A DNA stretch of 64,000 nt from a virus. Taxonomy: Duplodnaviria; Caudoviricetes. A model generated the notes under the pieces. The model saw nothing but the letters and a program-made list of their open reading frames with translations, searched no databases and was not told the DNA's origin. Location of the stretch: IMG/VR virus record IMGVR_UViG_3300020577_014401, positions 45,993 through 109,992 of that record. The stretch is one strand, 5' to 3'. Positions 1 to 64,000 of this stretch are shown piece by piece (positions within the stretch are counted from its first letter, which is position 1; every line of letters begins with the position of its first letter). The position numbers and the translations under genes are program-made.

Positions 1-2
1 CC

Positions 3-1367
3 ACTACGACCACTACTAGAGGATGCCCTGTCATCCCGGTCTGGACGACCCCTCCGTATGACCCGAACAACCCATGCGCCGGCTATTGTTACTGGAGATC
101 GGACGGGGCTGGTGGGTGGCTCTTATCCAGTGGTTGCCCGAGTTGTGACTGCGCTCAACCTCCGGCGGCCTCGTCTTCGTCATGCGCTATTGCACAAACT
201 CCGTGTGGGGTCCCGACGACAACGACCACGACCATTCCACCACCCACAACAACTACGACTACACCGAATCCTTGCGGTACATCGCAATGCGTCTGGACGT
301 GTTACGGCCCGTCTTCGACCTGGAATCTCAATTCCAATCCGTGCAACACCGGGTGCGGATGCGTCTACCCGACTGCGACGTGCGGCAGCGAACAACACGG
401 CGCCGGCATCGGCACCGCCTGCATCATCGACGGCACGACGACGACGACAACCGCCCCGGCCGTGAACTGCAACTGTGTCTACGATCCGGCCGCTCCGGAT
501 TATGTCGCTCAGAAACCGTGCTCGGCCGGTCTCCCGGCCGCCGGCGTAAACGTCGCAGTCAGTGTGATTTCGAGTCTTCTTCCGAGATGTCGTTTGTTGT
601 CGACAGGGTGGAATTGCCCGACGAAAAGCGGCAATTGCACTTATGTCGGGACCGGCAACGACGACATCAACAACATTCACCTCGACGCCACGGTCATCCG
701 CGGCATCGATGGTGGAGGCAACGCCGTCACTCTGGTTTACATCTACGACGCCTCCGACGGCTCGTCTTTGACCTACCGGATGGCGTCTCCTCCACCGATC
801 GATTGTTGCACTACCGACAGCGTTCCCAACTTCGAACAAGTCGGGTTCTCCGAGTGCGGAGGGTTGACAGGCACCAATGCCGATCTGACGCCGCTCTCGT
901 CACCGTGCGAGTGTTCGACAACCACCACGACGACGGTCCTCCCGTCGACAACCACGACGACAACCTTGCCTCCGGGCACGTTGCAGTATTACTGCATCGA
1001 CGAGACGCAGTGTTCGATGATCAGCTGCACGTCCTGCACCGGAGCTACAACTCGTAGTTGCCAAGGTTGGTACTCGACACCGCCGACCTGCTCTGACACT
1101 GGCGCGACTTCAGTCCACAGAGTCATCGTCGCCGGCCCGTTCGCCAGCACTCTCGCATGCGGAGAATCCTGCAGCGGAACTCCGACGACCACGACAGCCG
1201 GGTCGGCCTACAAGTGCTACAGCTGCCCGCCGGAAGGAGGCGGTATCGGCATCGGTACCTGCATCCTCGACGGAGATCCGGTGCCCAGCGGATGCCTCGG
1301 ACCTCTTAGCTCGTGGTCGTCGTTTGCAGCATGTTCGGCCGGTTGCGTCGGAGGAATTACTCCGTAG
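3..1367 (+). CDS. Cys-rich modular protein with poly-Thr linkers (5'-partial; mucin-like, probable virion surface/fibre protein)
   Basis: The frame of ORF 462..1367 is open from the window edge (TTTTTRGCPVIPVWTTPPYDPNNPCAGYCYW...PTTTTTTIPPPTTTTTTPNPCG...). Cys-rich blocks alternate with T5-T7 runs. Confidence 0.75.
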   Translation, partial: TTTTTRGCPVIPVWTTPPYDPNNPCAGYCYWRSDGAGGWLLSSGCPSCDCAQPPAASSSSCAIAQTPCGVPTTTTTTIPPPTTTTTTPNPCGTSQCVWTCYGPSSTWNLNSNPCNTGCGCVYPTATCGSEQHGAGIGTACIIDGTTTTTTAPAVNCNCVYDPAAPDYVAQKPCSAGLPAAGVNVAVSVISSLLPRCRLLSTGWNCPTKSGNCTYVGTGNDDINNIHLDATVIRGIDGGGNAVTLVYIYDASDGSSLTYRMASPPPIDCCTTDSVPNFEQVGFSECGGLTGTNADLTPLSSPCECSTTTTTTVLPSTTTTTTLPPGTLQYYCIDETQCSMISCTSCTGATTRSCQGWYSTPPTCSDTGATSVHRVIVAGPFASTLACGESCSGTPTTTTAGSAYKCYSCPPEGGGIGIGTCILDGDPVPSGCLGPLSSWSSFAACSAGCVGGITP

Positions 1368-1407
1368 AACCACTCGTAGCCGCAATTCGTGCAACAGGAA
1401 CTTCACC

Positions 1408-2928
1408 ATGGCTGTGCTGACAATCGGGATGGCGTGCTATCGGAGCTACGAGTCGGTCTACTTCACGTGTCTCTCGCTCCGGGTGCTCCACGGTTGGTCG
1501 TTCGAACTGGTCGTCATCGACAACGCCCCGGAGTCGTGCCAGCGAACCAAGGCGATTGTTCACAGCTGCGGCGGCCGCTATTACCATCGCCCGGATTTGA
1601 ACGGAACGACCAGGCCGCGAAACGCCTGCTTCCAGTACGCCAACACCCCGTGGGTCATGGTCATCGACGACCATGTCATTCTCGACAACGGGGCCGTGGC
1701 CGCCGCGATCGATTACGCCGATCGCAACCCGCTTTCTAAGGACATCATTTCCGGTCCGATTCTGGGAGACGACGGACGCTGGGTGGCCACCCACTGGCAA
1801 TCCGATCTGCCCCACAACCTGTGGGGGGTGTGGGGCTGCACCGGCGATTTCCAGGACCGTTGGGGGAAACAGAACGAATCGACCTGGAACAGAGCGTCGG
1901 CCAGAGCCGCGGTCGATCGGATGGAGCCGTTCGAAATCCCGTCGATGGGACTCGGGCTGTGGATGATGCGGAAGGCCGCGTGGCCCGAGTTCAATCCGCA
2001 CTTCCGAAAGTTCGGCGGCGAAGAAGGTTACATCCACGAGAAAGTTCGTCGTCTCGGCGGCAAGGCGATCTGCCACCCCAAGATCCGATGGCATCACAAG
2101 TTCCGCGATCCGTCGAAGCCCGGTGAAATCCCGTATCCGTTGGATCTGGAAAACCACGTTCGCAATCTGCTGCTCGGGGGGCAGGAACTCGGAATCGATC
2201 ACATCGAGGATGTTTGGGAGCACTACGGCAAGCGGCTGAACGGTGGGCGACGATCGTTCGACTCGATCGTCGCCAATGTCAAATCCATCCAGCCGTTCGG
2301 GCAACTGTACGCTCGGAAAAGACTGAACATTTTGGGTGTCTGGTACACCAACAACGCAGCCCCTGAGCATGTTCTTCGGTCGTCGCTCATGACGGTCCGG
2401 CAGGCCCGCAGCGAATCGTTTCACGATGTGGTGATCGGGACCAGCAGCTGGGCGCCGATCGCCGACAACACGTTTCCAAACGCGATCGCCTCCCAGGCGA
2501 CGAAACGAAAGCCGGGCCACGCGACGATCATCAACCAGATTCGCGAAGCCTGGGAAGTCGGCCAAAAGTCGAGGAAGAATTGGACCCCGGACGTCATCTG
2601 CTTCCTCGAGCATGACGTGCTGTACCCGCCCGGCTATTTCGATCGGGTCGGGGACATGTTCTTGTTGAAGCCGTCCGCCGAGGTTGTCAATCACACCGAT
2701 TACATTGGGCTGAACCAGACCGGCTGGTTGCGGATCGCCAACATGGATACCCCGCTTCACCAGTTGTCGATGCGACCCAAGAAGGCTCTCGACAATCTGG
2801 TTCGGGCGGAAGTGGATTGCGACCGGCAGGGATGGGCGTATCTTGAACCGGATCACGGCGCAGACAGGTCCGCCTGGGCCGTTTACCCGATCGACGGATT
2901 TTCCCCCAGCGTCCACATCAACTGGTAA
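1408..2928 (+). CDS. GT2-family (GT-A fold) glycosyltransferase, two GT-A-like domains
   Basis: LTIGMACY, ELVVIDN, WVMVIDDHV (DxD-like), FGGEEGYIHEK; second domain FLEHDVLYPPGYF. ATG at 1408 with CAGGAA upstream. Confidence 0.8.
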   Translation: MAVLTIGMACYRSYESVYFTCLSLRVLHGWSFELVVIDNAPESCQRTKAIVHSCGGRYYHRPDLNGTTRPRNACFQYANTPWVMVIDDHVILDNGAVAAAIDYADRNPLSKDIISGPILGDDGRWVATHWQSDLPHNLWGVWGCTGDFQDRWGKQNESTWNRASARAAVDRMEPFEIPSMGLGLWMMRKAAWPEFNPHFRKFGGEEGYIHEKVRRLGGKAICHPKIRWHHKFRDPSKPGEIPYPLDLENHVRNLLLGGQELGIDHIEDVWEHYGKRLNGGRRSFDSIVANVKSIQPFGQLYARKRLNILGVWYTNNAAPEHVLRSSLMTVRQARSESFHDVVIGTSSWAPIADNTFPNAIASQATKRKPGHATIINQIREAWEVGQKSRKNWTPDVICFLEHDVLYPPGYFDRVGDMFLLKPSAEVVNHTDYIGLNQTGWLRIANMDTPLHQLSMRPKKALDNLVRAEVDCDRQGWAYLEPDHGADRSAWAVYPIDGFSPSVHINW

Positions 2929-2948
2929 ATCACAACAGGAACCATTCA

Positions 2949-4826
2949 ATGACCAGGTTTACGAATCACGGCGATTTCGTTTTCGAGCAGTCCAGCACAC
3001 TTGGCCAAAATCATCCGTTTTGGGGACCGCACTCCAAATGGTGGCCCGGTCAAGTCGAGACACCCAAGCAGAAGGAGACGGACATGGCATGCGGGGGGTG
3101 CAATCAGCCCAATCGAGTCGCCAACACCGGTCCTGTCGACATCAAGGAATGGTACAAGTCGGAGAAGAACGCCCCTCCGGATTTCCACGCGCACATGGAT
3201 ACGCTCAAGGAGCTGTGCGCCTCGATCAAGCACGCCACGGAGATGTCGATCTGGCCCAAGCAGGCCTACTTGGCGATCGCGGCCGGCATGCCGGATGACG
3301 GGGTGCTGATCAGCGTGTCGCTCGGCGGCAAACCGTGGTGGCCGAAAATGGCGGCATCGCTCGGCGCCAGGTTCAAGATGACCCCGCAGAATTCCCTGAC
3401 GGCGGACATCGAGCCGACCGAGTTATTGTTCATCGACTCCGAACACACCGCACAACGGACGTACGACGAGCTGACCCGGCACGCCGGCAAAGTGTCCAAG
3501 TACATCGTCATCCATACGGTGGCCCGCGACACGTTCGGAGAACGCGGCGACGACGGCGGCCCCGGCGTCATGGCCGGAGTCCGGCAGTGGCTCCGCGAAG
3601 GAGCCTCCCGCGAGTGGGTGGTGAAGCGATTCGACGAGCACAACCACGGATTGGTTGTTCTCAGCCGCGATCCCGAAGACCATCCGAAGATCAAGTTCGG
3701 GGCCCGTTCCGCCCTTCGGTTCGTCCGATCGAAGATCAAGCACAAGCTGAACGGGTCCACGTACCTGCCGTTGCCGATGGCGCAGGAACGGTTGGACATC
3801 TGCCTCACTTGCGACAGCCGCGGAGGCCAGGAGGGCAACAACTGCAAGATCTGCAAATGCTTCCTCGCCGAGATCCCCGATTACGCCCCGGTCAACCATG
3901 GGCAGCCCGGCAAGGCGTTCATCCCGACCGAAGGGTGCCCGATCGGCAAATGGCACGACCGTCCGAACGACGGAGTGTCGATGACCGGCGAAGAGGTCGA
4001 GGCCATGCTCGAAACTCTCCGTGCCGAATCGGAGAAGCACCACGCCGAGGCCCCGGCCGCGGAGGAAAGCAGTCCTGTCGCGGTCGAGGTCGCCCATGTT
4101 GCCGCAGAAACTCCCAAGCAGGTCGACAAGACGTACCCGCTGGACCGGGTGTTCTCGATGTCGGGCGACTTGGGCGACATCATTTGCGCCCTTCCCGTGA
4201 TCCGGACTCTCGGCGGCGGGAAGCTCGTGCTGTACCCGTCCAACCGGACGACCGTTCGCATGACGATGGACCGGGCCGCGGTGATCGCCCCGCTGCTCGT
4301 GACTCAGCCGTACATCTCGACGGTGCAATTCGCCGACAACCCCGAAGGCATCGATCTGGATTCGTGGAGAAACAGAATCAAGCCCGGGACTCTCCAGACG
4401 GCGCTCGATGCGATCTCCGAGACATTCCTGCACGGAGCCAGGTTGTCGCACGAAGTGACTTGGCTCAAAGTCCCGCCCGAGAGAAGAGCGGCGGTCGTCT
4501 TCCATCGCACGCTCAAGGACAATCAGTCGATGGACTGGAAGCGGTTGCTCAAGGAGCACCCCGATTCCGTGTTTGTCGGACTCAAGCAGGAGCACGAAGC
4601 GTTCGAATCGGACATCGGTCCGATTCCATACGTCGAAACGACTGACTTGCTGAAGATGGCCGCTGTCATCTCCGGAGCCGACCGTGTCATCTGCAACCAG
4701 TCTGTCGGCCTGATCATCGCTTACGGGCTCGGTAAACCGGTGATCTGCGAGACCAACCGCAAGGGCATGAACTGCGCCTGGAACCGCAAGGACTGCGAAT
4801 TCCGCCCCGACCCCAGACTGACGTGA
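2949..4826 (+). CDS. Fusion: class I SAM methyltransferase (Methyltransf_24-like) + Cys-rich DUF6171-like domain + GT9-like glycosyltransferase
   Basis: LLFIDSEHT...ELTRHAGKVSKYIVIHT; RLDICLTC..CKICKCFL..CPIGKW; SGDLGDIICALPVIR and AAVISGADRVICNQS. Confidence 0.7.
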   Translation: MTRFTNHGDFVFEQSSTLGQNHPFWGPHSKWWPGQVETPKQKETDMACGGCNQPNRVANTGPVDIKEWYKSEKNAPPDFHAHMDTLKELCASIKHATEMSIWPKQAYLAIAAGMPDDGVLISVSLGGKPWWPKMAASLGARFKMTPQNSLTADIEPTELLFIDSEHTAQRTYDELTRHAGKVSKYIVIHTVARDTFGERGDDGGPGVMAGVRQWLREGASREWVVKRFDEHNHGLVVLSRDPEDHPKIKFGARSALRFVRSKIKHKLNGSTYLPLPMAQERLDICLTCDSRGGQEGNNCKICKCFLAEIPDYAPVNHGQPGKAFIPTEGCPIGKWHDRPNDGVSMTGEEVEAMLETLRAESEKHHAEAPAAEESSPVAVEVAHVAAETPKQVDKTYPLDRVFSMSGDLGDIICALPVIRTLGGGKLVLYPSNRTTVRMTMDRAAVIAPLLVTQPYISTVQFADNPEGIDLDSWRNRIKPGTLQTALDAISETFLHGARLSHEVTWLKVPPERRAAVVFHRTLKDNQSMDWKRLLKEHPDSVFVGLKQEHEAFESDIGPIPYVETTDLLKMAAVISGADRVICNQSVGLIIAYGLGKPVICETNRKGMNCAWNRKDCEFRPDPRLT

Positions 4827-4828
4827 GC

Positions 4829-5743
4829 ATGGAATACAAACTCGTCGTGAGACGCAAAGGAGTCGGAGACACAGTGGCGATCTCGCCCTTGGTGCGGGAT
4901 CTTCACCGTTTCAGACCGGATATCCGGATATCCGTCGAAGGCACGTTGGCTTCGGAAATTTTCAAACACGACCCGAGAGTCTCGACCTGGTCCGGAAACG
5001 GACGGGAAGTTGTGATCGACTACAAGCCGACTCACGATCGGGCTCGGTTCGACAAATCCGCCAGGTACCTGCTCGCCGGACTGGAAGACTTTAACCTCCA
5101 GACCGGCCTCAGTGTCCCGGCCGGCGATCCTAGACCCGAGCTCGTCCTGCTCGACGAGGAACGACCGGAACCGTCGGCCTATCCTTACATCGTCCTGGCT
5201 TCCGGTGTGAAACTGGACATGCCGCTGAAGCGGTACCCGCATAACCGTTGGGCCGAACTGGTGAGGCTCGGTTCGGCTCTGGGTTGGAAATTCCGACAGG
5301 TCGGCCAAATCCACGACGGCAGGTTGCCGCATATCCAGGAAGCGATTCCTGGCGCCGACAACCTTCTCGGCAAGACATCGATCAGGCAGTTGTTCCGCGT
5401 GATCTCCGGGGCGGCCGCCGTGGTCTGCCACGTCTCGCTGCCGATGTTGATCGCGTCGGCCTTCCGTGTCCCGTGCATCGTTCTCGGGGGCGGGCGGGAG
5501 AACCCTTGGCTGTTCGCCGACATGGGAGTCGACTATCTTCACACCATCGGCGAGCTCGGGTGTTGTCAGCTGCACGGCTGCCATGCTTGTTTCGCCAAAC
5601 CGGCCCACGACGGAGCCTATCCTCCCGGCAGTCTTTGCGCCGATCCGGTGGAATGCGAGAACGGGTCCGCGGTCGGGCGGTGCATGACGCTCATTGAGCC
5701 GTCCGAGATCGTCGATCGTCTGAGCGTACTCGTCCGACCCTAA
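4829..5743 (+). CDS. GT9-family (ADP-heptose heptosyltransferase-like) glycosyltransferase
   Basis: GVGDTVAISPLVRDL, KRYPHNRW, LLGKTSIRQLFRVISGA, C-terminal Cys cluster ending CMTLIEP. Alternative GTG start at 4823. Confidence 0.8.
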   Translation: MEYKLVVRRKGVGDTVAISPLVRDLHRFRPDIRISVEGTLASEIFKHDPRVSTWSGNGREVVIDYKPTHDRARFDKSARYLLAGLEDFNLQTGLSVPAGDPRPELVLLDEERPEPSAYPYIVLASGVKLDMPLKRYPHNRWAELVRLGSALGWKFRQVGQIHDGRLPHIQEAIPGADNLLGKTSIRQLFRVISGAAAVVCHVSLPMLIASAFRVPCIVLGGGRENPWLFADMGVDYLHTIGELGCCQLHGCHACFAKPAHDGAYPPGSLCADPVECENGSAVGRCMTLIEPSEIVDRLSVLVRP

Positions 5744-5794
5744 AATCTCACCTTATGCACGGCATTATTACTTGCGGACGAATACGTCGTCCGC
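5741..5794 (+). promoter_or_regulatory. Promoter-like motif TAAA-N16-GGCATTAT followed by an 8-bp hairpin
   Basis: Same spacing and architecture at 42849, 58723 and 63650. Confidence 0.5.
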
Positions 5795-5834
5795 GAAGGG
5801 GCCGCCTTCTTGTTAGCGGTCAGGAGCACGATCG

Positions 5835-7091
5835 TTGAGCACACCGATTCAAGATCTGATGGACGACGTCGAAGCGTGCATGGACGTCGGCAGTGTGGCG
5901 TACATCCTCGGCCCGCCCGGCTGCGGCAAGACCGCGGCCATCTCCGCCTTGGCCAAGAAGCGCGGCGGGTTCTTCGCCGCCATCGTCGGATCGATTTCCG
6001 ACCCGACCGACATCTCCGGGTTTCCCGTGGTCACGCAGGCCGAGCACTCCGATTCGGCCGGGCGAAAGACGCCGTCCCTGAAGTTCGCCCCGAGAGACTT
6101 GCTGGTCCGTCTCAATGATGAGGGTGGCGTCCTGTTCCTCGATGAACTGACATCCTGCCCACCGGCGACCCAGGCCTCGCTGCTCACCGGCATCTGCGAT
6201 TGGCGATTCGGCGATTTCCAGCTGGACCGTCACAGGGTGGCGATCGTCGCCGCCGGCAACCCGGCCGATATCGCGGCCAACGGTCAAGAGCTGGCCGACC
6301 CCATGAACAACCGGCTCGAGCATTTCGAGTTCCCGGTCGATTCCTCGGCGATCTACGAGTGGTGCTCGCAGTTCCCGGGCTATTGGGGCGACCCGCCGAA
6401 GGTGGGGTTCATCAGCCGGCACGGCGAACGGTTCATTTCGCCGGAATACCTGCTCCGGGCCCGATCGGCCGTCGCCGGGTACATCCGCAAGAACACGAAG
6501 GCGTGGTTGGACGAGCGATTCGACAAGAATTCCTCATCCAAGGATTCGTCGAAGGACCGAGTCAGCCCGGCGTGGCCGAGCCCGCGGTCTTGGGGTCGAG
6601 TCGCCAACCATCTGGCGAAGGCGCTCGACCAGAAGAAGTCGCCGCTCTCGGCCATGCGGCGAATCACGGCCGCCATCGGTCACGCGCAGGCCGTTCAGTT
6701 CCAAACGTATCTGCGGGAAGTCGACCTGCCGGATCCCGAGATGCTGCTGGCGAATCCGGACAAGTACAAGCCGACCGGCCGACTCGACATCGATTTCGCG
6801 ACAACAATGTCGGTCATCGCCGCTCTCGAGTCGAACGTCACCGGTGACCGCTACGTGGCTTCCTGGAAAATCTGCCGGACGGCTGTCGAGGACAAGGGCG
6901 AAGCCGGGCCGGCGTACGAGGCCGGAATGGCGGCGGCGATCCGCTTGTCGAAGTTCCTGAAGCGGCAAACCGTCGAAGGGAAGAAGCTGTACGAATCGGG
7001 CAGCGACCTGAACAAGGTCATCCTCGATTCGCATAAGCTGTCCAAGCCGTTCCTGAAGCTGATCAAGGAAGCCGCCGGGGAGCTCTCATGA
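5835..7091 (+). CDS. MoxR-like AAA+ ATPase
   Basis: Walker A GPPGCGKT, Walker B LFLDEL, AAGNP, NNRLEH, WPSPRSW. AGGAG RBS before the TTG start. Confidence 0.85.
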   Translation: MSTPIQDLMDDVEACMDVGSVAYILGPPGCGKTAAISALAKKRGGFFAAIVGSISDPTDISGFPVVTQAEHSDSAGRKTPSLKFAPRDLLVRLNDEGGVLFLDELTSCPPATQASLLTGICDWRFGDFQLDRHRVAIVAAGNPADIAANGQELADPMNNRLEHFEFPVDSSAIYEWCSQFPGYWGDPPKVGFISRHGERFISPEYLLRARSAVAGYIRKNTKAWLDERFDKNSSSKDSSKDRVSPAWPSPRSWGRVANHLAKALDQKKSPLSAMRRITAAIGHAQAVQFQTYLREVDLPDPEMLLANPDKYKPTGRLDIDFATTMSVIAALESNVTGDRYVASWKICRTAVEDKGEAGPAYEAGMAAAIRLSKFLKRQTVEGKKLYESGSDLNKVILDSHKLSKPFLKLIKEAAGELS

Positions 7092-8488
7092 GTTCGGAAA
7101 AACAGTCGTCCTCGGCCGAGCCCGCGGACTGGGAGGTTTCTGACAAGGCCAAGGAGATTTTCAGCCTGGCCCGCACCGCCATTCCGCTTTACTGGCCGTT
7201 CTTGACCGCGGCGGCTTATCGGTTGGTGCCCCGCTGGACTCCACTCGTGCCGACGATGGCGGTCGACAAGTGGTGGAGGCTCTACCTCAATCCGAAGTTC
7301 GTGGAGACGAAAACGCCGCCCGCCCTCGCCTTGCTGATTGTCGGTCATGAGCTGCAGCATCTCCTTATGCAGCACCATTCCCGGTTGATGGAGTACCGCG
7401 ACCGTTCGCTGATCATCAACGGGGTGGAGCACGATTTCGCCAACATCTGCAACGATCTGGCCATCAACTCGTCGCTGAAGCAATTCGCAGCGACGGGGAT
7501 CGCCTATCGGACCCAGGTGTCGGCGAAGCCGGCCGGCAAGCTGGAGGCGCCTGTCGAAGCGATGTACCCGGAGAACTTCGTCGACAAGCAAGGCAACAAG
7601 TTTCCGAACGGATTGATCTCGGAGCGGTACGCCGAGCTTTTCGAGAAGAACGCCCAAGCGAAACCGAAAAGTGGAAAAGCGGGCGGTACCGGCAAACCGT
7701 GTTCCGGCCAGTGTGGTTCGGGCGGCGGTCAACAGGCCGGCGACTGGGAAGACAAGGGGGACGCCGACCCGGACAAGCCCACCACGGGTGTGACGAAAGA
7801 AGAGGCGGATGTGCTCGCCAGGCACACGGCCGAAGCGGCACGGGAGCAGGCGCAGAAGCACCGCGGCACCGTGCCGGGCAACATGGAATTGTGGGCTGAA
7901 GTCCAGCTCAGCCCCCCGAAGATCGATTGGCGGAAGCAGTTGGCCCCCATCGTTCGGAAGGGGTTGAACTGGGCGGCCGGCCGGACCAACTACTCGTTCT
8001 CTCGACCGAATCGGAGAGCGATCGCTTCCATGTCGAAGGTCGTCCTCCCCGGCATGTATTCGCCGAAGCCGAAGTTCGTTGTCGCCCTCGACACCAGCGG
8101 GTCGATGGGAAGGAAGGATTACGCAATCGCGTTCTCGGAGTTGAAGTCCGTACTGGCGACTTGCGGGATCCCCAAGATCCCGTTCTTCTCCGTCGACGCC
8201 CAGGCGTATGACATCCAGATGATTTCCAAGTTGGAGGACATCAAGCTCACCGGCGGCGGCGGGACGGACATGGGGCTGGCCGTCAAAGTCGCCTCCGAGA
8301 TCCCCGGCATCAGTCTGATCATCGTGCTGACCGACGGGGTCACCGATTGGTGCCCGCCGCCCCCGAACGACATCCGTGTCATCATCGTTCTCACACAGAA
8401 GGAGACGGAGAGCTACCCCGCCCCGTCGTGGGCGACAGTGATGGAAGCATTCGACGAAAAGAGAAAACCCGACCATGATGACGATTGA
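7088..8488 (+). CDS. DUF2201-type putative metallopeptidase + VWA domain protein
   Basis: TMAVD, HELQH (HExxH), NDLAIN, MIDAS DTSGSM, GGGGTD, VLTDG. Coupled to the AAA gene by an ATGA overlap. Confidence 0.85.
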   Translation: MSSEKQSSSAEPADWEVSDKAKEIFSLARTAIPLYWPFLTAAAYRLVPRWTPLVPTMAVDKWWRLYLNPKFVETKTPPALALLIVGHELQHLLMQHHSRLMEYRDRSLIINGVEHDFANICNDLAINSSLKQFAATGIAYRTQVSAKPAGKLEAPVEAMYPENFVDKQGNKFPNGLISERYAELFEKNAQAKPKSGKAGGTGKPCSGQCGSGGGQQAGDWEDKGDADPDKPTTGVTKEEADVLARHTAEAAREQAQKHRGTVPGNMELWAEVQLSPPKIDWRKQLAPIVRKGLNWAAGRTNYSFSRPNRRAIASMSKVVLPGMYSPKPKFVVALDTSGSMGRKDYAIAFSELKSVLATCGIPKIPFFSVDAQAYDIQMISKLEDIKLTGGGGTDMGLAVKVASEIPGISLIIVLTDGVTDWCPPPPNDIRVIIVLTQKETESYPAPSWATVMEAFDEKRKPDHDDD

Positions 8489-8530
8489 AGCGGCTCGCAA
8501 AATTCAGTCGTCGTGGGTATCATCAACTCC

Positions 8531-8803
8531 ATGTCAGTTTTGACTCTGGACCGGAATTCCATCCGGACGTATGCCGCCAGGAGGAACGTGCAAGTCGCGT
8601 TCCCGTTCCTGGCGGCATACGCCAAAGTCCAATCTCCGGGGTGTTGCGGCGGCTCGTCGCCGCCGATCAACGGAACCCCGGCCTTGCGGCAAATCGCTTC
8701 CCTGCCGAAAGATCGGCAGGAGGAGCTGAAACGGCTGCTCGGGGTCTCGACGATCCGGCTTCGGATCGTCGAAGCCGGCCGATCGAAGTCAGTCGAAATC
8801 TGA
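8531..8803 (+). CDS. Small hypothetical protein (GCCGG motif)
   Basis: Protein-like ORF that fills the gap between neighbouring genes. Confidence 0.55.
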   Translation: MSVLTLDRNSIRTYAARRNVQVAFPFLAAYAKVQSPGCCGGSSPPINGTPALRQIASLPKDRQEELKRLLGVSTIRLRIVEAGRSKSVEI

Positions 8804-8826
8804 ACTGGAGAGAGGATTTCCGCATC

Positions 8827-9207
8827 ATGGAGAAGAACTACCAGATCGATCCCAAACGGATCTACGGTATGTCCGACAACCAGGTCGACCCGGATGCTCC
8901 GGGCAGCATCTGGGTGCCGGTGGTCAGCGCCGACCGGGAGGAGTGCGACAGCCCGGATGCCAAGATCTATGTCACCCGTTACGTTTCCTCGAAGAAGAAC
9001 GGCGGTCAGGGCTGCAGCATCGATCGCACTGTCGGCCCTGAACCCGACGCCGGGCAAAGCGCGCCGACCGGGCCGGCCGGCATGGGCCGGGTGATCAGCG
9101 CCGACGAGTACCGGGCCCAGATCGCTCGGGTCAAGTTCAAGCAATCCGCCGGCGAAGCCCAGCGGTTTGTGGCCTTCCACCGGGTGCGTCTTGCCGACTT
9201 CATCTGA
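8827..9207 (+). CDS. Hypothetical protein
   Basis: ATG preceded by GAGAGGA; protein-like composition. Confidence 0.6.
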   Translation: MEKNYQIDPKRIYGMSDNQVDPDAPGSIWVPVVSADREECDSPDAKIYVTRYVSSKKNGGQGCSIDRTVGPEPDAGQSAPTGPAGMGRVISADEYRAQIARVKFKQSAGEAQRFVAFHRVRLADFI

Positions 9208-9703
9208 ACCAGTCGGGGCGCTCGACGAGATCTTCGTCGGGTGCGCCTCCGGGGTCGTGACCGGGGCCGTTCGAAAGCAATTCGAATCGGCCCTTGTCCG
9301 CAAGGAAGATGGACTCGCCAAGACCGCGGCGGCCGTCTGGATCACGGACTTCCTGCTGAAGGAACTCCCGGACAAGGCCGCTGGAATTTGGTTGATGGCC
9401 GGCGGTGGTTTGATTCAGGAGCCATCCGAGAAGCTGGTGGGCCGACTATTCGACAGCCGGGTCGACGATCCGTCACCGATCCTGTCGATCTCCAGCGGGC
9501 GCTACGTGGCAATCACGGGATTGCCGTTTCTGTTCGATTTGTCCGAAGGATGCAAGTTGTCCGGACCGAAATCGGACGTGTTCGAGACGCGGGTGTTCAA
9601 CCTGCGCATTCTGATCAGAAGCTGCCTTGAAAGGGTCAAGAAATGGACGAGCTCGCAGGCCGGGTCTGGGGAGACCCGGAAAGTCCGGCCGTCTGCCTCT
9701 TAG
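9191..9703 (+). CDS. Hypothetical protein (start uncertain)
   Basis: Fills the operon gap; plausible codon usage. Confidence 0.5.
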   Translation: MPTSSEPVGALDEIFVGCASGVVTGAVRKQFESALVRKEDGLAKTAAAVWITDFLLKELPDKAAGIWLMAGGGLIQEPSEKLVGRLFDSRVDDPSPILSISSGRYVAITGLPFLFDLSEGCKLSGPKSDVFETRVFNLRILIRSCLERVKKWTSSQAGSGETRKVRPSAS

Positions 9704-10350
9704 CTCTCGCCATCGACCGACATTGGGAAACCGACGGCCAGGGTCGACTGCTCTGCATGAACTGGCTGCCGCAGACCTGGCACCAAGAAATCGTCCAAGA
9801 CACCGGCTCCGAACCGCACCCGCGATGCCTCGACCGGCTCGGTGCGGCTCTGGCTTTGTGCAACAACCCGGACGAGTATTACCACTCCGTGCCGGGGTTT
9901 CGGGACATCTGTTCCGGCCTGGCGTCGGATTGGTTCGACTCCCGAGTCGATCAGCACCTGACGACCGACGAGTTGCTGCGCGGGCTGGTCGAAGCGCACA
10001 TGATCCATCCTCCGCACGAGACGGAGAAGTTCTCCCCGCAGGTCGTTCGCTACGTCAACATGGTGGCCCGTCACGACGGTTTCTCGAAACTGCCTGAACC
10101 GATCAAATCGTTCGGAATCCCCGCCGACCCCGGTGTCGACTGGGGTAGTGATCTGTCCGGCGACGAGGAACTCTTCGACCTGGCCGCCGGTGCGGAGGAA
10201 GACCGCCAGCAAGACCTGATCGATTCGCTGAGTTCGTTCCTGCTCGACCTGGCCGACCGGCTCGGCAGGCTGCCTTTGAAACACATCAAGAACGCCAAAT
10301 CCGTGGCGGATGACATCCTCAAGAGGGTGCCACGAATTCCGGCCGAATAG
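9643..10350 (+). CDS. Hypothetical acidic protein
   Basis: 235-aa ORF in the operon with plausible codon usage. Confidence 0.6.
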   Translation: MDELAGRVWGDPESPAVCLLALAIDRHWETDGQGRLLCMNWLPQTWHQEIVQDTGSEPHPRCLDRLGAALALCNNPDEYYHSVPGFRDICSGLASDWFDSRVDQHLTTDELLRGLVEAHMIHPPHETEKFSPQVVRYVNMVARHDGFSKLPEPIKSFGIPADPGVDWGSDLSGDEELFDLAAGAEEDRQQDLIDSLSSFLLDLADRLGRLPLKHIKNAKSVADDILKRVPRIPAE

Positions 10351-10384
10351 CCGGATATCGCCGCGGGGAAAGGATTTCAATCCA

Positions 10385-11464
10385 GTGTCCGTATTCCGCG
10401 AGTATCTCCTGAAAACCTACGCCGACAGCCCCGATGCTGTCGGCGACTTCGTTTCCAAGTCTTACGTGTTCGTTCGCATCAAGCAGCGCTTCTGGCGCGG
10501 CTATCGCAAGGCCAAGGGGGTCGGGCTGCAGTTGGAAGGGGTCGAGTCCAAGGACAAGATCGCTGACGCCATGACCCAGCCGTCCTGGAAGCTGGCTCCG
10601 AAGGAACTGGTCAGTGAGTTCCAGAACTTCTCCACCAGCGTCGAGCAGGCCGTGTCCCGGTGGGCCATCTCGCCCCGCGAAGACGACGAGAATGAAGAAC
10701 GGGCGGTCGCCGCGGTTCTCGTCGGGGGCGGCCGCTACATGGTCGACGTCGCCGTGTGGCCGCAGCTGCAGGACTTCCTCTCCTCGGTCCAGACGAAGTG
10801 GTCGGAGGCCGCCGATCACTGGTGTACCGAAGACGGTCACGCGAAGCTCCACGATCACGTCAAATCCCAATATGGCGATGAGGTTTACGGCCGCATCTCC
10901 AAGCTCATCCCGGAACGGAACTCGATGCGGTCGCGGTTCGGGTTGAGCGTCCGGACGGCGCCCGTCAAAATCGTCGAGGAGGGTTCGACCTCCGATGCCT
11001 CCAAGCAGGGTCGCCGCGACGAAGTGGTCGATCTGCTCGAACTGGCCGTGAAGACCCCTCGCGAAGAGGCCGCCGAGGTCTGGGAAGAAGTCGGCAACCG
11101 GCTGGTGGAATTCGACGGCGAGCGGTGGTCGGCCAAGAAGCGGTACGTCGAAAGGGATGGAACGTCCAAGGAGACCAACCGGGTCGTCCAAGTCAGGACC
11201 GTCCAGATGGTGAACACGACGGCCAAGGCCTTGTCCCGGGGCGAGCGGTACCTGGACCCGGTCACCAAGTCCTTTCGTGACAAGATCGTCAAGGAGTTCC
11301 CCGCCGACGCCGGATCGGCCAAGGATGTCGCCAAGTTGCTGGCGTCGAACGATCAGGTCGCCGTTCAGCTCGGTTGCCTGCTGATCGAGGCCGCCAAGGC
11401 GTGCCGCGACGAAGCGGCCATGTGCGAAGGTCTGTCGGCCGCAGTCGCGGTTGGAGTCCAATGA
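10385..11464 (+). CDS. DUF3150-like protein
   Basis: YVFVRIKQRFWRGYRK..KLAPKELVSEFQ..RYMVD..LIPERNSMRSRFGL resembles DUF3150, a family often found near MoxR/VWA genes. Confidence 0.5.
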   Translation: MSVFREYLLKTYADSPDAVGDFVSKSYVFVRIKQRFWRGYRKAKGVGLQLEGVESKDKIADAMTQPSWKLAPKELVSEFQNFSTSVEQAVSRWAISPREDDENEERAVAAVLVGGGRYMVDVAVWPQLQDFLSSVQTKWSEAADHWCTEDGHAKLHDHVKSQYGDEVYGRISKLIPERNSMRSRFGLSVRTAPVKIVEEGSTSDASKQGRRDEVVDLLELAVKTPREEAAEVWEEVGNRLVEFDGERWSAKKRYVERDGTSKETNRVVQVRTVQMVNTTAKALSRGERYLDPVTKSFRDKIVKEFPADAGSAKDVAKLLASNDQVAVQLGCLLIEAAKACRDEAAMCEGLSAAVAVGVQ

Positions 11465-11949
11465 CCGACTTCGGCACCGGAGTTCAGTATCGTTCGATTC
11501 GACCGCGGGGCGACCGTAGGCCGGCGACCAAGCTGCGCAAACTCGGGAGACACTATGTGATCCCGAGTTGGCACGACGTCGACAGCGCCATTGTCGCCGA
11601 GACATCGACCCTGTCGTCGTCCGTGATCGGTTACTTGGGGTTCGAGACGACCAAGACCAACGGAGTCTTGATGCCGAATCTGCAGATCTGTGAAGTGGTC
11701 ACCGACCCGACGATCAGCGATGTCGACGCCGACGCGATCTTCATCGGCCTGCTGCGACGGGTGTACGGGGGATTCGACCTTGAGAAGCGAGGCTACTTGC
11801 TCGCCAAAGTGGACGGCGGCGACGAGCGGACCAGACGGTTGCTTGAAGCCGACGGATGGATCGCCACGTCGTACCGGAAAGATCGCAGCTGGATCCCGTA
11901 CGCGTGGTTCGCCTTCGACCGGTTCAACAAACCGGTCGAAGGGATCTGA
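11461..11949 (+). CDS. Possible GNAT-fold acetyltransferase
   Basis: VIGYLGF..LQICEVVTDP..and VDGGDERTRRLLEADGW resemble GNAT motifs; the acetyl-CoA loop is degenerate. Confidence 0.4.
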   Translation: MTDFGTGVQYRSIRPRGDRRPATKLRKLGRHYVIPSWHDVDSAIVAETSTLSSSVIGYLGFETTKTNGVLMPNLQICEVVTDPTISDVDADAIFIGLLRRVYGGFDLEKRGYLLAKVDGGDERTRRLLEADGWIATSYRKDRSWIPYAWFAFDRFNKPVEGI

Positions 11950-11953
11950 AGCG

Positions 11954-13042
11954 TCAATTGAGCGACAAGGCCCCAGCGAAAGCTTCTTTCGACTCGGCTT
12001 TCCAGTCGACCCGAGCCTGGGGTGCCCGTTCGATCGGCTCGACACCCATCGAACGCGCGAGCTTCTCGAACGGGGACGACGGATCGGAGACGGCGGCGAC
12101 CTTGGCTTGCAGACTGACGACCGGGCCCATGCCGCAGAGTTCGAAACAGGCCTCATCGGGGACGCGATCAAGGTCCGATTTCAGATACCAGTTTCCGGAA
12201 GCGGCCTTCACGGCCGATGCCAGCTTGAGACGAGCCATCGACGGGGTCATCGAGACCATTCCGCGAAGGGGGTCGTCCTGACCCCATTTGAACCGGTCAT
12301 CGAGTTTCTTCCACATGTTCGCGAGTTCGCCGGCATTACGGAACGTCCCGAACTCGTTGATCGACTCCTCGGCGTCGGCCGCCGCCTTGTCGATGGCGTC
12401 CGCCAGTTCCGTGGCGCCGAGTTGGCGGGCCTTCTTGGCCCGAACCGAGAACTCGGTCTTCCAGTTGTCCGTGGGGAGACCGAGCCCGGCTTCGGCCTCG
12501 AACCGCCACAAACGGTCGGCGTCGATGGCCGAAGGAAACACGTCGGCGGCTTTCACGAGTTGCTCGGCGTAGATCCGTCGATCCTCATCGGAGAAGCGAT
12601 CGGCCCATTGTTCGAAGTAGTTCGCAGCGGACTTGACTTGACCTTCGGTATCCAGGGGATACTTCTGGCAGTGCGGCAACGCCCAGGTTTTCACGGGCGG
12701 AGCCGAAGCCTCCTTCGGCCTGATGGCCTCGAGCCGGTCCCACTCCGAACCGACTCCGAACCATTCGCAGGCTTCCTTGATCCGGTTGCCGACAACCGGG
12801 TCGCTGGAGGCGGTATCGTGGTAAGCAGCCGCGGACAGCCACGCGGAACTGGGGGAGTGGACGGGGTAGGTCTTGGCGGTGTCCGCGTACCCGGTCCTGA
12901 TCGGAGTTCCTTCAAAGATCTCGGCCGCCGATTTGTCGAGAAGCCGGTCCGGCATCCCGTACCGACGGATCAGATCGGCAGCGATCGCCCCCGTCCGATC
13001 GGACATGGGACCGGGGGCCAGGCGGGTGTTCAGTGAGTTCAT
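11954..13042 (-). CDS. Putative virion/head-associated protein (DUF6582-like repeat, K-x-A motifs)
   Basis: WALPHCQKYPLDTEGQVKSAANYF and KTYPVHSP; several KSA/KAA/KLA motifs. Confidence 0.6.
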   Translation of the reverse strand: MNSLNTRLAPGPMSDRTGAIAADLIRRYGMPDRLLDKSAAEIFEGTPIRTGYADTAKTYPVHSPSSAWLSAAAYHDTASSDPVVGNRIKEACEWFGVGSEWDRLEAIRPKEASAPPVKTWALPHCQKYPLDTEGQVKSAANYFEQWADRFSDEDRRIYAEQLVKAADVFPSAIDADRLWRFEAEAGLGLPTDNWKTEFSVRAKKARQLGATELADAIDKAAADAEESINEFGTFRNAGELANMWKKLDDRFKWGQDDPLRGMVSMTPSMARLKLASAVKAASGNWYLKSDLDRVPDEACFELCGMGPVVSLQAKVAAVSDPSSPFEKLARSMGVEPIERAPQARVDWKAESKEAFAGALSLN

Positions 13043-14595
13043 CGTTTTCCCTTCATGAACGTCATCCCAACGTCGCTATCGGCGCCGCCGGGGTGTTCGG
13101 ATTGTTGAATCTTCCGCCGTTTCCCGACCAGGCGGCCTGTCCGTCGTGCCTGGGGCCTTGCAAGATCGACCCGGCCCAGGAAGGCGGGGCCTGGTTGTCA
13201 TGCCGAAAGCCGTCCTGTTCCTGGGAAGGTGACCACTTCGAATACTTCCAAGCCAGGACCAAGATCTCGGAGATTTCGATGGCGATCAACTCGATCGCCA
13301 AGAAAGACGTCCGGGTCGCGCCAGGCGCCGATAACGCGGCTGTGGTGCGATCGTACCAGAAGAGGCTGCGCACCCGGAAGAGCTTCCGTGAACTGTCTTT
13401 GAGAATGAACGCCAGAGCTTCAACCGGGGTAGGCGAGGCGCACGCCGTTCTCGGGCTCGCGGACCAACCGCATTCTCCGCCGTACTGGTGGTCGATTTCG
13501 GTCGGTGAACTGGACGACATCCTCGGCCCGGATGTGTTTCCAGCCACTTCCGCCGACCGCCGCTTGGGACTGCCGGCGCGACACGACCCGGCGTCGGTGG
13601 CCGTGGTCGTGCCGACGTACGACCAAATCGGACGAGTCTCGGGGCTCTGGGCCGCGGCCGGGTGCGCGGAACGGGGCGGCCGGGTCGACGTGGATTGGAG
13701 GTGGAGAGGGCTCCACGACTTCCCTGGCGGCGTCGGGCTGCTCCACTCGGCTTCCAGCCAGGTGCCGGCCTGGGGCGGCTGTGGGTTGATCTGGAGCGAT
13801 CCTGGGCCGGCTCTGAGACTGCACGCCGATCGCCGCAGGCACGCGTCAGACAGGCCCCCGGCGGTCATCCTGCCGCCGCACCATGCTTTGGATATCGCCT
13901 CCATCTCCAGGACGTTGCCGGCTCGGAAATGGGTCGCCCTGGTCGACAAGTCCATCGACGCCCATTCCGCTGCGGTGTTCAAGCTGTGCTCATCAGTTTC
14001 AGCGATGGTCCGTCTTCTTCCGGACGACAAGCCTAAGCTGTGGACCACGACTTCCGCCGGTGTGGAGCTGGTGGCGAGGGCCGCATCATGGCAGGATCGC
14101 ATTGGCGACCTGATTTCCGGTTTCCAGCCTGGACACCGGTTGGCGTCTTTCTTGGTGGAGCTGGGGTGGAACTCCGATCTCGAGGCCAGGTGTTTCCCGA
14201 GGTGGACGGCGGAGACGCGAGCCAAGGTGGCCGACTCCTTGGGCGCTACGGAGAGGGTGAGGTCGGTGCCGATTCGGAAAGGTCTGACGATCGTTGAAGC
14301 CGACGGTCTCTGGGTGTGGGAGGAGAAGAACATCGTCGTGTCGGATGTCATCCTCGACCAAGTACGATCGTACCTCGACGCGAACGGAGCCAAGCGGCAC
14401 AAAGGGCTGATCCTGCACAAGGGATTAGTCCACCAGTTCGACACGAATCGGTTTCGCGAGGACCCGTCCGCGGCCGTCGAGACGGCGCTTCTCGAGGCTG
14501 GCGTCGCCGACCCGCCGTCGTTCCACCCGTGTCTGTCCGGCTTGGTGGCCGACATTGTGATGCACTTCAACAAGATCCGGAACTCGGCCGAGTGA
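13033..14595 (+). CDS. Hypothetical protein with N-terminal primase-like zinc finger
   Basis: CPSC..WLSCRKPSCSWEGDHFEYF resembles CHC2/primase Zn-binding domains; VVVPTYDQIGRVSGL resembles the primase core. Confidence 0.5.
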   Translation: MSSSFSLHERHPNVAIGAAGVFGLLNLPPFPDQAACPSCLGPCKIDPAQEGGAWLSCRKPSCSWEGDHFEYFQARTKISEISMAINSIAKKDVRVAPGADNAAVVRSYQKRLRTRKSFRELSLRMNARASTGVGEAHAVLGLADQPHSPPYWWSISVGELDDILGPDVFPATSADRRLGLPARHDPASVAVVVPTYDQIGRVSGLWAAAGCAERGGRVDVDWRWRGLHDFPGGVGLLHSASSQVPAWGGCGLIWSDPGPALRLHADRRRHASDRPPAVILPPHHALDIASISRTLPARKWVALVDKSIDAHSAAVFKLCSSVSAMVRLLPDDKPKLWTTTSAGVELVARAASWQDRIGDLISGFQPGHRLASFLVELGWNSDLEARCFPRWTAETRAKVADSLGATERVRSVPIRKGLTIVEADGLWVWEEKNIVVSDVILDQVRSYLDANGAKRHKGLILHKGLVHQFDTNRFREDPSAAVETALLEAGVADPPSFHPCLSGLVADIVMHFNKIRNSAE

Positions 14596-14635
14596 GCCGA
14601 TATCCGGCTATCTGCTTTCCTGAAAGGAGGAGACC

Positions 14636-14977
14636 GTGCTCTCCACCATGATTCTGTCGCTGACCTTGATCGGTCAGCCCGCGTCGCCGTCGGGTCGGCT
14701 GGACAACACCGCATCTGGGGCGGCGGCTGCTCCCGTCCGGAAGTCCGGACCCACGAAAGCCAGTCTCGACAACCGCTATTCCGCGAAGAAGACGACCGCC
14801 TACTGCGTGCTCACGCCACCGAACCGATGCCTCCGCAGCGTGTGGGAGATCCGATCGGACGGGCCGCTCACCAACCCGTACGGCGTCGTATGGGTGAGAT
14901 TGTCGAGCTGGTCCGACCTCAATCCGGTCCAGCTCAAGTCCATCACCGATTACGAACGAAACCGCTACCGTCGCTGA
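14636..14977 (+). CDS. Small exported protein
   Basis: Strong RBS AAAGGAGG; hydrophobic N-terminus MLSTMILSLTLIGQ. Confidence 0.65.
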   Translation: MLSTMILSLTLIGQPASPSGRLDNTASGAAAAPVRKSGPTKASLDNRYSAKKTTAYCVLTPPNRCLRSVWEIRSDGPLTNPYGVVWVRLSSWSDLNPVQLKSITDYERNRYRR

Positions 14978-15005
14978 AAAGGCGACCTCGCGAAAGGACG
15001 ACGAC

Positions 15006-15596
15006 ATGTTTCAGCTCATCATGCGCTCCGGCTACGAGATGAAGATCGAGGGCTGCCCCAGTTACGGCCTCGAAGCCATCGATTTCAGAAGGCAGCACAA
15101 CCTGCCCGAAGAGCCGTCCAGCAAAATCAAACCGCCGTCCGGTGCGTTCCAAGACGAGAAGTTGGTTCGGCAGCTGCGAGCTGCCGGCGCCTACATCGAT
15201 ATGAGCGGCGACTGGGTGTTCGACGGGCAATCGATCATCGAGCTGCACGGCCGCGGTAACGGCGCTCACTCCAAGCATGGCCCGTGGCACTACGGATCGG
15301 CCCTGCCCGTCGAACCGGCGGCTATCAAGGCGTACATCGAAAACCCGTGCGCGGACACGCTCTTCGGTGTGGCCATGGCGATCTGCCAGCACAACGCCGA
15401 GCAGATGAAAATCATCGAAGCCGAGCAGCGCACTGTCGAAGAAGCGGCTCGCAGCAAGGAGGCGGCTCGGCTCTGTCTCAAGGACGAGATCGACAAGCTG
15501 GAGTCGAAGATCAACTACCTTCAGTCCGAGCTGCAGGAATCGAAGGAACGGATCGCTGAACTTGAAGACGAACTGGAGGCCCAGAAGGTCAGTTGA
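15006..15596 (+). CDS. Hypothetical protein with C-terminal coiled coil
   Basis: AAAGGA RBS; heptad-rich C-terminus. Confidence 0.7.
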   Translation: MFQLIMRSGYEMKIEGCPSYGLEAIDFRRQHNLPEEPSSKIKPPSGAFQDEKLVRQLRAAGAYIDMSGDWVFDGQSIIELHGRGNGAHSKHGPWHYGSALPVEPAAIKAYIENPCADTLFGVAMAICQHNAEQMKIIEAEQRTVEEAARSKEAARLCLKDEIDKLESKINYLQSELQESKERIAELEDELEAQKVS

Positions 15597-17307
15597 TCAG
15601 CCCGGCGATCGAGAACTCCGGCCACGATTGTGTCAGCGACCACAACCAGCTCGCGCCGAAATTGACGGCCGCGCTGAAGTCGTCGCAGACGGTCTTGCTC
15701 GACCTGCGAATGCGGAACGCGCTGCCCGACGGTGTGTCGACCTTGTCCTCCACCAAGGACAGGAAATCGTGCAGGTGGCCGGGCTCGTCGCGGCTCTTGT
15801 AGTCGTACTCGAAGAACCTCACCTTCCCGTACCGGACGGCCTGGCTCAACACCTGCAATGACTTCGACTTGTGGATGGAGTAGTACCCCAACCCCGAGCC
15901 GCTCGGCGGCTTGTGGTACACGGGTCGGGCCGGAACTCCGTCGACCCCGGAATAGAGCAAACGGGCGATCCGGTCGGGCGGCCACCCGCTGTGGATGAAC
16001 GCCGCTTCGGAGGCGGTCCCGATGCCGCCGCCGATGTCATGGGCGATGAACGACACGTTGCAGGCCTTGGCGATTCTCAGAATCTGATTGGCTTCTTCGA
16101 TGCGGTCGGTCGACGGCGGGAAGCCGAAGCCGTGAATGACTTCGGCGACCCCGTCGTTGGCCAGGCCGATCACGGCTCCCTTGGTGCGGCTCACTCCGTC
16201 GTCACCGCCGCCACCCCAGTCGACTCCCAGCACAACGACCTGGTAGTGCTTGGACCGCATGGAGGCGTTGGCCAGCGTGTTCGGGCCCAGCACCGCCGCT
16301 TTCTTCAAGTCTTCGATCGAGAACAATTTGACGGCGAGGTCGTACGCTTCGCCAAGGCACTCGTTGTAGAACTTGGCGGTCGAGTAACCGCCTTTGCCGG
16401 CCATGAACCCCAGCAGTTCCTTCCACTTGTTCGGAAGGGCGTAGTGGATGGGGAAGATCACCTGCGGGGCGTAGTACCCGGCGACGTCCCGAAGCCGCTC
16501 CGGGAAGCGGTGGACCCACCGGCCGAACCGCGGGTTGATCGGCTGCTTGGGCCCGCACCGCTTGCACACGGTCCCCGGGCGCTTTTCGGAGATGTCGTCC
16601 CGGTAAGGGCCGATCATCGCCAGGAGGTGGCCCTCGGGCTCGATGGCGCAAATGTTGTCGAATCCGCACGCCGGGCACTTGATCTGCCAGACGCCCTGGC
16701 TGGAGTCCTGCCACTCGCCTTCGAGGTACGTGTCCTTGGTCAGGCTGGTGCCGCTGATCCACAACTGCGGCTGTTTGGCGGCCCGTGTACATTGCTGGAT
16801 GGCCGGCAGGTCGCTCACGTCCATCGACTGGCCTTCGTCGACGTACAGGATCCTGCCGGTCTTGGAACGCAAACGAAGAGGATCTCCCTGGCAGTACGAG
16901 AAGTGGATCACACTGCCGTTGGTGAACGGACCCCGGATGCGGACGTTGCCGAGATTGGACGTTTCGCTGAGCAGGGTCCGGATGGGGCTGTTGTCGATCA
17001 TCGGACGGAACACGAGCGACGACAGGCCGTCCGACTGGCTTTGCAGCGGCGTGACGACGATGACTCGCGTCCCGTCGATGACCGCGCACTCGACGCACAT
17101 CCGGGCGGCGATCTGCCAGGTCTTTCCGATCTGGCGGCTGGAGCGGTGGACGATCCGGGGAGGCTGCCGGGCCGAGAACACGTCCTCGAACGGAAAGAAG
17201 TCGTCGAGCCGCATGGGCTGCCGACCGATTCCTTCGACATTGACCCGGATCAGGGCCGGAAGGATGTGGGCGAACGTGTCGATCCGGTTGTCAGGTTTGT
17301 AGCTCAA
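15589..17307 (-). CDS. terL: Phage terminase large subunit (GpA/lambda-like)
   Basis: Walker A SRQIGKT, Walker B LYVDEGQ, SGTSLT, CPACG/CKRCG Zn motifs, FYNECLGEAY, nuclease GVDWGGG, DDFSAA. Confidence 0.88.
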   Translation of the reverse strand: MSYKPDNRIDTFAHILPALIRVNVEGIGRQPMRLDDFFPFEDVFSARQPPRIVHRSSRQIGKTWQIAARMCVECAVIDGTRVIVVTPLQSQSDGLSSLVFRPMIDNSPIRTLLSETSNLGNVRIRGPFTNGSVIHFSYCQGDPLRLRSKTGRILYVDEGQSMDVSDLPAIQQCTRAAKQPQLWISGTSLTKDTYLEGEWQDSSQGVWQIKCPACGFDNICAIEPEGHLLAMIGPYRDDISEKRPGTVCKRCGPKQPINPRFGRWVHRFPERLRDVAGYYAPQVIFPIHYALPNKWKELLGFMAGKGGYSTAKFYNECLGEAYDLAVKLFSIEDLKKAAVLGPNTLANASMRSKHYQVVVLGVDWGGGGDDGVSRTKGAVIGLANDGVAEVIHGFGFPPSTDRIEEANQILRIAKACNVSFIAHDIGGGIGTASEAAFIHSGWPPDRIARLLYSGVDGVPARPVYHKPPSGSGLGYYSIHKSKSLQVLSQAVRYGKVRFFEYDYKSRDEPGHLHDFLSLVEDKVDTPSGSAFRIRRSSKTVCDDFSAAVNFGASWLWSLTQSWPEFSIAGLIN

Positions 17308-17334
17308 GAACCACCTTCAACTGAAAGGAATTTC

Positions 17335-17586
17335 ATGTTTCCCGCAGTCGTTGAAACGATCGTGATCGGGCGCCGCGAGGCCGCCGACCTGCAACACGGA
17401 ATCACGCACAACCAGGCTTGGGGGATCACCGGAATGTCGGCCTGGATTGGCATCATGATCAGCGCCCAGACGGGCGAAGCGTTCCCGTTGCTGCTCCCCG
17501 CGGTCACGGTCCTGATGTTCTCCGGGCTGTCAAAGTTGTCGTCCAAGTATCGGGATCAGGACGGCAATGGTCCTCCGGGTGCTTGA
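17335..17586 (+). CDS. Small membrane protein (2 predicted TM segments)
   Basis: GAAAGGAA RBS; two hydrophobic stretches. Confidence 0.55.
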   Translation: MFPAVVETIVIGRREAADLQHGITHNQAWGITGMSAWIGIMISAQTGEAFPLLLPAVTVLMFSGLSKLSSKYRDQDGNGPPGA

Positions 17587-17611
17587 CAGACGGAGTTCCA
17601 CCTCCCACAAT
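17583..17611 (+). promoter_or_regulatory. Sigma70-like promoter
   Basis: TTGACA-17 bp-CACAAT upstream of the gene at 17655. Confidence 0.45.
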
Positions 17612-17654
17612 TCCCAGTGTACTAGGATCTTACGACGACCGGCCACACGTCTCC

Positions 17655-18104
17655 ATGTCCAGGAGTCGCTCCACCGTGAAGAAAAAGCAGTCCGTACGGC
17701 CGGGAGAACTCATCCCGGCCGTCACGCGGGTGCTCGAGCTGGTCACCCACCTCGAAGCCGACATCGTCAAACACGCCGACCCGAGGTGGGTCGCCAAGCA
17801 CGGTTCACGGCTGCGTCGAATCGAGGACGCGAACATCTACTTCTACCGCGACTCCGAAGAGGTCCGGAAGTACACGCGAATGCCCAAGGGCGACGACATT
17901 CCCTTCCACGAGGCCGCCGCGGCCTACCTTCAACTCTCCGCCACCTGTCTCAAGATCGCGATCGACTACGAAGCCGCCGCCGTCCGCGAGAACGAACTGT
18001 TCGCGAAGCTGATGCGGGACGGACCCGAGGAGAAGCCCCTCGTCCCCGTCACCGCCGGCGGTTCGGAAGACGAGGACGACGCGGTCGACGAAGACGACGA
18101 ATAA
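17655..18104 (+). CDS. Hypothetical protein, basic N-terminus and acidic tail
   Basis: ORF ending EDEDDAVDEDDE. Confidence 0.7.
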   Translation: MSRSRSTVKKKQSVRPGELIPAVTRVLELVTHLEADIVKHADPRWVAKHGSRLRRIEDANIYFYRDSEEVRKYTRMPKGDDIPFHEAAAAYLQLSATCLKIAIDYEAAAVRENELFAKLMRDGPEEKPLVPVTAGGSEDEDDAVDEDDE

Positions 18105-18189
18105 GCCCGTGCAGGGGCTGTTCAAACTGCAACTTGAAGAGAACATGGCCACCACTACGAGCCCGTGCAGGGGCTGTTTGAACTGCAAC
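18104..18189. repeat. Two 30-bp direct repeats (28/30 identical) separated by a 26-bp spacer; mini-CRISPR-like
   Basis: AGCCCGTGCAGGGGCTGTTCAAACTGCAAC (18104-18133) and AGCCCGTGCAGGGGCTGTTTGAACTGCAAC (18160-18189); internal AGCCC/GGGCT stem. Confidence 0.8.
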
Positions 18190-18190
18190 C

Positions 18191-18403
18191 CGAGCAAAAT
18201 AGGACTATTCCTCTCCTAATCCATGAACTAAGTGAGGAATGCCTCATTCTGACAATTGTTCATGAGTAGGGTGCTCGTTCCGTCATGTTGTATTCACAAC
18301 ATAGACGTCATCCTTCGGAGAATAGGATGACTGACGTCATCCTATTCTCCTCAGGAAAAATAAGAAACACGCCCGGCCGCTGCGCGGCCTCGGCGTGTTT
18401 CTT
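18191..18403. other. AT-richer hairpin cluster (candidate ncRNA or replication origin)
   Basis: Perfect 15-bp inverted repeat at 18317-18350, 12-bp IR at 18362-18403, nested stems at 18191-18277. Confidence 0.6.
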
Positions 18404-18405
18404 GG

Positions 18406-18432
18406 GGCGGGCCGCCAGCGGCCCGCCTTTTT
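18406..18432 (+). terminator. Rho-independent terminator
   Basis: GGCGGGCCGC-CA-GCGGCCCGCC followed by TTTTT. Confidence 0.75.
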
Positions 18433-18464
18433 CTCCACCAAACCGGAAGAGAGGTGCCACTACG

Positions 18465-18638
18465 TCCGAACTGACCGAAGGCGCGCTCAACGAGCACCAA
18501 GCGACGCCCGACCGTTCCGAATTGATCATCAGCGCGCCGAAGAAGAAGCGCACACGAACCGACCGTTCCGAACTGAAGAGCACCAAGCGCGCCGGAACAT
18601 TCTGTTCCAAGTCCGAATTGACCATCCGTCCCGAACTG
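18465..18638 (+). repeat. Degenerate tandem repeats with a TCCGAAYTGA core, about 51-bp period
   Basis: Core at 18465, 18516, 18567, 18612 (partial copy at 18630); spacing 51, 51, 45, 18. Confidence 0.65.
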
Positions 18639-18683
18639 TTGCCTCCGAAGTGGCCGAAGTACGTATCCAAGGCTGTGGTTCCG

Positions 18684-19574
18684 ATGCGCAAGAGCAACGG
18701 TGCGGGCGCATGGTTGGCACGCCAGATTGTTGCACACACTTACACGCAAAAGGCTTACGGCAATAAGGTCAATTTCGACTTGCTTAACGACGATGAGAAG
18801 TTCGCCTGCGCCGCGTCGATGTGGACCAGGGCCGTTTCCGTCATGCAGTACAACGGCACGGGCTGTGGCTCCTCCGCCAAGGCGGAGCGGATGGCGCGGC
18901 GCATGTACGGGTGCTATGCGCCCGGGTACAAGTTCGGTTCGCTCTGGCATGAACGCCCGACGTGGGACCTGTGCAAGCACGAACTCTGTCCGTACTGCTA
19001 CGCCCGTCGCGTGGTCAACATGTTCAAGGATCTCGCCAACGCGTTCAAGAATCGCCCCGAAGGCTCTGAGATCTGGATCTCGGCGTTCTACACCTTCGAC
19101 AATCGGAAGGAGTTCGCGAAGAAGCTCTGCAAGATCCGGCCGGCCTGCGCGGCGGCTTTTTACCTTCCGACCGGTCAGACCGACGGCGACGACGGCTGGA
19201 AGATCCACGGCGTGATGATGACCGACGACCCGGAGAAGTTCCGGACTCGAAAGTACAAGCGACGCATCTACAATTCGAATCAGATCGCCAGGGCGCTGGC
19301 GATGTGGATGCGTTACCCGCGGCCGTGGTATGCGAGGGGAGCGGTCAAGACCGCTCAGCTCATGGCCCATGTGTTCGCGTCGCTTCCCGACGGCAAGCAT
19401 CGTTACTCGACGTTCGGCGCGGCCCGAGCCGATTGCCGTCCCGGTTGCTCGTTCATGGACTGGAAGGCGTATGACGCGGGTGTGCCGCAGGATGTGATCG
19501 AGAAGTGGGAGCGCAAACGGGCGGATATCCGGCTATCAACTGGTACTCATCAACAGGAGTCGCATGAGGCGTAA
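18684..19574 (+). CDS. Divergent rolling-circle replication initiator homolog (Rep_1, pC194/pUB110-like) with degenerate HUH motif
   Basis: KAERM..GC, CKHELCPYCYARR, WKIHGVMM, MRYP and KHRYSTFG lie in the same order as Rep_1 motifs. The frame is open from 18285, so the start is uncertain. Confidence 0.6.
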   Translation: MRKSNGAGAWLARQIVAHTYTQKAYGNKVNFDLLNDDEKFACAASMWTRAVSVMQYNGTGCGSSAKAERMARRMYGCYAPGYKFGSLWHERPTWDLCKHELCPYCYARRVVNMFKDLANAFKNRPEGSEIWISAFYTFDNRKEFAKKLCKIRPACAAAFYLPTGQTDGDDGWKIHGVMMTDDPEKFRTRKYKRRIYNSNQIARALAMWMRYPRPWYARGAVKTAQLMAHVFASLPDGKHRYSTFGAARADCRPGCSFMDWKAYDAGVPQDVIEKWERKRADIRLSTGTHQQESHEA

Positions 19575-20997
19575 ACCGCATGTCTGGGTCGTCGGGGACT
19601 CGATGCTGGACATTTCCGTCCGTGCCGAGCAGTTCCCTCGAACTCCGGAAGACAGAACCGTGCCGGTTCTCCCGGCATACGATCTCGAAGCCCACGAGGT
19701 CCAGCCCGGTGGTGCCGCCAACGTCGCTGCCAATCTGTCCGCGATGGGGTGTGACACGATCTTGTACAGCCGATTCGGAAGAGACAAGGCTTCGACCAGG
19801 TTGATCGGCGACCTCGATGCCGCCTATGGCGTCGACTTCGGTCTGGTGAAGGAGCATCGTGACGGACATGCCACCGTCAAGACTCGGTACTACGAAGATG
19901 ACCGGCTGATCGCCCGCCACGATTCCAATTTTGATCAGCCTCCGATCAGCCACCAGTTCAAGGATGATGAGCCTTCGCCCGACGCTGTCGTGCTCACCGA
20001 TTACGGACGTGGCGTGATCGACGAGCAGTCCTTGAGGTCCTGGGTTTCCGCTTGCCGCGACCGCGGTGTTCCGCTGTTCGGGGACCCGAAGTTGGGTCGT
20101 ACGGCGATGTGGAGGAGCCACCCCGGTGTGATCATGGTCGCCAACTTCAAGGAAGCTCGGGAACTGGTGGCCGACCCCGGCAAGGGATTGTGCTTCGGTC
20201 GTGACGACGCCATGCGGATGGCGATGAAGCTCGCATTGGACTTCCCACGGTGCGTGGTCAAGTGTGGTCCGTTCGGGTCGGCGTACTGCGATCTCGACGG
20301 TTTTGGGAGGACGCCCGCTTACGGACCTCTGGCGGTGTTCGACGTGCAAGGTGCGGGCGACACATACTTGGCTGGTCTGGTGACGGCGATGTGCGGCGGC
20401 GCCAGCCTGGAGTTGGCGTGCAACTTCGCATCGGCTGCGGCGGGCGCGGCCGTCGGTGTCCGTGGGACCGCGGTGATCGACCGGAAAACTGTGCTGGACA
20501 CGATTCGCAAGTCGATCGTCGAGCCGACGGGGGCTTGTGCTTACGACGACGCGATCGCCAGTGCTCGAATTCGTCGGATGTACGGGCACAGCATCGGCCT
20601 GGTCAACGGATGCTTCGACCTGCTGCTTCCGCATCCGGGTCATCTGGCCCTGATCTCCGAGGCCGCCAAGAAGTGCGACTACCTGTATGTCGGCATCGAC
20701 TCCGACCGACGCGTTGCTGTGTTGAAGGGCGACGGCAGGCCGAGAACTCCGGAACAGGACCGGCTCGCCGCTGTCGCCGCTCTTCGTGGTGTCGATACGG
20801 CGTTCATCTTCGACACCCCGATCGAGAAGGTGGTTTCCGACTTGAAGCCGGATGTGATCGTCAAGGGATCCGATTACCGGGACAAGGGCGTTCCGGAAGC
20901 TGTTCTTCTTGACGAGTGGTCCGGTCGATTGGAGTTCGTCGAATTGGTTCCGACCAAGTCGACCACTCTCCGAATCGCGGAGATCGATGGTGAATGA
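19564..20997 (+). CDS. hldE: Bifunctional heptose-7-phosphate kinase / heptose-1-phosphate adenylyltransferase (ADP-heptose synthase)
   Basis: VVGDSMLD, PGGAANVAANL, TVKTRY, DVQGAGDT (PfkB domain); NGCFDLL.HPGH, DSDRRV..LKG..RP, PDVIVKGSDY. Confidence 0.92.
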   Translation: MRRKPHVWVVGDSMLDISVRAEQFPRTPEDRTVPVLPAYDLEAHEVQPGGAANVAANLSAMGCDTILYSRFGRDKASTRLIGDLDAAYGVDFGLVKEHRDGHATVKTRYYEDDRLIARHDSNFDQPPISHQFKDDEPSPDAVVLTDYGRGVIDEQSLRSWVSACRDRGVPLFGDPKLGRTAMWRSHPGVIMVANFKEARELVADPGKGLCFGRDDAMRMAMKLALDFPRCVVKCGPFGSAYCDLDGFGRTPAYGPLAVFDVQGAGDTYLAGLVTAMCGGASLELACNFASAAAGAAVGVRGTAVIDRKTVLDTIRKSIVEPTGACAYDDAIASARIRRMYGHSIGLVNGCFDLLLPHPGHLALISEAAKKCDYLYVGIDSDRRVAVLKGDGRPRTPEQDRLAAVAALRGVDTAFIFDTPIEKVVSDLKPDVIVKGSDYRDKGVPEAVLLDEWSGRLEFVELVPTKSTTLRIAEIDGE

Positions 20998-22081
20998 TTC
21001 CATTGAAGGGGTCGTGATCGGCGATCTTCACTGGCAGGAGTCTGTCGACCGGGGGACTTGGTCGGACATGCCCGGTGTCCGCGGCGACCTCGAATACGCG
21101 CTTCGAAAGACTGTCGAACTCTGCGTCGCCGACAAAGCCGACCTCTATTTGGCCGGCGACAATTTCGACGGACCTGATCCGGAACCGGAATCGGTTTCCG
21201 CCTTGTACGCCATCCTCAGACCCATCCTCGATTCCAAGTTTGACATCTACTACGTGATCGGCAACCACGAGCGCGGGCGCGACTGGTTGGCCCCGCTCGG
21301 TTACAAGGCGATCCGGATCGAGGACGGCAAGGCGATCCGGACGAGGTTCGGCAGGACCGTGTCGGGACTGAACTTCCAAGACCCCGATCGATTTGAAGAC
21401 CTGGTTCGGATGGTGCCGAAGACGGACATCGGACTGTACCACCAGTCGTTTCGCGAGTGGACTGGCGGGCGTGGTTTTCCGTTGTCGTGTCTGCCGCCGC
21501 ATCGTCTGGCCATCTGCGGGGACACGCACGTTCAGGCCGTGGTCCGGCCGCAGCCGGCGGTGGTGAGGTTGTCGCCCGGTTCTCTGGTTCCTCAGTCGAC
21601 GACCGAGTTCGATTCGGCATCCAAGGTCTGGCGGATCACGTCGGAGTTGGATGTGATGGCAGTCAGCCTGCCCGGCAGGAAGCGAATCCGTAGAGTCATC
21701 GAGAACGCCGATCAGGCCGACGCAGTGCTCGCGGAAATCGCCAAGTTGAATTGCGCTGACGGCTCGTTGCCGCCGCGGATCAGGGAGCCGATCGTCGCTG
21801 TCCGGTTGATGACGCCGATTCCCGGGTTCACGGATGTTCTTAGGAAGCTGGCGGGCGACCGCGGCTTCCACATCCGTGTGTCCGACGACTCGAAGTCCAG
21901 AAGTCCCAGACAACAACAAGCCAGGTCCGGCTCGGCGACTTTGGTCGAAGCCATTCTTTCGTGGGACGCCCCCCAGGACGCCAAGGACTTGGCGTTGGCG
22001 GCATTGTCGCCCGGTGCCGACCCGAAGTCGGTTTTTGCGAGGGATCTTCGTGCTCAAACTGAAATCGTTGGATCTGTGTGA
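20987..22081 (+). CDS. sbcD: Mre11/SbcD-like metallophosphoesterase nuclease
   Basis: GDLH, AGDNFD, GNHE, HQ, GDTH, PGS motifs. Confidence 0.85.
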   Translation: MVNDSIEGVVIGDLHWQESVDRGTWSDMPGVRGDLEYALRKTVELCVADKADLYLAGDNFDGPDPEPESVSALYAILRPILDSKFDIYYVIGNHERGRDWLAPLGYKAIRIEDGKAIRTRFGRTVSGLNFQDPDRFEDLVRMVPKTDIGLYHQSFREWTGGRGFPLSCLPPHRLAICGDTHVQAVVRPQPAVVRLSPGSLVPQSTTEFDSASKVWRITSELDVMAVSLPGRKRIRRVIENADQADAVLAEIAKLNCADGSLPPRIREPIVAVRLMTPIPGFTDVLRKLAGDRGFHIRVSDDSKSRSPRQQQARSGSATLVEAILSWDAPQDAKDLALAALSPGADPKSVFARDLRAQTEIVGSV

Positions 22082-24101
22082 TGTCGGCGTTTTCTCGGGT
22101 GATAAGTCATTTGATCTGTCTGGTCGTCTTGTCGGCATCGTCGGGTCCAACGGTCGCGGGAAAAGCACCATTCTCGAGATGATCCGGTTTCTGATCACCG
22201 GGGACACGTCTCGCTTCGGCAAATCCGATTCCGTTTCGACCGGAAGGTGCTCGCCTGAGCAGCCGTATGGCCGTCTGGTCGCCGACGTCGACGGTGACCC
22301 GCTCTCGGTCACCCGGTGGTTGCCGGACGGCTCGCGGGACGGCAAGCGTCGCATGGTGTTCGGCAACCAATCCTGGTCGACGCAAGACGACATCGCCTCT
22401 GAAATCTCCAAACTGTCGGACGTGCCGGTGAAGTTGCTGTCCGAATTCGTGTTCGTTCAGCAGGGTCGGCTTTCTTCGATCGCCGATGACCGACCGTCCG
22501 ATCGGGCCAGAACTTTGCAGCGGCTGTTCGGTATCGAGGAGGCCGAGAAGGTTCGTGCAGCGGCTGCTGACCACTTGGTCTCCTTGCCGGGCCGGCAGGA
22601 CAAGGAGGTGCTGGCCGCTCTTCGAGCCAGGTATGTGGAGGCTGAGACCGCCTGGCTCGACGCCAAATCCAAGCTCGACGCCGTGCCTCCTCCGATGAAT
22701 GAAGTTTCCGAGGCGGTCGAGTTGCTCGCCAAGTTTTCCAACCAGCAGCAGTCCCGAGTCGAGATCGCGAAACTGGAGGCACAGCTGGAGCAGTACCAGT
22801 CGCGGCTGAATCGAGAACCGGAGATTGAGCCGGATCCCGTCACACTGCAACGGTTGGAGGCTTTGAGGTGCCAGTGGCTGTCTTATCTCCATGCCGCCCG
22901 TCAACTCGACAGTCTGGAAGACGACGGGGAGGCTGCGAAAGCGGCTCTGGCGATGGAGGAGTCCACGAAACCTTCGGATTTGTTCGAAGGTCCCGGTCCT
23001 CTGCCGGAATCGGCCAAGCGGTTCATCTCGGAGAAATACAGGTTCAAAGTCATCGCCGAGATGCCCGAGTCGGATGGCGTGTGCCCGGTCTGCGGGTCGG
23101 GTTTCGATTGTTCGAAAGTTTCACGAGAGGATGCAGTCAGGGCTCTGCGAACGATCGAAGAGCTCGAGGAGCTGGATCGTGAGCACCACGCCGCCGTGGC
23201 CGATCACAACTGGAAACTTCAAATCGCGGCTGAGCGGATCGTCGCCGCCCATCGCGAAGTCGAACGGATTACCAACAAGATCGAAGCTTTGACCGTGCCT
23301 GAGAAGCCGGACATCGATTACGCCCAAGTCGAATCGAAGCTGTCCAGCTATACAATCAAGGTCACGACGTTTCACAACGACCGCGTCGAGCGAGAGCGGG
23401 CCCGACAGGAATGTGATCGGATCCGGGCCAGGATCGACGACATCAACGCCACAGCCGGCGAACCGGTTTCTTCGTCTGAGGCGGCCGCGGCTCGACTCTA
23501 CATCGAGACGCACGATAAGCTGGAGGCGAATCGGAGAGTGCTGTCGGCGAGAGCGACGGCACTCAAGGAGTCGTTCGATTCCGCTCAGGCTCTTCTTCGC
23601 AAGGCCGAAGAGTCGGATTCCCGGTATGAGGCGATCGAGCCGCACCGGGCCAGGGTCTTGGCGATTCGAGACATGCTTCATCGAGACGCCGCTCCGGCTC
23701 AATCGGTGAAAGGTTGTCTCGACAGCCTGACCTCGGAATTGAACGATACGCTGGCCGAGTTGAAGGCCAGGTTTCGTGTCTCCGTCCGAGACGACGGGGA
23801 GCTGATGGCTGAGTTTCGCGACGGAACTTCGAAGTCTTCGATCCGCGTCAGCCGGATCAGCAAGGGGGAGCGGGCGGTTCTTGGTCTGGCCTGGGTGGTG
23901 TCCGTTTCGACCAGGTACGCCCCGCGTGTCGGTGTTCTGTGTCTGGACGAGCCGACCGACGGGCTCGACCGGGAGAGGGTTGGCGCGCTTCGATCGTCGC
24001 TGACCTCGTGGTCCGAGGCCAACCCGGATCGTCAGTGCATCGTCGTGACTCACGAGCGATCGCTGATGGGAGTGTTCGATCGAGTCATCGATCTGGGGTG
24101 A
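22050..24101 (+). CDS. sbcC: Rad50/SbcC-like SMC ATPase
   Basis: GSNGRGKST, Q-loop VQQG, zinc hook CPVC, signature ISKGER, LDEPT, VTH. Confidence 0.9.
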   Translation: MLKLKSLDLCDVGVFSGDKSFDLSGRLVGIVGSNGRGKSTILEMIRFLITGDTSRFGKSDSVSTGRCSPEQPYGRLVADVDGDPLSVTRWLPDGSRDGKRRMVFGNQSWSTQDDIASEISKLSDVPVKLLSEFVFVQQGRLSSIADDRPSDRARTLQRLFGIEEAEKVRAAAADHLVSLPGRQDKEVLAALRARYVEAETAWLDAKSKLDAVPPPMNEVSEAVELLAKFSNQQQSRVEIAKLEAQLEQYQSRLNREPEIEPDPVTLQRLEALRCQWLSYLHAARQLDSLEDDGEAAKAALAMEESTKPSDLFEGPGPLPESAKRFISEKYRFKVIAEMPESDGVCPVCGSGFDCSKVSREDAVRALRTIEELEELDREHHAAVADHNWKLQIAAERIVAAHREVERITNKIEALTVPEKPDIDYAQVESKLSSYTIKVTTFHNDRVERERARQECDRIRARIDDINATAGEPVSSSEAAAARLYIETHDKLEANRRVLSARATALKESFDSAQALLRKAEESDSRYEAIEPHRARVLAIRDMLHRDAAPAQSVKGCLDSLTSELNDTLAELKARFRVSVRDDGELMAEFRDGTSKSSIRVSRISKGERAVLGLAWVVSVSTRYAPRVGVLCLDEPTDGLDRERVGALRSSLTSWSEANPDRQCIVVTHERSLMGVFDRVIDLG

Positions 24102-24104
24102 ATA

Positions 24105-25604
24105 ATGAAGTCCGAACAGATCCATCTGCAACGAAAGGGGCGACTGGTTCTGGCATCGGGTCCCGGTCGGACACCTCTCTCCGCCGGGACGTACAACTGG
24201 ATGGCCGACGCCCTGACCTACTACGAGAAGAAGTTCGACCCGACCGCGGCCCCGGGGGAGAACTTCGATTTCATCGACAGGAGGATCTACAACCCGGGGC
24301 CGTTTCCCCGGACTCTCGTGTTCCCGCTCGGCATGCGGTCGAGGATCGCCAAGGAGCTCGCCGGGCACGGTGCTTCCGTGACGCTGACTGGTCGGAGCAT
24401 GGTCGACGAAATCCAAGGAACCCCGGCCGGTGAAGTTGATTGGGATGCCTTGCTTGACAGTTTCACGGTCCATCCCGACCAGCAGCAGTTGCTGTTCAAG
24501 GTCACGGCCGCGGACGGCGGTATCGTGTCGGCTCCGACTGGGTTGGGTAAAAGCGTTCTTGTGAAGATGATCTGCAAGCTCTACCCGAAAGCCCGGATTC
24601 ATGTGGCGACCAAGTCCGTCCAGCTCGCTGACGAGATCTACGGAGATCTGCTCACGGTGGTCCCGACTGTCGGGATGGTTGGCGGGGGCAAGCGTAAGCC
24701 GGCGAGAGTGACCGTTTACGTCGCTGACAGTCTTCATCATGGCATGGGTCAGGCCGATCTGCTGCTGCTCGACGAGCTCCACCAGCTTTTGGCGCCGAGG
24801 TACGTCGAGATGATCGGCCGGTACCAGACGGCCCGAATCTTCGCGTTCTCGGCCACTCCGACCGGCCGTTCCGACGGTCGCGACATTCTCGGTGAGGCGA
24901 TTTGCGGTCCGGTTTTGCAAACCATGCACTACCAGGACGGGGTCGCGATGGGGCGCATCGTGCCGATCACGGTCGAGTGGATCCCGATGCGGGTGGGCCC
25001 GGACACGTCCGGGATCCGGAACATCGCCATCAAGGATCGGTTCGCGATCTCCAGGAACATCGACAGGAACAAGGCGATCGCCGAGCGTGTTTCAAAGTTC
25101 TCGGATGACGAACAGGTGATGATCATCGTGAAGACGATCGACCACGCCGTTCAGCTGAAGTCGTTGCTTCCGGATTTCACCATGGCGTACGCGGCCAATG
25201 GCATGGACGAGGACCGGCTCGAGAAGTACATCGAAGCCGGAGAGCTCCCCCCGAATGAACCGTTGATGACTCGGGAGCGTCTCTCATCTTTGCGGAAAGC
25301 GTTCGCAGACGGTACTTTGAAGAAGGTCATTTCAAACTACGTCTGGAGCACGGGGGTCAATTTCCGCAATCTTTCGGTTTTGGTCAGGGCCGACGCCGCC
25401 GCCAGCGAAATCCTGGACGGGCAGATTCCGGGTCGGATTTCCAGACGTGTGCCGGGTCAGAAGGAATCGGCTTTGCTGATCGACTGTTGGGACGAATGGG
25501 ATTCGCGTCTCATGAAGAAGGCCCAATCTCGATCCCGCAACTACAGGAAGAGGGCATGGAACCAAGTGTGGCCGCAATCCTCCCCGGTGGGGGTCGGGTT
25601 ATGA
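24105..25604 (+). CDS. SF2 DNA helicase (UvsW-like)
   Basis: APTGLGKS, DELH, SATP, STGVN, QIPGRISR. Confidence 0.85.
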   Translation: MKSEQIHLQRKGRLVLASGPGRTPLSAGTYNWMADALTYYEKKFDPTAAPGENFDFIDRRIYNPGPFPRTLVFPLGMRSRIAKELAGHGASVTLTGRSMVDEIQGTPAGEVDWDALLDSFTVHPDQQQLLFKVTAADGGIVSAPTGLGKSVLVKMICKLYPKARIHVATKSVQLADEIYGDLLTVVPTVGMVGGGKRKPARVTVYVADSLHHGMGQADLLLLDELHQLLAPRYVEMIGRYQTARIFAFSATPTGRSDGRDILGEAICGPVLQTMHYQDGVAMGRIVPITVEWIPMRVGPDTSGIRNIAIKDRFAISRNIDRNKAIAERVSKFSDDEQVMIIVKTIDHAVQLKSLLPDFTMAYAANGMDEDRLEKYIEAGELPPNEPLMTRERLSSLRKAFADGTLKKVISNYVWSTGVNFRNLSVLVRADAAASEILDGQIPGRISRRVPGQKESALLIDCWDEWDSRLMKKAQSRSRNYRKRAWNQVWPQSSPVGVGL

Positions 25605-26314
25605 GCAACAACGACGGGCCGCCGGACTGCTGGGACGAACAGATCGAAGTCCCGCCGAAGGCGTCCAAGAAAAAGTACGATGATCGTCGGCCGATTCTTT
25701 CGGCCGACGAAGAGGAAGCTCGCCGCCTGTGGGTGATGGCCATGCGGGCGCATCATCAGAAGCGGACAGGGGAACCGTCGAATTACGATTCCAACCCGGC
25801 TTGGGACGGTGGTCGGTGCAACAACACCGGCCGGGTCTACCACTCGTCGATTTGGCCGGCCTTTGTTGCCAAAGCTCGCTCGGCAGGCTATTCTCCCGGT
25901 GAGCTGATCGGCGTCCTTTTCCGCTCGTGGGCCAGCGAGACCTCGCCGACCCCCCACGCGGCTACGACCCATGAAAACATCCAGAGGGCGGCTCGAGACC
26001 GGATGCTTCGGAAGCGGCGTATTGCCGAGTCCTTGAGGACCGAAGAGTCGATCTACAAGGCTGATGTGTGGGGCGTGACGCAGGTCATCCCGGACAAGCG
26101 GGAAGCGATTCGATTCGTGTTGAATGACACGAGTCGTATCCTGTCGCCGTTGTTCCGTTACTCGGTGGCGAAGATCGCCAATCTCGACGACGTCGCCTCG
26201 CGATGGGAGGCGGCCGCCGTGTCGCAGTTTCAGTCCGATCGGGATGCTTATCTCGAGCACTGGTCGGCGCTGGTTCCCGAATCCATGAAGCAACCCGCCT
26301 CACAGGCGGTCTGA
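25601..26314 (+). CDS. Hypothetical protein in replication operon
   Basis: ATGA overlap with the helicase gene. Confidence 0.65.
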   Translation: MSNNDGPPDCWDEQIEVPPKASKKKYDDRRPILSADEEEARRLWVMAMRAHHQKRTGEPSNYDSNPAWDGGRCNNTGRVYHSSIWPAFVAKARSAGYSPGELIGVLFRSWASETSPTPHAATTHENIQRAARDRMLRKRRIAESLRTEESIYKADVWGVTQVIPDKREAIRFVLNDTSRILSPLFRYSVAKIANLDDVASRWEAAAVSQFQSDRDAYLEHWSALVPESMKQPASQAV

Positions 26315-26333
26315 TAACAAGGACGTCCGCCCC

Positions 26334-28046
26334 ATGTCGAGCCAAAAGCGACCGACCGACCCGGATCCGATCGGGTCGGCCGTGAGGACCAATGTCCGCC
26401 CGCGGATGACACCGCACGAAATCGAGTTCATGCTCGCGTCGGTGATCCGCTCGCAGGCCGTTTATCTCGCCGCCAAGGACCCGCTTTCCGATCTGACTTT
26501 GTTCAACAGCGATGAGGGTCGTTACATTCTGCTTTGGAGGGCGGCGCATACCGCTCTCCAGAACAGCCGGTGCAGTCTTCCTCCCGACCCGGCCACCGCC
26601 AAGGAAATCGTCGCCAGCCATGTGGCCGCCGAAGTGGCCACCGACATCACCAAGCGCGTTTACACTCCATCCGTCGAAGCGGCCGTTCTTGAGGAAGGCG
26701 GCTTGCTCGACGCCGTGTTTTCTCTTCCCATGGACGATGCCGTGGTCGAACGCGGCATCGATCTGCTTTCTCAGTTCGTCGTGGAACGGAAAGTCGGCGA
26801 CCCGATTCGGCGGGCGTTGGCCGGATTGTCGAGCCAAGAGACGATCAGCGACCCGGCTGCGATCATCGCCGTGCTCGAGCGCCATTCGTGCGACATCAGC
26901 GGCATCAAGGCCGACCCGGGCGCCGACGCGTTCTTGCCGACATTCGAGTCCCTGCCGCCCGGTCCGAAAGTGTCGACCACCGGCATCCGCGGCATGGATG
27001 AACTGCTCAACGGCGGCCACGCTGCTCAGGAGACCTACGTCCTTCTCGGCCCCACTTCGGGCGGCAAGTCGGCTCTGGCCACCCAAATCGCCATTGAAGG
27101 GGCCAAGATCCAGTCGGCTCTCGCTTCCGAGATCGGGCCCGACCGAGCCGGGTACTGGTACTACTTCACTTGGGAGTTGAGCCGCGATCAGCTTCGCGCC
27201 CGCATGTACGGCTATGAGGCTCGGATTCATGCTGACACGTTCAAGGAGGACATGGTCACCCGGGCCATGAACCCTCTGTCGACCAGCGAAGATCTCACAA
27301 CCCTCAAGCCGTACGAGTCCGAGCCGTTTGTCAACTCGCCGGGCAACCCGGTGATGGGCGAGCGTGAAAGGTTGCGGTTGGTGAACGCCAGGATGTCCGG
27401 TCCGAACAGCCGACTCGTCATCGTCGACTACTCCGCCCACGCCGGCGGGTCGGCCGGGTTCGGCGGCACTGACGAGATCGCCCGGTATCTGCACAGGCAG
27501 CGGAGCCGTGGCCGCAAGATTTCCGGAATCGTGATCGATTATGCCGGCCTGGTGGTGGAGCGGTACTGCCAGCACCAGCGGCTTCGTCCGAGCGACCAGT
27601 ACATCTTGCTCGCCGGGTTCGTCAACGAAGTCCGGTCCAAGATTTCCATCCCGTATGATTGCGCCTCGTGGGTTCTGCATCAGTTGCACGGTTCCACCAG
27701 CAAGTTGGCGCCCGGTCGCGTGGCCCACCATTCCGACGCCCGCGGCTGTCAGAACTTCGCCGACAACGCCGACTTTGGCATCCAAATCGGAAATCGCCAG
27801 ATGTCGACGGGGATGGTTCAGGTGAAGGCGACCAAGACTCGTCGAGCGCCTGGTCGGGAGGACGGAGTTCTGCTTCACTTCGATGGTCGGTTCGGTCGGT
27901 TCTCGGACCCCAATCAGCATTACGTCATCGACCCGATGACCCACCAGATCGTGCCTCAGGATTTCATCAGTTCGCAGACCGCCAAGACGCCGTACAACCC
28001 GAGTTCCGGTCGTCCCAATGTCGATCCCACGATTGGCATCGGATAG
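26334..28046 (+). CDS. dnaB: DnaB-like replicative helicase
   Basis: LGPTSGGKS, FTWEL, IVIDYAGL, LHQL, ADNADF, KTRR. Confidence 0.8.
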   Translation: MSSQKRPTDPDPIGSAVRTNVRPRMTPHEIEFMLASVIRSQAVYLAAKDPLSDLTLFNSDEGRYILLWRAAHTALQNSRCSLPPDPATAKEIVASHVAAEVATDITKRVYTPSVEAAVLEEGGLLDAVFSLPMDDAVVERGIDLLSQFVVERKVGDPIRRALAGLSSQETISDPAAIIAVLERHSCDISGIKADPGADAFLPTFESLPPGPKVSTTGIRGMDELLNGGHAAQETYVLLGPTSGGKSALATQIAIEGAKIQSALASEIGPDRAGYWYYFTWELSRDQLRARMYGYEARIHADTFKEDMVTRAMNPLSTSEDLTTLKPYESEPFVNSPGNPVMGERERLRLVNARMSGPNSRLVIVDYSAHAGGSAGFGGTDEIARYLHRQRSRGRKISGIVIDYAGLVVERYCQHQRLRPSDQYILLAGFVNEVRSKISIPYDCASWVLHQLHGSTSKLAPGRVAHHSDARGCQNFADNADFGIQIGNRQMSTGMVQVKATKTRRAPGREDGVLLHFDGRFGRFSDPNQHYVIDPMTHQIVPQDFISSQTAKTPYNPSSGRPNVDPTIGIG

Positions 28047-28071
28047 CCGGATATCGGCGAACGACAGGAGT

Positions 28072-29148
28072 ATGCATGTGACGTTGAACCCAGCCCTGTT
28101 CGCAGCCGTGCAGAGAAAAATCGGCCCGGCCAAGATCATTTCGGAGAACGTCGAGCTCGAGGGGTTCTATTACAACGACGTTCGTCACGGAAACAGAAGG
28201 TGCCTGAAGATCAATCGACGGGGAGAAACGATCCTCGTCGATTGTCCGTTTTGCAACGATCGCCGCGCCCGCATGTCGATCAATCATCGGTACGGTGTGA
28301 TCGACGAGGAAACCGGGAGCCGAGGGACGAATCTCTGGAAGTGTTACAACGAAGAGTGTCAGAACAAATCGGACAATCGCGATGCTCTCAGGGACAAGCT
28401 CCTCCCGGAAATCGATCTGCCGATGGGCGGCCCGGTTTTCAGGACGCCCGGTATCAGGCGGGTCGCCCCGACCGGGTTGGAGCCGGTGGAATTCCCGGGC
28501 CTGATCATTCCTCTCAAGGATCTCACGCCCGGCCACCACGCCGCCGCCTACCTGGAGCGGCGGAACTTCGATCTCACTGAGCTCACCGATGTCTGGGGGG
28601 TCGGGTACGCCGAGTCGATGCCGATGCGCCGCGAAGGGGCGATGTCGAGTGACCGGATCATCATCCCCGTCCGGTTTCGGGGTGTGATGATCGGGTGGCA
28701 GTCCAGGTTCATTGGTGACATCGATTGGAAGACCACGGGCATCCCCAAGTACCTGACGTACTTCCCGAAGTCGCAAGCGATCTACGGGTTCGACGAGGCC
28801 AAGTCTTCGGACGTGATCGTCATCGTCGAAGGGGCCAGCGATGTTTGGAGGTACGGCCCGGGTGCTGTCTGCGGATTCGGCAAGAAATTGTCCAACGACC
28901 AAGTCCGGTTGATTGTCGAGTTGACCGAGAATTCTCGAAAACCGATCGTCATGATCCCCGACGCCAACGACAAGGAAGCGTTCGACAACTTCTGCGCCGG
29001 CATGAGCCAGATCCTCGATGCCGGGTTCTCCGGGCACTACGGATTGGTCCCCTTGCCGCGCGGAAAAGACCCGGGTAGCATGACCCGACCTGTGCTCCGT
29101 GCCATGGTCGCCCATGCCGCGAAGTCGGTCCCAAATAAAACTACGTGA
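28072..29148 (+). CDS. dnaG: DNA primase (Zn finger + TOPRIM)
   Basis: CPFC..WKCYNEEC, YLERR, RIIIP, PKY, IVEGASD, PDAND, KDPG. CAGGAG RBS. Confidence 0.88.
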   Translation: MHVTLNPALFAAVQRKIGPAKIISENVELEGFYYNDVRHGNRRCLKINRRGETILVDCPFCNDRRARMSINHRYGVIDEETGSRGTNLWKCYNEECQNKSDNRDALRDKLLPEIDLPMGGPVFRTPGIRRVAPTGLEPVEFPGLIIPLKDLTPGHHAAAYLERRNFDLTELTDVWGVGYAESMPMRREGAMSSDRIIIPVRFRGVMIGWQSRFIGDIDWKTTGIPKYLTYFPKSQAIYGFDEAKSSDVIVIVEGASDVWRYGPGAVCGFGKKLSNDQVRLIVELTENSRKPIVMIPDANDKEAFDNFCAGMSQILDAGFSGHYGLVPLPRGKDPGSMTRPVLRAMVAHAAKSVPNKTT

Positions 29149-29202
29149 TTCTTTTCGGGCCCACGGACGCCCGACCCAAGTCCGGACAAGGAAGACAACC
29201 AG

Positions 29203-32200
29203 ATGCTCAACAGGTCCACGGTGGATCTGGAATCCGCTACTGTGCGGACCAGATACTTCGGAGGGCGGTCGTTGGCGGCCATCGCCGACGAAATGCCCAT
29301 TCTGCCGGTCGACAGCCCCGGACTCCCGATCCCCGGTCCGTCGTTTGTGGCGTTCGCCGAGGTGCTCGGCGACACGGCCAACGCCTCGCCGACCGGGCCC
29401 AAGAAACCGCGTTCGAAGAAGACTGCGTTCGTGCGTCCCAACGGGCCGTATTTGCACGCACTGACGAGGTCGGTCCTTTACCAGTCCGGGCTTTCGCTGC
29501 CCGTCTACAACAGTCCGATTCCTTACGTCTTTCAGCCCGGCATCTTCGCCACCAACGACCCGATGGGGGACTCTTACGGCCCGCAGCCGTGCCGTCTCAT
29601 GGTGGTGGGAAAGTGCCTCGGTCCCGCGGAAGCCTCGGCCGGCAGACCGTTTGTCGGCCCCCGCAGCCAGCCGCTCTGGGACACATGGGATGAGGCCGGG
29701 ATTCCTCACCCTTCGAAGGAACATCCGGTTTATCTCACCAATCTGATCCGGTTCGTTCCTCCGTTCGATCTGGCTCGACTCCCCAAGCAGTGGGTTGAAG
29801 ACGGCGTTCACCTTCTCATGCAGGAAATCGCCATCTGCCGCCCCCAGGTCATGTTGCTGCTCGGTGCTGACGCGTTGAAAGCCGTGTTCGGCCCCAAGGC
29901 CAGGGTCGCCGATTTCCGCGGCCGTGTCGCGGACTTCGAGATCGACTGCCGCCCGGTGGCCGATTCGCCGCCGGACATTCATCGTTGCAAGGTGATCGCC
30001 GCGGAGCATCCGGCCGCCGTTGCCATGGAGCCGGACATCTACCCCAATCTCCTCGCCGCCGTCAAACTCGTCGCCAAGGAGTTGGGGTTCGCCGCTCCCG
30101 ATCAGTCCATACCGCTCGACCATCAAGCGGTGTACACGATTCAGGAGTTGGAAGCGGCGGTCAAGCAGTCGATCGAGGCCAGCCAGGCCGGCGGGTATGT
30201 TTCGTTCGACTGCGAATGGGAAGGCCGCCATCCGACCGACCCCGGTTCTTACGTCTACACGGTGCAGTGGTCGCACCAACCGGGTCATGCTCGGACTGTG
30301 TTCATCCACCGGTGCGGCGGGCTCCCGAACCAGGCTTTGCCGCTCGACAAGGCGGTTCCTCTGCTGAAGAAGCTTTTCGAAGGGGCCCCCGCTCGAGGCG
30401 CTCGTCTGGTCGCCCACTTCGGCAAGGCCGACTTGCCGTGGCTTCTTTCGATCGGTGTCGATCTCTACCCACACTTCGTCGGGCCGGACGACGACCCCCC
30501 TGGAACTCCGGACTGGCTGTCTGGTCCTGAGAAGTCTTATTTCCAGGGCGGGTTCGACACATATGTGGCGGCGCACTCGATCGAGGAGTCGCAAGAGTTG
30601 AAGCTCGAGGTGCTCACGGCGACGTACGCCGGCATTCCCAGGTACGACACCAAGATTCTCGAATGGAGGGACAACTACTGCAAAGAACACAAACTGCGCA
30701 AGTCGCAGCTCAAGGGCTACGGGAACATTCCCGAAGAACTGCTCATCTCGACCCGCTACACGTCGTACGACGCCGATGGCGCCGGCCGGCTCTACCTGAA
30801 GTTCAATGGAGACCCACGCATCGACTCGAGGGGGATGCTGGACTCCGACCGGTTCGCCAGGTCCTGCCGGAAGATCTTCGGCATCCGCATGCGGGCATGG
30901 GGTGCCTGGTGCGAGATGGAGCGGTACGGGATGATGGTGGATCGCGATGCGCAGAGGGACCTGCGGACCCACCTCGATCGCAAGCGTCACGAACTGATGG
31001 ATGAGTTGAGGAAGGCCACCAACTGGCCGGATCTCGATCTCAACAAGAACCGCCACAAGGTGGAACTGCTGTTCGGAGATGACTGGATCGATTGGCCTCG
31101 GCAACGGCCGCAATCGGCTCTCACGCTCGGTCTGACCCCTTACAAGACCACGGATTCCAGTTACGGCGGGGTGCTGTGGGCGGAGGCCATGTCGGCGTAC
31201 GAGTCCGAAGACAACTCCTTGGCGATCAAGCCGAAGCCGGCCGCCGATCGGGAGACGATCACTCACAAGGCTCGTGAGCACGATCTCGTCAAGTTGATGC
31301 GGGACGTTCTCTTCATCAACACGGCCATGAAGATCACGTTTCGTCTTCCCGACCAGGTCGATACCGAGAACGATCACCCCGATGTCGACGGTGAAGGCGG
31401 GGAAATCGCTATTCCTGACGGTAGCGAATCGTTCGAAGCCGGTTTGCTTTCGTTCGTTTGCGGCGACGAGCGGATCCGTTCGGTGTTCGGTTTGGTCGAG
31501 ACCGGTCGTGCGTCCAGCAGCCGGCCGAACATGCAGAACTTCAGCAGCCGCCGGGACGAGCAGTTCAACCGAATCCTCGGGTGGGGCGACTACGCCAAGG
31601 AAGGCGATTCGGTCGCCAAATCGAGGAAGTTCGTGACTCGGTCGGTGCTGACCGCGCAGCCCGGTTGGTTCCTCGTGTTCGCCGACTTGAAGGGTGCGGA
31701 GATTGTCGCCGCGGCCATCTTCAGCGGCGACGCCAATCTGCTGGAGCACGCTCGCCGCAACAATCTGCCCGAGAATCACCCGGACTACCTCGACCTCCAC
31801 AGCGATCTGGCGAACAAGGCGTTCAATCTCAACCTTCCGTTCTCCGAGATCAAGAAGAAGCACAAGCCTCTTCGTGTGGCGGCCAAGGCGACCCGGTTCG
31901 GGAAGTATTACGGGGCCTCGTCGGACACGATTCTGCGGCAGGCTTTGGAAGAGACCCCGGATGTGACGCTGTTGCAGATCGAGAACTTGATGGCCGGGCA
32001 CGACGCGCAGTACCCCGACCTGATCAAGTTTTTTGACACGGCCGAGCAGCGGCCGGCGACTCACGGCTGGGCGTCCAACGGGTTCGGCGGGACGAGACGG
32101 TTTCGTCGCGCCGGCTCGCGGGACCGGTTGGCTGCGCAGGGGCGGGAATCCAAGAACTGGACCTGCCAAGGGTTGGTGGCCGACGCGATGAACGTCGGTC

Positions 32201-32499
32201 TCGGTAACGCCTGGTACGACATGCGACGCCGCAAGATGCGTTCGCGGATCATTTTGTCCGTTCATGACTCGGCGGGGTTCGAATGCCCGCCGGATGAAGT
32301 CGAGACGGTGGTGGATGAGATCCTTCCTCGGGCGTTCAAGGATCTGCTTCCGATCACGCCGACTGATTTGAACGGACGGCCCAACGGCCGCCCCGACTGC
32401 CGCTTCGACATCGATGTCGAAGTGTTCAGGTCGTGGGGGGTCGACATTGATGAGTCCGAGTGGCGGATTTCGAAGAAGGAGGTGGGGGCCAAATCGTAA
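29203..32499 (+). CDS. polA: Family A DNA polymerase with N-terminal uracil-DNA-glycosylase-like domain and 3'-5' exonuclease
   Basis: UDG family-4-like GRPFVGP, EIAICRP..LLG, HPAA; Exo FDCEW, HFGKAD, YTSYDA; Pol TGRASSSRPNMQN, ADLKGAE, RVAAKATRFGKYYG, VHDS. Confidence 0.92.
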   Translation: MLNRSTVDLESATVRTRYFGGRSLAAIADEMPILPVDSPGLPIPGPSFVAFAEVLGDTANASPTGPKKPRSKKTAFVRPNGPYLHALTRSVLYQSGLSLPVYNSPIPYVFQPGIFATNDPMGDSYGPQPCRLMVVGKCLGPAEASAGRPFVGPRSQPLWDTWDEAGIPHPSKEHPVYLTNLIRFVPPFDLARLPKQWVEDGVHLLMQEIAICRPQVMLLLGADALKAVFGPKARVADFRGRVADFEIDCRPVADSPPDIHRCKVIAAEHPAAVAMEPDIYPNLLAAVKLVAKELGFAAPDQSIPLDHQAVYTIQELEAAVKQSIEASQAGGYVSFDCEWEGRHPTDPGSYVYTVQWSHQPGHARTVFIHRCGGLPNQALPLDKAVPLLKKLFEGAPARGARLVAHFGKADLPWLLSIGVDLYPHFVGPDDDPPGTPDWLSGPEKSYFQGGFDTYVAAHSIEESQELKLEVLTATYAGIPRYDTKILEWRDNYCKEHKLRKSQLKGYGNIPEELLISTRYTSYDADGAGRLYLKFNGDPRIDSRGMLDSDRFARSCRKIFGIRMRAWGAWCEMERYGMMVDRDAQRDLRTHLDRKRHELMDELRKATNWPDLDLNKNRHKVELLFGDDWIDWPRQRPQSALTLGLTPYKTTDSSYGGVLWAEAMSAYESEDNSLAIKPKPAADRETITHKAREHDLVKLMRDVLFINTAMKITFRLPDQVDTENDHPDVDGEGGEIAIPDGSESFEAGLLSFVCGDERIRSVFGLVETGRASSSRPNMQNFSSRRDEQFNRILGWGDYAKEGDSVAKSRKFVTRSVLTAQPGWFLVFADLKGAEIVAAAIFSGDANLLEHARRNNLPENHPDYLDLHSDLANKAFNLNLPFSEIKKKHKPLRVAAKATRFGKYYGASSDTILRQALEETPDVTLLQIENLMAGHDAQYPDLIKFFDTAEQRPATHGWASNGFGGTRRFRRAGSRDRLAAQGRESKNWTCQGLVADAMNVGLGNAWYDMRRRKMRSRIILSVHDSAGFECPPDEVETVVDEILPRAFKDLLPITPTDLNGRPNGRPDCRFDIDVEVFRSWGVDIDESEWRISKKEVGAKS

Positions 32500-32606
32500 A
32501 CGATTCGTTTCGACGCCCACGACAAACCAAACTCCTGAATCGACTTCACGCAAGAAACGAAATCCAACTTTTCCACCAACAATCACGAGAAAGAACAAGG
32601 ATCCCG

Positions 32607-34025
32607 ATGAGTCTCTTTGGCAAGAAGAAGTTCGACCCGAACACCGATCTGGCCCCCAACTCCGATCGCGGGTTCGACCACCTGTCTTACGTCGTCCAGC
32701 CCGGACAGGCGATTCCTCGCGAGCCCAAGATGAAGGGCTCCGGGGGGACCGTCGTCGTGCTGCCGTACCCCCAGTTCGACGTCCCGGACTACAAGGAGAA
32801 GCTCCTTGTCCACCCGGATCGGCCTGAGCAATCCGAGACGGAGTTCGGCGATCAGCGCTGGATGTTCGTCTGCGATGGTGTGCGCAAGTTCGGCAAGAAC
32901 TCGGTGACGCTGCTCTTCGACAATCCGGATGATTCCGGATTCGATGTCCGCGAGCACCATCCGGTCGGGTTGATCGTGCAGGCCGCCTGGGCGGCTTTCA
33001 AGGGCGGCATGGTGTCGACGCCGCTCGGCACCAGCGACTCGGACGGCTGGTACGAACTGCTCAAGGGCAACGACAAGAAGCAGAACTGCTACGCGTGTCT
33101 CCCCGGTCCGGATCGCTTGGCGATCATGAACGTCCTGCTGTACTCGCTGGGTGCCCAAACTTACCCGGTGGACTCCCCGCTCGGATCCGCCAAGAACGAG
33201 CCGCAGGTCCTCTGGGTGATGTCTCGTGCGACCGCTGGTGAGTTCCTCAAGGTGCTCCGCGACAAGGACGGCAATCCGTTGCCGATCTGCGGTTCCCGGG
33301 TGTTCCACTTCTACGACAAGAAGAACCCGGCGAGCTGCCAGGCGCTCACCAACTCCACCGTCGCCGGACAAGGGTCGTTCGAGTTCGGCGATCGCCGACG
33401 TGCTTCTCCGCTCGGGCCGGGCGGGCAGAGTCAGCAGCAACTGGCCGGTTTCACGGTTCTGGCGACCGACTCGCTGAGCGGCTCGCCGGGTGACAACCTC
33501 AAGCCGGCGATGTTCCAGCAGTCGCTGGTCAAGTACGCGTGCGAGAAGCTGCTGCCCTGGGAACGCGTTCTTCGCGGGCATACGCCCGACCAGTGCGCCC
33601 AGATCATCGCCACCAAGTGCGGGCTTCCCGACTCTCTGCTGTACCACGCGTGGCAGGGCCACAAGAAGTGGTACTCGGAGCAGATCAAGTACAAGCTCAG
33701 CAACCCGGTGACGTTGAACATGGGTACGGGTCCGGCCCATCACCAGCCGATGCAGCAGACGGCGGCTGCCACGCACGCCGGGGCGCCGGCGCAGCCCACC
33801 GGCAACCTCGACATGTTCGCCGGGTTCGGCGGCGACGCGGCGACTCCGCCGCAGACGGCTCCCCGTTCCGGTGATTTCCCGATGGGGTCGGCCCCGTGGG
33901 ACGGGCCGGTCGGTGACGCTGAGCCGCCCGATGCGGCGGAGTTGGACGGTGTCGATCGGGCGAAGGTCGAGCAGGCCTCGGACATGTTCCGGCAGGCGAT
34001 GAACCGTCGGAAGCAAGGCGGCTGA
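32607..34025 (+). CDS. Hypothetical protein, possible single-stranded DNA-binding protein
   Basis: Lies between Pol and RecA; low-complexity/acidic C-terminus; G-poor leader upstream. No diagnostic motif recognised. Confidence 0.45.
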   Translation: MSLFGKKKFDPNTDLAPNSDRGFDHLSYVVQPGQAIPREPKMKGSGGTVVVLPYPQFDVPDYKEKLLVHPDRPEQSETEFGDQRWMFVCDGVRKFGKNSVTLLFDNPDDSGFDVREHHPVGLIVQAAWAAFKGGMVSTPLGTSDSDGWYELLKGNDKKQNCYACLPGPDRLAIMNVLLYSLGAQTYPVDSPLGSAKNEPQVLWVMSRATAGEFLKVLRDKDGNPLPICGSRVFHFYDKKNPASCQALTNSTVAGQGSFEFGDRRRASPLGPGGQSQQQLAGFTVLATDSLSGSPGDNLKPAMFQQSLVKYACEKLLPWERVLRGHTPDQCAQIIATKCGLPDSLLYHAWQGHKKWYSEQIKYKLSNPVTLNMGTGPAHHQPMQQTAAATHAGAPAQPTGNLDMFAGFGGDAATPPQTAPRSGDFPMGSAPWDGPVGDAEPPDAAELDGVDRAKVEQASDMFRQAMNRRKQGG

Positions 34026-34041
34026 TTCGACGGTTGTTCGT

Positions 34042-34071
34042 GGCGGGCGGCGATTTGCCGCCCGCCTTTTT
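34042..34071 (+). terminator. Rho-independent terminator
   Basis: GGCGGGCGGC-GATTT-GCCGCCCGCC-TTTTT. Confidence 0.8.
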
Positions 34072-34092
34072 CACACCTCCGGAGTTTGAACC

Positions 34093-35391
34093 GTGGCCAA
34101 GTCCAAGAAGAAGAAGGAAGAGATCGACAAGGACGCCGCTCGCATCCTCATGCAGGCCATGTGGGACGGCCAGATGAGCGGCATGAACCCGGCTGAGTCG
34201 GCCGCGGCGAACGTCGGCCTCCGCCTGCCGCACTTGTGTCTCCGATTCCTGTTCCAATCGACGATCCTGCCGTTCCAGAGGACGTTCCTCATCCTCGGTC
34301 CGACCGGGAGCAACAAGTCCTCGCTTCTGTACTACTTCTACTCCTTGTTTCTCGACAACGGCGGCCGGTACGCACACATGGAAGTCGAGGACAAGGACAC
34401 CCCGCTCCTCCGGTTGTCGCTCACGAAGTTCAACCGCCAGTGCGGCCGTGTCATTCCGTGCGAATCGATGAACCACTTCCAGAGGGAAGTGAAGAAGTCG
34501 GTCGAGCTGGTCATGGAGATGTGCAACAAGTCGAAGCTGGGCAAGACCGTCCCGTTCGTCGTCGGCATCGACAGCTTGACCGCCAAGATGACCGAGGAGG
34601 CCTACGCGACCGTCGACAAGAACTCCGGCGAGACGAAGCGGCGATTCGCCGGCGAAGCGCTCAGCTTGTCGGACTGGTTCAAGGTCGAGCCGAAATACCT
34701 GGTGGGTTGGCCCTTCAACCTCATCGGAATCCGTCACGAGAAGCCGGGCACTGACAAGTACGGCAATCCGATCCACCAAGGGCCCGGCGGCGCGGCTCCG
34801 AAGTTCATGGCCACTTACGAGTTTCTGACCAGCCGGATCAAGAAACTGAAGCAGACCGCCCAGGGTTGGGAGGGGAACCGGATCGGCATCTCGACCACCA
34901 AGTCTTCGCTCGGGTCCGACCAGCGGAGAATCGAGGCCGAGATCGCATGGCGGCCGTCGGTCTGGACCAACTCCAAGGGCGAGGTGGTTCCGTCCCAGGA
35001 AACGGTCTGGAGCTGGGGCAAGGCCACGATCGATCTGCTCGATCGTCTGCAGAACGACACCGGGCCGTTCGCCACCGCGGTGGACGAACTCATCGGCCTG
35101 ACCAAGCCGTCCGCCGGTCGGTACGGGTCCCACACCATGGGTATCCGGGGCGATCAGTGCTTGTCCGCTTCGGAGATGGCGGCTGTGATCGAAGGCAACG
35201 CCGATCTGCTCAAGGAACTGGAGCCCAGGCTCGGGATCGGCCGCGGTGTCGTTTTCGACCCGAGCGGGTGTTTCGACACTCAGATCCGCGAGGCGATCGA
35301 GTCGGTCAATGACCTGGTGCCTCAGCCTTACGCCGGTGACACTCCCCCGGAGATGCAACCTCAAGAAGACACGAACGAAGAAAGCGAGTGA
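34093..35391 (+). CDS. RecA/UvsX-like recombinase
   Basis: GPTGSNKSS, EVEDK, GIDSL, GPGGAAPKFMAT. Confidence 0.75.
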   Translation: MAKSKKKKEEIDKDAARILMQAMWDGQMSGMNPAESAAANVGLRLPHLCLRFLFQSTILPFQRTFLILGPTGSNKSSLLYYFYSLFLDNGGRYAHMEVEDKDTPLLRLSLTKFNRQCGRVIPCESMNHFQREVKKSVELVMEMCNKSKLGKTVPFVVGIDSLTAKMTEEAYATVDKNSGETKRRFAGEALSLSDWFKVEPKYLVGWPFNLIGIRHEKPGTDKYGNPIHQGPGGAAPKFMATYEFLTSRIKKLKQTAQGWEGNRIGISTTKSSLGSDQRRIEAEIAWRPSVWTNSKGEVVPSQETVWSWGKATIDLLDRLQNDTGPFATAVDELIGLTKPSAGRYGSHTMGIRGDQCLSASEMAAVIEGNADLLKELEPRLGIGRGVVFDPSGCFDTQIREAIESVNDLVPQPYAGDTPPEMQPQEDTNEESE

Positions 35392-35394
35392 CAG

Positions 35395-35874
35395 ATGTCG
35401 AAAGGCAAGACTGTCGAGGAGATCGAAGACGCCGCCGTTCGCACGGTTCTCCGGATGACGAAGATCGGGGCGGCGGCGGTTCTTCGGCGCGCCGGACTGC
35501 TGCCGTCCGGTCGGGCCACGTTTTCCATGCTCCGGGAGTTTCACGATTTTCCGGCTTCGGTGATCGCGACGAATGTCTCGGTCGAGCCGTTGCAGAAGTT
35601 GCTGACGAATCCGGAAAACTGCAAGATCGTCAAAGCCATGGACATGGCCAAGGTCGAGAACCCGGGTGGGAAATGGGTGCTGGTGGCCCACGGTCTGGAC
35701 TGCGGCTACGTGATCCTGACCGCGAACCGAGGCGAGCCGCCGCACTATCCCCACCTGTCGTGGCCGCATCGACCGCTTTACATGGCGTCGTTGAAGGAAT
35801 GGATCAAGTCGCTCAACTGGGCGCCGGCTTCCGGCTGGTCGGGCGATGACGATTCTCGTATCGGTGACGAGTGA
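35395..35874 (+). CDS. Hypothetical protein
   Basis: Adjacent in operon. Confidence 0.6.
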   Translation: MSKGKTVEEIEDAAVRTVLRMTKIGAAAVLRRAGLLPSGRATFSMLREFHDFPASVIATNVSVEPLQKLLTNPENCKIVKAMDMAKVENPGGKWVLVAHGLDCGYVILTANRGEPPHYPHLSWPHRPLYMASLKEWIKSLNWAPASGWSGDDDSRIGDE

Positions 35875-35907
35875 CGGGTTTCATATCCACCACCAAGGCG
35901 AGGCACC

Positions 35908-36735
35908 ATGGTTGCGGCTCCCGCAGCTCCCAAGAAGGGCAAGAAAGGCAAGAACGCGAAGAAGGCGGTTCTCCAGAAGAAGTTGCGCAACGCCCTCGGC
36001 GAAATGCCCGAGGCCCTGCGCAGTGAGATCACGGATGTTCTCGACGATGTCGCCGAACTCGATTCGTCGGATATCCAGAAGCGGTACGACATCGGTGTTA
36101 GGCTCAACAGCCTGATCAACGACGACTCCGGCAAGTACGGCGTCGACGCGAAGCGAGCGATCACCAACGTGCTGCGGCTGTCCAAGGACAGTATCGCCGG
36201 CATGGCGAAGGTCGCTTCCAGTTTCGAGCAATCGGACCTCGACGGTCTGACGGCGATGAGCAACCCGGTGACCAACGAGCGGCTTCGCTGGCACCACATC
36301 GTGTTTCTGGCTCGCGTTCCGGACAAGTCGAAGGCTTTCACGTTCGCTCAACGGGCGATCGACGAGGGTTGGACGACCAAGGATCTCGGGCGGGCGATCA
36401 TCCGCAGCAGCGGCGGGGCCAAGTCGGCCGGCGGTCGCAAGCCGAAGCGGCACGAGACCCTGGAGCACAACCTGTCGGAGATGATCCAGAAGTGCCGGGC
36501 GCTGTCCAATTCCATCGAACTGGTGTGGGCCGGCCCCGACGGTGTTTCCAGCCAGTTCGACAAGGAGATCGTGTCGGTCGACGGCACCCCGCCCGTTTCG
36601 ATGCTTCGCCAGCTTTCCGAAGCCGTCGACGAGGGTACCCGGCTCGGCATGCAGACGGCGGCTCTGAACCAGGTCCTGATCGGCCTCAAGACGAGGGCTG
36701 AGGCGATCCGGTCGAGCAAGCAGGTGAAGGCCTGA
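35908..36735 (+). CDS. Putative DNA-binding protein (Lys-rich N-terminus, DUF1016_N/YhcG-like helical motif)
   Basis: PKKGKKGKNAKK; LRWHHIVFLARV..RAIDEGWTTKDL. Confidence 0.55.
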   Translation: MVAAPAAPKKGKKGKNAKKAVLQKKLRNALGEMPEALRSEITDVLDDVAELDSSDIQKRYDIGVRLNSLINDDSGKYGVDAKRAITNVLRLSKDSIAGMAKVASSFEQSDLDGLTAMSNPVTNERLRWHHIVFLARVPDKSKAFTFAQRAIDEGWTTKDLGRAIIRSSGGAKSAGGRKPKRHETLEHNLSEMIQKCRALSNSIELVWAGPDGVSSQFDKEIVSVDGTPPVSMLRQLSEAVDEGTRLGMQTAALNQVLIGLKTRAEAIRSSKQVKA

Positions 36736-36737
36736 TA

Positions 36738-37607
36738 ATGGCCGGGCACCCGCTTGCGATCGATGTCAAGCGCCGCGACAAGATCCTCGCGGCGCTTCGT
36801 CCGTTCGGCCGAATTCCACTCGACGGGTTGTCGGTCGGCCGGGCGGTCGAGGATCTTCTCAAGGTCCTCCCGAAAGGTGTTCCTTACTCCGCTGTGTTTC
36901 GTTCGATCAATTCCCTGATCGGGTCCGTCGCCGATCCGCAAGTGCTCAAAGACGTAGCCTGGTCGATGGCGGTCAACGTCAAGCAACTGAAGAAGAACGA
37001 AGTGGTCTGGCCGCCGGCGATACCGACTCACCCGACCACGGTTTCCCTCCAAGTTCTGGCGGCCAAGCGGTTGCCGATGCGGGTGAAGGCTCAAGGACAG
37101 GGGTTCCCGATCAAGTATCGAATGAAGATCGTTTCGGGACCCGGTTCCCCTCTGACCGTCGACACCAGGTTTTCCAGCCGCTTTGTCAGTTATCTCGCCT
37201 GCCGTCCGCAGGGGTTCGGGTTCTCCAGGCCGCCTCGGGGCAACCGACCTGCCACCGGCCGGCCGTACCAGCACTATTCCACTTTGGTCGGGATGCTTCT
37301 CAAGGCGGACATTTCGGTCGATTCTGAAGGCAAGACCAAGATCGAGAACTTCCGCTGCACGCCGTCCTTCATCGAGTACAATCGCGCCTTGATCGAGATG
37401 CGGTGGAGGTCGACGTTCGACTGCCCGTTCGGGTTCGCTCACCCGTGCCACCAATGCTCGAAAGGGCAGGAGTCCTGCAAGGTCGCGACACATCCCAAGG
37501 ACCACAAAATCAAGATGTGCCCGCAGTGCATGGAGAACGAGGAATTCGACGCGTACTGGGTCGAGCCGGTGTGCATGAAGTGCAGTCTGAAACCGAGAAA
37601 GGAATGA
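36738..37607 (+). CDS. Hypothetical basic protein with C-terminal Zn ribbons
   Basis: CPF..CHQC..C, CPQC, CMKC. Confidence 0.65.
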   Translation: MAGHPLAIDVKRRDKILAALRPFGRIPLDGLSVGRAVEDLLKVLPKGVPYSAVFRSINSLIGSVADPQVLKDVAWSMAVNVKQLKKNEVVWPPAIPTHPTTVSLQVLAAKRLPMRVKAQGQGFPIKYRMKIVSGPGSPLTVDTRFSSRFVSYLACRPQGFGFSRPPRGNRPATGRPYQHYSTLVGMLLKADISVDSEGKTKIENFRCTPSFIEYNRALIEMRWRSTFDCPFGFAHPCHQCSKGQESCKVATHPKDHKIKMCPQCMENEEFDAYWVEPVCMKCSLKPRKE

Positions 37608-38011
37608 TGATGGCCAATTTGCCCGGTCAGAAACGGGGCGAGCTCTCGAAGGACGAGATGCGGTCGATGGTCGTCCACCGCGGTTGGGTCGACGGTCGGG
37701 AAGGATTTGTCTTCTGCCGGCTGGACGCTGTGATTTGCGCGGACAGGCTCCTGAGGGCCGAGTTGACCTGGAACGACGATGGTGAGTCGAAAGAAGACAA
37801 TATGCCGACCAGCTATTTCGATCCGATGCTGACGATTGAAAGCAATCGTCTCGACCGAAACGACTGGTCCCGGTGGGTCACGCACGACGCGATCCATATC
37901 GACATTTCCGGCGATCTCGCTGCTGAACTGGCCTCCAAACCCCCGACCGACGTGCTCGGCCAGTTCGCCGCGGAAGTCGCCGGTCTCAGACTCTGGAAAG
38001 GGAGCCGATGA
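37604..38011 (+). CDS. Hypothetical protein
   Basis: ATGA coupling; AAAGGA RBS. Confidence 0.6.
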   Translation: MMMANLPGQKRGELSKDEMRSMVVHRGWVDGREGFVFCRLDAVICADRLLRAELTWNDDGESKEDNMPTSYFDPMLTIESNRLDRNDWSRWVTHDAIHIDISGDLAAELASKPPTDVLGQFAAEVAGLRLWKGSR

Positions 38012-38556
38012 AGCTCGTCCTCCGTTCCCCCGCTCTCAACCCCTTGGACAGGTCTGTCTTGTTTTTCGACATCGATGGTGTTTTCAACTCTCACGAGCGC
38101 CACGGCAACGGCTACTGCGGGACCCGGAAGGACTGCGTGACCAGGCTGAACCGCCTGATCGCCAGGACCGACTGCCTGCTGGTGGCGTCGTCGGCCTGGC
38201 GGTACCTCGTTCTGAGCGGGTCGATGACCGTGGTCGGATTCGAGAACATGCTGCTGACCCACGGTCTCGATTGCCGTAATCGCATCTACGGCGTGACCCG
38301 CCCCGATGCGACTCCGGAGATCACCGATCGAGGCGCCCAGATCAATGAATTCCTCGCATCGGCGGCCGGCGCCGGCATCCGGGCGGCCGCCGCGGTCGAC
38401 GACCGCGAGTTCGACATCCCCCAGTTCCCGATCGCATTCGTCCGGACCGACCCGTGGAAGGGGCTGGACGATGCAGCGGTCGACAAGCTTGTCCTCTTGC
38501 TCGGCGAAAGGCCGGTCAAGGCTGACGACAAGCCGCATGATTGGAGACCAAGATGA
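38008..38556 (+). CDS. HAD-superfamily phosphatase (HAD_SAK_2-like)
   Basis: FFDIDGVFN, SSAWR, RGAQI, AVDD, KGL. Confidence 0.8.
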   Translation: MKLVLRSPALNPLDRSVLFFDIDGVFNSHERHGNGYCGTRKDCVTRLNRLIARTDCLLVASSAWRYLVLSGSMTVVGFENMLLTHGLDCRNRIYGVTRPDATPEITDRGAQINEFLASAAGAGIRAAAAVDDREFDIPQFPIAFVRTDPWKGLDDAAVDKLVLLLGERPVKADDKPHDWRPR

Positions 38557-39059
38557 GTGTGATCGACCTCATTCCGCGCATGACGTGCTACGGCACTTGC
38601 GCGAGATGGAACGTCAACGGGCATGTGTTCTACCAGTTCGCCCCGGCCATGACGGATCCGTATCGGGATGTCGCTCCGTTTCTCAAGAAGGTGGTCGGAC
38701 TCGCGCAGGACGGACAGAAGATGTTCAAGGGGTCGTTGACCCCGCCCGGTTACGCGACCACCGAACCGCTCCACGTCCGCCTGAATTCCGTCCCGGACTG
38801 GGCGGTCAACGATGTCGTGATCGACACCATGTTCCGGTATTGGCCGGAGATGGCTGTCCGCCCGCCGCCCCGGAACGCCAAGATCGGTTTCGACTGGAAG
38901 GTCTGGTGGGACGTCAGTTCATGTGAAGCGGCGTTCATCCGGTACGATCCGAACGGGAAGCCGGTTCCCATCCACACCATCGAACGGAAGCCGCTGGATG
39001 AGATGATCGAGGAGCTGGGTGCCACGTATCATCTTGGGGAGCTGGTCGAATGGCTGTGA
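38553..39059 (+). CDS. Hypothetical protein
   Basis: ATGA coupling; GGAG RBS. Confidence 0.65.
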   Translation: MSVIDLIPRMTCYGTCARWNVNGHVFYQFAPAMTDPYRDVAPFLKKVVGLAQDGQKMFKGSLTPPGYATTEPLHVRLNSVPDWAVNDVVIDTMFRYWPEMAVRPPPRNAKIGFDWKVWWDVSSCEAAFIRYDPNGKPVPIHTIERKPLDEMIEELGATYHLGELVEWL

Positions 39060-39913
39060 AATCGACCAAGAAGTCCCGGCCGATCACGACGCTGACTCCT
39101 TGGTACGGCGGTAACCGGACCCTCGCTGAGAACGTCGGGGAGGCCCTTTCGGGGCGGAAGTGGGTGGCGGTCCCGTTCGCCGGCGGGATGTGCGAGTTGA
39201 GGTACATCAGGGCGTCGACCATCTTGGTGAACGACATGCACCGCCATGTCGTCAATCTCGCCGAGGTCGTTGCCGATCCGAAACTCGGGTCGAAGCTGAT
39301 CCGTAGGCTCCGAAGGACGATCATCCACCCGGATGTCTTGGCCCAGTCGCAGAAGTATTGCGATGCCATCGACGGGGGCGGGCTCCACAATGTCGCCTCG
39401 GAGAACTGGGCGGAGGAATGGGCCTACCGGTACTTCATCTCGGCTTGGATGGGGAGAAACGGCAAAGCCGGCACGAAGGGGGAGTTCAAGGCCGGCATGT
39501 CCGTTCGTTACGACGCCGGCGGCGGCGACTCGGCCATTCGTTTCCGCTCGGCCACGGAGGCTCTGCTGGAGTGGAATCGGATTTTGCGCCGATGCACGTT
39601 TTCGACGCTGGACGCGTTCACGATGTTCGGAAAGTTCAAGGACGACCCCCAGTGCGGTGTCTACGTCGACCCGCCCTTCCCCGGGCCGGGCGATCACTAT
39701 GCCCATACGTTCGGGGAAGCCGGCCAGCGAAAGTTGGCGGCTGAGTTGTCCAGGTTTGAGAAGACGCGGGTCGTGTGCCGGTTCTACGACCACGAGTTGA
39801 TCCGCGAGCTGTACCCTGCACGGCTGTGGCAGTGGAATTTCCAGACTGGCAGGAAGCAGACGCACGAGATGACGAACGAGGAAGTTCTGCTCATCAACCT
39901 GTCGTCGCTGTGA
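39050..39913 (+). CDS. dam: DNA adenine methyltransferase (Dam/D12 class)
   Basis: PWYGGN, PFAGG, VND, YVDPPF, EEVLLIN. Confidence 0.8.
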   Translation: MAVKSTKKSRPITTLTPWYGGNRTLAENVGEALSGRKWVAVPFAGGMCELRYIRASTILVNDMHRHVVNLAEVVADPKLGSKLIRRLRRTIIHPDVLAQSQKYCDAIDGGGLHNVASENWAEEWAYRYFISAWMGRNGKAGTKGEFKAGMSVRYDAGGGDSAIRFRSATEALLEWNRILRRCTFSTLDAFTMFGKFKDDPQCGVYVDPPFPGPGDHYAHTFGEAGQRKLAAELSRFEKTRVVCRFYDHELIRELYPARLWQWNFQTGRKQTHEMTNEEVLLINLSSL

Positions 39914-39955
39914 TATCCGGATATGATGTGCTCAAGGCACACCGAGGTATCGACC

Positions 39956-40477
39956 ATGTTCCAGGCTCTGCAGGGCAACAGGGTTTTCTCGCCGAACCGC
40001 GACATCGTCCAGTTGTTTCCGTTCGTCATCGGTCGGCAGGCCGTTCTCCGGATCGCGGCCCTCCAACTCCCGCCGGCGCTCAAGAAGTACGCCGAGTTCA
40101 CCAATCTCCAGAAGGAGGATCTGATCCAGATCGAGAAGGTGTTCGCCGAGTTCGTCAATCTCAGCGTCCACTACGGTGCGGACAACTGGGGGGCGATCTG
40201 GGAGATGTCCGGGATGGCCAAGCTTCCCCAGGCTTCGATTCTTCTGCTGACGGCGGCCATTGGCGAAGCGACGATGGGGGTCTTCTACAGGTCGGTCCGT
40301 GCCGCGATTCGCGCCGGGTCGTCGCTCCCCGGCGCCCAGCAGCTCGGCGCCCTGGCCGACGTTGCCGCGTCGGTCATTGAAGAGGACCTCCCTTCCAGCA
40401 AGTCCAAGAGGCTCCTCGAGGCCGAGGGCATGGCCCTCCCCGAGATTCTCGACAACAATCCCACGCGGCCCGGCTGA
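39956..40477 (+). CDS. Hypothetical protein
   Basis: GAGG RBS before ATG 39956; alternative start at 39923. Confidence 0.6.
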   Translation: MFQALQGNRVFSPNRDIVQLFPFVIGRQAVLRIAALQLPPALKKYAEFTNLQKEDLIQIEKVFAEFVNLSVHYGADNWGAIWEMSGMAKLPQASILLLTAAIGEATMGVFYRSVRAAIRAGSSLPGAQQLGALADVAASVIEEDLPSSKSKRLLEAEGMALPEILDNNPTRPG

Positions 40478-40503
40478 CCGGGTCGACACCATGAGGAGGC
40501 ATC

Positions 40504-41241
40504 TTGTCCGTTCACGTTCCGCCTTACGACTGTGTTCCATTCGACCGGGATGTGATTCGAAGGTTCCAATCCGACTTCGGCAACTTCCCGGACGACTACT
40601 TCGCGGTCGATCTTGAGACGACCGGTCTCGATCGCCGTTGCGATTCGATTGTCCAGATCGGCATTCTGCCGGTGAAGAACCGCAAGCCGACCGTTTCCAA
40701 GTCGTATGTCGTCGACATCACGCTGGGGCTTTCCGAATACGAGTTGGGCCTCCTCCGGGACAAGCTCAACAAAGTTCGGGCTAGCATGGCCGACCGCGGC
40801 AAGCATTACCAGTGGACGATCGAGCTGCTCCAGAGGTACGGGAAGCCGGCCAAGGAAGTAGCCGAATCCGTCCGTCGCGAGCTCGGTGACTCGCCGTACT
40901 GCGTGGCCCACTATGGCTGGCAGTTCGACTTCCCGTGGCTGTTCCAGTTTCTCGCCGACAACGGCTACAGCTTCGACGCCGATGTCGGGGATCTTTACGA
41001 CACCTGCCTGATGACCAAGGCCGGTATCGATGGGGTGCATCCCAGATACCCCGAGCGGATTCAGGACTATTACGCGAAGCTCAACAACCATCGCACCAAA
41101 GTCGGGTGCAAGCTCGAAGACTGCATCGAGCGGTTCGGGTTGAACTCCGCCGGCGTTTCCACCGGGTCGACCCATGTCGCCGACTACGACGCGTGGTGCG
41201 CCCATCTGATCTTCGAAAAGCACCGGGAGGCCGCCGGATGA
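40504..41241 (+). CDS. DEDDh 3'-5' exonuclease (DnaQ-like)
   Basis: DLETTGLD, HYGWQFD, DT, HVADYDA. Confidence 0.88.
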   Translation: MSVHVPPYDCVPFDRDVIRRFQSDFGNFPDDYFAVDLETTGLDRRCDSIVQIGILPVKNRKPTVSKSYVVDITLGLSEYELGLLRDKLNKVRASMADRGKHYQWTIELLQRYGKPAKEVAESVRRELGDSPYCVAHYGWQFDFPWLFQFLADNGYSFDADVGDLYDTCLMTKAGIDGVHPRYPERIQDYYAKLNNHRTKVGCKLEDCIERFGLNSAGVSTGSTHVADYDAWCAHLIFEKHREAAG

Positions 41242-41900
41242 GGACCAATTTCCACACCGATCCGTCGGCTTTCGGGGCGTCTCTGCCCGACAAGGATCGG
41301 AAACGGTTGGTGCTCGGCATCGACCTCGGCACCAACTGCGGCATTTCGTTCTCGCTGTACCAGCCCGGCGACCCGGTTTCCCCGTCGCTCATTCAAGCCC
41401 GTCACATGGGGCAGTGGGACCTGTCGGCCGGGCCGTATGACAGCGGGGCCATCCGATTTCTCCGGTTGCGGCATTTCCTGTCGGCGGTCCGGCCGGATCT
41501 GGTCTTTTACGAAGATGTGAAGTTCGACCCGCCCGGCATCAACAAGATGAACGCCGGGGCTGTCTTGGCGCGGACGGCCACTTCGAGTGAGTTCTTGGGG
41601 GCGCTCAAGGCCACGGTTGCGACTTGGTGCGAGGAGCACGATGTTCCGTGTTCCGGATTCAAGATCGGTACGATCAAGAAGCGGGCCACCGGTCGTGGGA
41701 ACGCCAACAAGGAGCAGATGATCGAGGCCTGCAACAAGATGTTCGGGTCGTCGTTCGAGACCGAAGGGTACGAAACGACCGGCGTCGACAACATCGCGGA
41801 CTCGGCGTTTGTGTGCCTTCTCGGTCTCGAGCAATATGCTGACGGTCTGCCGCCTGTCGGAGGAGACGTCGATGTCGGAACAGAAGAGGCTCAAGCCTGA
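41238..41900 (+). CDS. ruvC: RuvC-like Holliday junction resolvase
   Basis: LGIDLG, YEDV, IKKRATGRGNANKEQM, DNIADS. Confidence 0.85.
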   Translation: MRTNFHTDPSAFGASLPDKDRKRLVLGIDLGTNCGISFSLYQPGDPVSPSLIQARHMGQWDLSAGPYDSGAIRFLRLRHFLSAVRPDLVFYEDVKFDPPGINKMNAGAVLARTATSSEFLGALKATVATWCEEHDVPCSGFKIGTIKKRATGRGNANKEQMIEACNKMFGSSFETEGYETTGVDNIADSAFVCLLGLEQYADGLPPVGGDVDVGTEEAQA

Positions 41901-42528
41901 GTTTGTCGGCACCGCTGAGTTGCCGTGGTCCGAGGGGACTCACCGCGGCAACGATGTCAGCGACGACTTGGACACGGCTCTTCGGGAAGGTCGGTGGACT
42001 CTCACCGGCCTGGCCCAAGACCATGTCTTTTACTCGGCAGCTCTTCTGCAGATGAGCGGGGTTGTCGCAGACCCCGTCAGCATTTACTGGGCGGAAAACA
42101 ATCTCGATCTCAAGGAATCGCCGCTCTGCCTTCAAGTCGACAAGTGTTTGTTCCAGGGGTTGCCGGTTCCGATCGACCGCATGGTCTTCGCATGCCCCAA
42201 GCATCTGGCTGCCGGACTGCTGAGGTTCCTCGACCGGTTCGCGGTCGGGGACCCCTATCAGGGCAACTACTGGGAGTCTGTTCACCAAATCCGCAGTCTG
42301 GTCGACTGGAAGTTGGTCGGGAACATGACGGTCGTCCCCGATCGTCCTCCGTCCGTTGACATCCACATGTACGGGATGATGAACCGGGAAAAGATGCTTC
42401 TCTGGAGGAATCCGAAAGACCCATGGAAAGAAGCGATCTGGCTGGGGGAACTCCCCCGCCCCAAGAAACGGAAAACCGAGGAGTCGAACAACCGTCGGTC
42501 GAACCCGAGGTTCGGGCCGGCCCGGTGA
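41872..42528 (+). CDS. Hypothetical protein
   Basis: GGAGGAG RBS. Confidence 0.6.
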   Translation: MSEQKRLKPEFVGTAELPWSEGTHRGNDVSDDLDTALREGRWTLTGLAQDHVFYSAALLQMSGVVADPVSIYWAENNLDLKESPLCLQVDKCLFQGLPVPIDRMVFACPKHLAAGLLRFLDRFAVGDPYQGNYWESVHQIRSLVDWKLVGNMTVVPDRPPSVDIHMYGMMNREKMLLWRNPKDPWKEAIWLGELPRPKKRKTEESNNRRSNPRFGPAR

Positions 42529-42851
42529 CTGATCGGTTCCGGTACCACATGCTGACTGTCGATGGCCCGACCGGCATCCCGGTTTTCAAGTCGTTTGAAA
42601 AGAAGGAAGAACTGGTCGCGGCCGTCCGGGAGTATTACCGCCGCGTCATGAGCGGGGACTTCGGTGTTTCCCAATCCATTTGGATGTTCGAAGGGCACCG
42701 GATTCGGATGGTCGGCGACCCCATTCGCAGGCTCTTGTTCGAGGACGGTTCGCGAGAGATCGTCATCGATGAGGCTCCCATGGCGGCCGACGAGACCAAG
42801 CTCCTGCCCCCGTCGGTGCGAATCAAGTTGCTCCCCAAGCCGCCCGTCTAA
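42525..42851 (+). CDS. Hypothetical protein
   Basis: GTGA coupling. Confidence 0.55.
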   Translation: MTDRFRYHMLTVDGPTGIPVFKSFEKKEELVAAVREYYRRVMSGDFGVSQSIWMFEGHRIRMVGDPIRRLLFEDGSREIVIDEAPMAADETKLLPPSVRIKLLPKPPV

Positions 42852-42900
42852 ACAGATTCGTCAACCTCGTCATTATTGTTCGAGCGGCCGTGTTCGGCCG
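42849..42900 (+). promoter_or_regulatory. Promoter-like motif TAAA-N16-GTCATTAT + hairpin
   Basis: Same architecture as 5741, 58723 and 63650. Confidence 0.5.
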
Positions 42901-42925
42901 TTTCATCACCATGAGGGGGTTCGAC

Positions 42926-43762
42926 ATGTCGCAGCAGCAACAGGCGGAACGGAAGCAGCACCGCGAGGGGCTCGATCAGACGGTCGAGAAGCGGGTGCAA
43001 TTGTTGCGGGATCGCGCGGCGTCCCAGTACGTGTTCGGCGACGAGCAGCACACCATCTTTTCGTGGGCCGGCGGCGTCGACGGCCGCTGGTCTTCCACCG
43101 TGGAGATCGGCAATGTCAGGCGGTACCTGCGCAACCTGGCGGTGATCGCCGTCGGCTACTCCGGGTGCCCCGACAAGAATTCGGCCGGCGCTCCGGAACT
43201 CGTCACCGCCATCGCTCCGGTGCGGTTCGAGTCGCTCGGCGACGCGGGCGGTGTCGACGTGTTCATCGAGACGCCACCGGAGGTCCGGACCTTCTCCAAG
43301 TCCCGGAACTTCGACCGGCATCCGTTCGGGCACATCGAAGAACGGTGGACGGCGGCGGCCGGTTTCCTCGCCGAGCAGCTGATGACTCTGCTGACTCACG
43401 CCCGCGGCGAGTCGATCCGGCAGAATCATCTTCTCTACGGGAAGACAGCGGTCCGGTTCCCCAAACTGACCGTCACCATCCCGGGTGAGACGAACGCCGA
43501 TGGCATTCCGTCCGTTCCGCAGTACGTCCATCTCGACACGCTCAGCGACTCCCAGTTGGATCAACTGATGTCGCTCGTCACTCCCGAGTTGGTGTGCTTC
43601 GACATGGACACGCTCGGCCACGCGTACGACATCCGCGGTTGGGACAAGTCCAACCAGCGGCTTCGTCCGGAGTACAGTGTCTGCCCGTGGTTCGTGATGC
43701 CGACGAACATCCGCACGGTGTTCGCCGACGTCGGTGTCGGGACGGCTCGCTGGTGGATGTGA
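42926..43762 (+). CDS. Hypothetical protein
   Basis: GAGGGG RBS; protein-like composition. Confidence 0.65.
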   Translation: MSQQQQAERKQHREGLDQTVEKRVQLLRDRAASQYVFGDEQHTIFSWAGGVDGRWSSTVEIGNVRRYLRNLAVIAVGYSGCPDKNSAGAPELVTAIAPVRFESLGDAGGVDVFIETPPEVRTFSKSRNFDRHPFGHIEERWTAAAGFLAEQLMTLLTHARGESIRQNHLLYGKTAVRFPKLTVTIPGETNADGIPSVPQYVHLDTLSDSQLDQLMSLVTPELVCFDMDTLGHAYDIRGWDKSNQRLRPEYSVCPWFVMPTNIRTVFADVGVGTARWWM

Positions 43763-43870
43763 AAACCACTGGCAGCTCTGTCGAGTTGCAACTATACTTG
43801 GTGTGCGGTCTTACGACCGCACGCCTTTTTCTTAGCCGTTGTCGACACCAAGGTTTGAGGCGACGCCCAG

Positions 43871-44659
43871 ATGTACGGGACCGACATCTCCGATATCCCC
43901 ATCCTGGACGACCAAGAACAAGTTGACGACCATGTCGACGACTTGGCCGGAGACGACGCCCAACTTCGACGGATGCTGGAGGACGACAGTCCTTCCGACG
44001 AGCAACTCCGGTTCGTCGGCGCCGGCGGTTGGCTGGCTCCACCGTCGGACCGTTCCGACTGTGGCGGCATCCCCAAAGGCATGCCGACCGACAAAGTCGA
44101 CGGTCACAAGATCGAAGTGTTCCGGTTCAACGACAAGGGCGGCCAGTCCTTGATGGCGGAATACTCGATCGACGGGCTCAACGACCAAGATGTCCGGGAG
44201 ATCTTCGACAAGTACAAACTCAAGGACGGTGAATCGCGATCCCTGCAAGAATCCACCATGAACGCCATCAAGGCGATGCAGGAAGTCCAGAAGCTGAAAC
44301 AGTCCAAGCGGAAAGCCGCGGCACTTCCCAAGGCTGGACGCACTTCCCAACACCGAGAGACGGCAACCATGCCTGAACCGCGTAAATCCCGTGTCGAGGT
44401 CGCTTTCGATTTCGGCGGTCTCGACGGAGTCCGCCGAGCCAGGTACACCGACGCCTACGTTTCCGACTCGCTTCTCGTTCTTGTGGCCGATGACAGCCTC
44501 GTCGATTCCGGTGTCTGGGAGCCGCCCGATCTCGGCCCCGAGGTCAAGTTCGAAGTGAAAATCTCCGGCCACCCGGAGCCGCTTCGTGTGTTTTCCTGTG
44601 GACTCCGGCATCAGTATGGTGGCAACATGTTCTACTTGTTGTTCCTCGACGCCAGTTGA
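43871..44659 (+). CDS. Hypothetical acidic protein
   Basis: GAGG RBS; immediately upstream of the portal candidate. Confidence 0.65.
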   Translation: MYGTDISDIPILDDQEQVDDHVDDLAGDDAQLRRMLEDDSPSDEQLRFVGAGGWLAPPSDRSDCGGIPKGMPTDKVDGHKIEVFRFNDKGGQSLMAEYSIDGLNDQDVREIFDKYKLKDGESRSLQESTMNAIKAMQEVQKLKQSKRKAAALPKAGRTSQHRETATMPEPRKSRVEVAFDFGGLDGVRRARYTDAYVSDSLLVLVADDSLVDSGVWEPPDLGPEVKFEVKISGHPEPLRVFSCGLRHQYGGNMFYLLFLDAS

Positions 44660-46638
44660 GTGAGGCCGCCATTAACTTCTACGGCCATTCCCCGGTCATC
44701 AACCCGTCGTTCGACGGCGTCGCCCCGTTTGCGGACCCGTATTGGGATTACGCGGCCGGGCTGATGCCGGTGAGCGTGCCCGGGATGCTCCGCCACGCCG
44801 AGTGGTTCAGCATCTCCGATGACACGCTGCGGTCGGCTTACAACCGTGCGGCGTCTTACTTCCTCACGGACATCAAGGTTGAAGGTGAGATCGGCGGGGA
44901 CGAGAAGAAACGGCAGAAGGAATATCTCGTCGACCAGGCCCAGGTCCCTTCGTTTCTTCACAAGTCCGCGATCGATTTGCTCACCTACGCGAACAGCTAT
45001 TCCAGCGTCTTCCACCCGATCATGCGGTACGTTTCGTGCCCGGGGTACATCAAGGACGGGTCGGCCCCGGCGAGGCGATGTGGATCACGGTGGCGGCTTG
45101 CCGAGTTCGACACCAATCCGGTGTTCGATTTCAGTTGGAGGGCCGGCATCTACGGGCGGTGCCCGCGGTGCGGGTACTCGGGTGTATTCCACGACAAGGA
45201 CCGCCCCCCTGTCGATGAGCTCGACTCGTCCCGGCCTCTGATCTTGAAGAGGTGGAACCCTCACGACATCCGTCCGGTTTACAACTCGGCGCTCGAGACC
45301 ACGGCGGCCTTCGACTGGGTCATCCCGGCCGATGTCAGGACGGACGCCAAGCTGGGCGTCAACAAGCCGTTCCTCGAGGATACTCCTTGGGAATGGATCA
45401 TGGCGGCTTGCGGCAACGACAACGTCAGGTTCACCAAGGACTTGATCTACCACTGGGTCGAGGGCACGCTCGCGGGTATCCGTACCCGCGGGATCGGCAT
45501 TCCTCGCGCCATCGTCAGTTATCGAAGGGCGATTTACCACCGGATTTTGCAGCGGATGAACGAGGTGCTCGCTTACGGGCATGTCGTGCCGATGCGGACG
45601 ATCAGCCCCGCCAACACCAGCGGCAGGGACGATCAGGGTGACATTCTCAAAGTCAGCCACATGGGCGGGGTGAAGGCGAACGTCAATCGCATGATTGCAG
45701 CCTGGAGGGCCGATCCGTCGAGCATCCATTTCTCGCCGGTCCCGCTCCAGTTCCAGTCGCTTGGTGCCGACGCCCGGCAGCTGATCCCGGCGGACATCAT
45801 CAACCAGGCTCAAGAGGGTTTGCTCAACGGCATCGACATGCCGGTCGATTTCTACCGGTCCAACATGACCATGCAGAACGCTCCGGCCGGTCTTCGGTTG
45901 GTCGAATCGGTTTGGACGCAGTTCGTCGCCGGCATGAACGGACTTCTCAAGTTCATCGGGGGGCGAGCTCAGTTCCTTCTGAAGTGGCAGGAGGCGTCTT
46001 ACAAGATGGCCCGCGTCACTTTGATCGACTCGATTGAGAAGAGCCAGTTGCGGGTCCAGATGGCCCAGGCCGGTCTCATCAGCCGCAGCACGGCGTTGGA
46101 AGAAGTCGACAAGGATTTCACCGACGAGACTCGGCTCAAACTCGACGATCAACGGACCGAGCAGCGGCTCCAGCAGGAGTTCGAGGAGGAGAACGACGCC
46201 TACGCGTTCAGCCGGCAGCTCGCCGGTCTCCAAGGCTCGTTCCCCGGCGCTCCGGGTGCGGCCGGCGGCGGCCAGCCGGCCCCCGCGGGCGGGGGTGGAG
46301 GCGGCGGCGGTCAGCCGGATCCGAGTCAGCAAGCCGGGCCGGGTGGGCCGCAGCAACTCGCCGGAACTCCGGCCGGACAGAATCCTTTGCAGTCGATGAT
46401 TCCCCAGCCGGGTAATAAGATCGATCCCAGGGAATATATGGCGATGGCTCAGCAGGCCGCGAAGTACCTGCTGACGATCGACGAGTCGCAGCGTTACCAG
46501 ATGCTCCGGCAGATCGAACAAGCCAACCCTGATTTCCATGTGGTGGTCAAGGCTCAGCTCGAGAAGTCTCGATCCAAGATGAAGAGCCAAGGGTACCAGA
46601 TGGTCCAGTCTCAAATGTCTCAAGGCGGCCAAAGGTGA
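44656..46638 (+). CDS. Probable phage portal protein with Zn-ribbon insertion and Gly/Pro/Gln-rich tail
   Basis: Size and helical character; KRWNPHDI, GIGIPRA..ILQRMNEVLA..VPMRTISP and GLISRSTAL resemble portal patterns. Not verified by search. Confidence 0.55.
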   Translation: MSEAAINFYGHSPVINPSFDGVAPFADPYWDYAAGLMPVSVPGMLRHAEWFSISDDTLRSAYNRAASYFLTDIKVEGEIGGDEKKRQKEYLVDQAQVPSFLHKSAIDLLTYANSYSSVFHPIMRYVSCPGYIKDGSAPARRCGSRWRLAEFDTNPVFDFSWRAGIYGRCPRCGYSGVFHDKDRPPVDELDSSRPLILKRWNPHDIRPVYNSALETTAAFDWVIPADVRTDAKLGVNKPFLEDTPWEWIMAACGNDNVRFTKDLIYHWVEGTLAGIRTRGIGIPRAIVSYRRAIYHRILQRMNEVLAYGHVVPMRTISPANTSGRDDQGDILKVSHMGGVKANVNRMIAAWRADPSSIHFSPVPLQFQSLGADARQLIPADIINQAQEGLLNGIDMPVDFYRSNMTMQNAPAGLRLVESVWTQFVAGMNGLLKFIGGRAQFLLKWQEASYKMARVTLIDSIEKSQLRVQMAQAGLISRSTALEEVDKDFTDETRLKLDDQRTEQRLQQEFEEENDAYAFSRQLAGLQGSFPGAPGAAGGGQPAPAGGGGGGGGQPDPSQQAGPGGPQQLAGTPAGQNPLQSMIPQPGNKIDPREYMAMAQQAAKYLLTIDESQRYQMLRQIEQANPDFHVVVKAQLEKSRSKMKSQGYQMVQSQMSQGGQR

Positions 46639-46728
46639 GTTCTTGACGAGCTCGAGAATTGATTCTGGAGGCCGTCAAGGCCACCTAGAAAAACCAAACA
46701 ACAAGGCCAATAAACACCGGGGGTTCGC

Positions 46729-47664
46729 GTGTCGTCGACGCACAATCGGTCGTATTGCCCGGTCTGCGGCAATACGCTTTTCTTCAACACCATCTCTTCC
46801 AAACCTCACGTCGCCGTGCAGTGCGATGTGTGCAAACTCGGGATCGAATCGCACTTGGCGATCCGGCCCGATGCATACCTCCGCAAGCAGTATGACCAGG
46901 TGCGGGACGCCGGGGCCGGTGCCGATCGATGGGCCAGGTTTCACCATGACTCCGCAGTGGCCGCTCTCCGGTTCTCCCAATTGTCCGATGCGATATCCGG
47001 CTATTCGCGAGGTGCCGTCTGGGTCGACGTCGGCTGCGGCAACGGAGCGCTCTTGTGCGAGGCCCGCCGGCTTGGGTGGATCCCTTGCGGGATTGAGAGC
47101 GACCCTGGTACTTGCGAAGAGATCAAGTCCATGACCGGTGTGCCGGTCTTTCCATATTCGAGCTGGGTCGATTTCTCGATCGGCCGCGCCTCGGTCGGGT
47201 TGGTCGACGTTGTGTCGTTTTTCGACTCGCTGGAGCACATGCTGGACCCGGTCGGTGCTGTTCTCGTGGCCGCCAGCCGCCTGTCCAGCCGGGGTGCGAT
47301 CGTCATCGAAGCCCCCGATCTCGGTGGCGGCCCGGTCGACGAGTTGTGGTTCCGCGACTGGAAGCATCGCCGCGTGATCGAAGAGTTCACTGAACACATT
47401 TGGCACTTCTCCCACCGGTCTCTCGAAGAGCTGCGGAAAAGGCATCTGCCGGAGTTCGAGTCGGTCCTGACCGCCTCTCCCCTTGAGGGCCGACTTCAGG
47501 TTGTCTGGCGGGCACCGGCAAGCTCCAAGGGAAGCCCCGAGCTCGATTTCGAGGATGAGGTCTCGCAACTCATCCGTGACCAGCGTGTCGAAGTTGAGGC
47601 TCGGAAGGAGCCCGAAGAGCCGCAATCGTTGGCGTTCACTCTGGACACTCTCAACATCAAGTGA
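46729..47664 (+). CDS. Class I SAM methyltransferase (Methyltransf_23-like) with N-terminal CxxC motifs
   Basis: CPVCG, CDVC, VDVGCGNG, FDSLEHMLDP, EHIWHFS. Confidence 0.85.
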   Translation: MSSTHNRSYCPVCGNTLFFNTISSKPHVAVQCDVCKLGIESHLAIRPDAYLRKQYDQVRDAGAGADRWARFHHDSAVAALRFSQLSDAISGYSRGAVWVDVGCGNGALLCEARRLGWIPCGIESDPGTCEEIKSMTGVPVFPYSSWVDFSIGRASVGLVDVVSFFDSLEHMLDPVGAVLVAASRLSSRGAIVIEAPDLGGGPVDELWFRDWKHRRVIEEFTEHIWHFSHRSLEELRKRHLPEFESVLTASPLEGRLQVVWRAPASSKGSPELDFEDEVSQLIRDQRVEVEARKEPEEPQSLAFTLDTLNIK

Positions 47665-47671
47665 GCACATC

Positions 47672-49117
47672 GTGGATCGGACTGAGAGCCAACTTGCTGT
47701 CGAGCGTCCGGAACCCGACCCGGACGTCCCTTGCTATTGGATCAAGATCCATGGCGGCCTCGGTGACGCGATCTGGTTGATGAAGAAAGCGGTCAACTTT
47801 CCGCTCCCGTTGCACATTTCGATCTCGAGTGAGAACCGCTCCCGACCCCGGCGATCCGCCGATCTCGTCCGGCACCTGCCGAATGTGATCAGTTGGAACT
47901 ATGACACGACTTCGTTTTGCCCCGACACGGGGCAGGACTGGCCGCCGCAGAACGACCCTTGCTGCGCGATGAAGAAGAAGTTCTCCCAGCTCGACATCCG
48001 CCCGAATGTGAAAACCAGGCTCGAGTGCAACCGGTGGCTTGAAGGCGGCCGCCGGATCGAAGATTGGTTGCCGGACATCAAGACTGAGCATCATTTCGAG
48101 TTCAAGCCGTGCGGTCCGCCGACGTTGGACATCAAGACCCCCAATGTCATCCTTCATCTGGCCGGTTGGCCTGATGTCGCGGATGATGTGTGGACCGCCG
48201 CAGCCGATCTGTTCAGGGCCAAGTGCCACGTCTACATCGTCGGAGGGTCGTACGATTTCCGCCCGCGGAGGATTCACGCTGCGGTCAACCGATGCTTGCC
48301 CGGCGTGTCGCTGATTGAAGACACGTCCTGGGAGAATTTGGTGGGCTTGCTCAAGTCGACGACGTTTTGTTTCGGGCACGCTTCCGGTTTCACGGCTTTG
48401 GCCGACGTGCTCAAAGTCCCCGGGGCCACTTTCAACCCGAGGGCTGTTCCGGGGCTGATCGGTAGTTGGAACAGCAAGCAGTACGATGGCATGCTGCATG
48501 TCGATCGGAATTCTGATTTCCAAAACGCCATCGGTTCGGCGATGAAGTTTTGGGAGTCGTCCGGGACGGCGACTTGGCCGCTCACGGCCAAGATCGGACC
48601 GAAAATCTCCCTCGACAACCGGACATCCGGATCGGAGGCCGCCCGTGCTGTCCGGGCCGCGTGTTCGATGGGGGCTCGTAATTCCCTCGTCTGGTCCGTC
48701 GACAAGGAAGCCCCGGACGACATTCCGGCCGCAGTGCTGGACGGCGCTTACAGCTGTGGCAAGATCGTTCGTCGTTTGGACATCGTTGGCTTCAATGAAT
48801 TGGCGCTGGCCCGTGCTTACAAGGAGACCTCTCGGTCGACGGCCAAGCCTTTGATCGATGTCCATTTCACTTGGCCGATCTCCAATTCCGATGACTCTTA
48901 CGATTTGGCGGTCGTCTACTGCTCCGAGAGGGCGGTTGAGTCGTCGGATGCCTGCCGACAGGCGTGGGCCAGGTTGTCCTCGAACGGGACGATCCTCATC
49001 GGCGGGGCGTCATCGAAAACCGCGTCGGAAACTTTGGCTGCGACGTTGAGGACCAAGGCCGCTCAGGTTGCGGACTCCGATGAGTGGTACTACTTGCATC
49101 GCAGGCTGGGAGCTTAG
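47672..49117 (+). CDS. GT9-like glycosyltransferase with C-terminal degenerate methyltransferase-like domain
   Basis: HGGLGDAIW, FGHASGFTALADVLKVP; YDLAVV..AWARLSSNGTILI. Confidence 0.6.
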   Translation: MDRTESQLAVERPEPDPDVPCYWIKIHGGLGDAIWLMKKAVNFPLPLHISISSENRSRPRRSADLVRHLPNVISWNYDTTSFCPDTGQDWPPQNDPCCAMKKKFSQLDIRPNVKTRLECNRWLEGGRRIEDWLPDIKTEHHFEFKPCGPPTLDIKTPNVILHLAGWPDVADDVWTAAADLFRAKCHVYIVGGSYDFRPRRIHAAVNRCLPGVSLIEDTSWENLVGLLKSTTFCFGHASGFTALADVLKVPGATFNPRAVPGLIGSWNSKQYDGMLHVDRNSDFQNAIGSAMKFWESSGTATWPLTAKIGPKISLDNRTSGSEAARAVRAACSMGARNSLVWSVDKEAPDDIPAAVLDGAYSCGKIVRRLDIVGFNELALARAYKETSRSTAKPLIDVHFTWPISNSDDSYDLAVVYCSERAVESSDACRQAWARLSSNGTILIGGASSKTASETLAATLRTKAAQVADSDEWYYLHRRLGA

Positions 49118-49187
49118 GCTTGATCCGTTCGACCGGGATCGGTCATAATCACGATTCGACTCCAATGACCGGAAGGGGAATCGGATC

Positions 49188-49367
49188 ATGAATCAGGAAC
49201 AGATCGGCAAAAGCCTGGCTTTCGAACTCGGGTCGGCTGTCGAAGTCGTCAAGTACGCGTACGAGCAGCCGACCGAGGCCGCCTGCGAACAGGTGCTCAG
49301 CAAACTCACGCCCGATCACATCGAACTGGTGCAACGGTATCAGGCCGCCGTCAACCAGCGAAACTGA
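49188..49367 (+). CDS. Small hypothetical protein (59 aa, below the ORF-track cutoff)
   Basis: MNQEQIGKSLAFELGSAVEVVKYAYEQP...QRN*. AAGGGG RBS; TTGATC-N18-CATAAT upstream. Confidence 0.55.
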   Translation: MNQEQIGKSLAFELGSAVEVVKYAYEQPTEAACEQVLSKLTPDHIELVQRYQAAVNQRN

Positions 49368-49406
49368 TCGTTGGCCGGACGCACCTGACGCCGTGGAGCC
49401 CCGGTT

Positions 49407-51968
49407 GTGGCTGAACCTGTACCGTACGCGCCGGCCGCCCCCGGCGCTTTCAACCCCCAGCTCCCCGGACAACCGGCCCCTAACCAGGCCATGCCCGGGT
49501 TCGGGGGTTCGTTCGCACCCGGGGCCAATTTCAATTTCGATCCCCTCTCCGGCATCAACGCCCGATTGAAGGCTCCGGCCGGGACCCAGTCTGCACCTCC
49601 GGCCGCCCAGCAGCCGCAAATTCAACAGCAGTCGCCACCATCGACCTCCATGCGTTCGATTGGTGAAGACGCCGCGAATCGGTTCCTGTTCGGCGGCGGC
49701 CGTCCGCTGTCGCCGCCTCCGGCTGCTGGCCCGTCGAACGGCGTGTTTGACCCCGAGACCGGCGCCGGATTCGTTCCGCAGCCTCAGAACGCTTTCGGGC
49801 GATGGGCCGACCGCCAACTCAATTCCGTCAACGACTGGATGCTGGGTGGTCAGCAGGAAGCCAGGGATCTCGTCAATTCGTCCTCGCCGAGTGAGTTTCT
49901 CGGGCGAGCTTGGAATGCACTCCCCAATGATCCGAAACTGCCCAACACGTTGGGCGATTACGCTGTCACAGCCGCGAACGGTCTTCCGTTCGGCCCCAAG
50001 GATATCCGCGGGGCCGTCGACCGTGTCGGCGAATCGATCGACCCTGAGTTGTACGGGATCCTCAAGAACACCGGTCGCGGGGTCGCCCAGAACATTGGTG
50101 ACCGCTTGGAGCGGTCCGGCGATTACCGCGCAGCCAGGACAGGCGTCAACGAGATCGCCGATCATCGTCTCAGTCTGACCGACCTCTATCTCGCCAAGAC
50201 TCTTGGGAAGCGACTCGGTGCCGCCGGCGCCAGGACTGCTCTCGCAGACGCAGCCCCGATGGTGACCCGTCCGGGTGTCGCTGGGAAAATTCCCAATGTC
50301 GGGGCCGCTGCTCCGGGTGCCGCTGGAAAAATTCCCAATGTCGGGGCCGCTGCTCCGGGTGCCGCTGGAAAAATTCCCAATGTCGGGGCCGCTGCTCCGG
50401 GTGCCGCTTCGGAAGCTGCACAAATCGCTTCCGCTCAACCCGGTGGCCTTTGGTCGAAGGCCCGCGGTTTCGCCAAGGGCCTTGTTGCCAACGAACCGGT
50501 TTTCGGTGTCGGGGCTGCCACGAATCTCGGGCGTGGGGCCTTCAACATCAGCCGCGGCATGTACCACGGGGTTCGCGGCATGCCCGGGGCCGCAGGGAGT
50601 TTCGCGACTGGTGCCAAACAGATCGTCAGGGTTCCGTTTCAATCGTTTGTGCCGGCGGCGACTGGATCGGCGTTGGCGCAAGTCGGCGAACAGACCGATG
50701 CTCCCGGCGCTGGTTCCGATACCAATCTGTGGATGGCTGAGTTGAGGACGAATCCGATTCGCATGGTCGGTGACGCTTTCGGGGTCGGCGCCAAGACGCT
50801 AGGCGCCGGCAGTTCGTCGACGCCGAACGCCGGGGAAGTGCTCTCTCAGCACGCCCGCAATCTTGGACACGCCGGTCGGATGGCCATCGACAACTTTCCG
50901 AAATTCATTGATCATTTCGGGACTGCCGCCCGGGATCTGATCAACCAGGGCAACGGTATCAGCGGTCCCGAGGTGCAGCACCGCGAGCTCACCAACGAGT
51001 ACAACCGGTTGGCCCCAGGCATCGGCGCCGCCGACAGTGTGATGCCGTACGGGATCGGCGGTATGGCGTGGCGGCAGGGCCTGATCGACCCGATGGCGGA
51101 AAAGGCCCGCGGTATCGATCTCAGGACTCAACCTGGTCTCGAAACCGCTTACGATGAACTCGCCAGGCGCAAGGCTCTCGAGCGGATCACTGGCGAGAGC
51201 GGCATGCCCCCGAGCGTTGTCGATTTCGCCAACAAGACTCTGGGGGCGCCCCGCAGCCTTCCGATGCCGTCGGTGGATTCCCAAGGCCGGCCCGTCAGGG
51301 CCAAACTCCCGTTCCCGACGCAAAGGGACATCGCTGCCGCGTCCGAATTGGCTGGTAAGGACCAGCGTGGTTTCGACAGTCTTGTCGGCAGCCACATGTC
51401 CAGGACGGCGGACGGTTATCAGGGCGCCCAGCCGGCTGCCATGGTTCCTCAGCAGCCTCAGCAGCCTCAGCAGCCTCAGCAGCCTCAGCAGCCTTTGAAC
51501 CCGGCGGTGAAGAAGCAGGTCGACAACATCTTGCAATCTGCTCTTCCCAAGACCGGCGACGGGTCCGCCGTGCCGCCCGAGCAGATTTCGCAAAACGTGA
51601 AATCGTTCATCGAGCAGGCTGGAGATCTGACCAGTTCTCTCAGCCAGGTCGAGCAGATGCCCCCGCCTGAACGCGGGCCACTCGGTCAGTATTGGCACTC
51701 CTTGCCGTCCGGGTCGAAGGTTCTGGCCATCGCCGGCCTTTCCATCACGGCCATTTCGGCGCTTCGTTCGATGTTCGGCGGCGACGATGGTGACGAGGAA
51801 GGCTTCCTCAGCCGCGTTCTTCCGTACCTTGGGCTGGGGGCCGCGGCGTGGGGTCTGGGCGGGGGTACGATCGGCTTCAGCCGTGAGAATCTTCCCGAGA
51901 TGCAGAAGTACAAGAATCTCGGCAACGCCATTGGAGCCCAGTTCGGATCAGGGCAGTTGTTCAACTGA
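49407..51968 (+). CDS. Large Gly/Ala/Pro-rich putative virion protein with C-terminal TM hairpin
   Basis: Low complexity, internal tandem repeats, two hydrophobic segments near the C-terminus. Confidence 0.7.
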   Translation: MAEPVPYAPAAPGAFNPQLPGQPAPNQAMPGFGGSFAPGANFNFDPLSGINARLKAPAGTQSAPPAAQQPQIQQQSPPSTSMRSIGEDAANRFLFGGGRPLSPPPAAGPSNGVFDPETGAGFVPQPQNAFGRWADRQLNSVNDWMLGGQQEARDLVNSSSPSEFLGRAWNALPNDPKLPNTLGDYAVTAANGLPFGPKDIRGAVDRVGESIDPELYGILKNTGRGVAQNIGDRLERSGDYRAARTGVNEIADHRLSLTDLYLAKTLGKRLGAAGARTALADAAPMVTRPGVAGKIPNVGAAAPGAAGKIPNVGAAAPGAAGKIPNVGAAAPGAASEAAQIASAQPGGLWSKARGFAKGLVANEPVFGVGAATNLGRGAFNISRGMYHGVRGMPGAAGSFATGAKQIVRVPFQSFVPAATGSALAQVGEQTDAPGAGSDTNLWMAELRTNPIRMVGDAFGVGAKTLGAGSSSTPNAGEVLSQHARNLGHAGRMAIDNFPKFIDHFGTAARDLINQGNGISGPEVQHRELTNEYNRLAPGIGAADSVMPYGIGGMAWRQGLIDPMAEKARGIDLRTQPGLETAYDELARRKALERITGESGMPPSVVDFANKTLGAPRSLPMPSVDSQGRPVRAKLPFPTQRDIAAASELAGKDQRGFDSLVGSHMSRTADGYQGAQPAAMVPQQPQQPQQPQQPQQPLNPAVKKQVDNILQSALPKTGDGSAVPPEQISQNVKSFIEQAGDLTSSLSQVEQMPPPERGPLGQYWHSLPSGSKVLAIAGLSITAISALRSMFGGDDGDEEGFLSRVLPYLGLGAAAWGLGGGTIGFSRENLPEMQKYKNLGNAIGAQFGSGQLFN
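50271..50408 (+). repeat. 42-bp coding tandem repeat x3.3 (PGAAGKIPNVGAAA)
   Basis: CCGGGTGCCGCTGGAAAAATTCCCAATGTCGGGGCCGCTGCT units. Confidence 0.95.
51447..51494 (+). repeat. 9-bp coding tandem repeat x5 (PQQ)
   Basis: CCTCAGCAG x5. Confidence 0.95.
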
Positions 51969-52036
51969 TCGGTGTTCGGTTACAATCACCCCGATCGCCC
52001 GGCAGCGCATGGCGGGCGTGCCAGTTGTTACGCCGG

Positions 52037-52074
52037 CGGCCGGGGGCTTGAACCACCCCCGGCCGTTTTCTTTT
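52037..52074 (+). terminator. Rho-independent terminator
   Basis: CGGCCGGGGG/CCCCCGGCCG stem followed by TTTTCTTTT. Confidence 0.7.
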
Positions 52075-52083
52075 GGAGTCGAT

Positions 52084-52986
52084 GTGCCGCCTCCTGAATT
52101 CCACAAGTATCTCAAGAAGGTGGTCGAGGCCGCCAAGCGGGTCGACACGGAAGCGACGCACGCGCAGCGGGAAGCCGGAAACGCCCGTGTCGGCAAAATC
52201 TACTTCCACGGTCTTCAGTGTTCGATCGAGTTCCCGAAAGGTTCTCTGCGAAAAGGAATCGGTGCGGACGGCAAGGAGTGGTCGCGCCCGATGTCCGCCC
52301 ACTATGGCCGAATCAATCGCACCATGTCACCGCACGACGGCGACCCGGTCGACTTCTACCTTGGCGAGCACCCTGAGTCGCAGATCGTGTTCGTGATCTC
52401 GCAGCTGACCGACCGCGGTGATCTTGATGAGCACAAGTGCGTCCTCGGCACTCGCAACGTGGCGGAAGCCAAGAAGCTCTATCTCGACCACTACCCGTCG
52501 TGGTGGAAGGAAGAACGGCTCGGTGAGGTCCGCGGTTACACGATGGAGCAGTTCAAGAAGTGGCTGGCGTCCAACAACCCTGTGAAGCATCGTCGTGTGT
52601 CGAAGTCGGCCGATCTGCTTCCCGGCGGCGAGGGTGACGATCGACCGGATTCGGCGTTTCCCGCCGCCGCCCTCGTCCGCGGGGCGACTCACGAGACTGA
52701 GCACACAAGCGATCGGGCGATTGCCAAAGAGATCGCCAAGGACCATCTCACTGAAGACGAGGACTATTACAAGAAGCTGGAGAAGATCGAGAAGGCGGCT
52801 GGTTGCCGGCTGGACCGATACCGCTGCCCCCACTGCGGCGATTGCAACGCATACGACGGCAACCATCGGACCGGGCACAAGTTCAACAACGTCGCCCGAT
52901 GCACCGACTGCGGGAAGTTCTTCTCGATTGCTGACGCCAAGCCGACTGAGAAGGCGTCCGCCAGCCCCTTGGTGGTCGGAGCGTGA
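52084..52986 (+). CDS. Inorganic pyrophosphatase-like (InPase) domain + DUF5661-like domain + Zn ribbon
   Basis: IEFPKGS.R, HYGRI, DGDPVDFY, DEHK, MEQFKKWL; HETEHT..AKEIAKDHLTEDEDYYKKL; CPHC/CTDC. GGAG before the GTG start. Confidence 0.75.
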   Translation: MPPPEFHKYLKKVVEAAKRVDTEATHAQREAGNARVGKIYFHGLQCSIEFPKGSLRKGIGADGKEWSRPMSAHYGRINRTMSPHDGDPVDFYLGEHPESQIVFVISQLTDRGDLDEHKCVLGTRNVAEAKKLYLDHYPSWWKEERLGEVRGYTMEQFKKWLASNNPVKHRRVSKSADLLPGGEGDDRPDSAFPAAALVRGATHETEHTSDRAIAKEIAKDHLTEDEDYYKKLEKIEKAAGCRLDRYRCPHCGDCNAYDGNHRTGHKFNNVARCTDCGKFFSIADAKPTEKASASPLVVGA

Positions 52987-52989
52987 CCG

Positions 52990-54825
52990 ATGCCTCTTTC
53001 CCCCGACATTACGCTACAGCCCCACCAGCAGCAGTTCCGTGACGACGCTGCCGCTTCGGCCGCCGCCGGCGAACCATTCCGCCGTGTCGCGATCTGGACT
53101 GTCGGATCCGGCAAGTCGCTTGGAGCGCTTTCAGCCTCGGACGCCCTCGGCGGTCGAACTGCCGTTGTCGCCCCGGCCGCTGTTCGTCCGTCGTTCCAGC
53201 AGGAAGCCAAGAGGCTCCTCGATTACCCGGTCCCCGTTGTCTCTTACAACCAAGCCGCTTCCGGCAAACTTCCGCCGCCGGACAATCTGGTTGTTGACGA
53301 AAGCCAGCGGCTCGGGTCGACCGGCCCGCAGTCGCAAGCCGTCGCTGACTTGGCCATGAAAGCCAGGAATGTGATCCTGTTGTCGGGGACGCCGATCCGC
53401 AACCATCCGCGGGAGTTGGCCCCGATGCTGTCGATCCTGACCGGTCGGCCGATGGATCAGGATCAGTTCACGCAGAGGTACGTCGGCACTGAGAAGCGGC
53501 GTCCCGGCGGCATCCTCGGATGGCTCCGGGGCGAGCCCGCTGTCGAGCAGCCGGTCATCTCTCACGAGGACGAGCTGCGGAATCTCCTCTCCGGGAAGGT
53601 TGATTTCTACGAGAACTCGACCCCCCCTCCGGGCGCTCCGTCGAGCGTCAAGTACGAGGATGTCGAGTCGACGATGACCCCGCCGCAGTCCGAACTGTAC
53701 CAAGGGATGTTCAATCGACTCCCCAGGATTTTGGTTTGGAAACTCAAGTGGTCGTATCCCTTGTCCGATTCGGAGCTTGTCAAGGCACGGTCGTTCCTCA
53801 CCGGCCCGCGGCAGATCGGGCTCTCCGACTTGCCGTACCGGTCCGATCGCGATCCACTCAAGGCGTTCGAGAACAGCGGGAAGTTGAAGACCGCCATGGG
53901 CCGGATGGAAGAGATGCTCAAGCACGATTCCCGAACCAAAGGGATCGTGTACTCCAATTTTCTGCACGCCGGTTTGCGACCGTACTCCGCTGCCCTGACC
54001 AAGGCCGGTATCCCCCATGCCGTTTTCCACGGCGGGTTGTCCGACGAGGAACGCCGTCGGCTCGTCTCTGATTTCAACAGCGGCAAGACCCGTGTCGCTC
54101 TGGTGGCTCCCGCCGGCGCCGAGGGTATCAGCCTGAAAGGCGCCCAGAAGATCCAGCTCTTGGACGCTCACTGGAATGAAGCCAGGATGCGGCAGGCCCA
54201 GGCTCGTGGCATCCGGTTCGATTCGCATCTGGGTCTTCCTGAGGATCTTCGTGGCGTGACGGTTGAGCGGCACATCGCCAAGTTGCCGCTCGGGCTCGGC
54301 AGCCGGTTGATGGCGTCTCTTGGATTCGACCGGGATTCGCAGCGGGCGGCGACCGACGACTACTTGATGGCGATGTCGACCCGCAAGGAGAAACTCAACC
54401 GTCAGTTCATGGACCTGATCAAGGATGTGGCGTCCGAGAACCGCAAGTCGGCGGCGGCTGTCTCCATCGGCGATCTTCTCCGTCAGGCTGAAGACGAGCT
54501 TGGTGTCACCGACTCCGGCGATCGTTACCTGCTGGCCAAGTTGGCCGAGACGGTGCCGAATGCTGTTCAGGAGAACCCGTTTCGTCGCATCAAGCAACTC
54601 AGTGATCTCGGCACTCCGGAGGGGTACGCTCAGAAGACGACCATGCTCCGGGATGCCATATCGAGGAACCCGAAAGCGTGGGTGATCGATTCTCAGCTCA
54701 ACCCGGAATTCGTTGGTGTGACCCACGTTGCGTCAGGTTGGAGGTATCACATGCGGAAACGGGATGTGGTCGATCTTCTGCCGATGCCGTCTTCGGGGGT
54801 GGACACGCCGCCGGTTCAGGTTTAG
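52990..54825 (+). CDS. SNF2-family helicase with extra C-terminal domain
   Basis: LQPHQ, VGSGKS, VVDESQ, LLSGTP, SGK, GAEGISL, HWN..QAQARGIR. Confidence 0.85.
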   Translation: MPLSPDITLQPHQQQFRDDAAASAAAGEPFRRVAIWTVGSGKSLGALSASDALGGRTAVVAPAAVRPSFQQEAKRLLDYPVPVVSYNQAASGKLPPPDNLVVDESQRLGSTGPQSQAVADLAMKARNVILLSGTPIRNHPRELAPMLSILTGRPMDQDQFTQRYVGTEKRRPGGILGWLRGEPAVEQPVISHEDELRNLLSGKVDFYENSTPPPGAPSSVKYEDVESTMTPPQSELYQGMFNRLPRILVWKLKWSYPLSDSELVKARSFLTGPRQIGLSDLPYRSDRDPLKAFENSGKLKTAMGRMEEMLKHDSRTKGIVYSNFLHAGLRPYSAALTKAGIPHAVFHGGLSDEERRRLVSDFNSGKTRVALVAPAGAEGISLKGAQKIQLLDAHWNEARMRQAQARGIRFDSHLGLPEDLRGVTVERHIAKLPLGLGSRLMASLGFDRDSQRAATDDYLMAMSTRKEKLNRQFMDLIKDVASENRKSAAAVSIGDLLRQAEDELGVTDSGDRYLLAKLAETVPNAVQENPFRRIKQLSDLGTPEGYAQKTTMLRDAISRNPKAWVIDSQLNPEFVGVTHVASGWRYHMRKRDVVDLLPMPSSGVDTPPVQV

Positions 54826-54880
54826 ACTTGTGAGTTGTCGAGCAAGTTGGATTCGCCCGTACCCGTGAGAGGATCTCCGA

Positions 54881-55150
54881 ATGCGTCGCCTTCTCGTCAT
54901 TTTCACCCTGGCGATCGCCGGCCTCGCCGTGACCGCCGACCAAGCCAGCGCCGGCCCGCTGCTCCGTCGATTCCTCGGTACCGAACGCTCGACCTCGGTC
55001 AGCCGTACCCGGACCTACTCGTTCGGCGGCGGGTGCGCGAACGGCAGCTGCGCTCGCAGTTCTTCGACCACGGCTTCGGCGTCGTCCAGTGTGGCGAAGC
55101 CGGTCGCTCAGCCGACCCCCAAGTCCAAGGATGCTCCGAAGAAGCAGTGA
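54881..55150 (+). CDS. Small secreted protein
   Basis: Signal peptide MRRLLVIFTLAIAGLAVTADQASA, then GPLLRRF..GGCANGSC. Confidence 0.7.
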   Translation: MRRLLVIFTLAIAGLAVTADQASAGPLLRRFLGTERSTSVSRTRTYSFGGGCANGSCARSSSTTASASSSVAKPVAQPTPKSKDAPKKQ

Positions 55151-56262
55151 CCTCGACCGAGGCTGCCACCTTGGAACGCGTCGATTATCTGATCGTCGGC
55201 TCAGGGCTCACCGGAGCCACGATCGCCAGAATGTGCTCGGACGCCGGTCTCGATGTCAAAGTCGTGGACCGGCGTCGTGTCGTTGGCGGGAACGTCGTCG
55301 ACCAGCTTCACCCGTCCGGCATCCGTTTCAACGTCCACGGTCCACATTACTTCCGCACATCGTGCGATCGGATTTGGGAGTTTGCGACTCGCTTCTCCGA
55401 ATTCCGGCCGTTCGCTGCTCGGGTCACGACGCTCATCGACGGCGCTGAAGTGCCGTGGCCGGTTCACTCCGAGTTCATTGAAAAGTTGGCTGGCACGGGC
55501 TGGAAGCCGGCATTCAACCGGACGCCGACCAATTTCGAGGAGCAGGCTCTTTCGATCATGCCCCGCGAAGTCTACGACAAGGCTGTGAAGCCGTACACGG
55601 AGCTGCAGTGGGGGGTGCCGGCCACGTCGTTGTCGGCGTCGTTGGCGCGGCGGTTCGACATCCGTACCGACGGCGAGATTCGGTTGACCCCGAATGCCAA
55701 GTACCAAGGTTTGCCGATATCCGGATATCAGTCGTGGATGGACGAGATGCTTCGTGGCATCCAGGTCGAATGCGACCACGACCATTTGAGCCGCCGTGAG
55801 ATCGAGCCGAGGCGAAAACTGGTGTTCACCGGGCCGGTTGATGAATACTACGGTTTCGATCTTGGCCGGTTGACCTACCGTAGTCAAAGCCGCCACCACA
55901 CGTTTCACTCCGACAAGGAGTACGTTCAGTCGACGATCCAGGTCAACAATCCGTCCGGCCCTCACATTCGTTCGATCGAGTGGAAGCACCAGATGGCCCC
56001 GGCTGAGGCGGCGTCGATCCGCGGCACTTTGACGACAACCGAGACTCCGTACTTCCCGACCGATCCTGACAAATACGAGTACCCGTTCCCGGACACCACG
56101 GGTGAGGCTCTCTACGATCAATACAAGAGACGGGCCGCTGCCGACACGGGGCTGGTTTTCGCTGGAAGATTGGGTCTGAACAAGTACCTCGACATGGACG
56201 CTTCGATCGCGGCTGCGATGAAAATCGCTGAACAACTCATCAATGAGGCCAACCGTGGCTGA
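55147..56262 (+). CDS. glf: UDP-galactopyranose mutase
   Basis: IVGSGLTG, GGN, HGPHYFRT, YT..QWG, YQGLP..GY, FTGPVDEYY, L.YRS, YP, GRLG.NKYLDMD. Confidence 0.92.
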   Translation: MTSTEAATLERVDYLIVGSGLTGATIARMCSDAGLDVKVVDRRRVVGGNVVDQLHPSGIRFNVHGPHYFRTSCDRIWEFATRFSEFRPFAARVTTLIDGAEVPWPVHSEFIEKLAGTGWKPAFNRTPTNFEEQALSIMPREVYDKAVKPYTELQWGVPATSLSASLARRFDIRTDGEIRLTPNAKYQGLPISGYQSWMDEMLRGIQVECDHDHLSRREIEPRRKLVFTGPVDEYYGFDLGRLTYRSQSRHHTFHSDKEYVQSTIQVNNPSGPHIRSIEWKHQMAPAEAASIRGTLTTTETPYFPTDPDKYEYPFPDTTGEALYDQYKRRAAADTGLVFAGRLGLNKYLDMDASIAAAMKIAEQLINEANRG

Positions 56263-58090
56263 AGTCACAGTTCTGGTGGTGACGCAGGATCAGGCGGACG
56301 CCCTGAAACTGACCATTGAGTCGCTTCGTCGGCACAACACCGACGTCAAGTTCCAACTCTGGGTTTGGGACAACAACTCGACCGACGGCGCCCAGGAATG
56401 GGCCAGGGACAATTGCGATCGGCTGTTCGTGAAAGATGGGCCTCTCGGCTGCCACCATGGACAGGCCCTCGATGCGATGGCGGCCCAGGTCCGGACGCCG
56501 TACACGCTCACACTCGACAATGACATGCGGATCGATGGCCCGTTCCTGTCCCGGATGCTCGAGGAGCTGCGGTTGAGCGGCGCGTTCGCCGCCAATCCGT
56601 CCTGCCGGGTCGACATGGGGACGGTTGATCATCACGGGATCGCCGTGCTCCACGGGCAGAAACGGATCGACCCGTGTTGCGCCCTGTTCAACACGCACCA
56701 ACTCGCCACGATGACCAAGTCGGTCTCGTTCTCTTCGTACGAGTGCGTCAAGCTGAGGAAGTTCTTCGACACCGGGGCCATGATCCGGGCGGCCGCGGAA
56801 GGCGCCGGTATGCGAATCCTCGATCTCGACTGGCTGTGGGAGAAGATTCATCACTACGCATCGATGACATGGGCTTCGTACGCCCCCGAAGGTTCCCCCG
56901 TCAAACGTCAGTACGACGACCGTCTGTCGGCTCTCCGGGCCGATCTGGCTTCGCATGTCGACTCCCAATTGGCTTCGGCGCAAGTCGTTGTTGCCAAATA
57001 CCGAGAGGACATTTCTTGGTTGAAGTCGTGTCCTCATCAACCGGTGGTCTACGACAAGTCCGGCGAAGCCGGCCCCCATGTCGGTCTTCCCAATGTTGGT
57101 CGCGAGGCCCACACGTTCGCCCATCACGTCGCTGCCAATTACGATCGGCTCCCCGAAGTCACGTTTTTCGTACAGGGAAAGCCGTTCGATCACGTTCCGA
57201 ACATCCTCGATGAGTTCAAGAAGCCCACCTCGCGGTTTCGGGCGCTCGGACCGCACCGAATGATCACCGGGCACGACGGCGATTCCTGTCATCGAGGTCT
57301 TCCGGTCAAGTCGCTCTACGAGTCGTTGACCGGTCGCGCCTGCCCGTCGGAGATCACGTTCGCCCCCGGTGCCTGTTTCGTCGCGCACCGTTCGACCCTG
57401 CAGAGATACCCGAAGACGTGGTGGTTGAACTTGGAGGCCCTCCTGGCCTCTCTTGAGACCCAAGGAACGCATGCGTGGGCGATGGAGAGGATTTGGGCCG
57501 CCGTCCTGACTGTGCCTCATGCCCCGCACCTCTACCACGAGCTGCTCGGCTGGTTCGATTACCAAGGACTTTACCGGGAGATGGTCGCGAACGCCCCCGA
57601 CACCGGAGCCCATTTTGTCGAAGTCGGCGCCTGGCACGGCCGGTCGTCCAAGTTCATGGCCACGGAGATTTTCAACAGCCGCAAGCGGATCCGTTTCGAC
57701 GTGGTCGACCATTTCGAGGGCAGCACCGGCGAGAACGAGCAGTTCATGCGGGATGAGGCGAAGGCCTCAGGTGGCAGCATTCGGGCGACGTTCGAACGGA
57801 ACATGGGTGAGATGCTCCCTTATGCGACGGTGGTGCAGAAACCGACTCCCCAGGCGGCCGAGCTGTACGCCGACAATTCTCTCGACTTCGTCTTCATCGA
57901 CGCCGGGCATTCCGAGGAGGAGCTCACGGCCGACAGCATCGCTTGGCATCCGAAAGTCAAACGTGGCGGCGTTCTGGCTGGACACGATTTTTCCGGGGCG
58001 TGGCCCGGAGTCGAACGGGCCGTCCGAAAATGTTTCGGGGACGATTTCCAGTTTGTGGCCCCGGCCTCGTGGAAGCACGTCAAGAAGTGA
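56255..58090 (+). CDS. GT2 glycosyltransferase + DUF3431-like domain + Methyltransf_24-like fusion
   Basis: VWDNNSTDG, LDND; VVAKYREDISW..LPNVGREAHT..FVQGKPFDH..MERIW; VEVGAWHGRS, DFVFIDAGH, GHDF. Confidence 0.8.
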   Translation: MAEVTVLVVTQDQADALKLTIESLRRHNTDVKFQLWVWDNNSTDGAQEWARDNCDRLFVKDGPLGCHHGQALDAMAAQVRTPYTLTLDNDMRIDGPFLSRMLEELRLSGAFAANPSCRVDMGTVDHHGIAVLHGQKRIDPCCALFNTHQLATMTKSVSFSSYECVKLRKFFDTGAMIRAAAEGAGMRILDLDWLWEKIHHYASMTWASYAPEGSPVKRQYDDRLSALRADLASHVDSQLASAQVVVAKYREDISWLKSCPHQPVVYDKSGEAGPHVGLPNVGREAHTFAHHVAANYDRLPEVTFFVQGKPFDHVPNILDEFKKPTSRFRALGPHRMITGHDGDSCHRGLPVKSLYESLTGRACPSEITFAPGACFVAHRSTLQRYPKTWWLNLEALLASLETQGTHAWAMERIWAAVLTVPHAPHLYHELLGWFDYQGLYREMVANAPDTGAHFVEVGAWHGRSSKFMATEIFNSRKRIRFDVVDHFEGSTGENEQFMRDEAKASGGSIRATFERNMGEMLPYATVVQKPTPQAAELYADNSLDFVFIDAGHSEEELTADSIAWHPKVKRGGVLAGHDFSGAWPGVERAVRKCFGDDFQFVAPASWKHVKK

Positions 58091-58101
58091 ATGGAGCGGC
58101 G

Positions 58102-58725
58102 ATGAACTACGATCTGGCCCACCTCACGCAATCCCCTGATCAGGATGTGATGGGGCCGATTCAAGACGACGAGGCTCTTCTGCTTTTCGCAATCTGCCGT
58201 GTCGTATCCGCGTCGAGAATCGCCGAGTTCGGCGCTCTCGCCGGGTACTCGGCCGCCAACTTCTTGGCCGCTGTGGCGGGGGCTCCCGACGCGATGGTGT
58301 ACAGTGTCGATCAGAACAAGCCTTTGCGGCTCGGGCCCAAACACATTCCGATCGGGAAACTGGCCAAGGACGTCCAGCCTGAGGACTTCAACTGTTTGCC
58401 GCTCGACTTGGTGTTTTTCGACTGTCACGATTTTCGTGAGCAGTTGACCGCGTTCAACCGGTTGGCGACGGCTGGTGTCATTTCCAAGTCGACAATCATC
58501 GCCGTCCACGACACCGGCCCTCACCCGGCACCTCTGGTTCTTCATGAGCAATCGGTCGACGGCGGCTACCCGCACCAGAGGGCTGAGCGGGCCCTCGTCA
58601 ACGCGTTGCAGGATTACGGTTACGACTGCGTTTCGTTCCATACTTCCACTCCGGCCCCGCCCGTCAAATACCGGCATGGGCTGACCATCTGCAAGCAGCG
58701 ACATCGGTTCATCGATGTCGTCTAA
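58102..58725 (+). CDS. Class I SAM methyltransferase (Methyltransf_24-like)
   Basis: IAEFGALAGYS, YSVD, DLVFFDCH, IAVHDT. Confidence 0.8.
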   Translation: MNYDLAHLTQSPDQDVMGPIQDDEALLLFAICRVVSASRIAEFGALAGYSAANFLAAVAGAPDAMVYSVDQNKPLRLGPKHIPIGKLAKDVQPEDFNCLPLDLVFFDCHDFREQLTAFNRLATAGVISKSTIIAVHDTGPHPAPLVLHEQSVDGGYPHQRAERALVNALQDYGYDCVSFHTSTPAPPVKYRHGLTICKQRHRFIDVV

Positions 58726-58775
58726 TTAGTCTGGTTGCGGCTGTCACTATCTCCGGGGGCCGGTGTCCGGCTCCG
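58723..58775 (+). promoter_or_regulatory. Promoter-like motif TAAT-N16-GTCACTAT + hairpin
   Basis: Same architecture as 5741, 42849 and 63650. Confidence 0.45.
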
Positions 58776-58827
58776 CTCGCTGCGGGTGTTCCGCAGGGGC
58801 GGCGCCTCCTGCCCGCGGAGACATGGC

Positions 58828-60135
58828 ATGTTCAACGAATATCGGGTCTGCACTCACGACGGTGAGTTTCACGCTGATGACGTGTTCGGTGTCGCCGTCT
58901 TCCAGTTGCTGGCGGAACTGGAGTCCAAGCCCATCGAGATCCGCCGTTCCCGGAAGCCGCTCGACCTGGAATGGGCGAACGTGCTGATCGACGTCGGCGG
59001 CAAGCTCGTCGACCCCGAGCCGTTCCGGAACGATCAAATCTGCCTGGACCACCACCAGCCGGGCGGCGCCGGAAGGCGGGACACCGGAATCCCGTACGCG
59101 TCGTTCGGGCTCGCTTGGAGGGCGGTCGGCCGTCGGTTGATCGAGAATCTGCTCAAAGGCGGTCGATTCGAGAACATCACCCAGGCCGTTGTCACTCGTG
59201 TGTTCGACGAGGTCGACGGCACTCTGGTTGCGGCGATCGACGCCGTCGACAACGGTTTGTGGAGGGATCGCATCGACAGCGAGCACGGCGAGGTGCCGCA
59301 GTTCTCGCTGTCCCAGGTGATCTCGGAAATGAACCGGCCTTGGAACATGGACCGACCCGGCGGGCCCAAGTTCATCGGTGGTTGCACGTTCCAGGAAGCC
59401 GTCAATTTCGCGTGCGGGGTTCTGGTCAAGCGCATCTTCCGAGTGTCGGGGGCGATCGCGGCCGAGGCCCTGGTCGAAGCGGCTTACGTCACGAGGCACG
59501 ATCCGAGGATTCTCGTTCTCGGGGCGGGTCTTCCGTGGATGAAGTGTCTTCTCGAGAAACTGCAGGACAAGGAAGTCCTGTTCGTCGTTTACAAGGGTGA
59601 CGCTTCGACTCCGGTGTACATGCAGGCCGTTCCCAAGTCGCTTGACGACAAGACCCCACGCCTGAGGTTCCCGGACGAGTGGGGCGGGCTGGAGGGCCGC
59701 GAACTCAAAGAGAAGTTCGGACTCTCCGGGATGGTGTTCTGCCACCGACAGGGGTTCATCGCCGGGGCCAAGACTTACACGGATGCCTACGATGTGATTC
59801 GACGGGTCCTGGACGAGGATCGCGAGCGGACTCTGGTCGGCAACAGTCTTTCGTTCTGCGTCGCCGGCATCGTCGATGGTCAAGTCGATGAGAAGAAGGT
59901 CAAGAAGATCCGCTGTTCGTTCCGGGCTCCGTCTGACTTGGAGTCGCTCAAGTCAATGGTGCTCGAGCCGTACAGCAAGGCGTACTGGAGGAATCGACCG
60001 GAGCAGTCTGTCGCTTTGGCGATTCGCTTTTATGAGCAGGGCAGGCTGGAGTTCACCGGCGGCCACTATTGCCCGGATATCTGGGGCGACTACGAGCTCC
60101 GGTTGCTGAAGGATGGTCCGGCCGACAACGACTGA
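58828..60135 (+). CDS. MYG1-family (DHH-type) exonuclease with C-terminal extension
   Basis: THDGEFHADD, DVGG, DHHQ, YASFGLAW, IDAVDNG, FCHRQGFI. Confidence 0.88.
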   Translation: MFNEYRVCTHDGEFHADDVFGVAVFQLLAELESKPIEIRRSRKPLDLEWANVLIDVGGKLVDPEPFRNDQICLDHHQPGGAGRRDTGIPYASFGLAWRAVGRRLIENLLKGGRFENITQAVVTRVFDEVDGTLVAAIDAVDNGLWRDRIDSEHGEVPQFSLSQVISEMNRPWNMDRPGGPKFIGGCTFQEAVNFACGVLVKRIFRVSGAIAAEALVEAAYVTRHDPRILVLGAGLPWMKCLLEKLQDKEVLFVVYKGDASTPVYMQAVPKSLDDKTPRLRFPDEWGGLEGRELKEKFGLSGMVFCHRQGFIAGAKTYTDAYDVIRRVLDEDRERTLVGNSLSFCVAGIVDGQVDEKKVKKIRCSFRAPSDLESLKSMVLEPYSKAYWRNRPEQSVALAIRFYEQGRLEFTGGHYCPDIWGDYELRLLKDGPADND

Positions 60136-60150
60136 CCGCGAGGTCGGGTG

Positions 60151-60170
60151 AAGGGGCGGATGCCCCTTTT
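60151..60170 (+). terminator. Rho-independent terminator
   Basis: AAGGGGC-GGAT-GCCCCTT followed by TT. Confidence 0.6.
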
Positions 60171-60217
60171 CCTTAGCTCTTCTGGATTCGTTCGTGCCGA
60201 TCGACTAGACTCTCAAC

Positions 60218-60991
60218 GTGTACGACGAACCGCGAACATGGGAAGAAGTGCCGTGGGCGGTCCGCCGCGCCCTCGAACAGCCGTTTCGCAAACGTGCCAA
60301 CGGCATCCCGGGGATTGAGACTGCCGCCGACGTGCTCGGGTGGCGGGCTGGCGATCTCAACAGCCACTGGGGCGGCCCGAGGCCGGTCACCAATTTGCTG
60401 ATCGGTTCGGCTTTGGGGGCCGCTGGTGGCTGGGGTCTCGGTCGTTTGGCCGAGCAGTTTCTGCCGGAACGGTATTTCGACAAGGATGCGGTTCGCCGCC
60501 GGGCGATGCTGTTGGGTGCCGCGGCCGGCGCTCTTCCTCCCGCCTGGCAGGCCACACACAACATCCGGGCGACCGGCGATTTGTCGTCGGTGTTCGACCA
60601 GTGGCCGCCCCAGACGAAAGCTGGAGCTGATGCTTGGAACCGGGGCGGGCAGGATTTGTTCGACCCGATCATCCACCGCGATCAATTCAACCAGGCTGTG
60701 TGGGCGGACCCGTTCACGCCGCCTCGGCTGCAAGCCGCGACGTCGGGCCTGGTTGAAGGGGCCAGTGCGATCCGCGGAGGGTCCGATTACGTTTCTCCCT
60801 TCGACGTTGCTCGCATCGCCATGGGGGCCGGCGCCGGCCTCGTGAGCGGTGTGATCGCCGGCAAGGCCTTGGGCATGCTGGCCGGGCTGACACCGGAGGC
60901 TCAGCGTAAGATTCAAGACGTCGGACTCTGGAGTGGAACCATCAAGTCCGTCATCCCGCAAGTTCTTGGAGGGTCTCGATGGCAGGCGTGA
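60218..60991 (+). CDS. Putative virion protein with glycine-zipper hydrophobic segments
   Basis: GSALGAAGGWGLG, GAGAGLVSGVIAG; KRA motif. Confidence 0.65.
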   Translation: MYDEPRTWEEVPWAVRRALEQPFRKRANGIPGIETAADVLGWRAGDLNSHWGGPRPVTNLLIGSALGAAGGWGLGRLAEQFLPERYFDKDAVRRRAMLLGAAAGALPPAWQATHNIRATGDLSSVFDQWPPQTKAGADAWNRGGQDLFDPIIHRDQFNQAVWADPFTPPRLQAATSGLVEGASAIRGGSDYVSPFDVARIAMGAGAGLVSGVIAGKALGMLAGLTPEAQRKIQDVGLWSGTIKSVIPQVLGGSRWQA

Positions 60992-61518
60992 CAACAGGAC
61001 CGTACTACACAGCACCCGGGCGACGCCGTACTGTCGGGAAGCTCAGTGTGTGGGCGGAGGACGGCTTGATCTTCTGCGAGTGGCAGGACGAGTCGTTTCT
61101 CAAGACGAAGGACCCCGGCGAGGTCGAGGTTCTTGATGTTCCCGGAGCCAAGCGGTGGCTGCACGGGATGCACGACGACCTGGCTCACTGGGACGGTCTG
61201 CGGGAGGGGGCTCCGTCCCCCGACAAGCGGGCCTATGCGATCGAATACTACCATCGGCTCAAGGCCGAGATGGACGCGATTCGCGAGACCATCTACGAGG
61301 CCGAGCAGCAGGGTGACCAAAGCAATCCCGAGATCCGGTTGAAGAAGCTGCGTGCGTTTCTCCGCGGCCGTCGCGGCAGCGGCGGTCAGGCCCACAACGC
61401 TCTTCCGAGCCTGGACGGGTTGCTGTACCCGACTCCGTACGAGCGCCCGAGGATCTTCACGACCGGGAAGAACGACAACCGGGCGGTCTACTTCGACACG
61501 CCGAAACTTCCGCAGTGA
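60979..61518 (+). CDS. Hypothetical protein
   Basis: GGAGG RBS; coupled to neighbours. Confidence 0.65.
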   Translation: MAGVTTGPYYTAPGRRRTVGKLSVWAEDGLIFCEWQDESFLKTKDPGEVEVLDVPGAKRWLHGMHDDLAHWDGLREGAPSPDKRAYAIEYYHRLKAEMDAIRETIYEAEQQGDQSNPEIRLKKLRAFLRGRRGSGGQAHNALPSLDGLLYPTPYERPRIFTTGKNDNRAVYFDTPKLPQ

Positions 61519-61527
61519 GGTGGAACC

Positions 61528-62052
61528 ATGCCCGCGAAGAGCAAGGCCCAGTTGAGGAAATTGTTCGCCCTTGAAGCCGAAGGGAAGGTCCCGGAAGGGA
61601 CCGGTCGGCGGTGGGCGAGGCACACTCCCGACATCAAGAAGCTCCCCGAACACGTCCGCAAGAAGCAGGCGTTTGTCGCTTCTTTCCTCCTGCGATGCGC
61701 CAAGTCCGGTCTGACGACTCCGGAGCAGATCGCGGTGGAGGCGGAGAAGTACGCGGCTTGCCTGGAGAAGGCCGCCGAGGAGAGCTCCCTGGGCTCGTCT
61801 CTTCTCGGGCATGTCGCCGGGCTGGGCTCGCTCGGATTGGCGGCCGGTGTCGCTGCCCCGATCGTGGCCGGTTACGCCGGGGGCCGGCTCGCTGGTTCGG
61901 CGCACAACCAGATCGACACCGATGACGCCGAGTCGCTGCGGATCGCCGCCCTGGCCAACGCGTACCGGCGTCGCGCCGCTGAGGCGAAGTTGAACGCCCA
62001 GGTCCGCGACTTTGTCGCGACCGATCCTTCCAAGTACACGGTGCTTTCGTAA
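61528..62052 (+). CDS. Putative virion protein (MPxKSKAQ..KKLPE N-terminal motif, TM segment)
   Basis: N-terminal motif recalled from phage small proteins; KQA/KYA/KAA motifs; Gly-rich TM. Confidence 0.7.
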   Translation: MPAKSKAQLRKLFALEAEGKVPEGTGRRWARHTPDIKKLPEHVRKKQAFVASFLLRCAKSGLTTPEQIAVEAEKYAACLEKAAEESSLGSSLLGHVAGLGSLGLAAGVAAPIVAGYAGGRLAGSAHNQIDTDDAESLRIAALANAYRRRAAEAKLNAQVRDFVATDPSKYTVLS

Positions 62053-62468
62053 TGGGCCCCACTCCGAAATACCGCGGCCGGGAACTGGATGTCGACGGGG
62101 CCAGGCTCACCGCCAGGGCCCACCCGGACGGCTACCCGACGCGGGAAGAGCATGCTCGCAATGCTTTTCTCGAGAAGGAGCGGAAAGCGGCGGCGTCCGA
62201 GGTGTTTTACTACCGGTCCCAATTCTTCACTCTGCCGACCGAAAATGCGAAGTATGAGCAGGTGATGGACTGGATCGCCAACGGCCAGGCCATTCTCAGA
62301 CACCAGGAGCGGCACCGGAACGAAGACAGGACATGGGACGTGTGGGTGGAGTATCTTGATGTCCGCGGTTACGTGCCGACGGACGAAGAGATGTCCAGCA
62401 ACATCCCCGCGAAATCCGGACGGCCCGGGTTTGACTTGAACACCATTCTTGGCGGATTCGGGAGATGA
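62052..62468 (+). CDS. Hypothetical protein
   Basis: TAATG coupling. Confidence 0.65.
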   Translation: MGPTPKYRGRELDVDGARLTARAHPDGYPTREEHARNAFLEKERKAAASEVFYYRSQFFTLPTENAKYEQVMDWIANGQAILRHQERHRNEDRTWDVWVEYLDVRGYVPTDEEMSSNIPAKSGRPGFDLNTILGGFGR

Positions 62469-63652
62469 CTGTGGGCAAGACCAACTGCAAGCTCGCCATG
62501 AGCCCGGCCGAGTCCGATGCTCTGGAGCGAATTCTCCGTATCGCCGGTGTCGGCATTCTCGGCGGAGCCTCGCTCCGCACCGGCATCGAGTCGCTTCGTC
62601 AGTCGAACCCCCGGTACGAGCCCCCGAAGATTCCCGATCCGGTGATCGTCACCATCCCGAGGCCGGTCGACTCGGCTGAGCCTCCTTCGAAGTTTCCGGC
62701 GCTGAACCGCATGAAGATGCTCCCGCCGGCCCCGCATGCCAAGGGCGAGGCCCCGCCCAAATCGGCATCGTGGACCGTGGAGAACACCATCAAGGCTCTT
62801 CCGATGGGGGAGAAGCTCTGGGAGAACATTCCGCAGACGAGTTCGATTCTCGGTCCGGCCAACCCGACGTCCGGCAACGACATCCCTCTCACCTGGGCCG
62901 CCTACCCGCTCGCCGCCGCCGGTGGCACTGGAATCGGGTACGCTCTCTCCGACAAGATTCTGAGGGCCGCGGATCGCCGCCGGGCCCGGTCGGATCTCGA
63001 AGCCGCTCAGCGGGAGTATCAGGACGCCACGATCGGGCGGGCCAGGTCCATTCATTTCCCCGAGAAGTCGGCGGCGGAAATGACGGCCCTCATCGAAGGA
63101 CGAGACCCGGTCGACCCGGTCGTCGCCAGGATCAAGCGCGCGATCGATCGAGCGTACGCTGTCAGCCAGATCGCCGGCAGCACCGGCGGCGGTGGAGTGC
63201 CGAATGCGGTCTCGTCGGCTTTGACTTCGCCGCTCATGCCCTCGCCGGCCCCTGTGGCCAGCTCGATCGGCGCTCCCTCGGCGACTCTGTCGCAACCGGC
63301 GCCGCCGAAGTTGAAGACCACGATGCCGTCCGAGCCGGCGATGAACGGCAGCGGGGCCACCGAGCCGGATGCCATCAAGTCGTCCCAGGACCCGACGTGG
63401 ATGAAGAGGCTCACGGAGTGGATGTATCCCGGGTCCTACCTTGATGACGACGCGCTCAAGGCGCACATGCTGATTGCTGGAGCCGGGGCCGGTCTGGGCG
63501 GTTGGCTGGGCTATAACCATGGTCGAGACAAGGAGACCGCCGAACAGAATCGTCGGGCGATCCGCCGCGTCGACCGGGAGAACGCCTCGGCGATTCCGGC
63601 TCCGATGATCGCGCAGTTCGTGCCCGTTCAGAAGCAGCAGCCGGCCGTGTAA
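62465..63652 (+). CDS. Putative virion protein with repeated Gly-zipper TM modules separated by K-x-A motifs
   Basis: KLAM, KSAS, KSAA; GGTGIGY, GAGAGLGGWLGY. Confidence 0.7.
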   Translation: MTVGKTNCKLAMSPAESDALERILRIAGVGILGGASLRTGIESLRQSNPRYEPPKIPDPVIVTIPRPVDSAEPPSKFPALNRMKMLPPAPHAKGEAPPKSASWTVENTIKALPMGEKLWENIPQTSSILGPANPTSGNDIPLTWAAYPLAAAGGTGIGYALSDKILRAADRRRARSDLEAAQREYQDATIGRARSIHFPEKSAAEMTALIEGRDPVDPVVARIKRAIDRAYAVSQIAGSTGGGGVPNAVSSALTSPLMPSPAPVASSIGAPSATLSQPAPPKLKTTMPSEPAMNGSGATEPDAIKSSQDPTWMKRLTEWMYPGSYLDDDALKAHMLIAGAGAGLGGWLGYNHGRDKETAEQNRRAIRRVDRENASAIPAPMIAQFVPVQKQQPAV

Positions 63653-63706
63653 ATATCCGGCTATCGGTCGTCACTATCCTTGGGAGGCCGGGCATTTTGC
63701 CCGGCC
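63650..63706 (+). promoter_or_regulatory. Promoter-like motif TAAA-N16-GTCACTAT + 9-bp hairpin, with the ATATCCGGCTAT palindrome in its spacer
   Basis: Seen directly in the sequence. Confidence 0.55.
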
Positions 63707-63957
63707 CTTTAGCTTCTCGGAGGTATCGACTGGTGTCATCCAAGGAACGCAAGATTCGGGAATTCCTGAACGAGGAGATCAACGGCAAGCACGGCATGTC
63801 CGAGCGACGGTACGCTGCTGAATTCGTACTCGACTCGTTGAGCGACACGGACAACCCGCAGATCGAGAAGGACATCGGTTCGTGGGCGGTCCAGATGGCC
63901 CGCAGTTTGGAAGGCTTCTGCGGCGATCTCGCCAAGCAGCTCGCCAAGATCAAGTGA
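63697..63957 (+). CDS. Small hypothetical protein (true start probably GTG near 63733)
   Basis: GGAGG before GTG; protein-like composition. Confidence 0.5.
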   Translation: MPGPLASRRYRLVSSKERKIREFLNEEINGKHGMSERRYAAEFVLDSLSDTDNPQIEKDIGSWAVQMARSLEGFCGDLAKQLAKIK

Positions 63958-63961
63958 CCGC

Positions 63962-63992
63962 ACCGGTCCGGCTTCAACGCCGGACCGGTTTA
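63962..63992 (+). terminator. 11-bp hairpin, probable terminator
   Basis: ACCGGTCCGGC-TTCAAC-GCCGGACCGGT. Confidence 0.5.
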
Positions 63993-64000
63993 CCTTAAAC

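Follow-up and report, generated by a model that had tools for sequence, protein, structure and literature searches.

To our knowledge, dispersed identical palindromes have been described in a few phages (Cluster O), none of them with a known reader or role. The Cluster O mycobacteriophages carry 17-bp dyad repeats, TGTTCGG-NNN-CCGAACA, of which there are 34 in Corndog; neither the host nor other phages contain the word, its sites are mostly conserved in position among relatives, and the authors inferred a dimeric protein and doubted a transcriptional role, leaving the function unexplained (Cresawn et al., 2015; PMC4351075). On the IncP plasmid RK2, the short palindrome OB is read by a dimer, KorB, which acts at a distance along the DNA (PMC11790492). 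In the temperate Cluster A mycobacteriophages, a monomeric immunity repressor binds the stoperators, which are asymmetric sites aligned with the direction of transcription (PMC9283540, PMC6550527).

The window analysed here comprises the final 64 kb (64,000 nucleotides) of a 109,992-bp virus contig that is ~56% complete. The whole 110-kb phage contig carries 15 copies of the core 12-mer ATAKCCGGMTAT, nine of them in the window (Table 1), usually with G...C flanks that extend it to a 14-bp dyad, G-ATAKCC|GGMTAT-C. Thirteen copies have the perfect or a single-variant form and two are the double variant ATAGCCGGCTAT; within the core, 10 of 12 positions never vary among the 15, and the contig holds no other sequence within two mismatches of the perfect palindrome apart from these K/M variants. 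The reversed-sequence control gave no matches on the contig, the ATATCCGGATAT and ATATCCGGCTAT forms had none in 100 dinucleotide-preserving shuffles, and the order-4 Markov expectation is 0.00 copies. A first-pass annotation of the window had listed the same nine copies and estimated that far fewer than one was to be expected; both statements hold. The palindrome array is real and stronger than first described, and its 14-bp dyad (n = 15, 4–12 kb apart) has the size and multiplicity of the sites in arrays of the ParB/parS type such as KorB-OB and Noc-NBS (13–16 bp, several dispersed copies). The half-sites vary independently at the K position (5 TT, 8 mixed and 2 GG, which fits independence), and therefore there is no hairpin covariation: no excess of pairable half-site combinations was found among the 15 copies, and the variable pair is a mismatch (T.C or G.A) in eight of them.

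Table 1. Copies of the palindrome and associated features in the window (positions counted from its first nucleotide).
Feature	Position	Strand	Form	Context
Copy 1	4920–4931		ATATCCGGATAT, perfect palindrome, G..C flanks	Codons 16–20 (DIRIS) of GT9-like gene 4874–5743; uses a rare ATA codon; gap-free alignment to G001/G002 orthologues
Copy 2	10347–10358	-	ATAGCCGGATAT	Its TAG is the stop of gene 9643–10350; ends 26 nt before start 10385
Copy 3	14600–14611		ATATCCGGCTAT	5 nt past the stop of 13093–14595; 24 nt before GGAGG-led start 14636
Copy 4	19525–19536		ATATCCGGCTAT	Final codons (DIRLS) of gene 18327–19574; uses a rare CTA codon; ends 27 nt upstream of start 19564 of hldE-like gene (PfkB + cytidylyltransferase)
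Copy 5	28043–28054	-	ATAGCCGGATAT	Its TAG is the stop of DnaB-like helicase gene 26334–28046; ends 23 nt before primase start 28078
Copy 6	39913–39924		ATATCCGGATAT, perfect palindrome	Shares its first A with the end of the TGA stop of gene 39050–39913 (D12-class N6-adenine DNA methyltransferase); ends 31 nt before start 39956
Copy 7	46993–47004		ATATCCGGCTAT	Within methyltransferase-like gene 46729–47664, frame 0 (ISGY)
Copy 8	55717–55728		ATATCCGGATAT, perfect palindrome	Within gene 55033–56262, frame 0 (ISGY)
Copy 9	63653–63664		ATATCCGGCTAT	Directly 3' of the TAA stop of 62471–63652; next start 63733
Terminator-like hairpin	63686–63706			Downstream of copy 9
Type-A RuvC-like resolvase gene	41238–41900	+		Sole contig gene whose presence matches the palindrome array (8 compared genomes)

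Analysis of the placement of the 15 copies showed that seven lie outside coding sequences, compared with 8.8% of positions (p = 1.4e-4), in agreement with the enrichment at gene junctions suspected at first; junction and intragenic copies number 7–8 each. Eight copies are located 2–68 nt upstream of a plus-strand start, and the junction layout is stop codon, word, SD and start. The contacts with five stop codons and the copy ~30 bp upstream of hldE were also described correctly in the first-pass annotation (Table 1). Copy 9, on the other hand, had been assigned to a promoter-like spacer, in which a consensus scan found no sigma-70-like promoter; a terminator-like hairpin follows. The spacing of 4–12 kb, likewise noted earlier, is evener than random, with a CV of 0.33 and a smallest gap of 4253, and none of 100,000 random placements was as even (p<1e-5).

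The intragenic copies come at a coding cost. The word is AT-rich and draws on the codons that this 62% G+C genome uses least: of its 33,847 codons, 11 are ATA and 10 are CTA, and the intragenic copies account for four and three of these, respectively. These copies use all three reading frames and align without gaps to orthologues that have different codons (e.g. GDIRIF versus GDIRFF). Codon-preserving shuffles, the background proposed in the first-pass annotation, gave totals with a mean of 5.7 and a maximum of 8, versus 15 observed; the eight copies wholly within genes were essentially never regenerated, the remainder being junction copies. Selection acts on the DNA itself to keep the word inside genes.

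Five syntenic relatives with ~30% amino-acid identity each have their own palindrome, present in 10–58 copies: TTGATAGA-YR-TCTATCAA in G003 (10 perfect core copies plus 3–4 with one mismatch), AGTATT-SS-AATACT in G004 (19–23 copies), TGAGTAA-YGCR-TTACTCA in G005 (58 copies), AWAGATATCTWT in G006 (39 copies) and TTACGC-W-GCGTAA in G007 (14 copies). Reversed-sequence controls for these words gave none. Junction enrichment is significant in all five and is seen in all six genomes with an array. By the CV test, the words of four relatives, G004–G007, are spaced more evenly than random placement would give (p 0.001–0.008); the 10 perfect copies of G003 are not (p=0.23). The longer the word, the smaller its intragenic share, which falls from 69% at 12 bp to about 10% at 18 bp; it is 47% in this phage and 69% (27 of 39) in G006. 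The nearest relatives, G001 and G002 (45–50% amino-acid identity), have no such word, and the helicase–primase junction that bears copy 5 here is free of it in G001, G002 and G003. The system has been lost in the near relatives and retained, with a change of word, in the deep ones. Conservation at synonymous positions in homologues, which the first-pass annotation had expected of a genuine site, is not seen in the nearest available relatives, which are entirely without the system, and holds for another pair of the clade, which shares a word: G006 and G008 (75% nucleotide identity) keep the core AGATATCT at the orthologous position in six of six sites in the aligned 30 kb, three of them intragenic, against a background of 14% conserved 8-mers (p about 9e-6).

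The Cluster O repeats are the closest published analogue. Both are short inverted repeats with invariant arms and many genome-wide copies, located in short intergenic spacers as well as in genes, and the positional conservation typical of Cluster O is seen for the word shared by G006 and G008, although the nearest relatives of this phage are without its word. The two words have no sequence similarity and the lineages are unrelated: Cluster O consists of Mycobacterium siphoviruses, whereas the phages studied here are large and have a T4-like replisome and an RNA polymerase of their own. One word serves all five Cluster O genomes; in the phages studied here the word is private to each deep branch and missing from the nearest relatives. 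The evenness of the spacing and the rare-codon cost shown here are unreported for Cluster O.

The resemblance to KorB-OB, and to ParB-parS, Noc-NBS and SlmA-SBS, lies in a palindrome that recurs every few kb, partly at promoters and partly far away from them or inside genes (PMC11790492). However, the word here is even-centred and no KorA-like partner was found, and nothing in the array points to sliding or silencing. OB is 13 bp long with an odd centre. We take its sequence to be TTTAGCSGCTAAA, in which case its TAGC half-site core is common with the GG variant here (ATAGCC|GGCTAT). The proposal of the first-pass annotation, a site for a dimeric protein, fits the independent half-sites, the selection at the DNA level and the dyad words of the relatives. 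Its literal parS/ParB version is unsupported: ParB_N (PF02195, CTPase) is absent from G003–G007, two of which are complete, and from Pfam scans of 97 of the 99 predicted proteins of the ~56%-complete contig.

A search for HTH, RHH and ParB domains by Pfam and PHROG scans of nearly all 99 predicted proteins revealed only a sigma-70-like core gene and one weak match in a 102-aa protein. Of the three products that had been put forward as binders, those of the genes starting at 35908 and 17655 show no DNA-binding domain, and the third, 18684, corresponded to none of the gene calls. The reader may be encoded off the contig or be a host protein.

In our judgement there is about an even chance that the copies form an array on which a homodimeric, sequence-specific DNA-binding protein or enzyme docks, one that the phage itself encodes and that has a chromosome-wide role; the dimeric nature of the reader, its origin in the phage and the purpose of the array are alike inferred. 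Every half-site, GATAKCC with either T or G accepted at K, would be contacted by one monomer, and the array would serve a chromosome-wide DNA transaction in which the genome is loaded, anchored or marked at regular intervals, with a logic like that of the KorB-OB, Noc-NBS and SlmA-SBS arrays but with a reader other than ParB. Junction copies may also influence read-through of the single long co-directional gene array. A chromosome-wide role at the DNA level is favoured over gene-by-gene operators by the evenness of the spacing, by the conservation of intragenic copies and by the way their share shrinks as the word lengthens. Three constraints are new here, namely the cost in rarest codons, spacing evener than chance and the change of word in deep relatives with its loss in near ones, and together they point to a DNA transaction that involves the whole chromosome and a recognition specific to the phage. 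Operator, organizer, packaging and recombination roles are inseparable from sequence alone. More tentatively, this clade of large virulent phages with their own RNA polymerase might use a so far undescribed 'chromosome landmark' system, in which a private palindrome recurs at regular intervals, coding sequence included, and co-evolves with a non-ParB reader; its copies would be the places at which the DNA is loaded, anchored or cut during replication-recombination or packaging, with word divergence as a specificity barrier in co-infection. The 14-bp probe, 15 defined sites and relatives that are natural negative controls provide a clean experimental handle, and the reader, once found, would probably account for an unexplained feature that recurs in many phage genomes.

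Two further observations stand as counterpoints to the docking array. Junction copies consistently fall between stop and SD, with G005 as the most striking case, as a role in gene expression would also predict; transcription-unit boundaries would also be evenly spaced.

Gene-by-gene transcriptional control, with the word as an operator or roadblock (stoperator- or CIR-like) at which a dimeric repressor or activator would control whether transcription starts or reads through at particular junctions of the co-directional gene array, is in our view unlikely. The enrichment at junctions in six of six array genomes, the stereotyped stop-word-SD-start layout and the extragenic location of 52 of the 58 G005 copies count in its favour; in addition, the G003 word is found upstream of the orthologues of two genes that bear the word here (a 484-aa gene and the hldE-like gene), and the family encodes an RNA polymerase beta-like protein and a sigma-like factor. 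Yet only 7 of the 57 junctions with a spacer of at least 16 nt bear the word, 7–8 of the 15 copies in this phage and 27 of the 39 in G006 are located well inside genes, three such copies being conserved between G006 and G008, and the intragenic share follows word length as if coding constraint alone limited placement. Moreover, G001 and G002, which are without any word, match this phage in gene order and in transcription genes (a sigma-like gene in both and an RNA polymerase gene in G002). The stoperators themselves resemble the array in having many genome-wide copies, mostly in short intergenic spacers of long operons, and a word that varies between related phages (PMC9283540, PMC6550527). 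Assignment to the stoperator class was rejected: the word is a dyad, its asymmetric variant is found upstream of genes in both orientations, and no tyrosine integrase was found in G003–G007, two of them complete, which also makes an immunity repressor unlikely.

The copies could instead be sites of programmed cleavage, nicking or junction resolution that serve recombination-dependent replication or debranching ahead of packaging, perhaps together with the type-A RuvC, an explanation to which we give a low probability. Type-A RuvC is present in six of six array genomes, with a canonical RuvC at the same syntenic position in both genomes without an array (eight compared), but four of the six array genomes came from a search for the RuvC gene, and the two without an array, G001 and G002, amount to one loss event. 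Between genomes whose other proteins are ~30% identical, type-A RuvC is 46–75% identical; it is also encoded in at least 25 other records of 58–205 kb, in which none of three of the six words tested (G000, this phage; G006; and the G004/G005 type) was multi-copy and in which 20-kb windows had recurrent palindromes only at the control rate. Even spacing would suit sites that have to be reachable from anywhere along the chromosome, and SbcCD-like and helicase genes are present, although symmetric cutting by a resolvase requires no palindrome. Type-A RuvC is a weak lead, a candidate partner suggested by co-occurrence; as the reader itself it was rejected, since the RuvC proteins of this phage and G004 are 75% identical and their words are unrelated.

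There is a slimmer chance that a host protein, such as a nucleoid protein, global regulator or defence component, reads the site, so that private words would correspond to different hosts. This would explain why the protein scans revealed no phage reader and why relatives of very different G+C (40–62%) carry differing words, and the two word-less relatives could infect hosts without the factor; it is nevertheless improbable that an AT-rich word of the rarest codons in a 62% G+C genome would be common in the host as Chi and uptake sequences are. Chi and uptake sequences are asymmetric words, and the palindrome was rejected as a Chi-like hot spot on this ground as well as for its rare codons in a G+C-rich genome. 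A search for the host with the CRISPR-like repeat gave a single match, in a coding region of a Rubrivivax MAG.

Modification of the word, e.g. by the D12 adenine methyltransferase encoded immediately before copy 6, with the stop codon running into that copy, is very improbable. The perfect word holds two GATATC hexamers and a central CCGG, and 13 of the 21 genomic GATATC hexamers fall in copies; but a 6-bp methylation site leaves the enrichment of a 14-bp word unexplained, the G/C variant half-sites (40%) abolish GATATC, and the D12 enzyme is missing from relatives with other words. It is equally doubtful that the word serves the phage's own transcription machinery as a promoter, or that it acts in RNA as a hairpin or processing site. 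Copies just upstream of SD, a family-encoded polymerase and sigma-like factor, and the 7-bp stems that the G003 and G005 words could form would suit such roles, whereas the asymmetric variant is upstream of genes in both orientations, two copies end just 2 and 11 nt ahead of a start codon, many copies are intragenic, and polymerase or sigma-like genes are common to the word-less G001 and G002. The stem here would have just 4–5 A-T-rich pairs, compensatory changes are absent (8 of 15 copies would mispair, and G003 and G005 variants are uncompensated), and an Rfam search gave no match.

Selfish mobile palindromes (REP- or MITE-like) spread by insertion would leave identical, mostly intergenic short palindromes private to each genome, but this explanation is already largely refuted, given that intragenic copies match orthologues codon for codon without insertions or gaps, the G006/G008 sites keep their positions while the flanks diverge, and the spacing is even.

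The palindromic word recurs along the whole of the phage contig under study, a single virus contig of 109,992 bp (62% G+C) whose bases 45,993-109,992 form the window. All nine copies that the first-pass annotation reported in the window are present, and the contig as a whole carries 15 copies of the form ATAKCCGGMTAT, a 12-bp core usually flanked by G and C, which extends it to a 14-bp dyad. No other sequence within two mismatches of the perfect palindrome was found on the whole contig and the reversed-sequence control gave 0 matches. The expectation that chance would supply far fewer than one copy also held, as 100 dinucleotide shuffles produced 0 copies and an order-4 Markov model expects 0.00. 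Outside this contig, an exact 14-mer scan of viral contigs returned single chance matches only, blastn of the phage collection gave no match, none of 29 further records from the wider group contained the word, and a literature search on six words (this one and those of relatives) retrieved primers only.

The contig represents a large, poorly characterised phage and is ~56% complete according to CheckV. A simple, purpose-built codon-usage caller identified 99 densely packed genes, 96 of them on the + strand. Among the recognisable products are a DnaB-like helicase and a primase, a family-A DNA polymerase that carries a UDG domain, and SbcC-like and SbcD-like proteins; an hldE-like kinase/cytidylyltransferase, GT9 and GT2 glycosyltransferases and several methyltransferases; and a gpA-type large terminase, baseplate proteins and a sigma-70-like protein (PF04539), whose gene lies amid structural genes.

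Analysis of the distribution of the copies showed that seven are not wholly within coding sequences, which leave only 8.8% of positions free (p = 1.4e-4), and that, for eight, a + strand start follows at a distance of 2-68 nt. The typical order at a junction is stop codon, word, about 10 nt, Shine-Dalgarno sequence (SD) and start codon. The described contacts with stop codons were recovered with our own gene calls, and the word precedes the start of the hldE-like gene by 27 nt, in line with the earlier figure. The promoter-like context proposed for the copy at 63653 was not supported: a consensus scan found no promoter there, and a terminator-like hairpin lies 22 nt downstream instead. The copies are separated by 4.3 to 11.9 kb (CV 0.33), and 0 of 100,000 random placements matched either their evenness or their minimum gap.

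The target of selection is the DNA itself rather than an RNA fold or a peptide. The eight intragenic copies are spread over all three reading frames and align to their orthologues in G001 and G002, the closest genomes compared, codon for codon and free of gaps (e.g. GAT ATC CGG ATA TTC against GAC ATT CGC TTC TTC in G001); they are thus products of substitution and not of insertion. Their codons include ATA and CTA, the least used in the phage (1% among Ile codons and about 0% among Leu codons, respectively), and word copies hold 4 of the 11 ATA and 3 of the 10 CTA codons on the contig. The codon-preserving shuffle suggested in the first-pass annotation, done here by synonymous shuffling within genes, essentially never regenerated the intragenic copies; the shuffled totals had a mean of 5.7 and a maximum of 8, compared with 15 observed, the remainder being junction copies. 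The variable pair is T/A in 5 copies, mixed in 8 and G/C in 2, close to the 5.4, 7.2 and 2.4 expected if the two half-sites choose T or G independently. Hairpin formation would leave a mismatch in eight copies. The independence of the half-sites and these mismatched copies favour recognition by a two-fold symmetric protein over a stem-loop; no Rfam family matched the word.

A search with the helicase retrieved a clade of uncultivated phages, including three whole records (G001-G003) syntenic with the contig, as well as proteins 75% and 65% identical encoded on long contigs. The DNA polymerase as lone query gave no loci, and a helicase-profile search of metagenomes yielded three loci, none of which showed a recurrent palindrome within its roughly 20 kb. 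G001 and G002, at 45-50% amino-acid identity, lack the word altogether, and neither an enriched upstream k-mer nor an over-represented palindrome was found in them. G003 (about 30% identity, 40% G+C) has a palindrome of its own, the 18-bp TTGATAGA-YR-TCTATCAA, in 10 perfect copies and 3-4 with one mismatch. Almost all are intergenic, the stop codon is often supplied by the TGA within TTGATAG, and two copies precede the orthologues of the 484-aa and hldE-like genes, which carry the word in the phage under study.

Further records, G004-G007, were recruited through a RuvC-like resolvase, the one gene common to the contig and G003 and missing from G001 and G002. All are syntenic and each has a private palindrome: AGTATT-SS-AATACT in G004 (19-23 copies), TGAGTAA-YGCR-TTACTCA in G005 (58 copies), AWAGATATCTWT in G006 (39 copies; its core AGATATCT occurs 42 times against 2 expected) and TTACGC-W-GCGTAA in G007 (14 copies). 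In every array-bearing genome the reversed-sequence control gave 0 and junction enrichment was significant. By the CV test, the sites of G004-G007 are spaced more evenly than random ones (p 0.001-0.008); in G003 the ten perfect copies gave a non-significant p of 0.23, and addition of the one-mismatch copies gave p 0.006. Longer words have a smaller share of intragenic copies, 69% at 12 bp (G006), 36-47% at 13-14 bp and about 10% at 18 bp, as expected if sites are wanted anywhere at intervals and their placement is set by what the coding sequence allows. Many of the G005 copies that are not followed by an SD are followed instead by a second, semi-conserved hairpin, e.g. TTCGGCGTAGATTACAAATACGCCGCC.

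In one pair of relatives the positions of the sites are also conserved. G008 is a 33-kb fragment with 75% nucleotide identity to part of G006. The alignment spans six G006 sites, and at each of them G008 retains the core (W)AGATATCT(W) in the orthologous place; three of the six are intragenic, one of these adjoining an indel. Full conservation is limited to 14% of the 8-mers aligned between the two (p about 9e-6). Such words are thus held in place by purifying selection and are not mobile.

On sequence evidence, the array fits a set of putative docking sites for a homodimeric DNA-binding protein, and would serve a chromosome-wide role at the DNA level, such as loading, anchoring or marking. 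The regularity of the spacing, the conservation of intragenic copies and the effect of word length favour such a role over classical operators. The main rival, a possible one, is that the junction copies affect read-through between genes; it has in its favour the position of these copies behind stop codons. Of the 57 junctions whose spacer measures at least 16 nt, only 7 carry the word, which speaks against it. A link to accessory-gene boundaries was not significant (4 of 8 junction copies at core/contig-specific boundaries, compared with about 26% of junctions). Readings of the word as a promoter, RNA hairpin, mobile element, methylation target, Chi-like sequence or host-factor site are each weakened by specific results, among them the independent half-sites and the positional conservation.

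Among published systems, the nearest analogue of the array is a 17-bp dyad repeat found in Cluster O mycobacteriophages, which has invariant arms and 34 copies in Corndog. These repeats lie both between and inside genes and are mostly conserved in position; their function is unknown and a transcriptional role was doubted by the authors (PMC4351075). The KorB-OB arrays of RK2 are alike in logic, although the ParB_N protein that defines them was not found here (PMC11790492), whereas stoperators differ from the word in symmetry and lifestyle (PMC9283540, PMC6550527).

No classical operator-binding domain emerged when nearly all of the contig's proteins were scanned against Pfam and PHROG. In the relatives, two of them complete, ParB_N and tyrosine integrase were not found, DUF3102 gave nothing above the cut-off, and HTH_3 occurred only in G004 among those scanned. 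A search for a T7-type RNA polymerase gave no match, nor did its control. Three small proteins adjoining copies (g1548 and two listed in the table) have no convincing DNA-binding features.

In a presence/absence comparison, type-A RuvC was the only gene that matched the pattern of arrays, four of the array-positive genomes having been selected through this very gene. The contig and G003-G007 encode type-A RuvC (GIDLGTNCG...YEDVKF...DNIAD), 46-75% identical compared with about 30% for other proteins, whereas G001 and G002 have a canonical RuvC (GVDPGG...LEDVGY...HDGLVDA) at the same syntenic position, a non-orthologous replacement of the Holliday-junction resolvase. Type-A RuvC was rejected as the protein that sets word specificity, since its similarity does not follow that of the words. 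It also occurs in at least 25 further records, where the three of the six words that were tested, those of G000 (study contig), G006 and the G004/G005 type, were never multi-copy, and recurrent palindromes in 20-kb segments appeared at the control rate only, in a low-power survey limited to such segments and to known words. The link between RuvC and the arrays is an intriguing but weak lead.

G002, G003, G004, G006 and G007 each have a giant ORF resembling RNA polymerase beta (PF00562), in open frames that measure 683-2874 aa. As this gene adjoins orthologues of the last genes of the window, the contig probably breaks just before it. The word-less G002 has both RNA polymerase beta-like and sigma-like genes, and the word-less G001 has a sigma-like gene.

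Coordinates of genes and sequence elements in the contig under study (G000) and in related records
Feature	Record	Position
Type-A RuvC	G000, window	41238-41900
Canonical RuvC	G001	86949-87569
Canonical RuvC	G002	84002-84556
RNA polymerase beta-like ORF	G002	109452-110879
RNA polymerase beta-like ORF	G003	28963-32055
RNA polymerase beta-like ORF	G004	6762-7823
RNA polymerase beta-like ORF	G006	168754-169812
RNA polymerase beta-like ORF	G007	121480-123565
MoxR-like AAA_5 ATPase	G000, window	5835-7091
DUF2201 putative metallopeptidase, VWA-like domain	G000, window	7088-8488
Small protein adjoining a word copy	G000, window	14636-14977
Small protein adjoining a word copy	G000, window	63733-63957
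MYG1 exonuclease homologue	G000, window	58828-60135
Gene run ended by the terminator-like element	G000, window	62052-63652
Terminator-like element (9-bp G+C-rich hairpin, T-rich tail)	G000, window	63686-63706
Sigma-70-like gene	G000, contig (slice L113)	35961-36776 (L113:17961-18776)
CRISPR-like array, upstream of window	G000, slice L112	59-1290
831-aa gene, next large gene after the array	G000	1982-4477
1251-aa intein gene	G000, slice L112	4498-8253
Word copy near 3' end of intein gene	G000, contig	7997
Match to CRISPR-like repeat core	L193, Rubrivivax MAG contig	6427-6448
Second hairpin	G005 (record of L145)	49364-49420
Second hairpin	G005 (record of L145)	99669-99725
Second hairpin	G005 (record of L145)	84960-85010

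Several other features of the contig deserve mention. It opens with a CRISPR-like array of 17 repeats of ~36 nt (GTGACAAGGCCGTGCAGGGCCTGAAAGAACTGCAAC) with a period of 69-76 and unique spacers, and no recognisable cas gene. The 22-nt core of the repeat had one match, in a Rubrivivax MAG, which was rejected as a clue to the host because it falls in a coding region and not in an array. The 831-aa gene that follows has a word copy 11 nt before its ATG, and its product had no match in Pfam, PHROG, PDB or Atlas. The MoxR-like ATPase and DUF2201 genes form a pair kept in G001-G003. The MYG1 exonuclease homologue (PDB 24ah, E 1.8e-24; Pfam MYG1_exonuc, E 1e-54), unusual among phage genes, sits in a four-gene block without counterpart in G001 and G002. 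Finally, the 1251-aa gene contains an intein with a LAGLIDADG homing-endonuclease domain (residues about 104-475), and the word copy near its 3' end lies within a 22-bp perfect palindrome.

Follow-up and report, generated by a model that had tools for sequence, protein, structure and literature searches.

A Rep-like protein that appears to derive from the rolling-circle initiators of small plasmids is encoded by the first gene of the replication operon of a large tailed phage, where it has lost the catalytic metal site of its relatives and is preceded by a conserved cluster of hairpins. The window analyzed here comprises 64,000 nt (positions 45,993 to 109,992 of the IMG/VR record IMGVR_UViG_3300020577_014401), and the host of the phage belongs to the planctomycete bacteria. 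Family relationships and predicted fold indicate that the Rep-like family descends from Rep_1-type (pC194/pUB110) rolling-circle initiators. We regard the protein as an exapted, probably non-nicking Rep, most likely the origin-recognition or initiator protein of a phage of ~100–200 kb, a reading that we hold tentatively and with slightly less than even confidence.

The Rep-like Gene and Its Family

The open reading frame was called at 18285–19574 (all features lie on the plus strand unless stated otherwise), and the conserved core, defined by the family alignment and an AF2 model, covers 322 aa at 18606–19574, with the stop codon at 19572–19574. This core consists of an N-terminal helical part, a Cys4 zinc ribbon and a ferredoxin-like Rep core. 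The first-pass annotation had placed the system at 18104–19574, and all the elements that it described are present there, although the first ~55 codons of the reading frame are a non-coding hairpin leader. We did not accept a longer N-terminus, starting at ATG 18285 or 18327, as coding sequence, since it traverses the hairpins and since the stretch from 18285 to ~18450 is out of frame with the main reading frame in the related loci L002 and L014. The window locus is letter-for-letter identical in contigs of four sequencing runs, with no variants, joints or ends, and no RNA data set was among the runs listed.

The protein belongs to an unnamed family of ~300-aa proteins that forms 27 clusters among the 1.8 billion proteins searched. 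No family in Pfam, PHROGs or NCBIfam matches the window protein, and neither it nor any other member reaches the gathering score of Pfam Rep_1 (PF01446), weak matches to which were found in four of 29 members (best E 0.0029). In PDB sequences, neither phmmer nor a profile search produced a match below E 0.4, none of 50,697 phage records was matched by tblastn, and a search for fused or longer forms (735–2095 aa) found none, which is weak evidence. Profile scans for the locus recovered one locus in viral contigs and one in genome contigs, and no relative in metagenome contigs. Weak profile matches in Gemmataceae genomes (L025–L028), considered as a bridge to canonical Rep_1, were rejected in that role, as they have no Pfam family and also lack the HUH motif.

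Kinship with Plasmid Rolling-Circle Initiators

The motifs that had first suggested a degenerate Rep_1 homolog (CKHELCPYCYARR, WKIHGVMM, MRYP, and HRYSTFG) are indeed collinear with pC194 RepA and pUB110 RepU, and the proposal is now backed by fold matches and language-model neighbors as well as by the weak profile matches. An HUH-type fold is predicted for the protein (AF2 model of the core with pLDDT 87 and pTM 0.85), and the predicted models contain the ferredoxin-like beta-alpha-beta-beta-alpha-beta core, with BFVD matches at E ~2.5e-5 and probability 1.0. These structural neighbors are held in common with a true Rep_1 model (the RepU-like P0035): A0A894JTM0 is matched at E 2.6e-5 by the Rep-like model and at 5.5e-18 by the true Rep_1 model, A0A345MR61 at 2.4e-5 and 7.3e-9, respectively, and A0A345MT64, A0A345MWV7, A0A345MR44, and a Microvirus mar14 replication initiator are also common to both. 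The order of secondary-structure elements is equal in the two models (helix, beta-1, alpha, beta-2, beta-3, beta-4, a (K/R)-Y-P helix, and a beta-5 ending in G), and every named neighbor of the protein in the ESM Atlas carries Rep_1.

At the sequence level, hhalign places the zinc ribbon through beta-1 in register with Rep_1 (P 0.0034), while similarity is not significant beyond 40 columns and the overall probability is 9%. The ribbon itself, C-x19-C-x4-C-P-x-C-x-A-R at 18912–18998, has its cysteines at core residues 103, 123, 128, and 131, all invariant or nearly so across the family alignment, and Rep_1 has the matching pattern C56-x22-C79-x4-C84-x2-C87 (pC194, pUB110), so that both the spacing and a C-P-x-C-x-x-R signature are alike. 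Foldseek of the model against PDB found no match at E ≤ 0.001, with RepB of pMV158 and the WDV Rep appearing at a probability of only 0.16–0.21. The named BFVD neighbors include Microvirus replication initiator proteins, ORF2/G2P-domain proteins and Inovirus Gp2, i.e., initiators of the Microviridae VP4/phiX174 gpA type and of the inovirus gpII type; these, however, are active HUH enzymes of single-stranded DNA phages, and the likeness is at the level of the fold only (TM 0.2–0.38). Rep_1 genes belong to small plasmids, in contrast to the Rep-like gene, which is found in a tailed phage of 100–200 kb with its own replisome.

Loss of the Catalytic Metal Site

Comparison of the aligned residues indicates that the Rep-like protein has lost the catalytic metal site of rolling-circle initiators. 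Four of the five catalytic or metal-binding positions of Rep_1 are gone in every member, including the remote relatives in Gemmataceae genomes; we take the lost positions to be the two histidines and two glutamates known from pC194 mutagenesis (Glu142, Glu210). The HUH histidine pair, H-x-H-V-L in Rep_1, is replaced family-wide by W-x-x-R-G-V in strand beta-3 (19197–19226; WKIHGVMMTD in the window, family consensus W-x-x-R-G-V-x-x-T-D). The motif had been described as an HUH with its first histidine lost; it is degenerate as stated, but the remaining histidine of WKIHG is limited to the clade of the window and is not conserved in the family, so both histidines are gone. The beta-2 glutamate (R-x-x-E in Rep_1) has given way to R-P-A, the position being A, C or G in the family, the glutamate four residues before the tyrosine (E-x-x-K-Y-P in Rep_1) has become R or M, and conservation does not extend to motif I (FLTLT).

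What has been kept is the position of the catalytic tyrosine. Tyr237-Pro238 of RWLRYPxxW (19314–19319) corresponds to ETAKYP in pUB110, and the earlier observation that this position is retained extends to the family, with tyrosine in 28 of 29 sequences and an invariant proline; in the reference set of pUB110-like Rep_1 proteins, K240-Y241 is invariant and P242 nearly so. In a purely inactivated domain a tyrosine this well conserved would be surprising, and it counts against the reading of the protein as an exapted binder. It would suit an active nicking initiator, in which Tyr237 would cleave one strand at an upstream hairpin and start sigma or rolling-circle replication in the manner of P2 gpA and phiX174 gpA, with conserved arginines or the aspartate at the end of beta-3 replacing the His/Glu metal site. 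Several arginines are indeed invariant in the family, and the acidic residue of T-D, whose counterpart in Rep_1 is V-E, is conserved. With four of the five active-site positions missing throughout, we nevertheless consider nicking rather unlikely, also in view of the hairpins themselves (see below).

Genomic Context

Pfam matches confirmed the surroundings first described for the gene, that is, its position at the head of a run of hldE, sbcDC, helicase, primase, and polymerase genes. TerL is encoded on the minus strand (15589–17307), and the Rep-like gene is the first of an operon that continues with HldE (19564–20997) and then, farther downstream on the plus strand, SbcD, SbcC, a ResIII helicase, a DnaB-like helicase, a DnaG-like primase, and PolA. 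The order terminase, small genes, Rep-like gene, hldE, sbcDC, helicases, primase, and PolA is kept at 38–45% identity, the position of the Rep-like gene being unchanged in L008 (45% identical, on a 104-kb contig) and in L009 (38% identical). In the 195-kb phage of L013 (24% identical), hldE lies two genes downstream of it, and in L001, L002, L003, and L014 the Rep-like module is located away from the replication genes, a placement that counts against the origin reading.

A gene for a small acidic protein of 149 aa (17655–18104) precedes the module. Its C-terminal 74 aa (from ATG 17880) are conserved at every locus, and it adjoins the Rep-like gene in the window, L001, L002, L014, and L008 despite the differing outer context; the protein has no family match in Pfam, PHROGs or NCBIfam. 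GC skew was rejected as an origin marker, as the minimum of the cumulative curve is broad (~2–18 kb of the window) and pinpoints no origin.

A Conserved Four-Hairpin Leader

Conserved hairpins lie upstream of the Rep-like gene. The leader (18281–18432) is formed by four stem-loops, H1 (18281–18307), H2 (18311–18356), H3 (18361–18404), and H4 (18405–18428), followed by a run of five T at 18428–18432. The stem-loops (18281–18428) have a minimum free energy of -110 kcal/mol (z -10.5), and none of 200 shuffled sequences folds as well. Clusters of four stable hairpins (z -8.5 to -11) stand ahead of the start in four divergent phages, and the architecture recurs in L008, L009, and L010, so that the co-occurrence of gene and hairpin cluster, put forward at first as a check, holds among homologs of 38–45% identity; L013 has the gene with no leader upstream. 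Folding of the leader alignment gave compensatory changes in 15 of 48 pairs, with G-U outnumbering A-C by 12 to 6. Most pairs are Watson-Crick, which makes a role at the DNA level, as a cruciform or single-stranded DNA hairpins, possible. Two palindromes, GGCCGC-N3-GCGGCC (18375–18389) and GGCCGCCAGCGGCC (18410–18423), are invariant, and the GGCCGC...GCGGCC cores stand within otherwise covarying stems even in L008, although in L009 and L010 they are not recognizable while the hairpins persist. No Rfam model came close to its threshold on either the locus or the CRISPR array (see below).

Upstream of the hairpins, an AT-richer stretch carries a conserved box, ACTAAGTG ... CTGACAATTG (18226–18258), which by inspection is shared by the window, L001, L002, L014, and L008 and is unique in 110 kb. 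As a sigma-70 consensus scan does not call it, we treat it as a candidate promoter or operator of the rightward operon. At the other end, H4 is a 10-bp GC-rich stem that with its T5 run resembles an intrinsic terminator (GC-rich stem and U-run upstream of a gene) and is therefore a candidate attenuator. A simple terminator scan missed H4, because it requires five T in a window beginning after the stem, and flagged the inner stem of H3. L008 has a weak U-run. H4 with its T5 run stands 8 nt before a ribosome-binding box, AAACCGGAAGAGAGGTG (18440–18456), leaving no room for another promoter between the two. The box lies inside a 37-nt stretch (18432–18468) and is conserved in L001 (where ATG follows), L008 (followed by GTG 9923), L002, L003, and L014.

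This arrangement bears on two of the alternatives. In Rep origins, sites for binding and for nicking occur together (PMC5714925), and the hairpins with short direct repeats after them, beside a rep gene, resemble such a double-strand origin with its nick and bind loci, which would suit a nicking initiator; on the other hand, no conserved unpaired nick-site sequence is evident in the hairpin loops, and the G-U pairs and the T-run favor an RNA reading of the hairpins. A second possibility is that the protein regulates the early or replication operon with no direct role at the origin, binding the leader palindromes, as DNA operators or RNA stems, and setting read-through of the terminator. The invariant cores within covarying stems, the terminator-like stem directly before the ribosome-binding box, the first place of the gene in its operon, and the uniqueness of the leader elements in 110 kb all agree with it. 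A parallel is found in plasmid pT181, where attenuation shortly before the start controls the repC leader, which likewise has a terminator-like stem immediately before the ribosome-binding site of rep, but the phage leader consists of four near-perfect stems, not a switch, and no antisense RNA or alternative pairing was identified in it. The loss of recognizable cores in L009 and L010 and the presence of the gene without a leader in L013 argue against it, and we know of no regulator with a Rep-like fold; this explanation seems to us quite unlikely.

Periodic Repeats in the 5' Coding Region

The periodic repeats described earlier as preceding the gene, together with direct repeats and hairpins, are actually inside its 5' coding end, while the other two do precede it. 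This part (18462–18640) is fast-evolving and poorly conserved, and no canonical start follows the ribosome-binding box, where ACG stands at 18462 and the first in-frame TTG at 18519. Five copies of GTTCCGAAYTG begin at 18463, 18514, 18565, 18610, and 18628 (spacings of 51, 51, 45, and 18), with one further copy in 64 kb when at most one mismatch is allowed. TCCGAA is thus seen five times in this part against 0.29 expected, and L008 has a related cluster of ACCGGAA (four against 0.11 expected); the 11-mer was not seen in L009, L010 or L013. Each copy translates as (R/T/K)(S/P)EL, and since the 11-mer is always in one codon phase it may simply be a peptide repeat.

A CRISPR-Like Mini-Array and the Phage-Borne Array

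The direct repeats upstream of the leader are of CRISPR type and form a separate, lineage-specific mini-array, which is not a partner of the Rep-like protein. Two 30-nt repeats (18104–18133 and 18160–18189, 93% alike; none expected in shuffles) enclose a spacer of ~20–26 nt, the whole covering 18104–18189, and the first abuts the stop codon of the small acidic gene. They are related to the 36-nt repeat of an 18-repeat array at genome positions 1–1248, at the start of the contig, the spacers of which match related phages; one of them matches, on the same strand, 33 of the 37 nucleotides in the stretch containing the ribosome-binding box. Orthologous mini-arrays with two to six repeats and spacers of 19 to 48 nt occur in L001, L002, and L014, and their stems covary (four compensatory variants across loci). 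The mini-array is restricted to this close clade, being absent upstream of the Rep-like homologs in L008, L009, L010, and L013, and its repeats have no match to the Rfam CRISPR-DR families. A Cas6 gene was seen only in L001, beside the Rep-like module, where one repeat is also inserted between leader and ribosome-binding site. There is no cas gene in the 110 kb of the phage (56% complete) and no host array with a cognate repeat in the 201 Gemmataceae genomes sampled. The mini-array spacers had no convincing target among the sequences compared; one shows a marginal 14-nt complementarity to hairpin 1 of L014 (E 0.006).

Short degenerate arrays with CRISPR-mimicking repeats and irregular, often short spacers are known from viral mini-arrays, solitary repeat units, and regulatory RNAs that resemble crRNAs, Racr and Cracr (PMC10651486; bioRxiv 10.1101/2024.10.29.618823). 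As in Racr/Cracr-type arrays, the present one is phage-encoded beside a gene for a small acidic protein, with the difference that a cognate host array and cas genes were not found in the genomes and the 110 kb mentioned.

The suggestion that the HUH protein works together with a structured RNA containing spacers is not supported by these findings, because the repeats are CRISPR-type, related to the 18-repeat array, and confined to the close clade. A broader CRISPR-linked function, in which the protein, together with the adjacent repeat RNAs, would either be an HUH protein dependent on a guide or act on transcripts that resemble crRNAs, could draw on the mini-array directly upstream in the window, L001, L002, and L014, on the Cas6 gene and inserted repeat of L001, and on the match of the phage's own spacer to the ribosome-binding box. 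We judge it highly improbable, as the gene persists in the four loci without the mini-array, repeat number and spacer length vary freely, and the spacer matches read more simply as inter-phage targeting of a conserved gene. A more speculative combination, in our opinion decidedly improbable, would make the protein a new HUH-derived tyrosine enzyme with arginines in place of His and Glu that cuts its own hairpins, leading to concatemer-forming replication, while the spacers and crRNA-like mini-array RNAs of rival phages target the leader and ribosome-binding box of a locus that would be indispensable.

As side findings, the phage-borne 18-repeat array, its spacer against the ribosome-binding box of the Rep-like gene, the covarying mini-arrays, and the repeat inserted before the gene in one relative would together offer a compact natural example of phages using CRISPR against each other.

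Proposed Role and Significance

For the reading that we prefer, an exapted Rep at the origin, the model is the inactivated HUH domain that serves for origin recognition in Papovaviricetes (PMC13595969). The origin-binding domains of polyomavirus large T and papillomavirus E1 are likewise HUH-derived, without a catalytic metal site, and found in double-stranded DNA viruses, and they recognize the origin and do not nick it, as is proposed for the Rep-like protein (PMC13595969). They belong, however, to an unrelated lineage with unrelated hosts and are fused to an SF3 helicase, whereas the Rep-like protein stands alone, keeps the tyrosine, and carries a zinc ribbon.

We infer DNA binding, a role at the origin, and attenuation of the Rep-like gene. 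The protein would act as a sequence-specific nucleic-acid binder, the phage supplying its own DnaB-like helicase, primase, and PolA, and candidate binding sites would be found in the 5' region of its own gene, namely the GGCCGC...GCGGCC palindromes and the GTTCCGAAYTG repeats. Transcription may start from the conserved upstream box and run through the four-hairpin leader. With a terminator-like H4 so close to the ribosome-binding box, H4 and its T5 run could work as an intrinsic terminator, read-through of which would gate the expression of the Rep-like gene and of the replication operon behind it.

If this is true, tailed double-stranded DNA phages that possess a full replisome have taken over a rolling-circle initiator of plasmid type, stripped its nuclease center, and kept the protein as a core gene heading the replication operon. 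Bacterial viruses would then have a counterpart to the origin-binding domain of papilloma- and polyomaviruses, which is an inactivated HUH domain. A family so far without annotation in any database would also receive a name, and the poorly known large phages of planctomycetes a candidate origin and initiator.

A divergent relative of Rep_1 initiators

Searched exhaustively with HMMER, 1.84 billion cluster representatives yielded 27 relatives of the Rep-like protein, mostly of 280–340 aa, and none in the family is assigned significantly to a Pfam, PHROG, or NCBIfam entry. They share an N-terminal helical part with LPxxWxxFP and DERW, four cysteines (C-x19-C-x4-C-P-x-C-x-A-R), an RPxG motif, RPA on a strand, W-x-x-R-G-V-x-x-T-D on the following strand, RWLRYPxxW, and a C-terminal GACRxDxxPG. 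The pC194 and pUB110 Reps carry a series collinear with the phage motifs, consisting of C-x22-C-x4-C-P-x-C-x-W-R, FLTLT, H-x-H-V-L, and E-x-A-K-Y-P. Sequence alone gives weak support to this kinship: 4 out of 29 family members touch the Pfam Rep_1 model (E ≥ 0.003), and hhalign against Rep_1 aligned the zinc ribbon through beta-1 and nothing more (P 0.0034, probability 9%).

Several independent lines say that the Rep-like protein is a Rep_1 relative at the fold level. The AF2 model of the conserved core (18606–19574) is confident (pLDDT 87, pTM 0.85), and runs through a zinc ribbon, long helix, beta-1, helix, beta-2, beta-3, beta-4, the Tyr helix, another helix, and beta-5, the order seen in the core of a pUB110-type Rep model, except for one helix missing in the Rep-like protein. 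Among predicted viral structures, Foldseek returned three matches at E ~2.5e-5, with Microvirus replication initiators and ORF2/G2P Rep proteins lower in the list. As a transitive test, a true Rep_1 model was run against that library, and its top matches included several in common with the Rep-like protein (A0A894JTM0, A0A345MR61, A0A345MT64, A0A345MWV7, A0A345MR44, and the Microvirus mar14 initiator). All named ESM Atlas neighbors of the Rep-like protein carry Rep_1. Among solved structures Foldseek gave no significant match for the Rep-like model, and no solved Rep_1 structure was found for comparison.

At the active site the family departs from Rep_1. The HUH position reads W-x-x-R-G-V across the family, the His of the WKIHG of the window being clade-specific, and the His pair is also absent in four still more distant relatives from Gemmataceae genomes. 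The beta-2 Glu of Rep_1 (R-x-x-E) is replaced by A, C, or G, and the Glu four residues before the Tyr by R or M. Of the Rep_1 features there, only an acidic residue ending beta-3 and, in 28 of 29 members, Tyr-Pro remain. Having lost the His pair and both Glu, the protein falls outside the Rep_1 and HUH enzymes by membership criteria, although it descends from such an enzyme. The retained Tyr speaks for a rival reading, an unorthodox but active nickase.

Gene neighborhood and distribution

The IMG/VR record, of which the window forms bases 45993–109992, is a single sequence of 109,992 bp, 56% complete according to CheckV. The long ORF of the Rep-like gene (18285–19574, plus strand, 429 codons) follows a divergent large terminase gene (15589–17307, minus strand, GpA_ATPase), and between them lie genes for a small membrane protein (17336–17586, read by eye and resembling 8832–9053 of L008, a 104-kb contig) and for an acidic protein of 149 aa (17655–18104). 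Downstream come, in order, HldE, SbcD, SbcC, a ResIII helicase, a DnaB-like helicase, a DnaG-like primase, and a PolA carrying UDG and exonuclease domains; the first-pass annotation had described this run correctly and the domain assignments agree with it. The hldE ATG (19564) overlaps the Rep-like stop (19572–19574) by 11 nt, and one copy of a dispersed palindrome, ATATCCGGCTAT, lies at 19521–19536, at the 3' end of the Rep-like gene and ~30 nt before the hldE start.

The order terminase, small genes, Rep-like gene, HldE, DUF5662, SbcD, SbcC, and helicase is kept in L008 and in the homologous locus L009, and HldE stands two genes downstream of the 24%-identical copy in L013, an IMG/VR phage of 195 kb. 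In four other loci (L001, L002, L003, and L014) the small acidic gene and the Rep-like gene form a module amid glycosyltransferase, DUF5131, HTH, or Cas6 genes. The small acidic protein is full length (134–149 aa) in the window and L008, and consists of the C-terminal 74–76 aa alone in L001 (1457–1687, where a 2-nt deletion breaks the longer frame), L002 (5271–5495), and L014 (4996–5220). A giant protein of 1370–1459 aa with TPR repeats, methyltransferase, and GT4 and GT2 glycosyltransferase domains precedes the module in L014 (10–4119) and L002 (3–4382), and two DUF5131 genes lie downstream in this lineage. Outside the window, the structural region of the same record (L005, 4492–8253) holds a 1253-aa ORF with an intein containing a LAGLIDADG homing-endonuclease domain (Hint, Intein_splicing, LAGLIDADG_3).

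The host probably belongs to the Gemmataceae. Strong matches were found in 2 of 201 sampled Gemmataceae genomes, and identical copies of the locus occur in metagenome contigs from river, digester, and other sources, across several studies.

Hairpin leader, start site, and periodic repeats

Four consecutive near-perfect stem-loops occupy 18281–18428 (z -10.5); the last has a GC-rich stem of 10 bp with T5 behind it and lies 8 nt upstream of the ribosome-binding box. Compensatory changes affect 15 of 48 pairs in an alignment of six loci, and the excess of G-U over A-C pairs (12 vs 6) mildly favors a plus-strand RNA. The palindromic cores GGCCGC-N3-GCGGCC and GGCCGCCAGCGGCC are invariant, L008 included. 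The first-pass annotation would have counted a lack of conserved upstream repeats or hairpins in homologs against its reading; hairpins do persist, as L008 (z -11.2), L009 (z -8.5), and L010 (z -9.5) each have four strong stem-loops before the start, in leaders with little sequence in common with that of the window. L013 has no hairpin leader before its Rep-like gene.

The protein start was analyzed with the DNA of three close homologs (66–94% identical) and one Gemmataceae MAG copy (85%). The 5' end of the ORF was rejected as coding, since its first ~55 codons traverse the four hairpins and are out of frame with the remainder in L002 and L014; they are leader. As the IRPELLPPKWPKYV motif upstream of the internal Met at 18684 is kept even in distant relatives, the protein must begin further upstream than 18684. 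The box AAACCGGAAGAG(A)GGTG is conserved as far as L008 (protein 45% identical) and is followed by ATG in L001 and GTG in L008. Behind it in the window, L002, L003, and L014 there is no ATG, GTG, or TTG (the codons are ACT ACG), the ACG standing 5 nt past the box (7 nt past its GAGAGG core), at the place taken by ATG in L001 and by GTG in L008. The next in-frame TTG in the window is at 18519, and translation may start there or at a non-canonical codon at the ACG position.

GTTCCGAAYTG occurs five times in 18463–18638, with one other near-copy in 64 kb (core TCCGAA, 5 observed vs 0.29 expected). L008 has an analogous ACCGGAA cluster (4 vs 0.11), within which lies a perfect inverted copy, 15 nt long, of the L008 ribosome-binding box. 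All periodic copies are read in a single codon phase, giving RSEL-like peptides, and the stretch evolves fast at the protein level, so that they may be either iterons or a peptide repeat.

CRISPR-type repeats

The direct repeats at 18104–18189 are CRISPR-type, both units being variants of the 36-nt repeat found in 18 copies at the contig start (genome G000 1–1248, L005, 46 kb upstream of the window), with unique 33–40-nt spacers; the last repeats of that array are degenerate. In the 110 kb of the phage record no cas gene was found. At the orthologous position L001 has two repeats, L002 three, and L014 six, with irregular spacers of 19–48 nt, and compensatory changes give four variants of the 4–5-bp stem around a G(T/C)GCAG loop. 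This mini-array resembles viral mini-arrays and crRNA-like RNAs (PMC10651486; bioRxiv 10.1101/2024.10.29.618823). The first-pass annotation had also offered an HUH protein paired with a structured, spacer-containing RNA, and the distribution counts against such a CRISPR-linked role, which we disfavor: because L008–L010 and L013 lack these repeats upstream of the Rep-like gene, the mini-array seems to be an insertion peculiar to its lineage, placed between the small gene and the conserved upstream box, rather than a partner of the protein.

Some spacers have matches of their own. Array spacer 234–273 (genome) agrees at 35 of 38 positions with an RVT_1 gene in the related element L003. Spacer 310–346 matches the same strand of window 18432–18468, at the ribosome-binding box of the Rep-like gene, with 33 of 37 positions identical and spacer positions 1, 2, 10, and 25 mismatched; the target is also present in L002, L003, and L014, and the spacer would be either near-self-targeting or directed between phages at a conserved site. 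Mini-array spacer 18134–18153 is complementary (14/14) to leader hairpin 1 of L014/L002-type phages (L014 5666–5679), with E 0.006 in ~190 kb, marginal after nine spacers tested. L001 carries a Cas6 gene (509–1225, PF09559) divergent from the module. At 2178–2239 it also has an extra repeat between leader terminator and ribosome-binding box, with a copy of the box resembling a spacer behind the repeat, an arrangement that looks like a spacer-protospacer recombination product or a site at which Cas6 would process the mRNA.

Possible role of the Rep-like protein

The best-supported explanation is an exapted Rep, a zinc-ribbon, Rep-fold protein that would bind specific nucleic acid and no longer use the HUH metal centre. 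Its gene would stand first in the replication operon and be expressed through the structured, terminator-bearing leader; a rival reading makes the protein an operon regulator acting on that leader. For the exapted Rep the most likely function, by analogy with the Papovaviricetes, whose origin-binding domain is an inactivated HUH domain (PMC13595969), would be origin recognition, a role that fits because the phage brings its own DnaB-like helicase, primase, and polymerase with no recognizable initiator.
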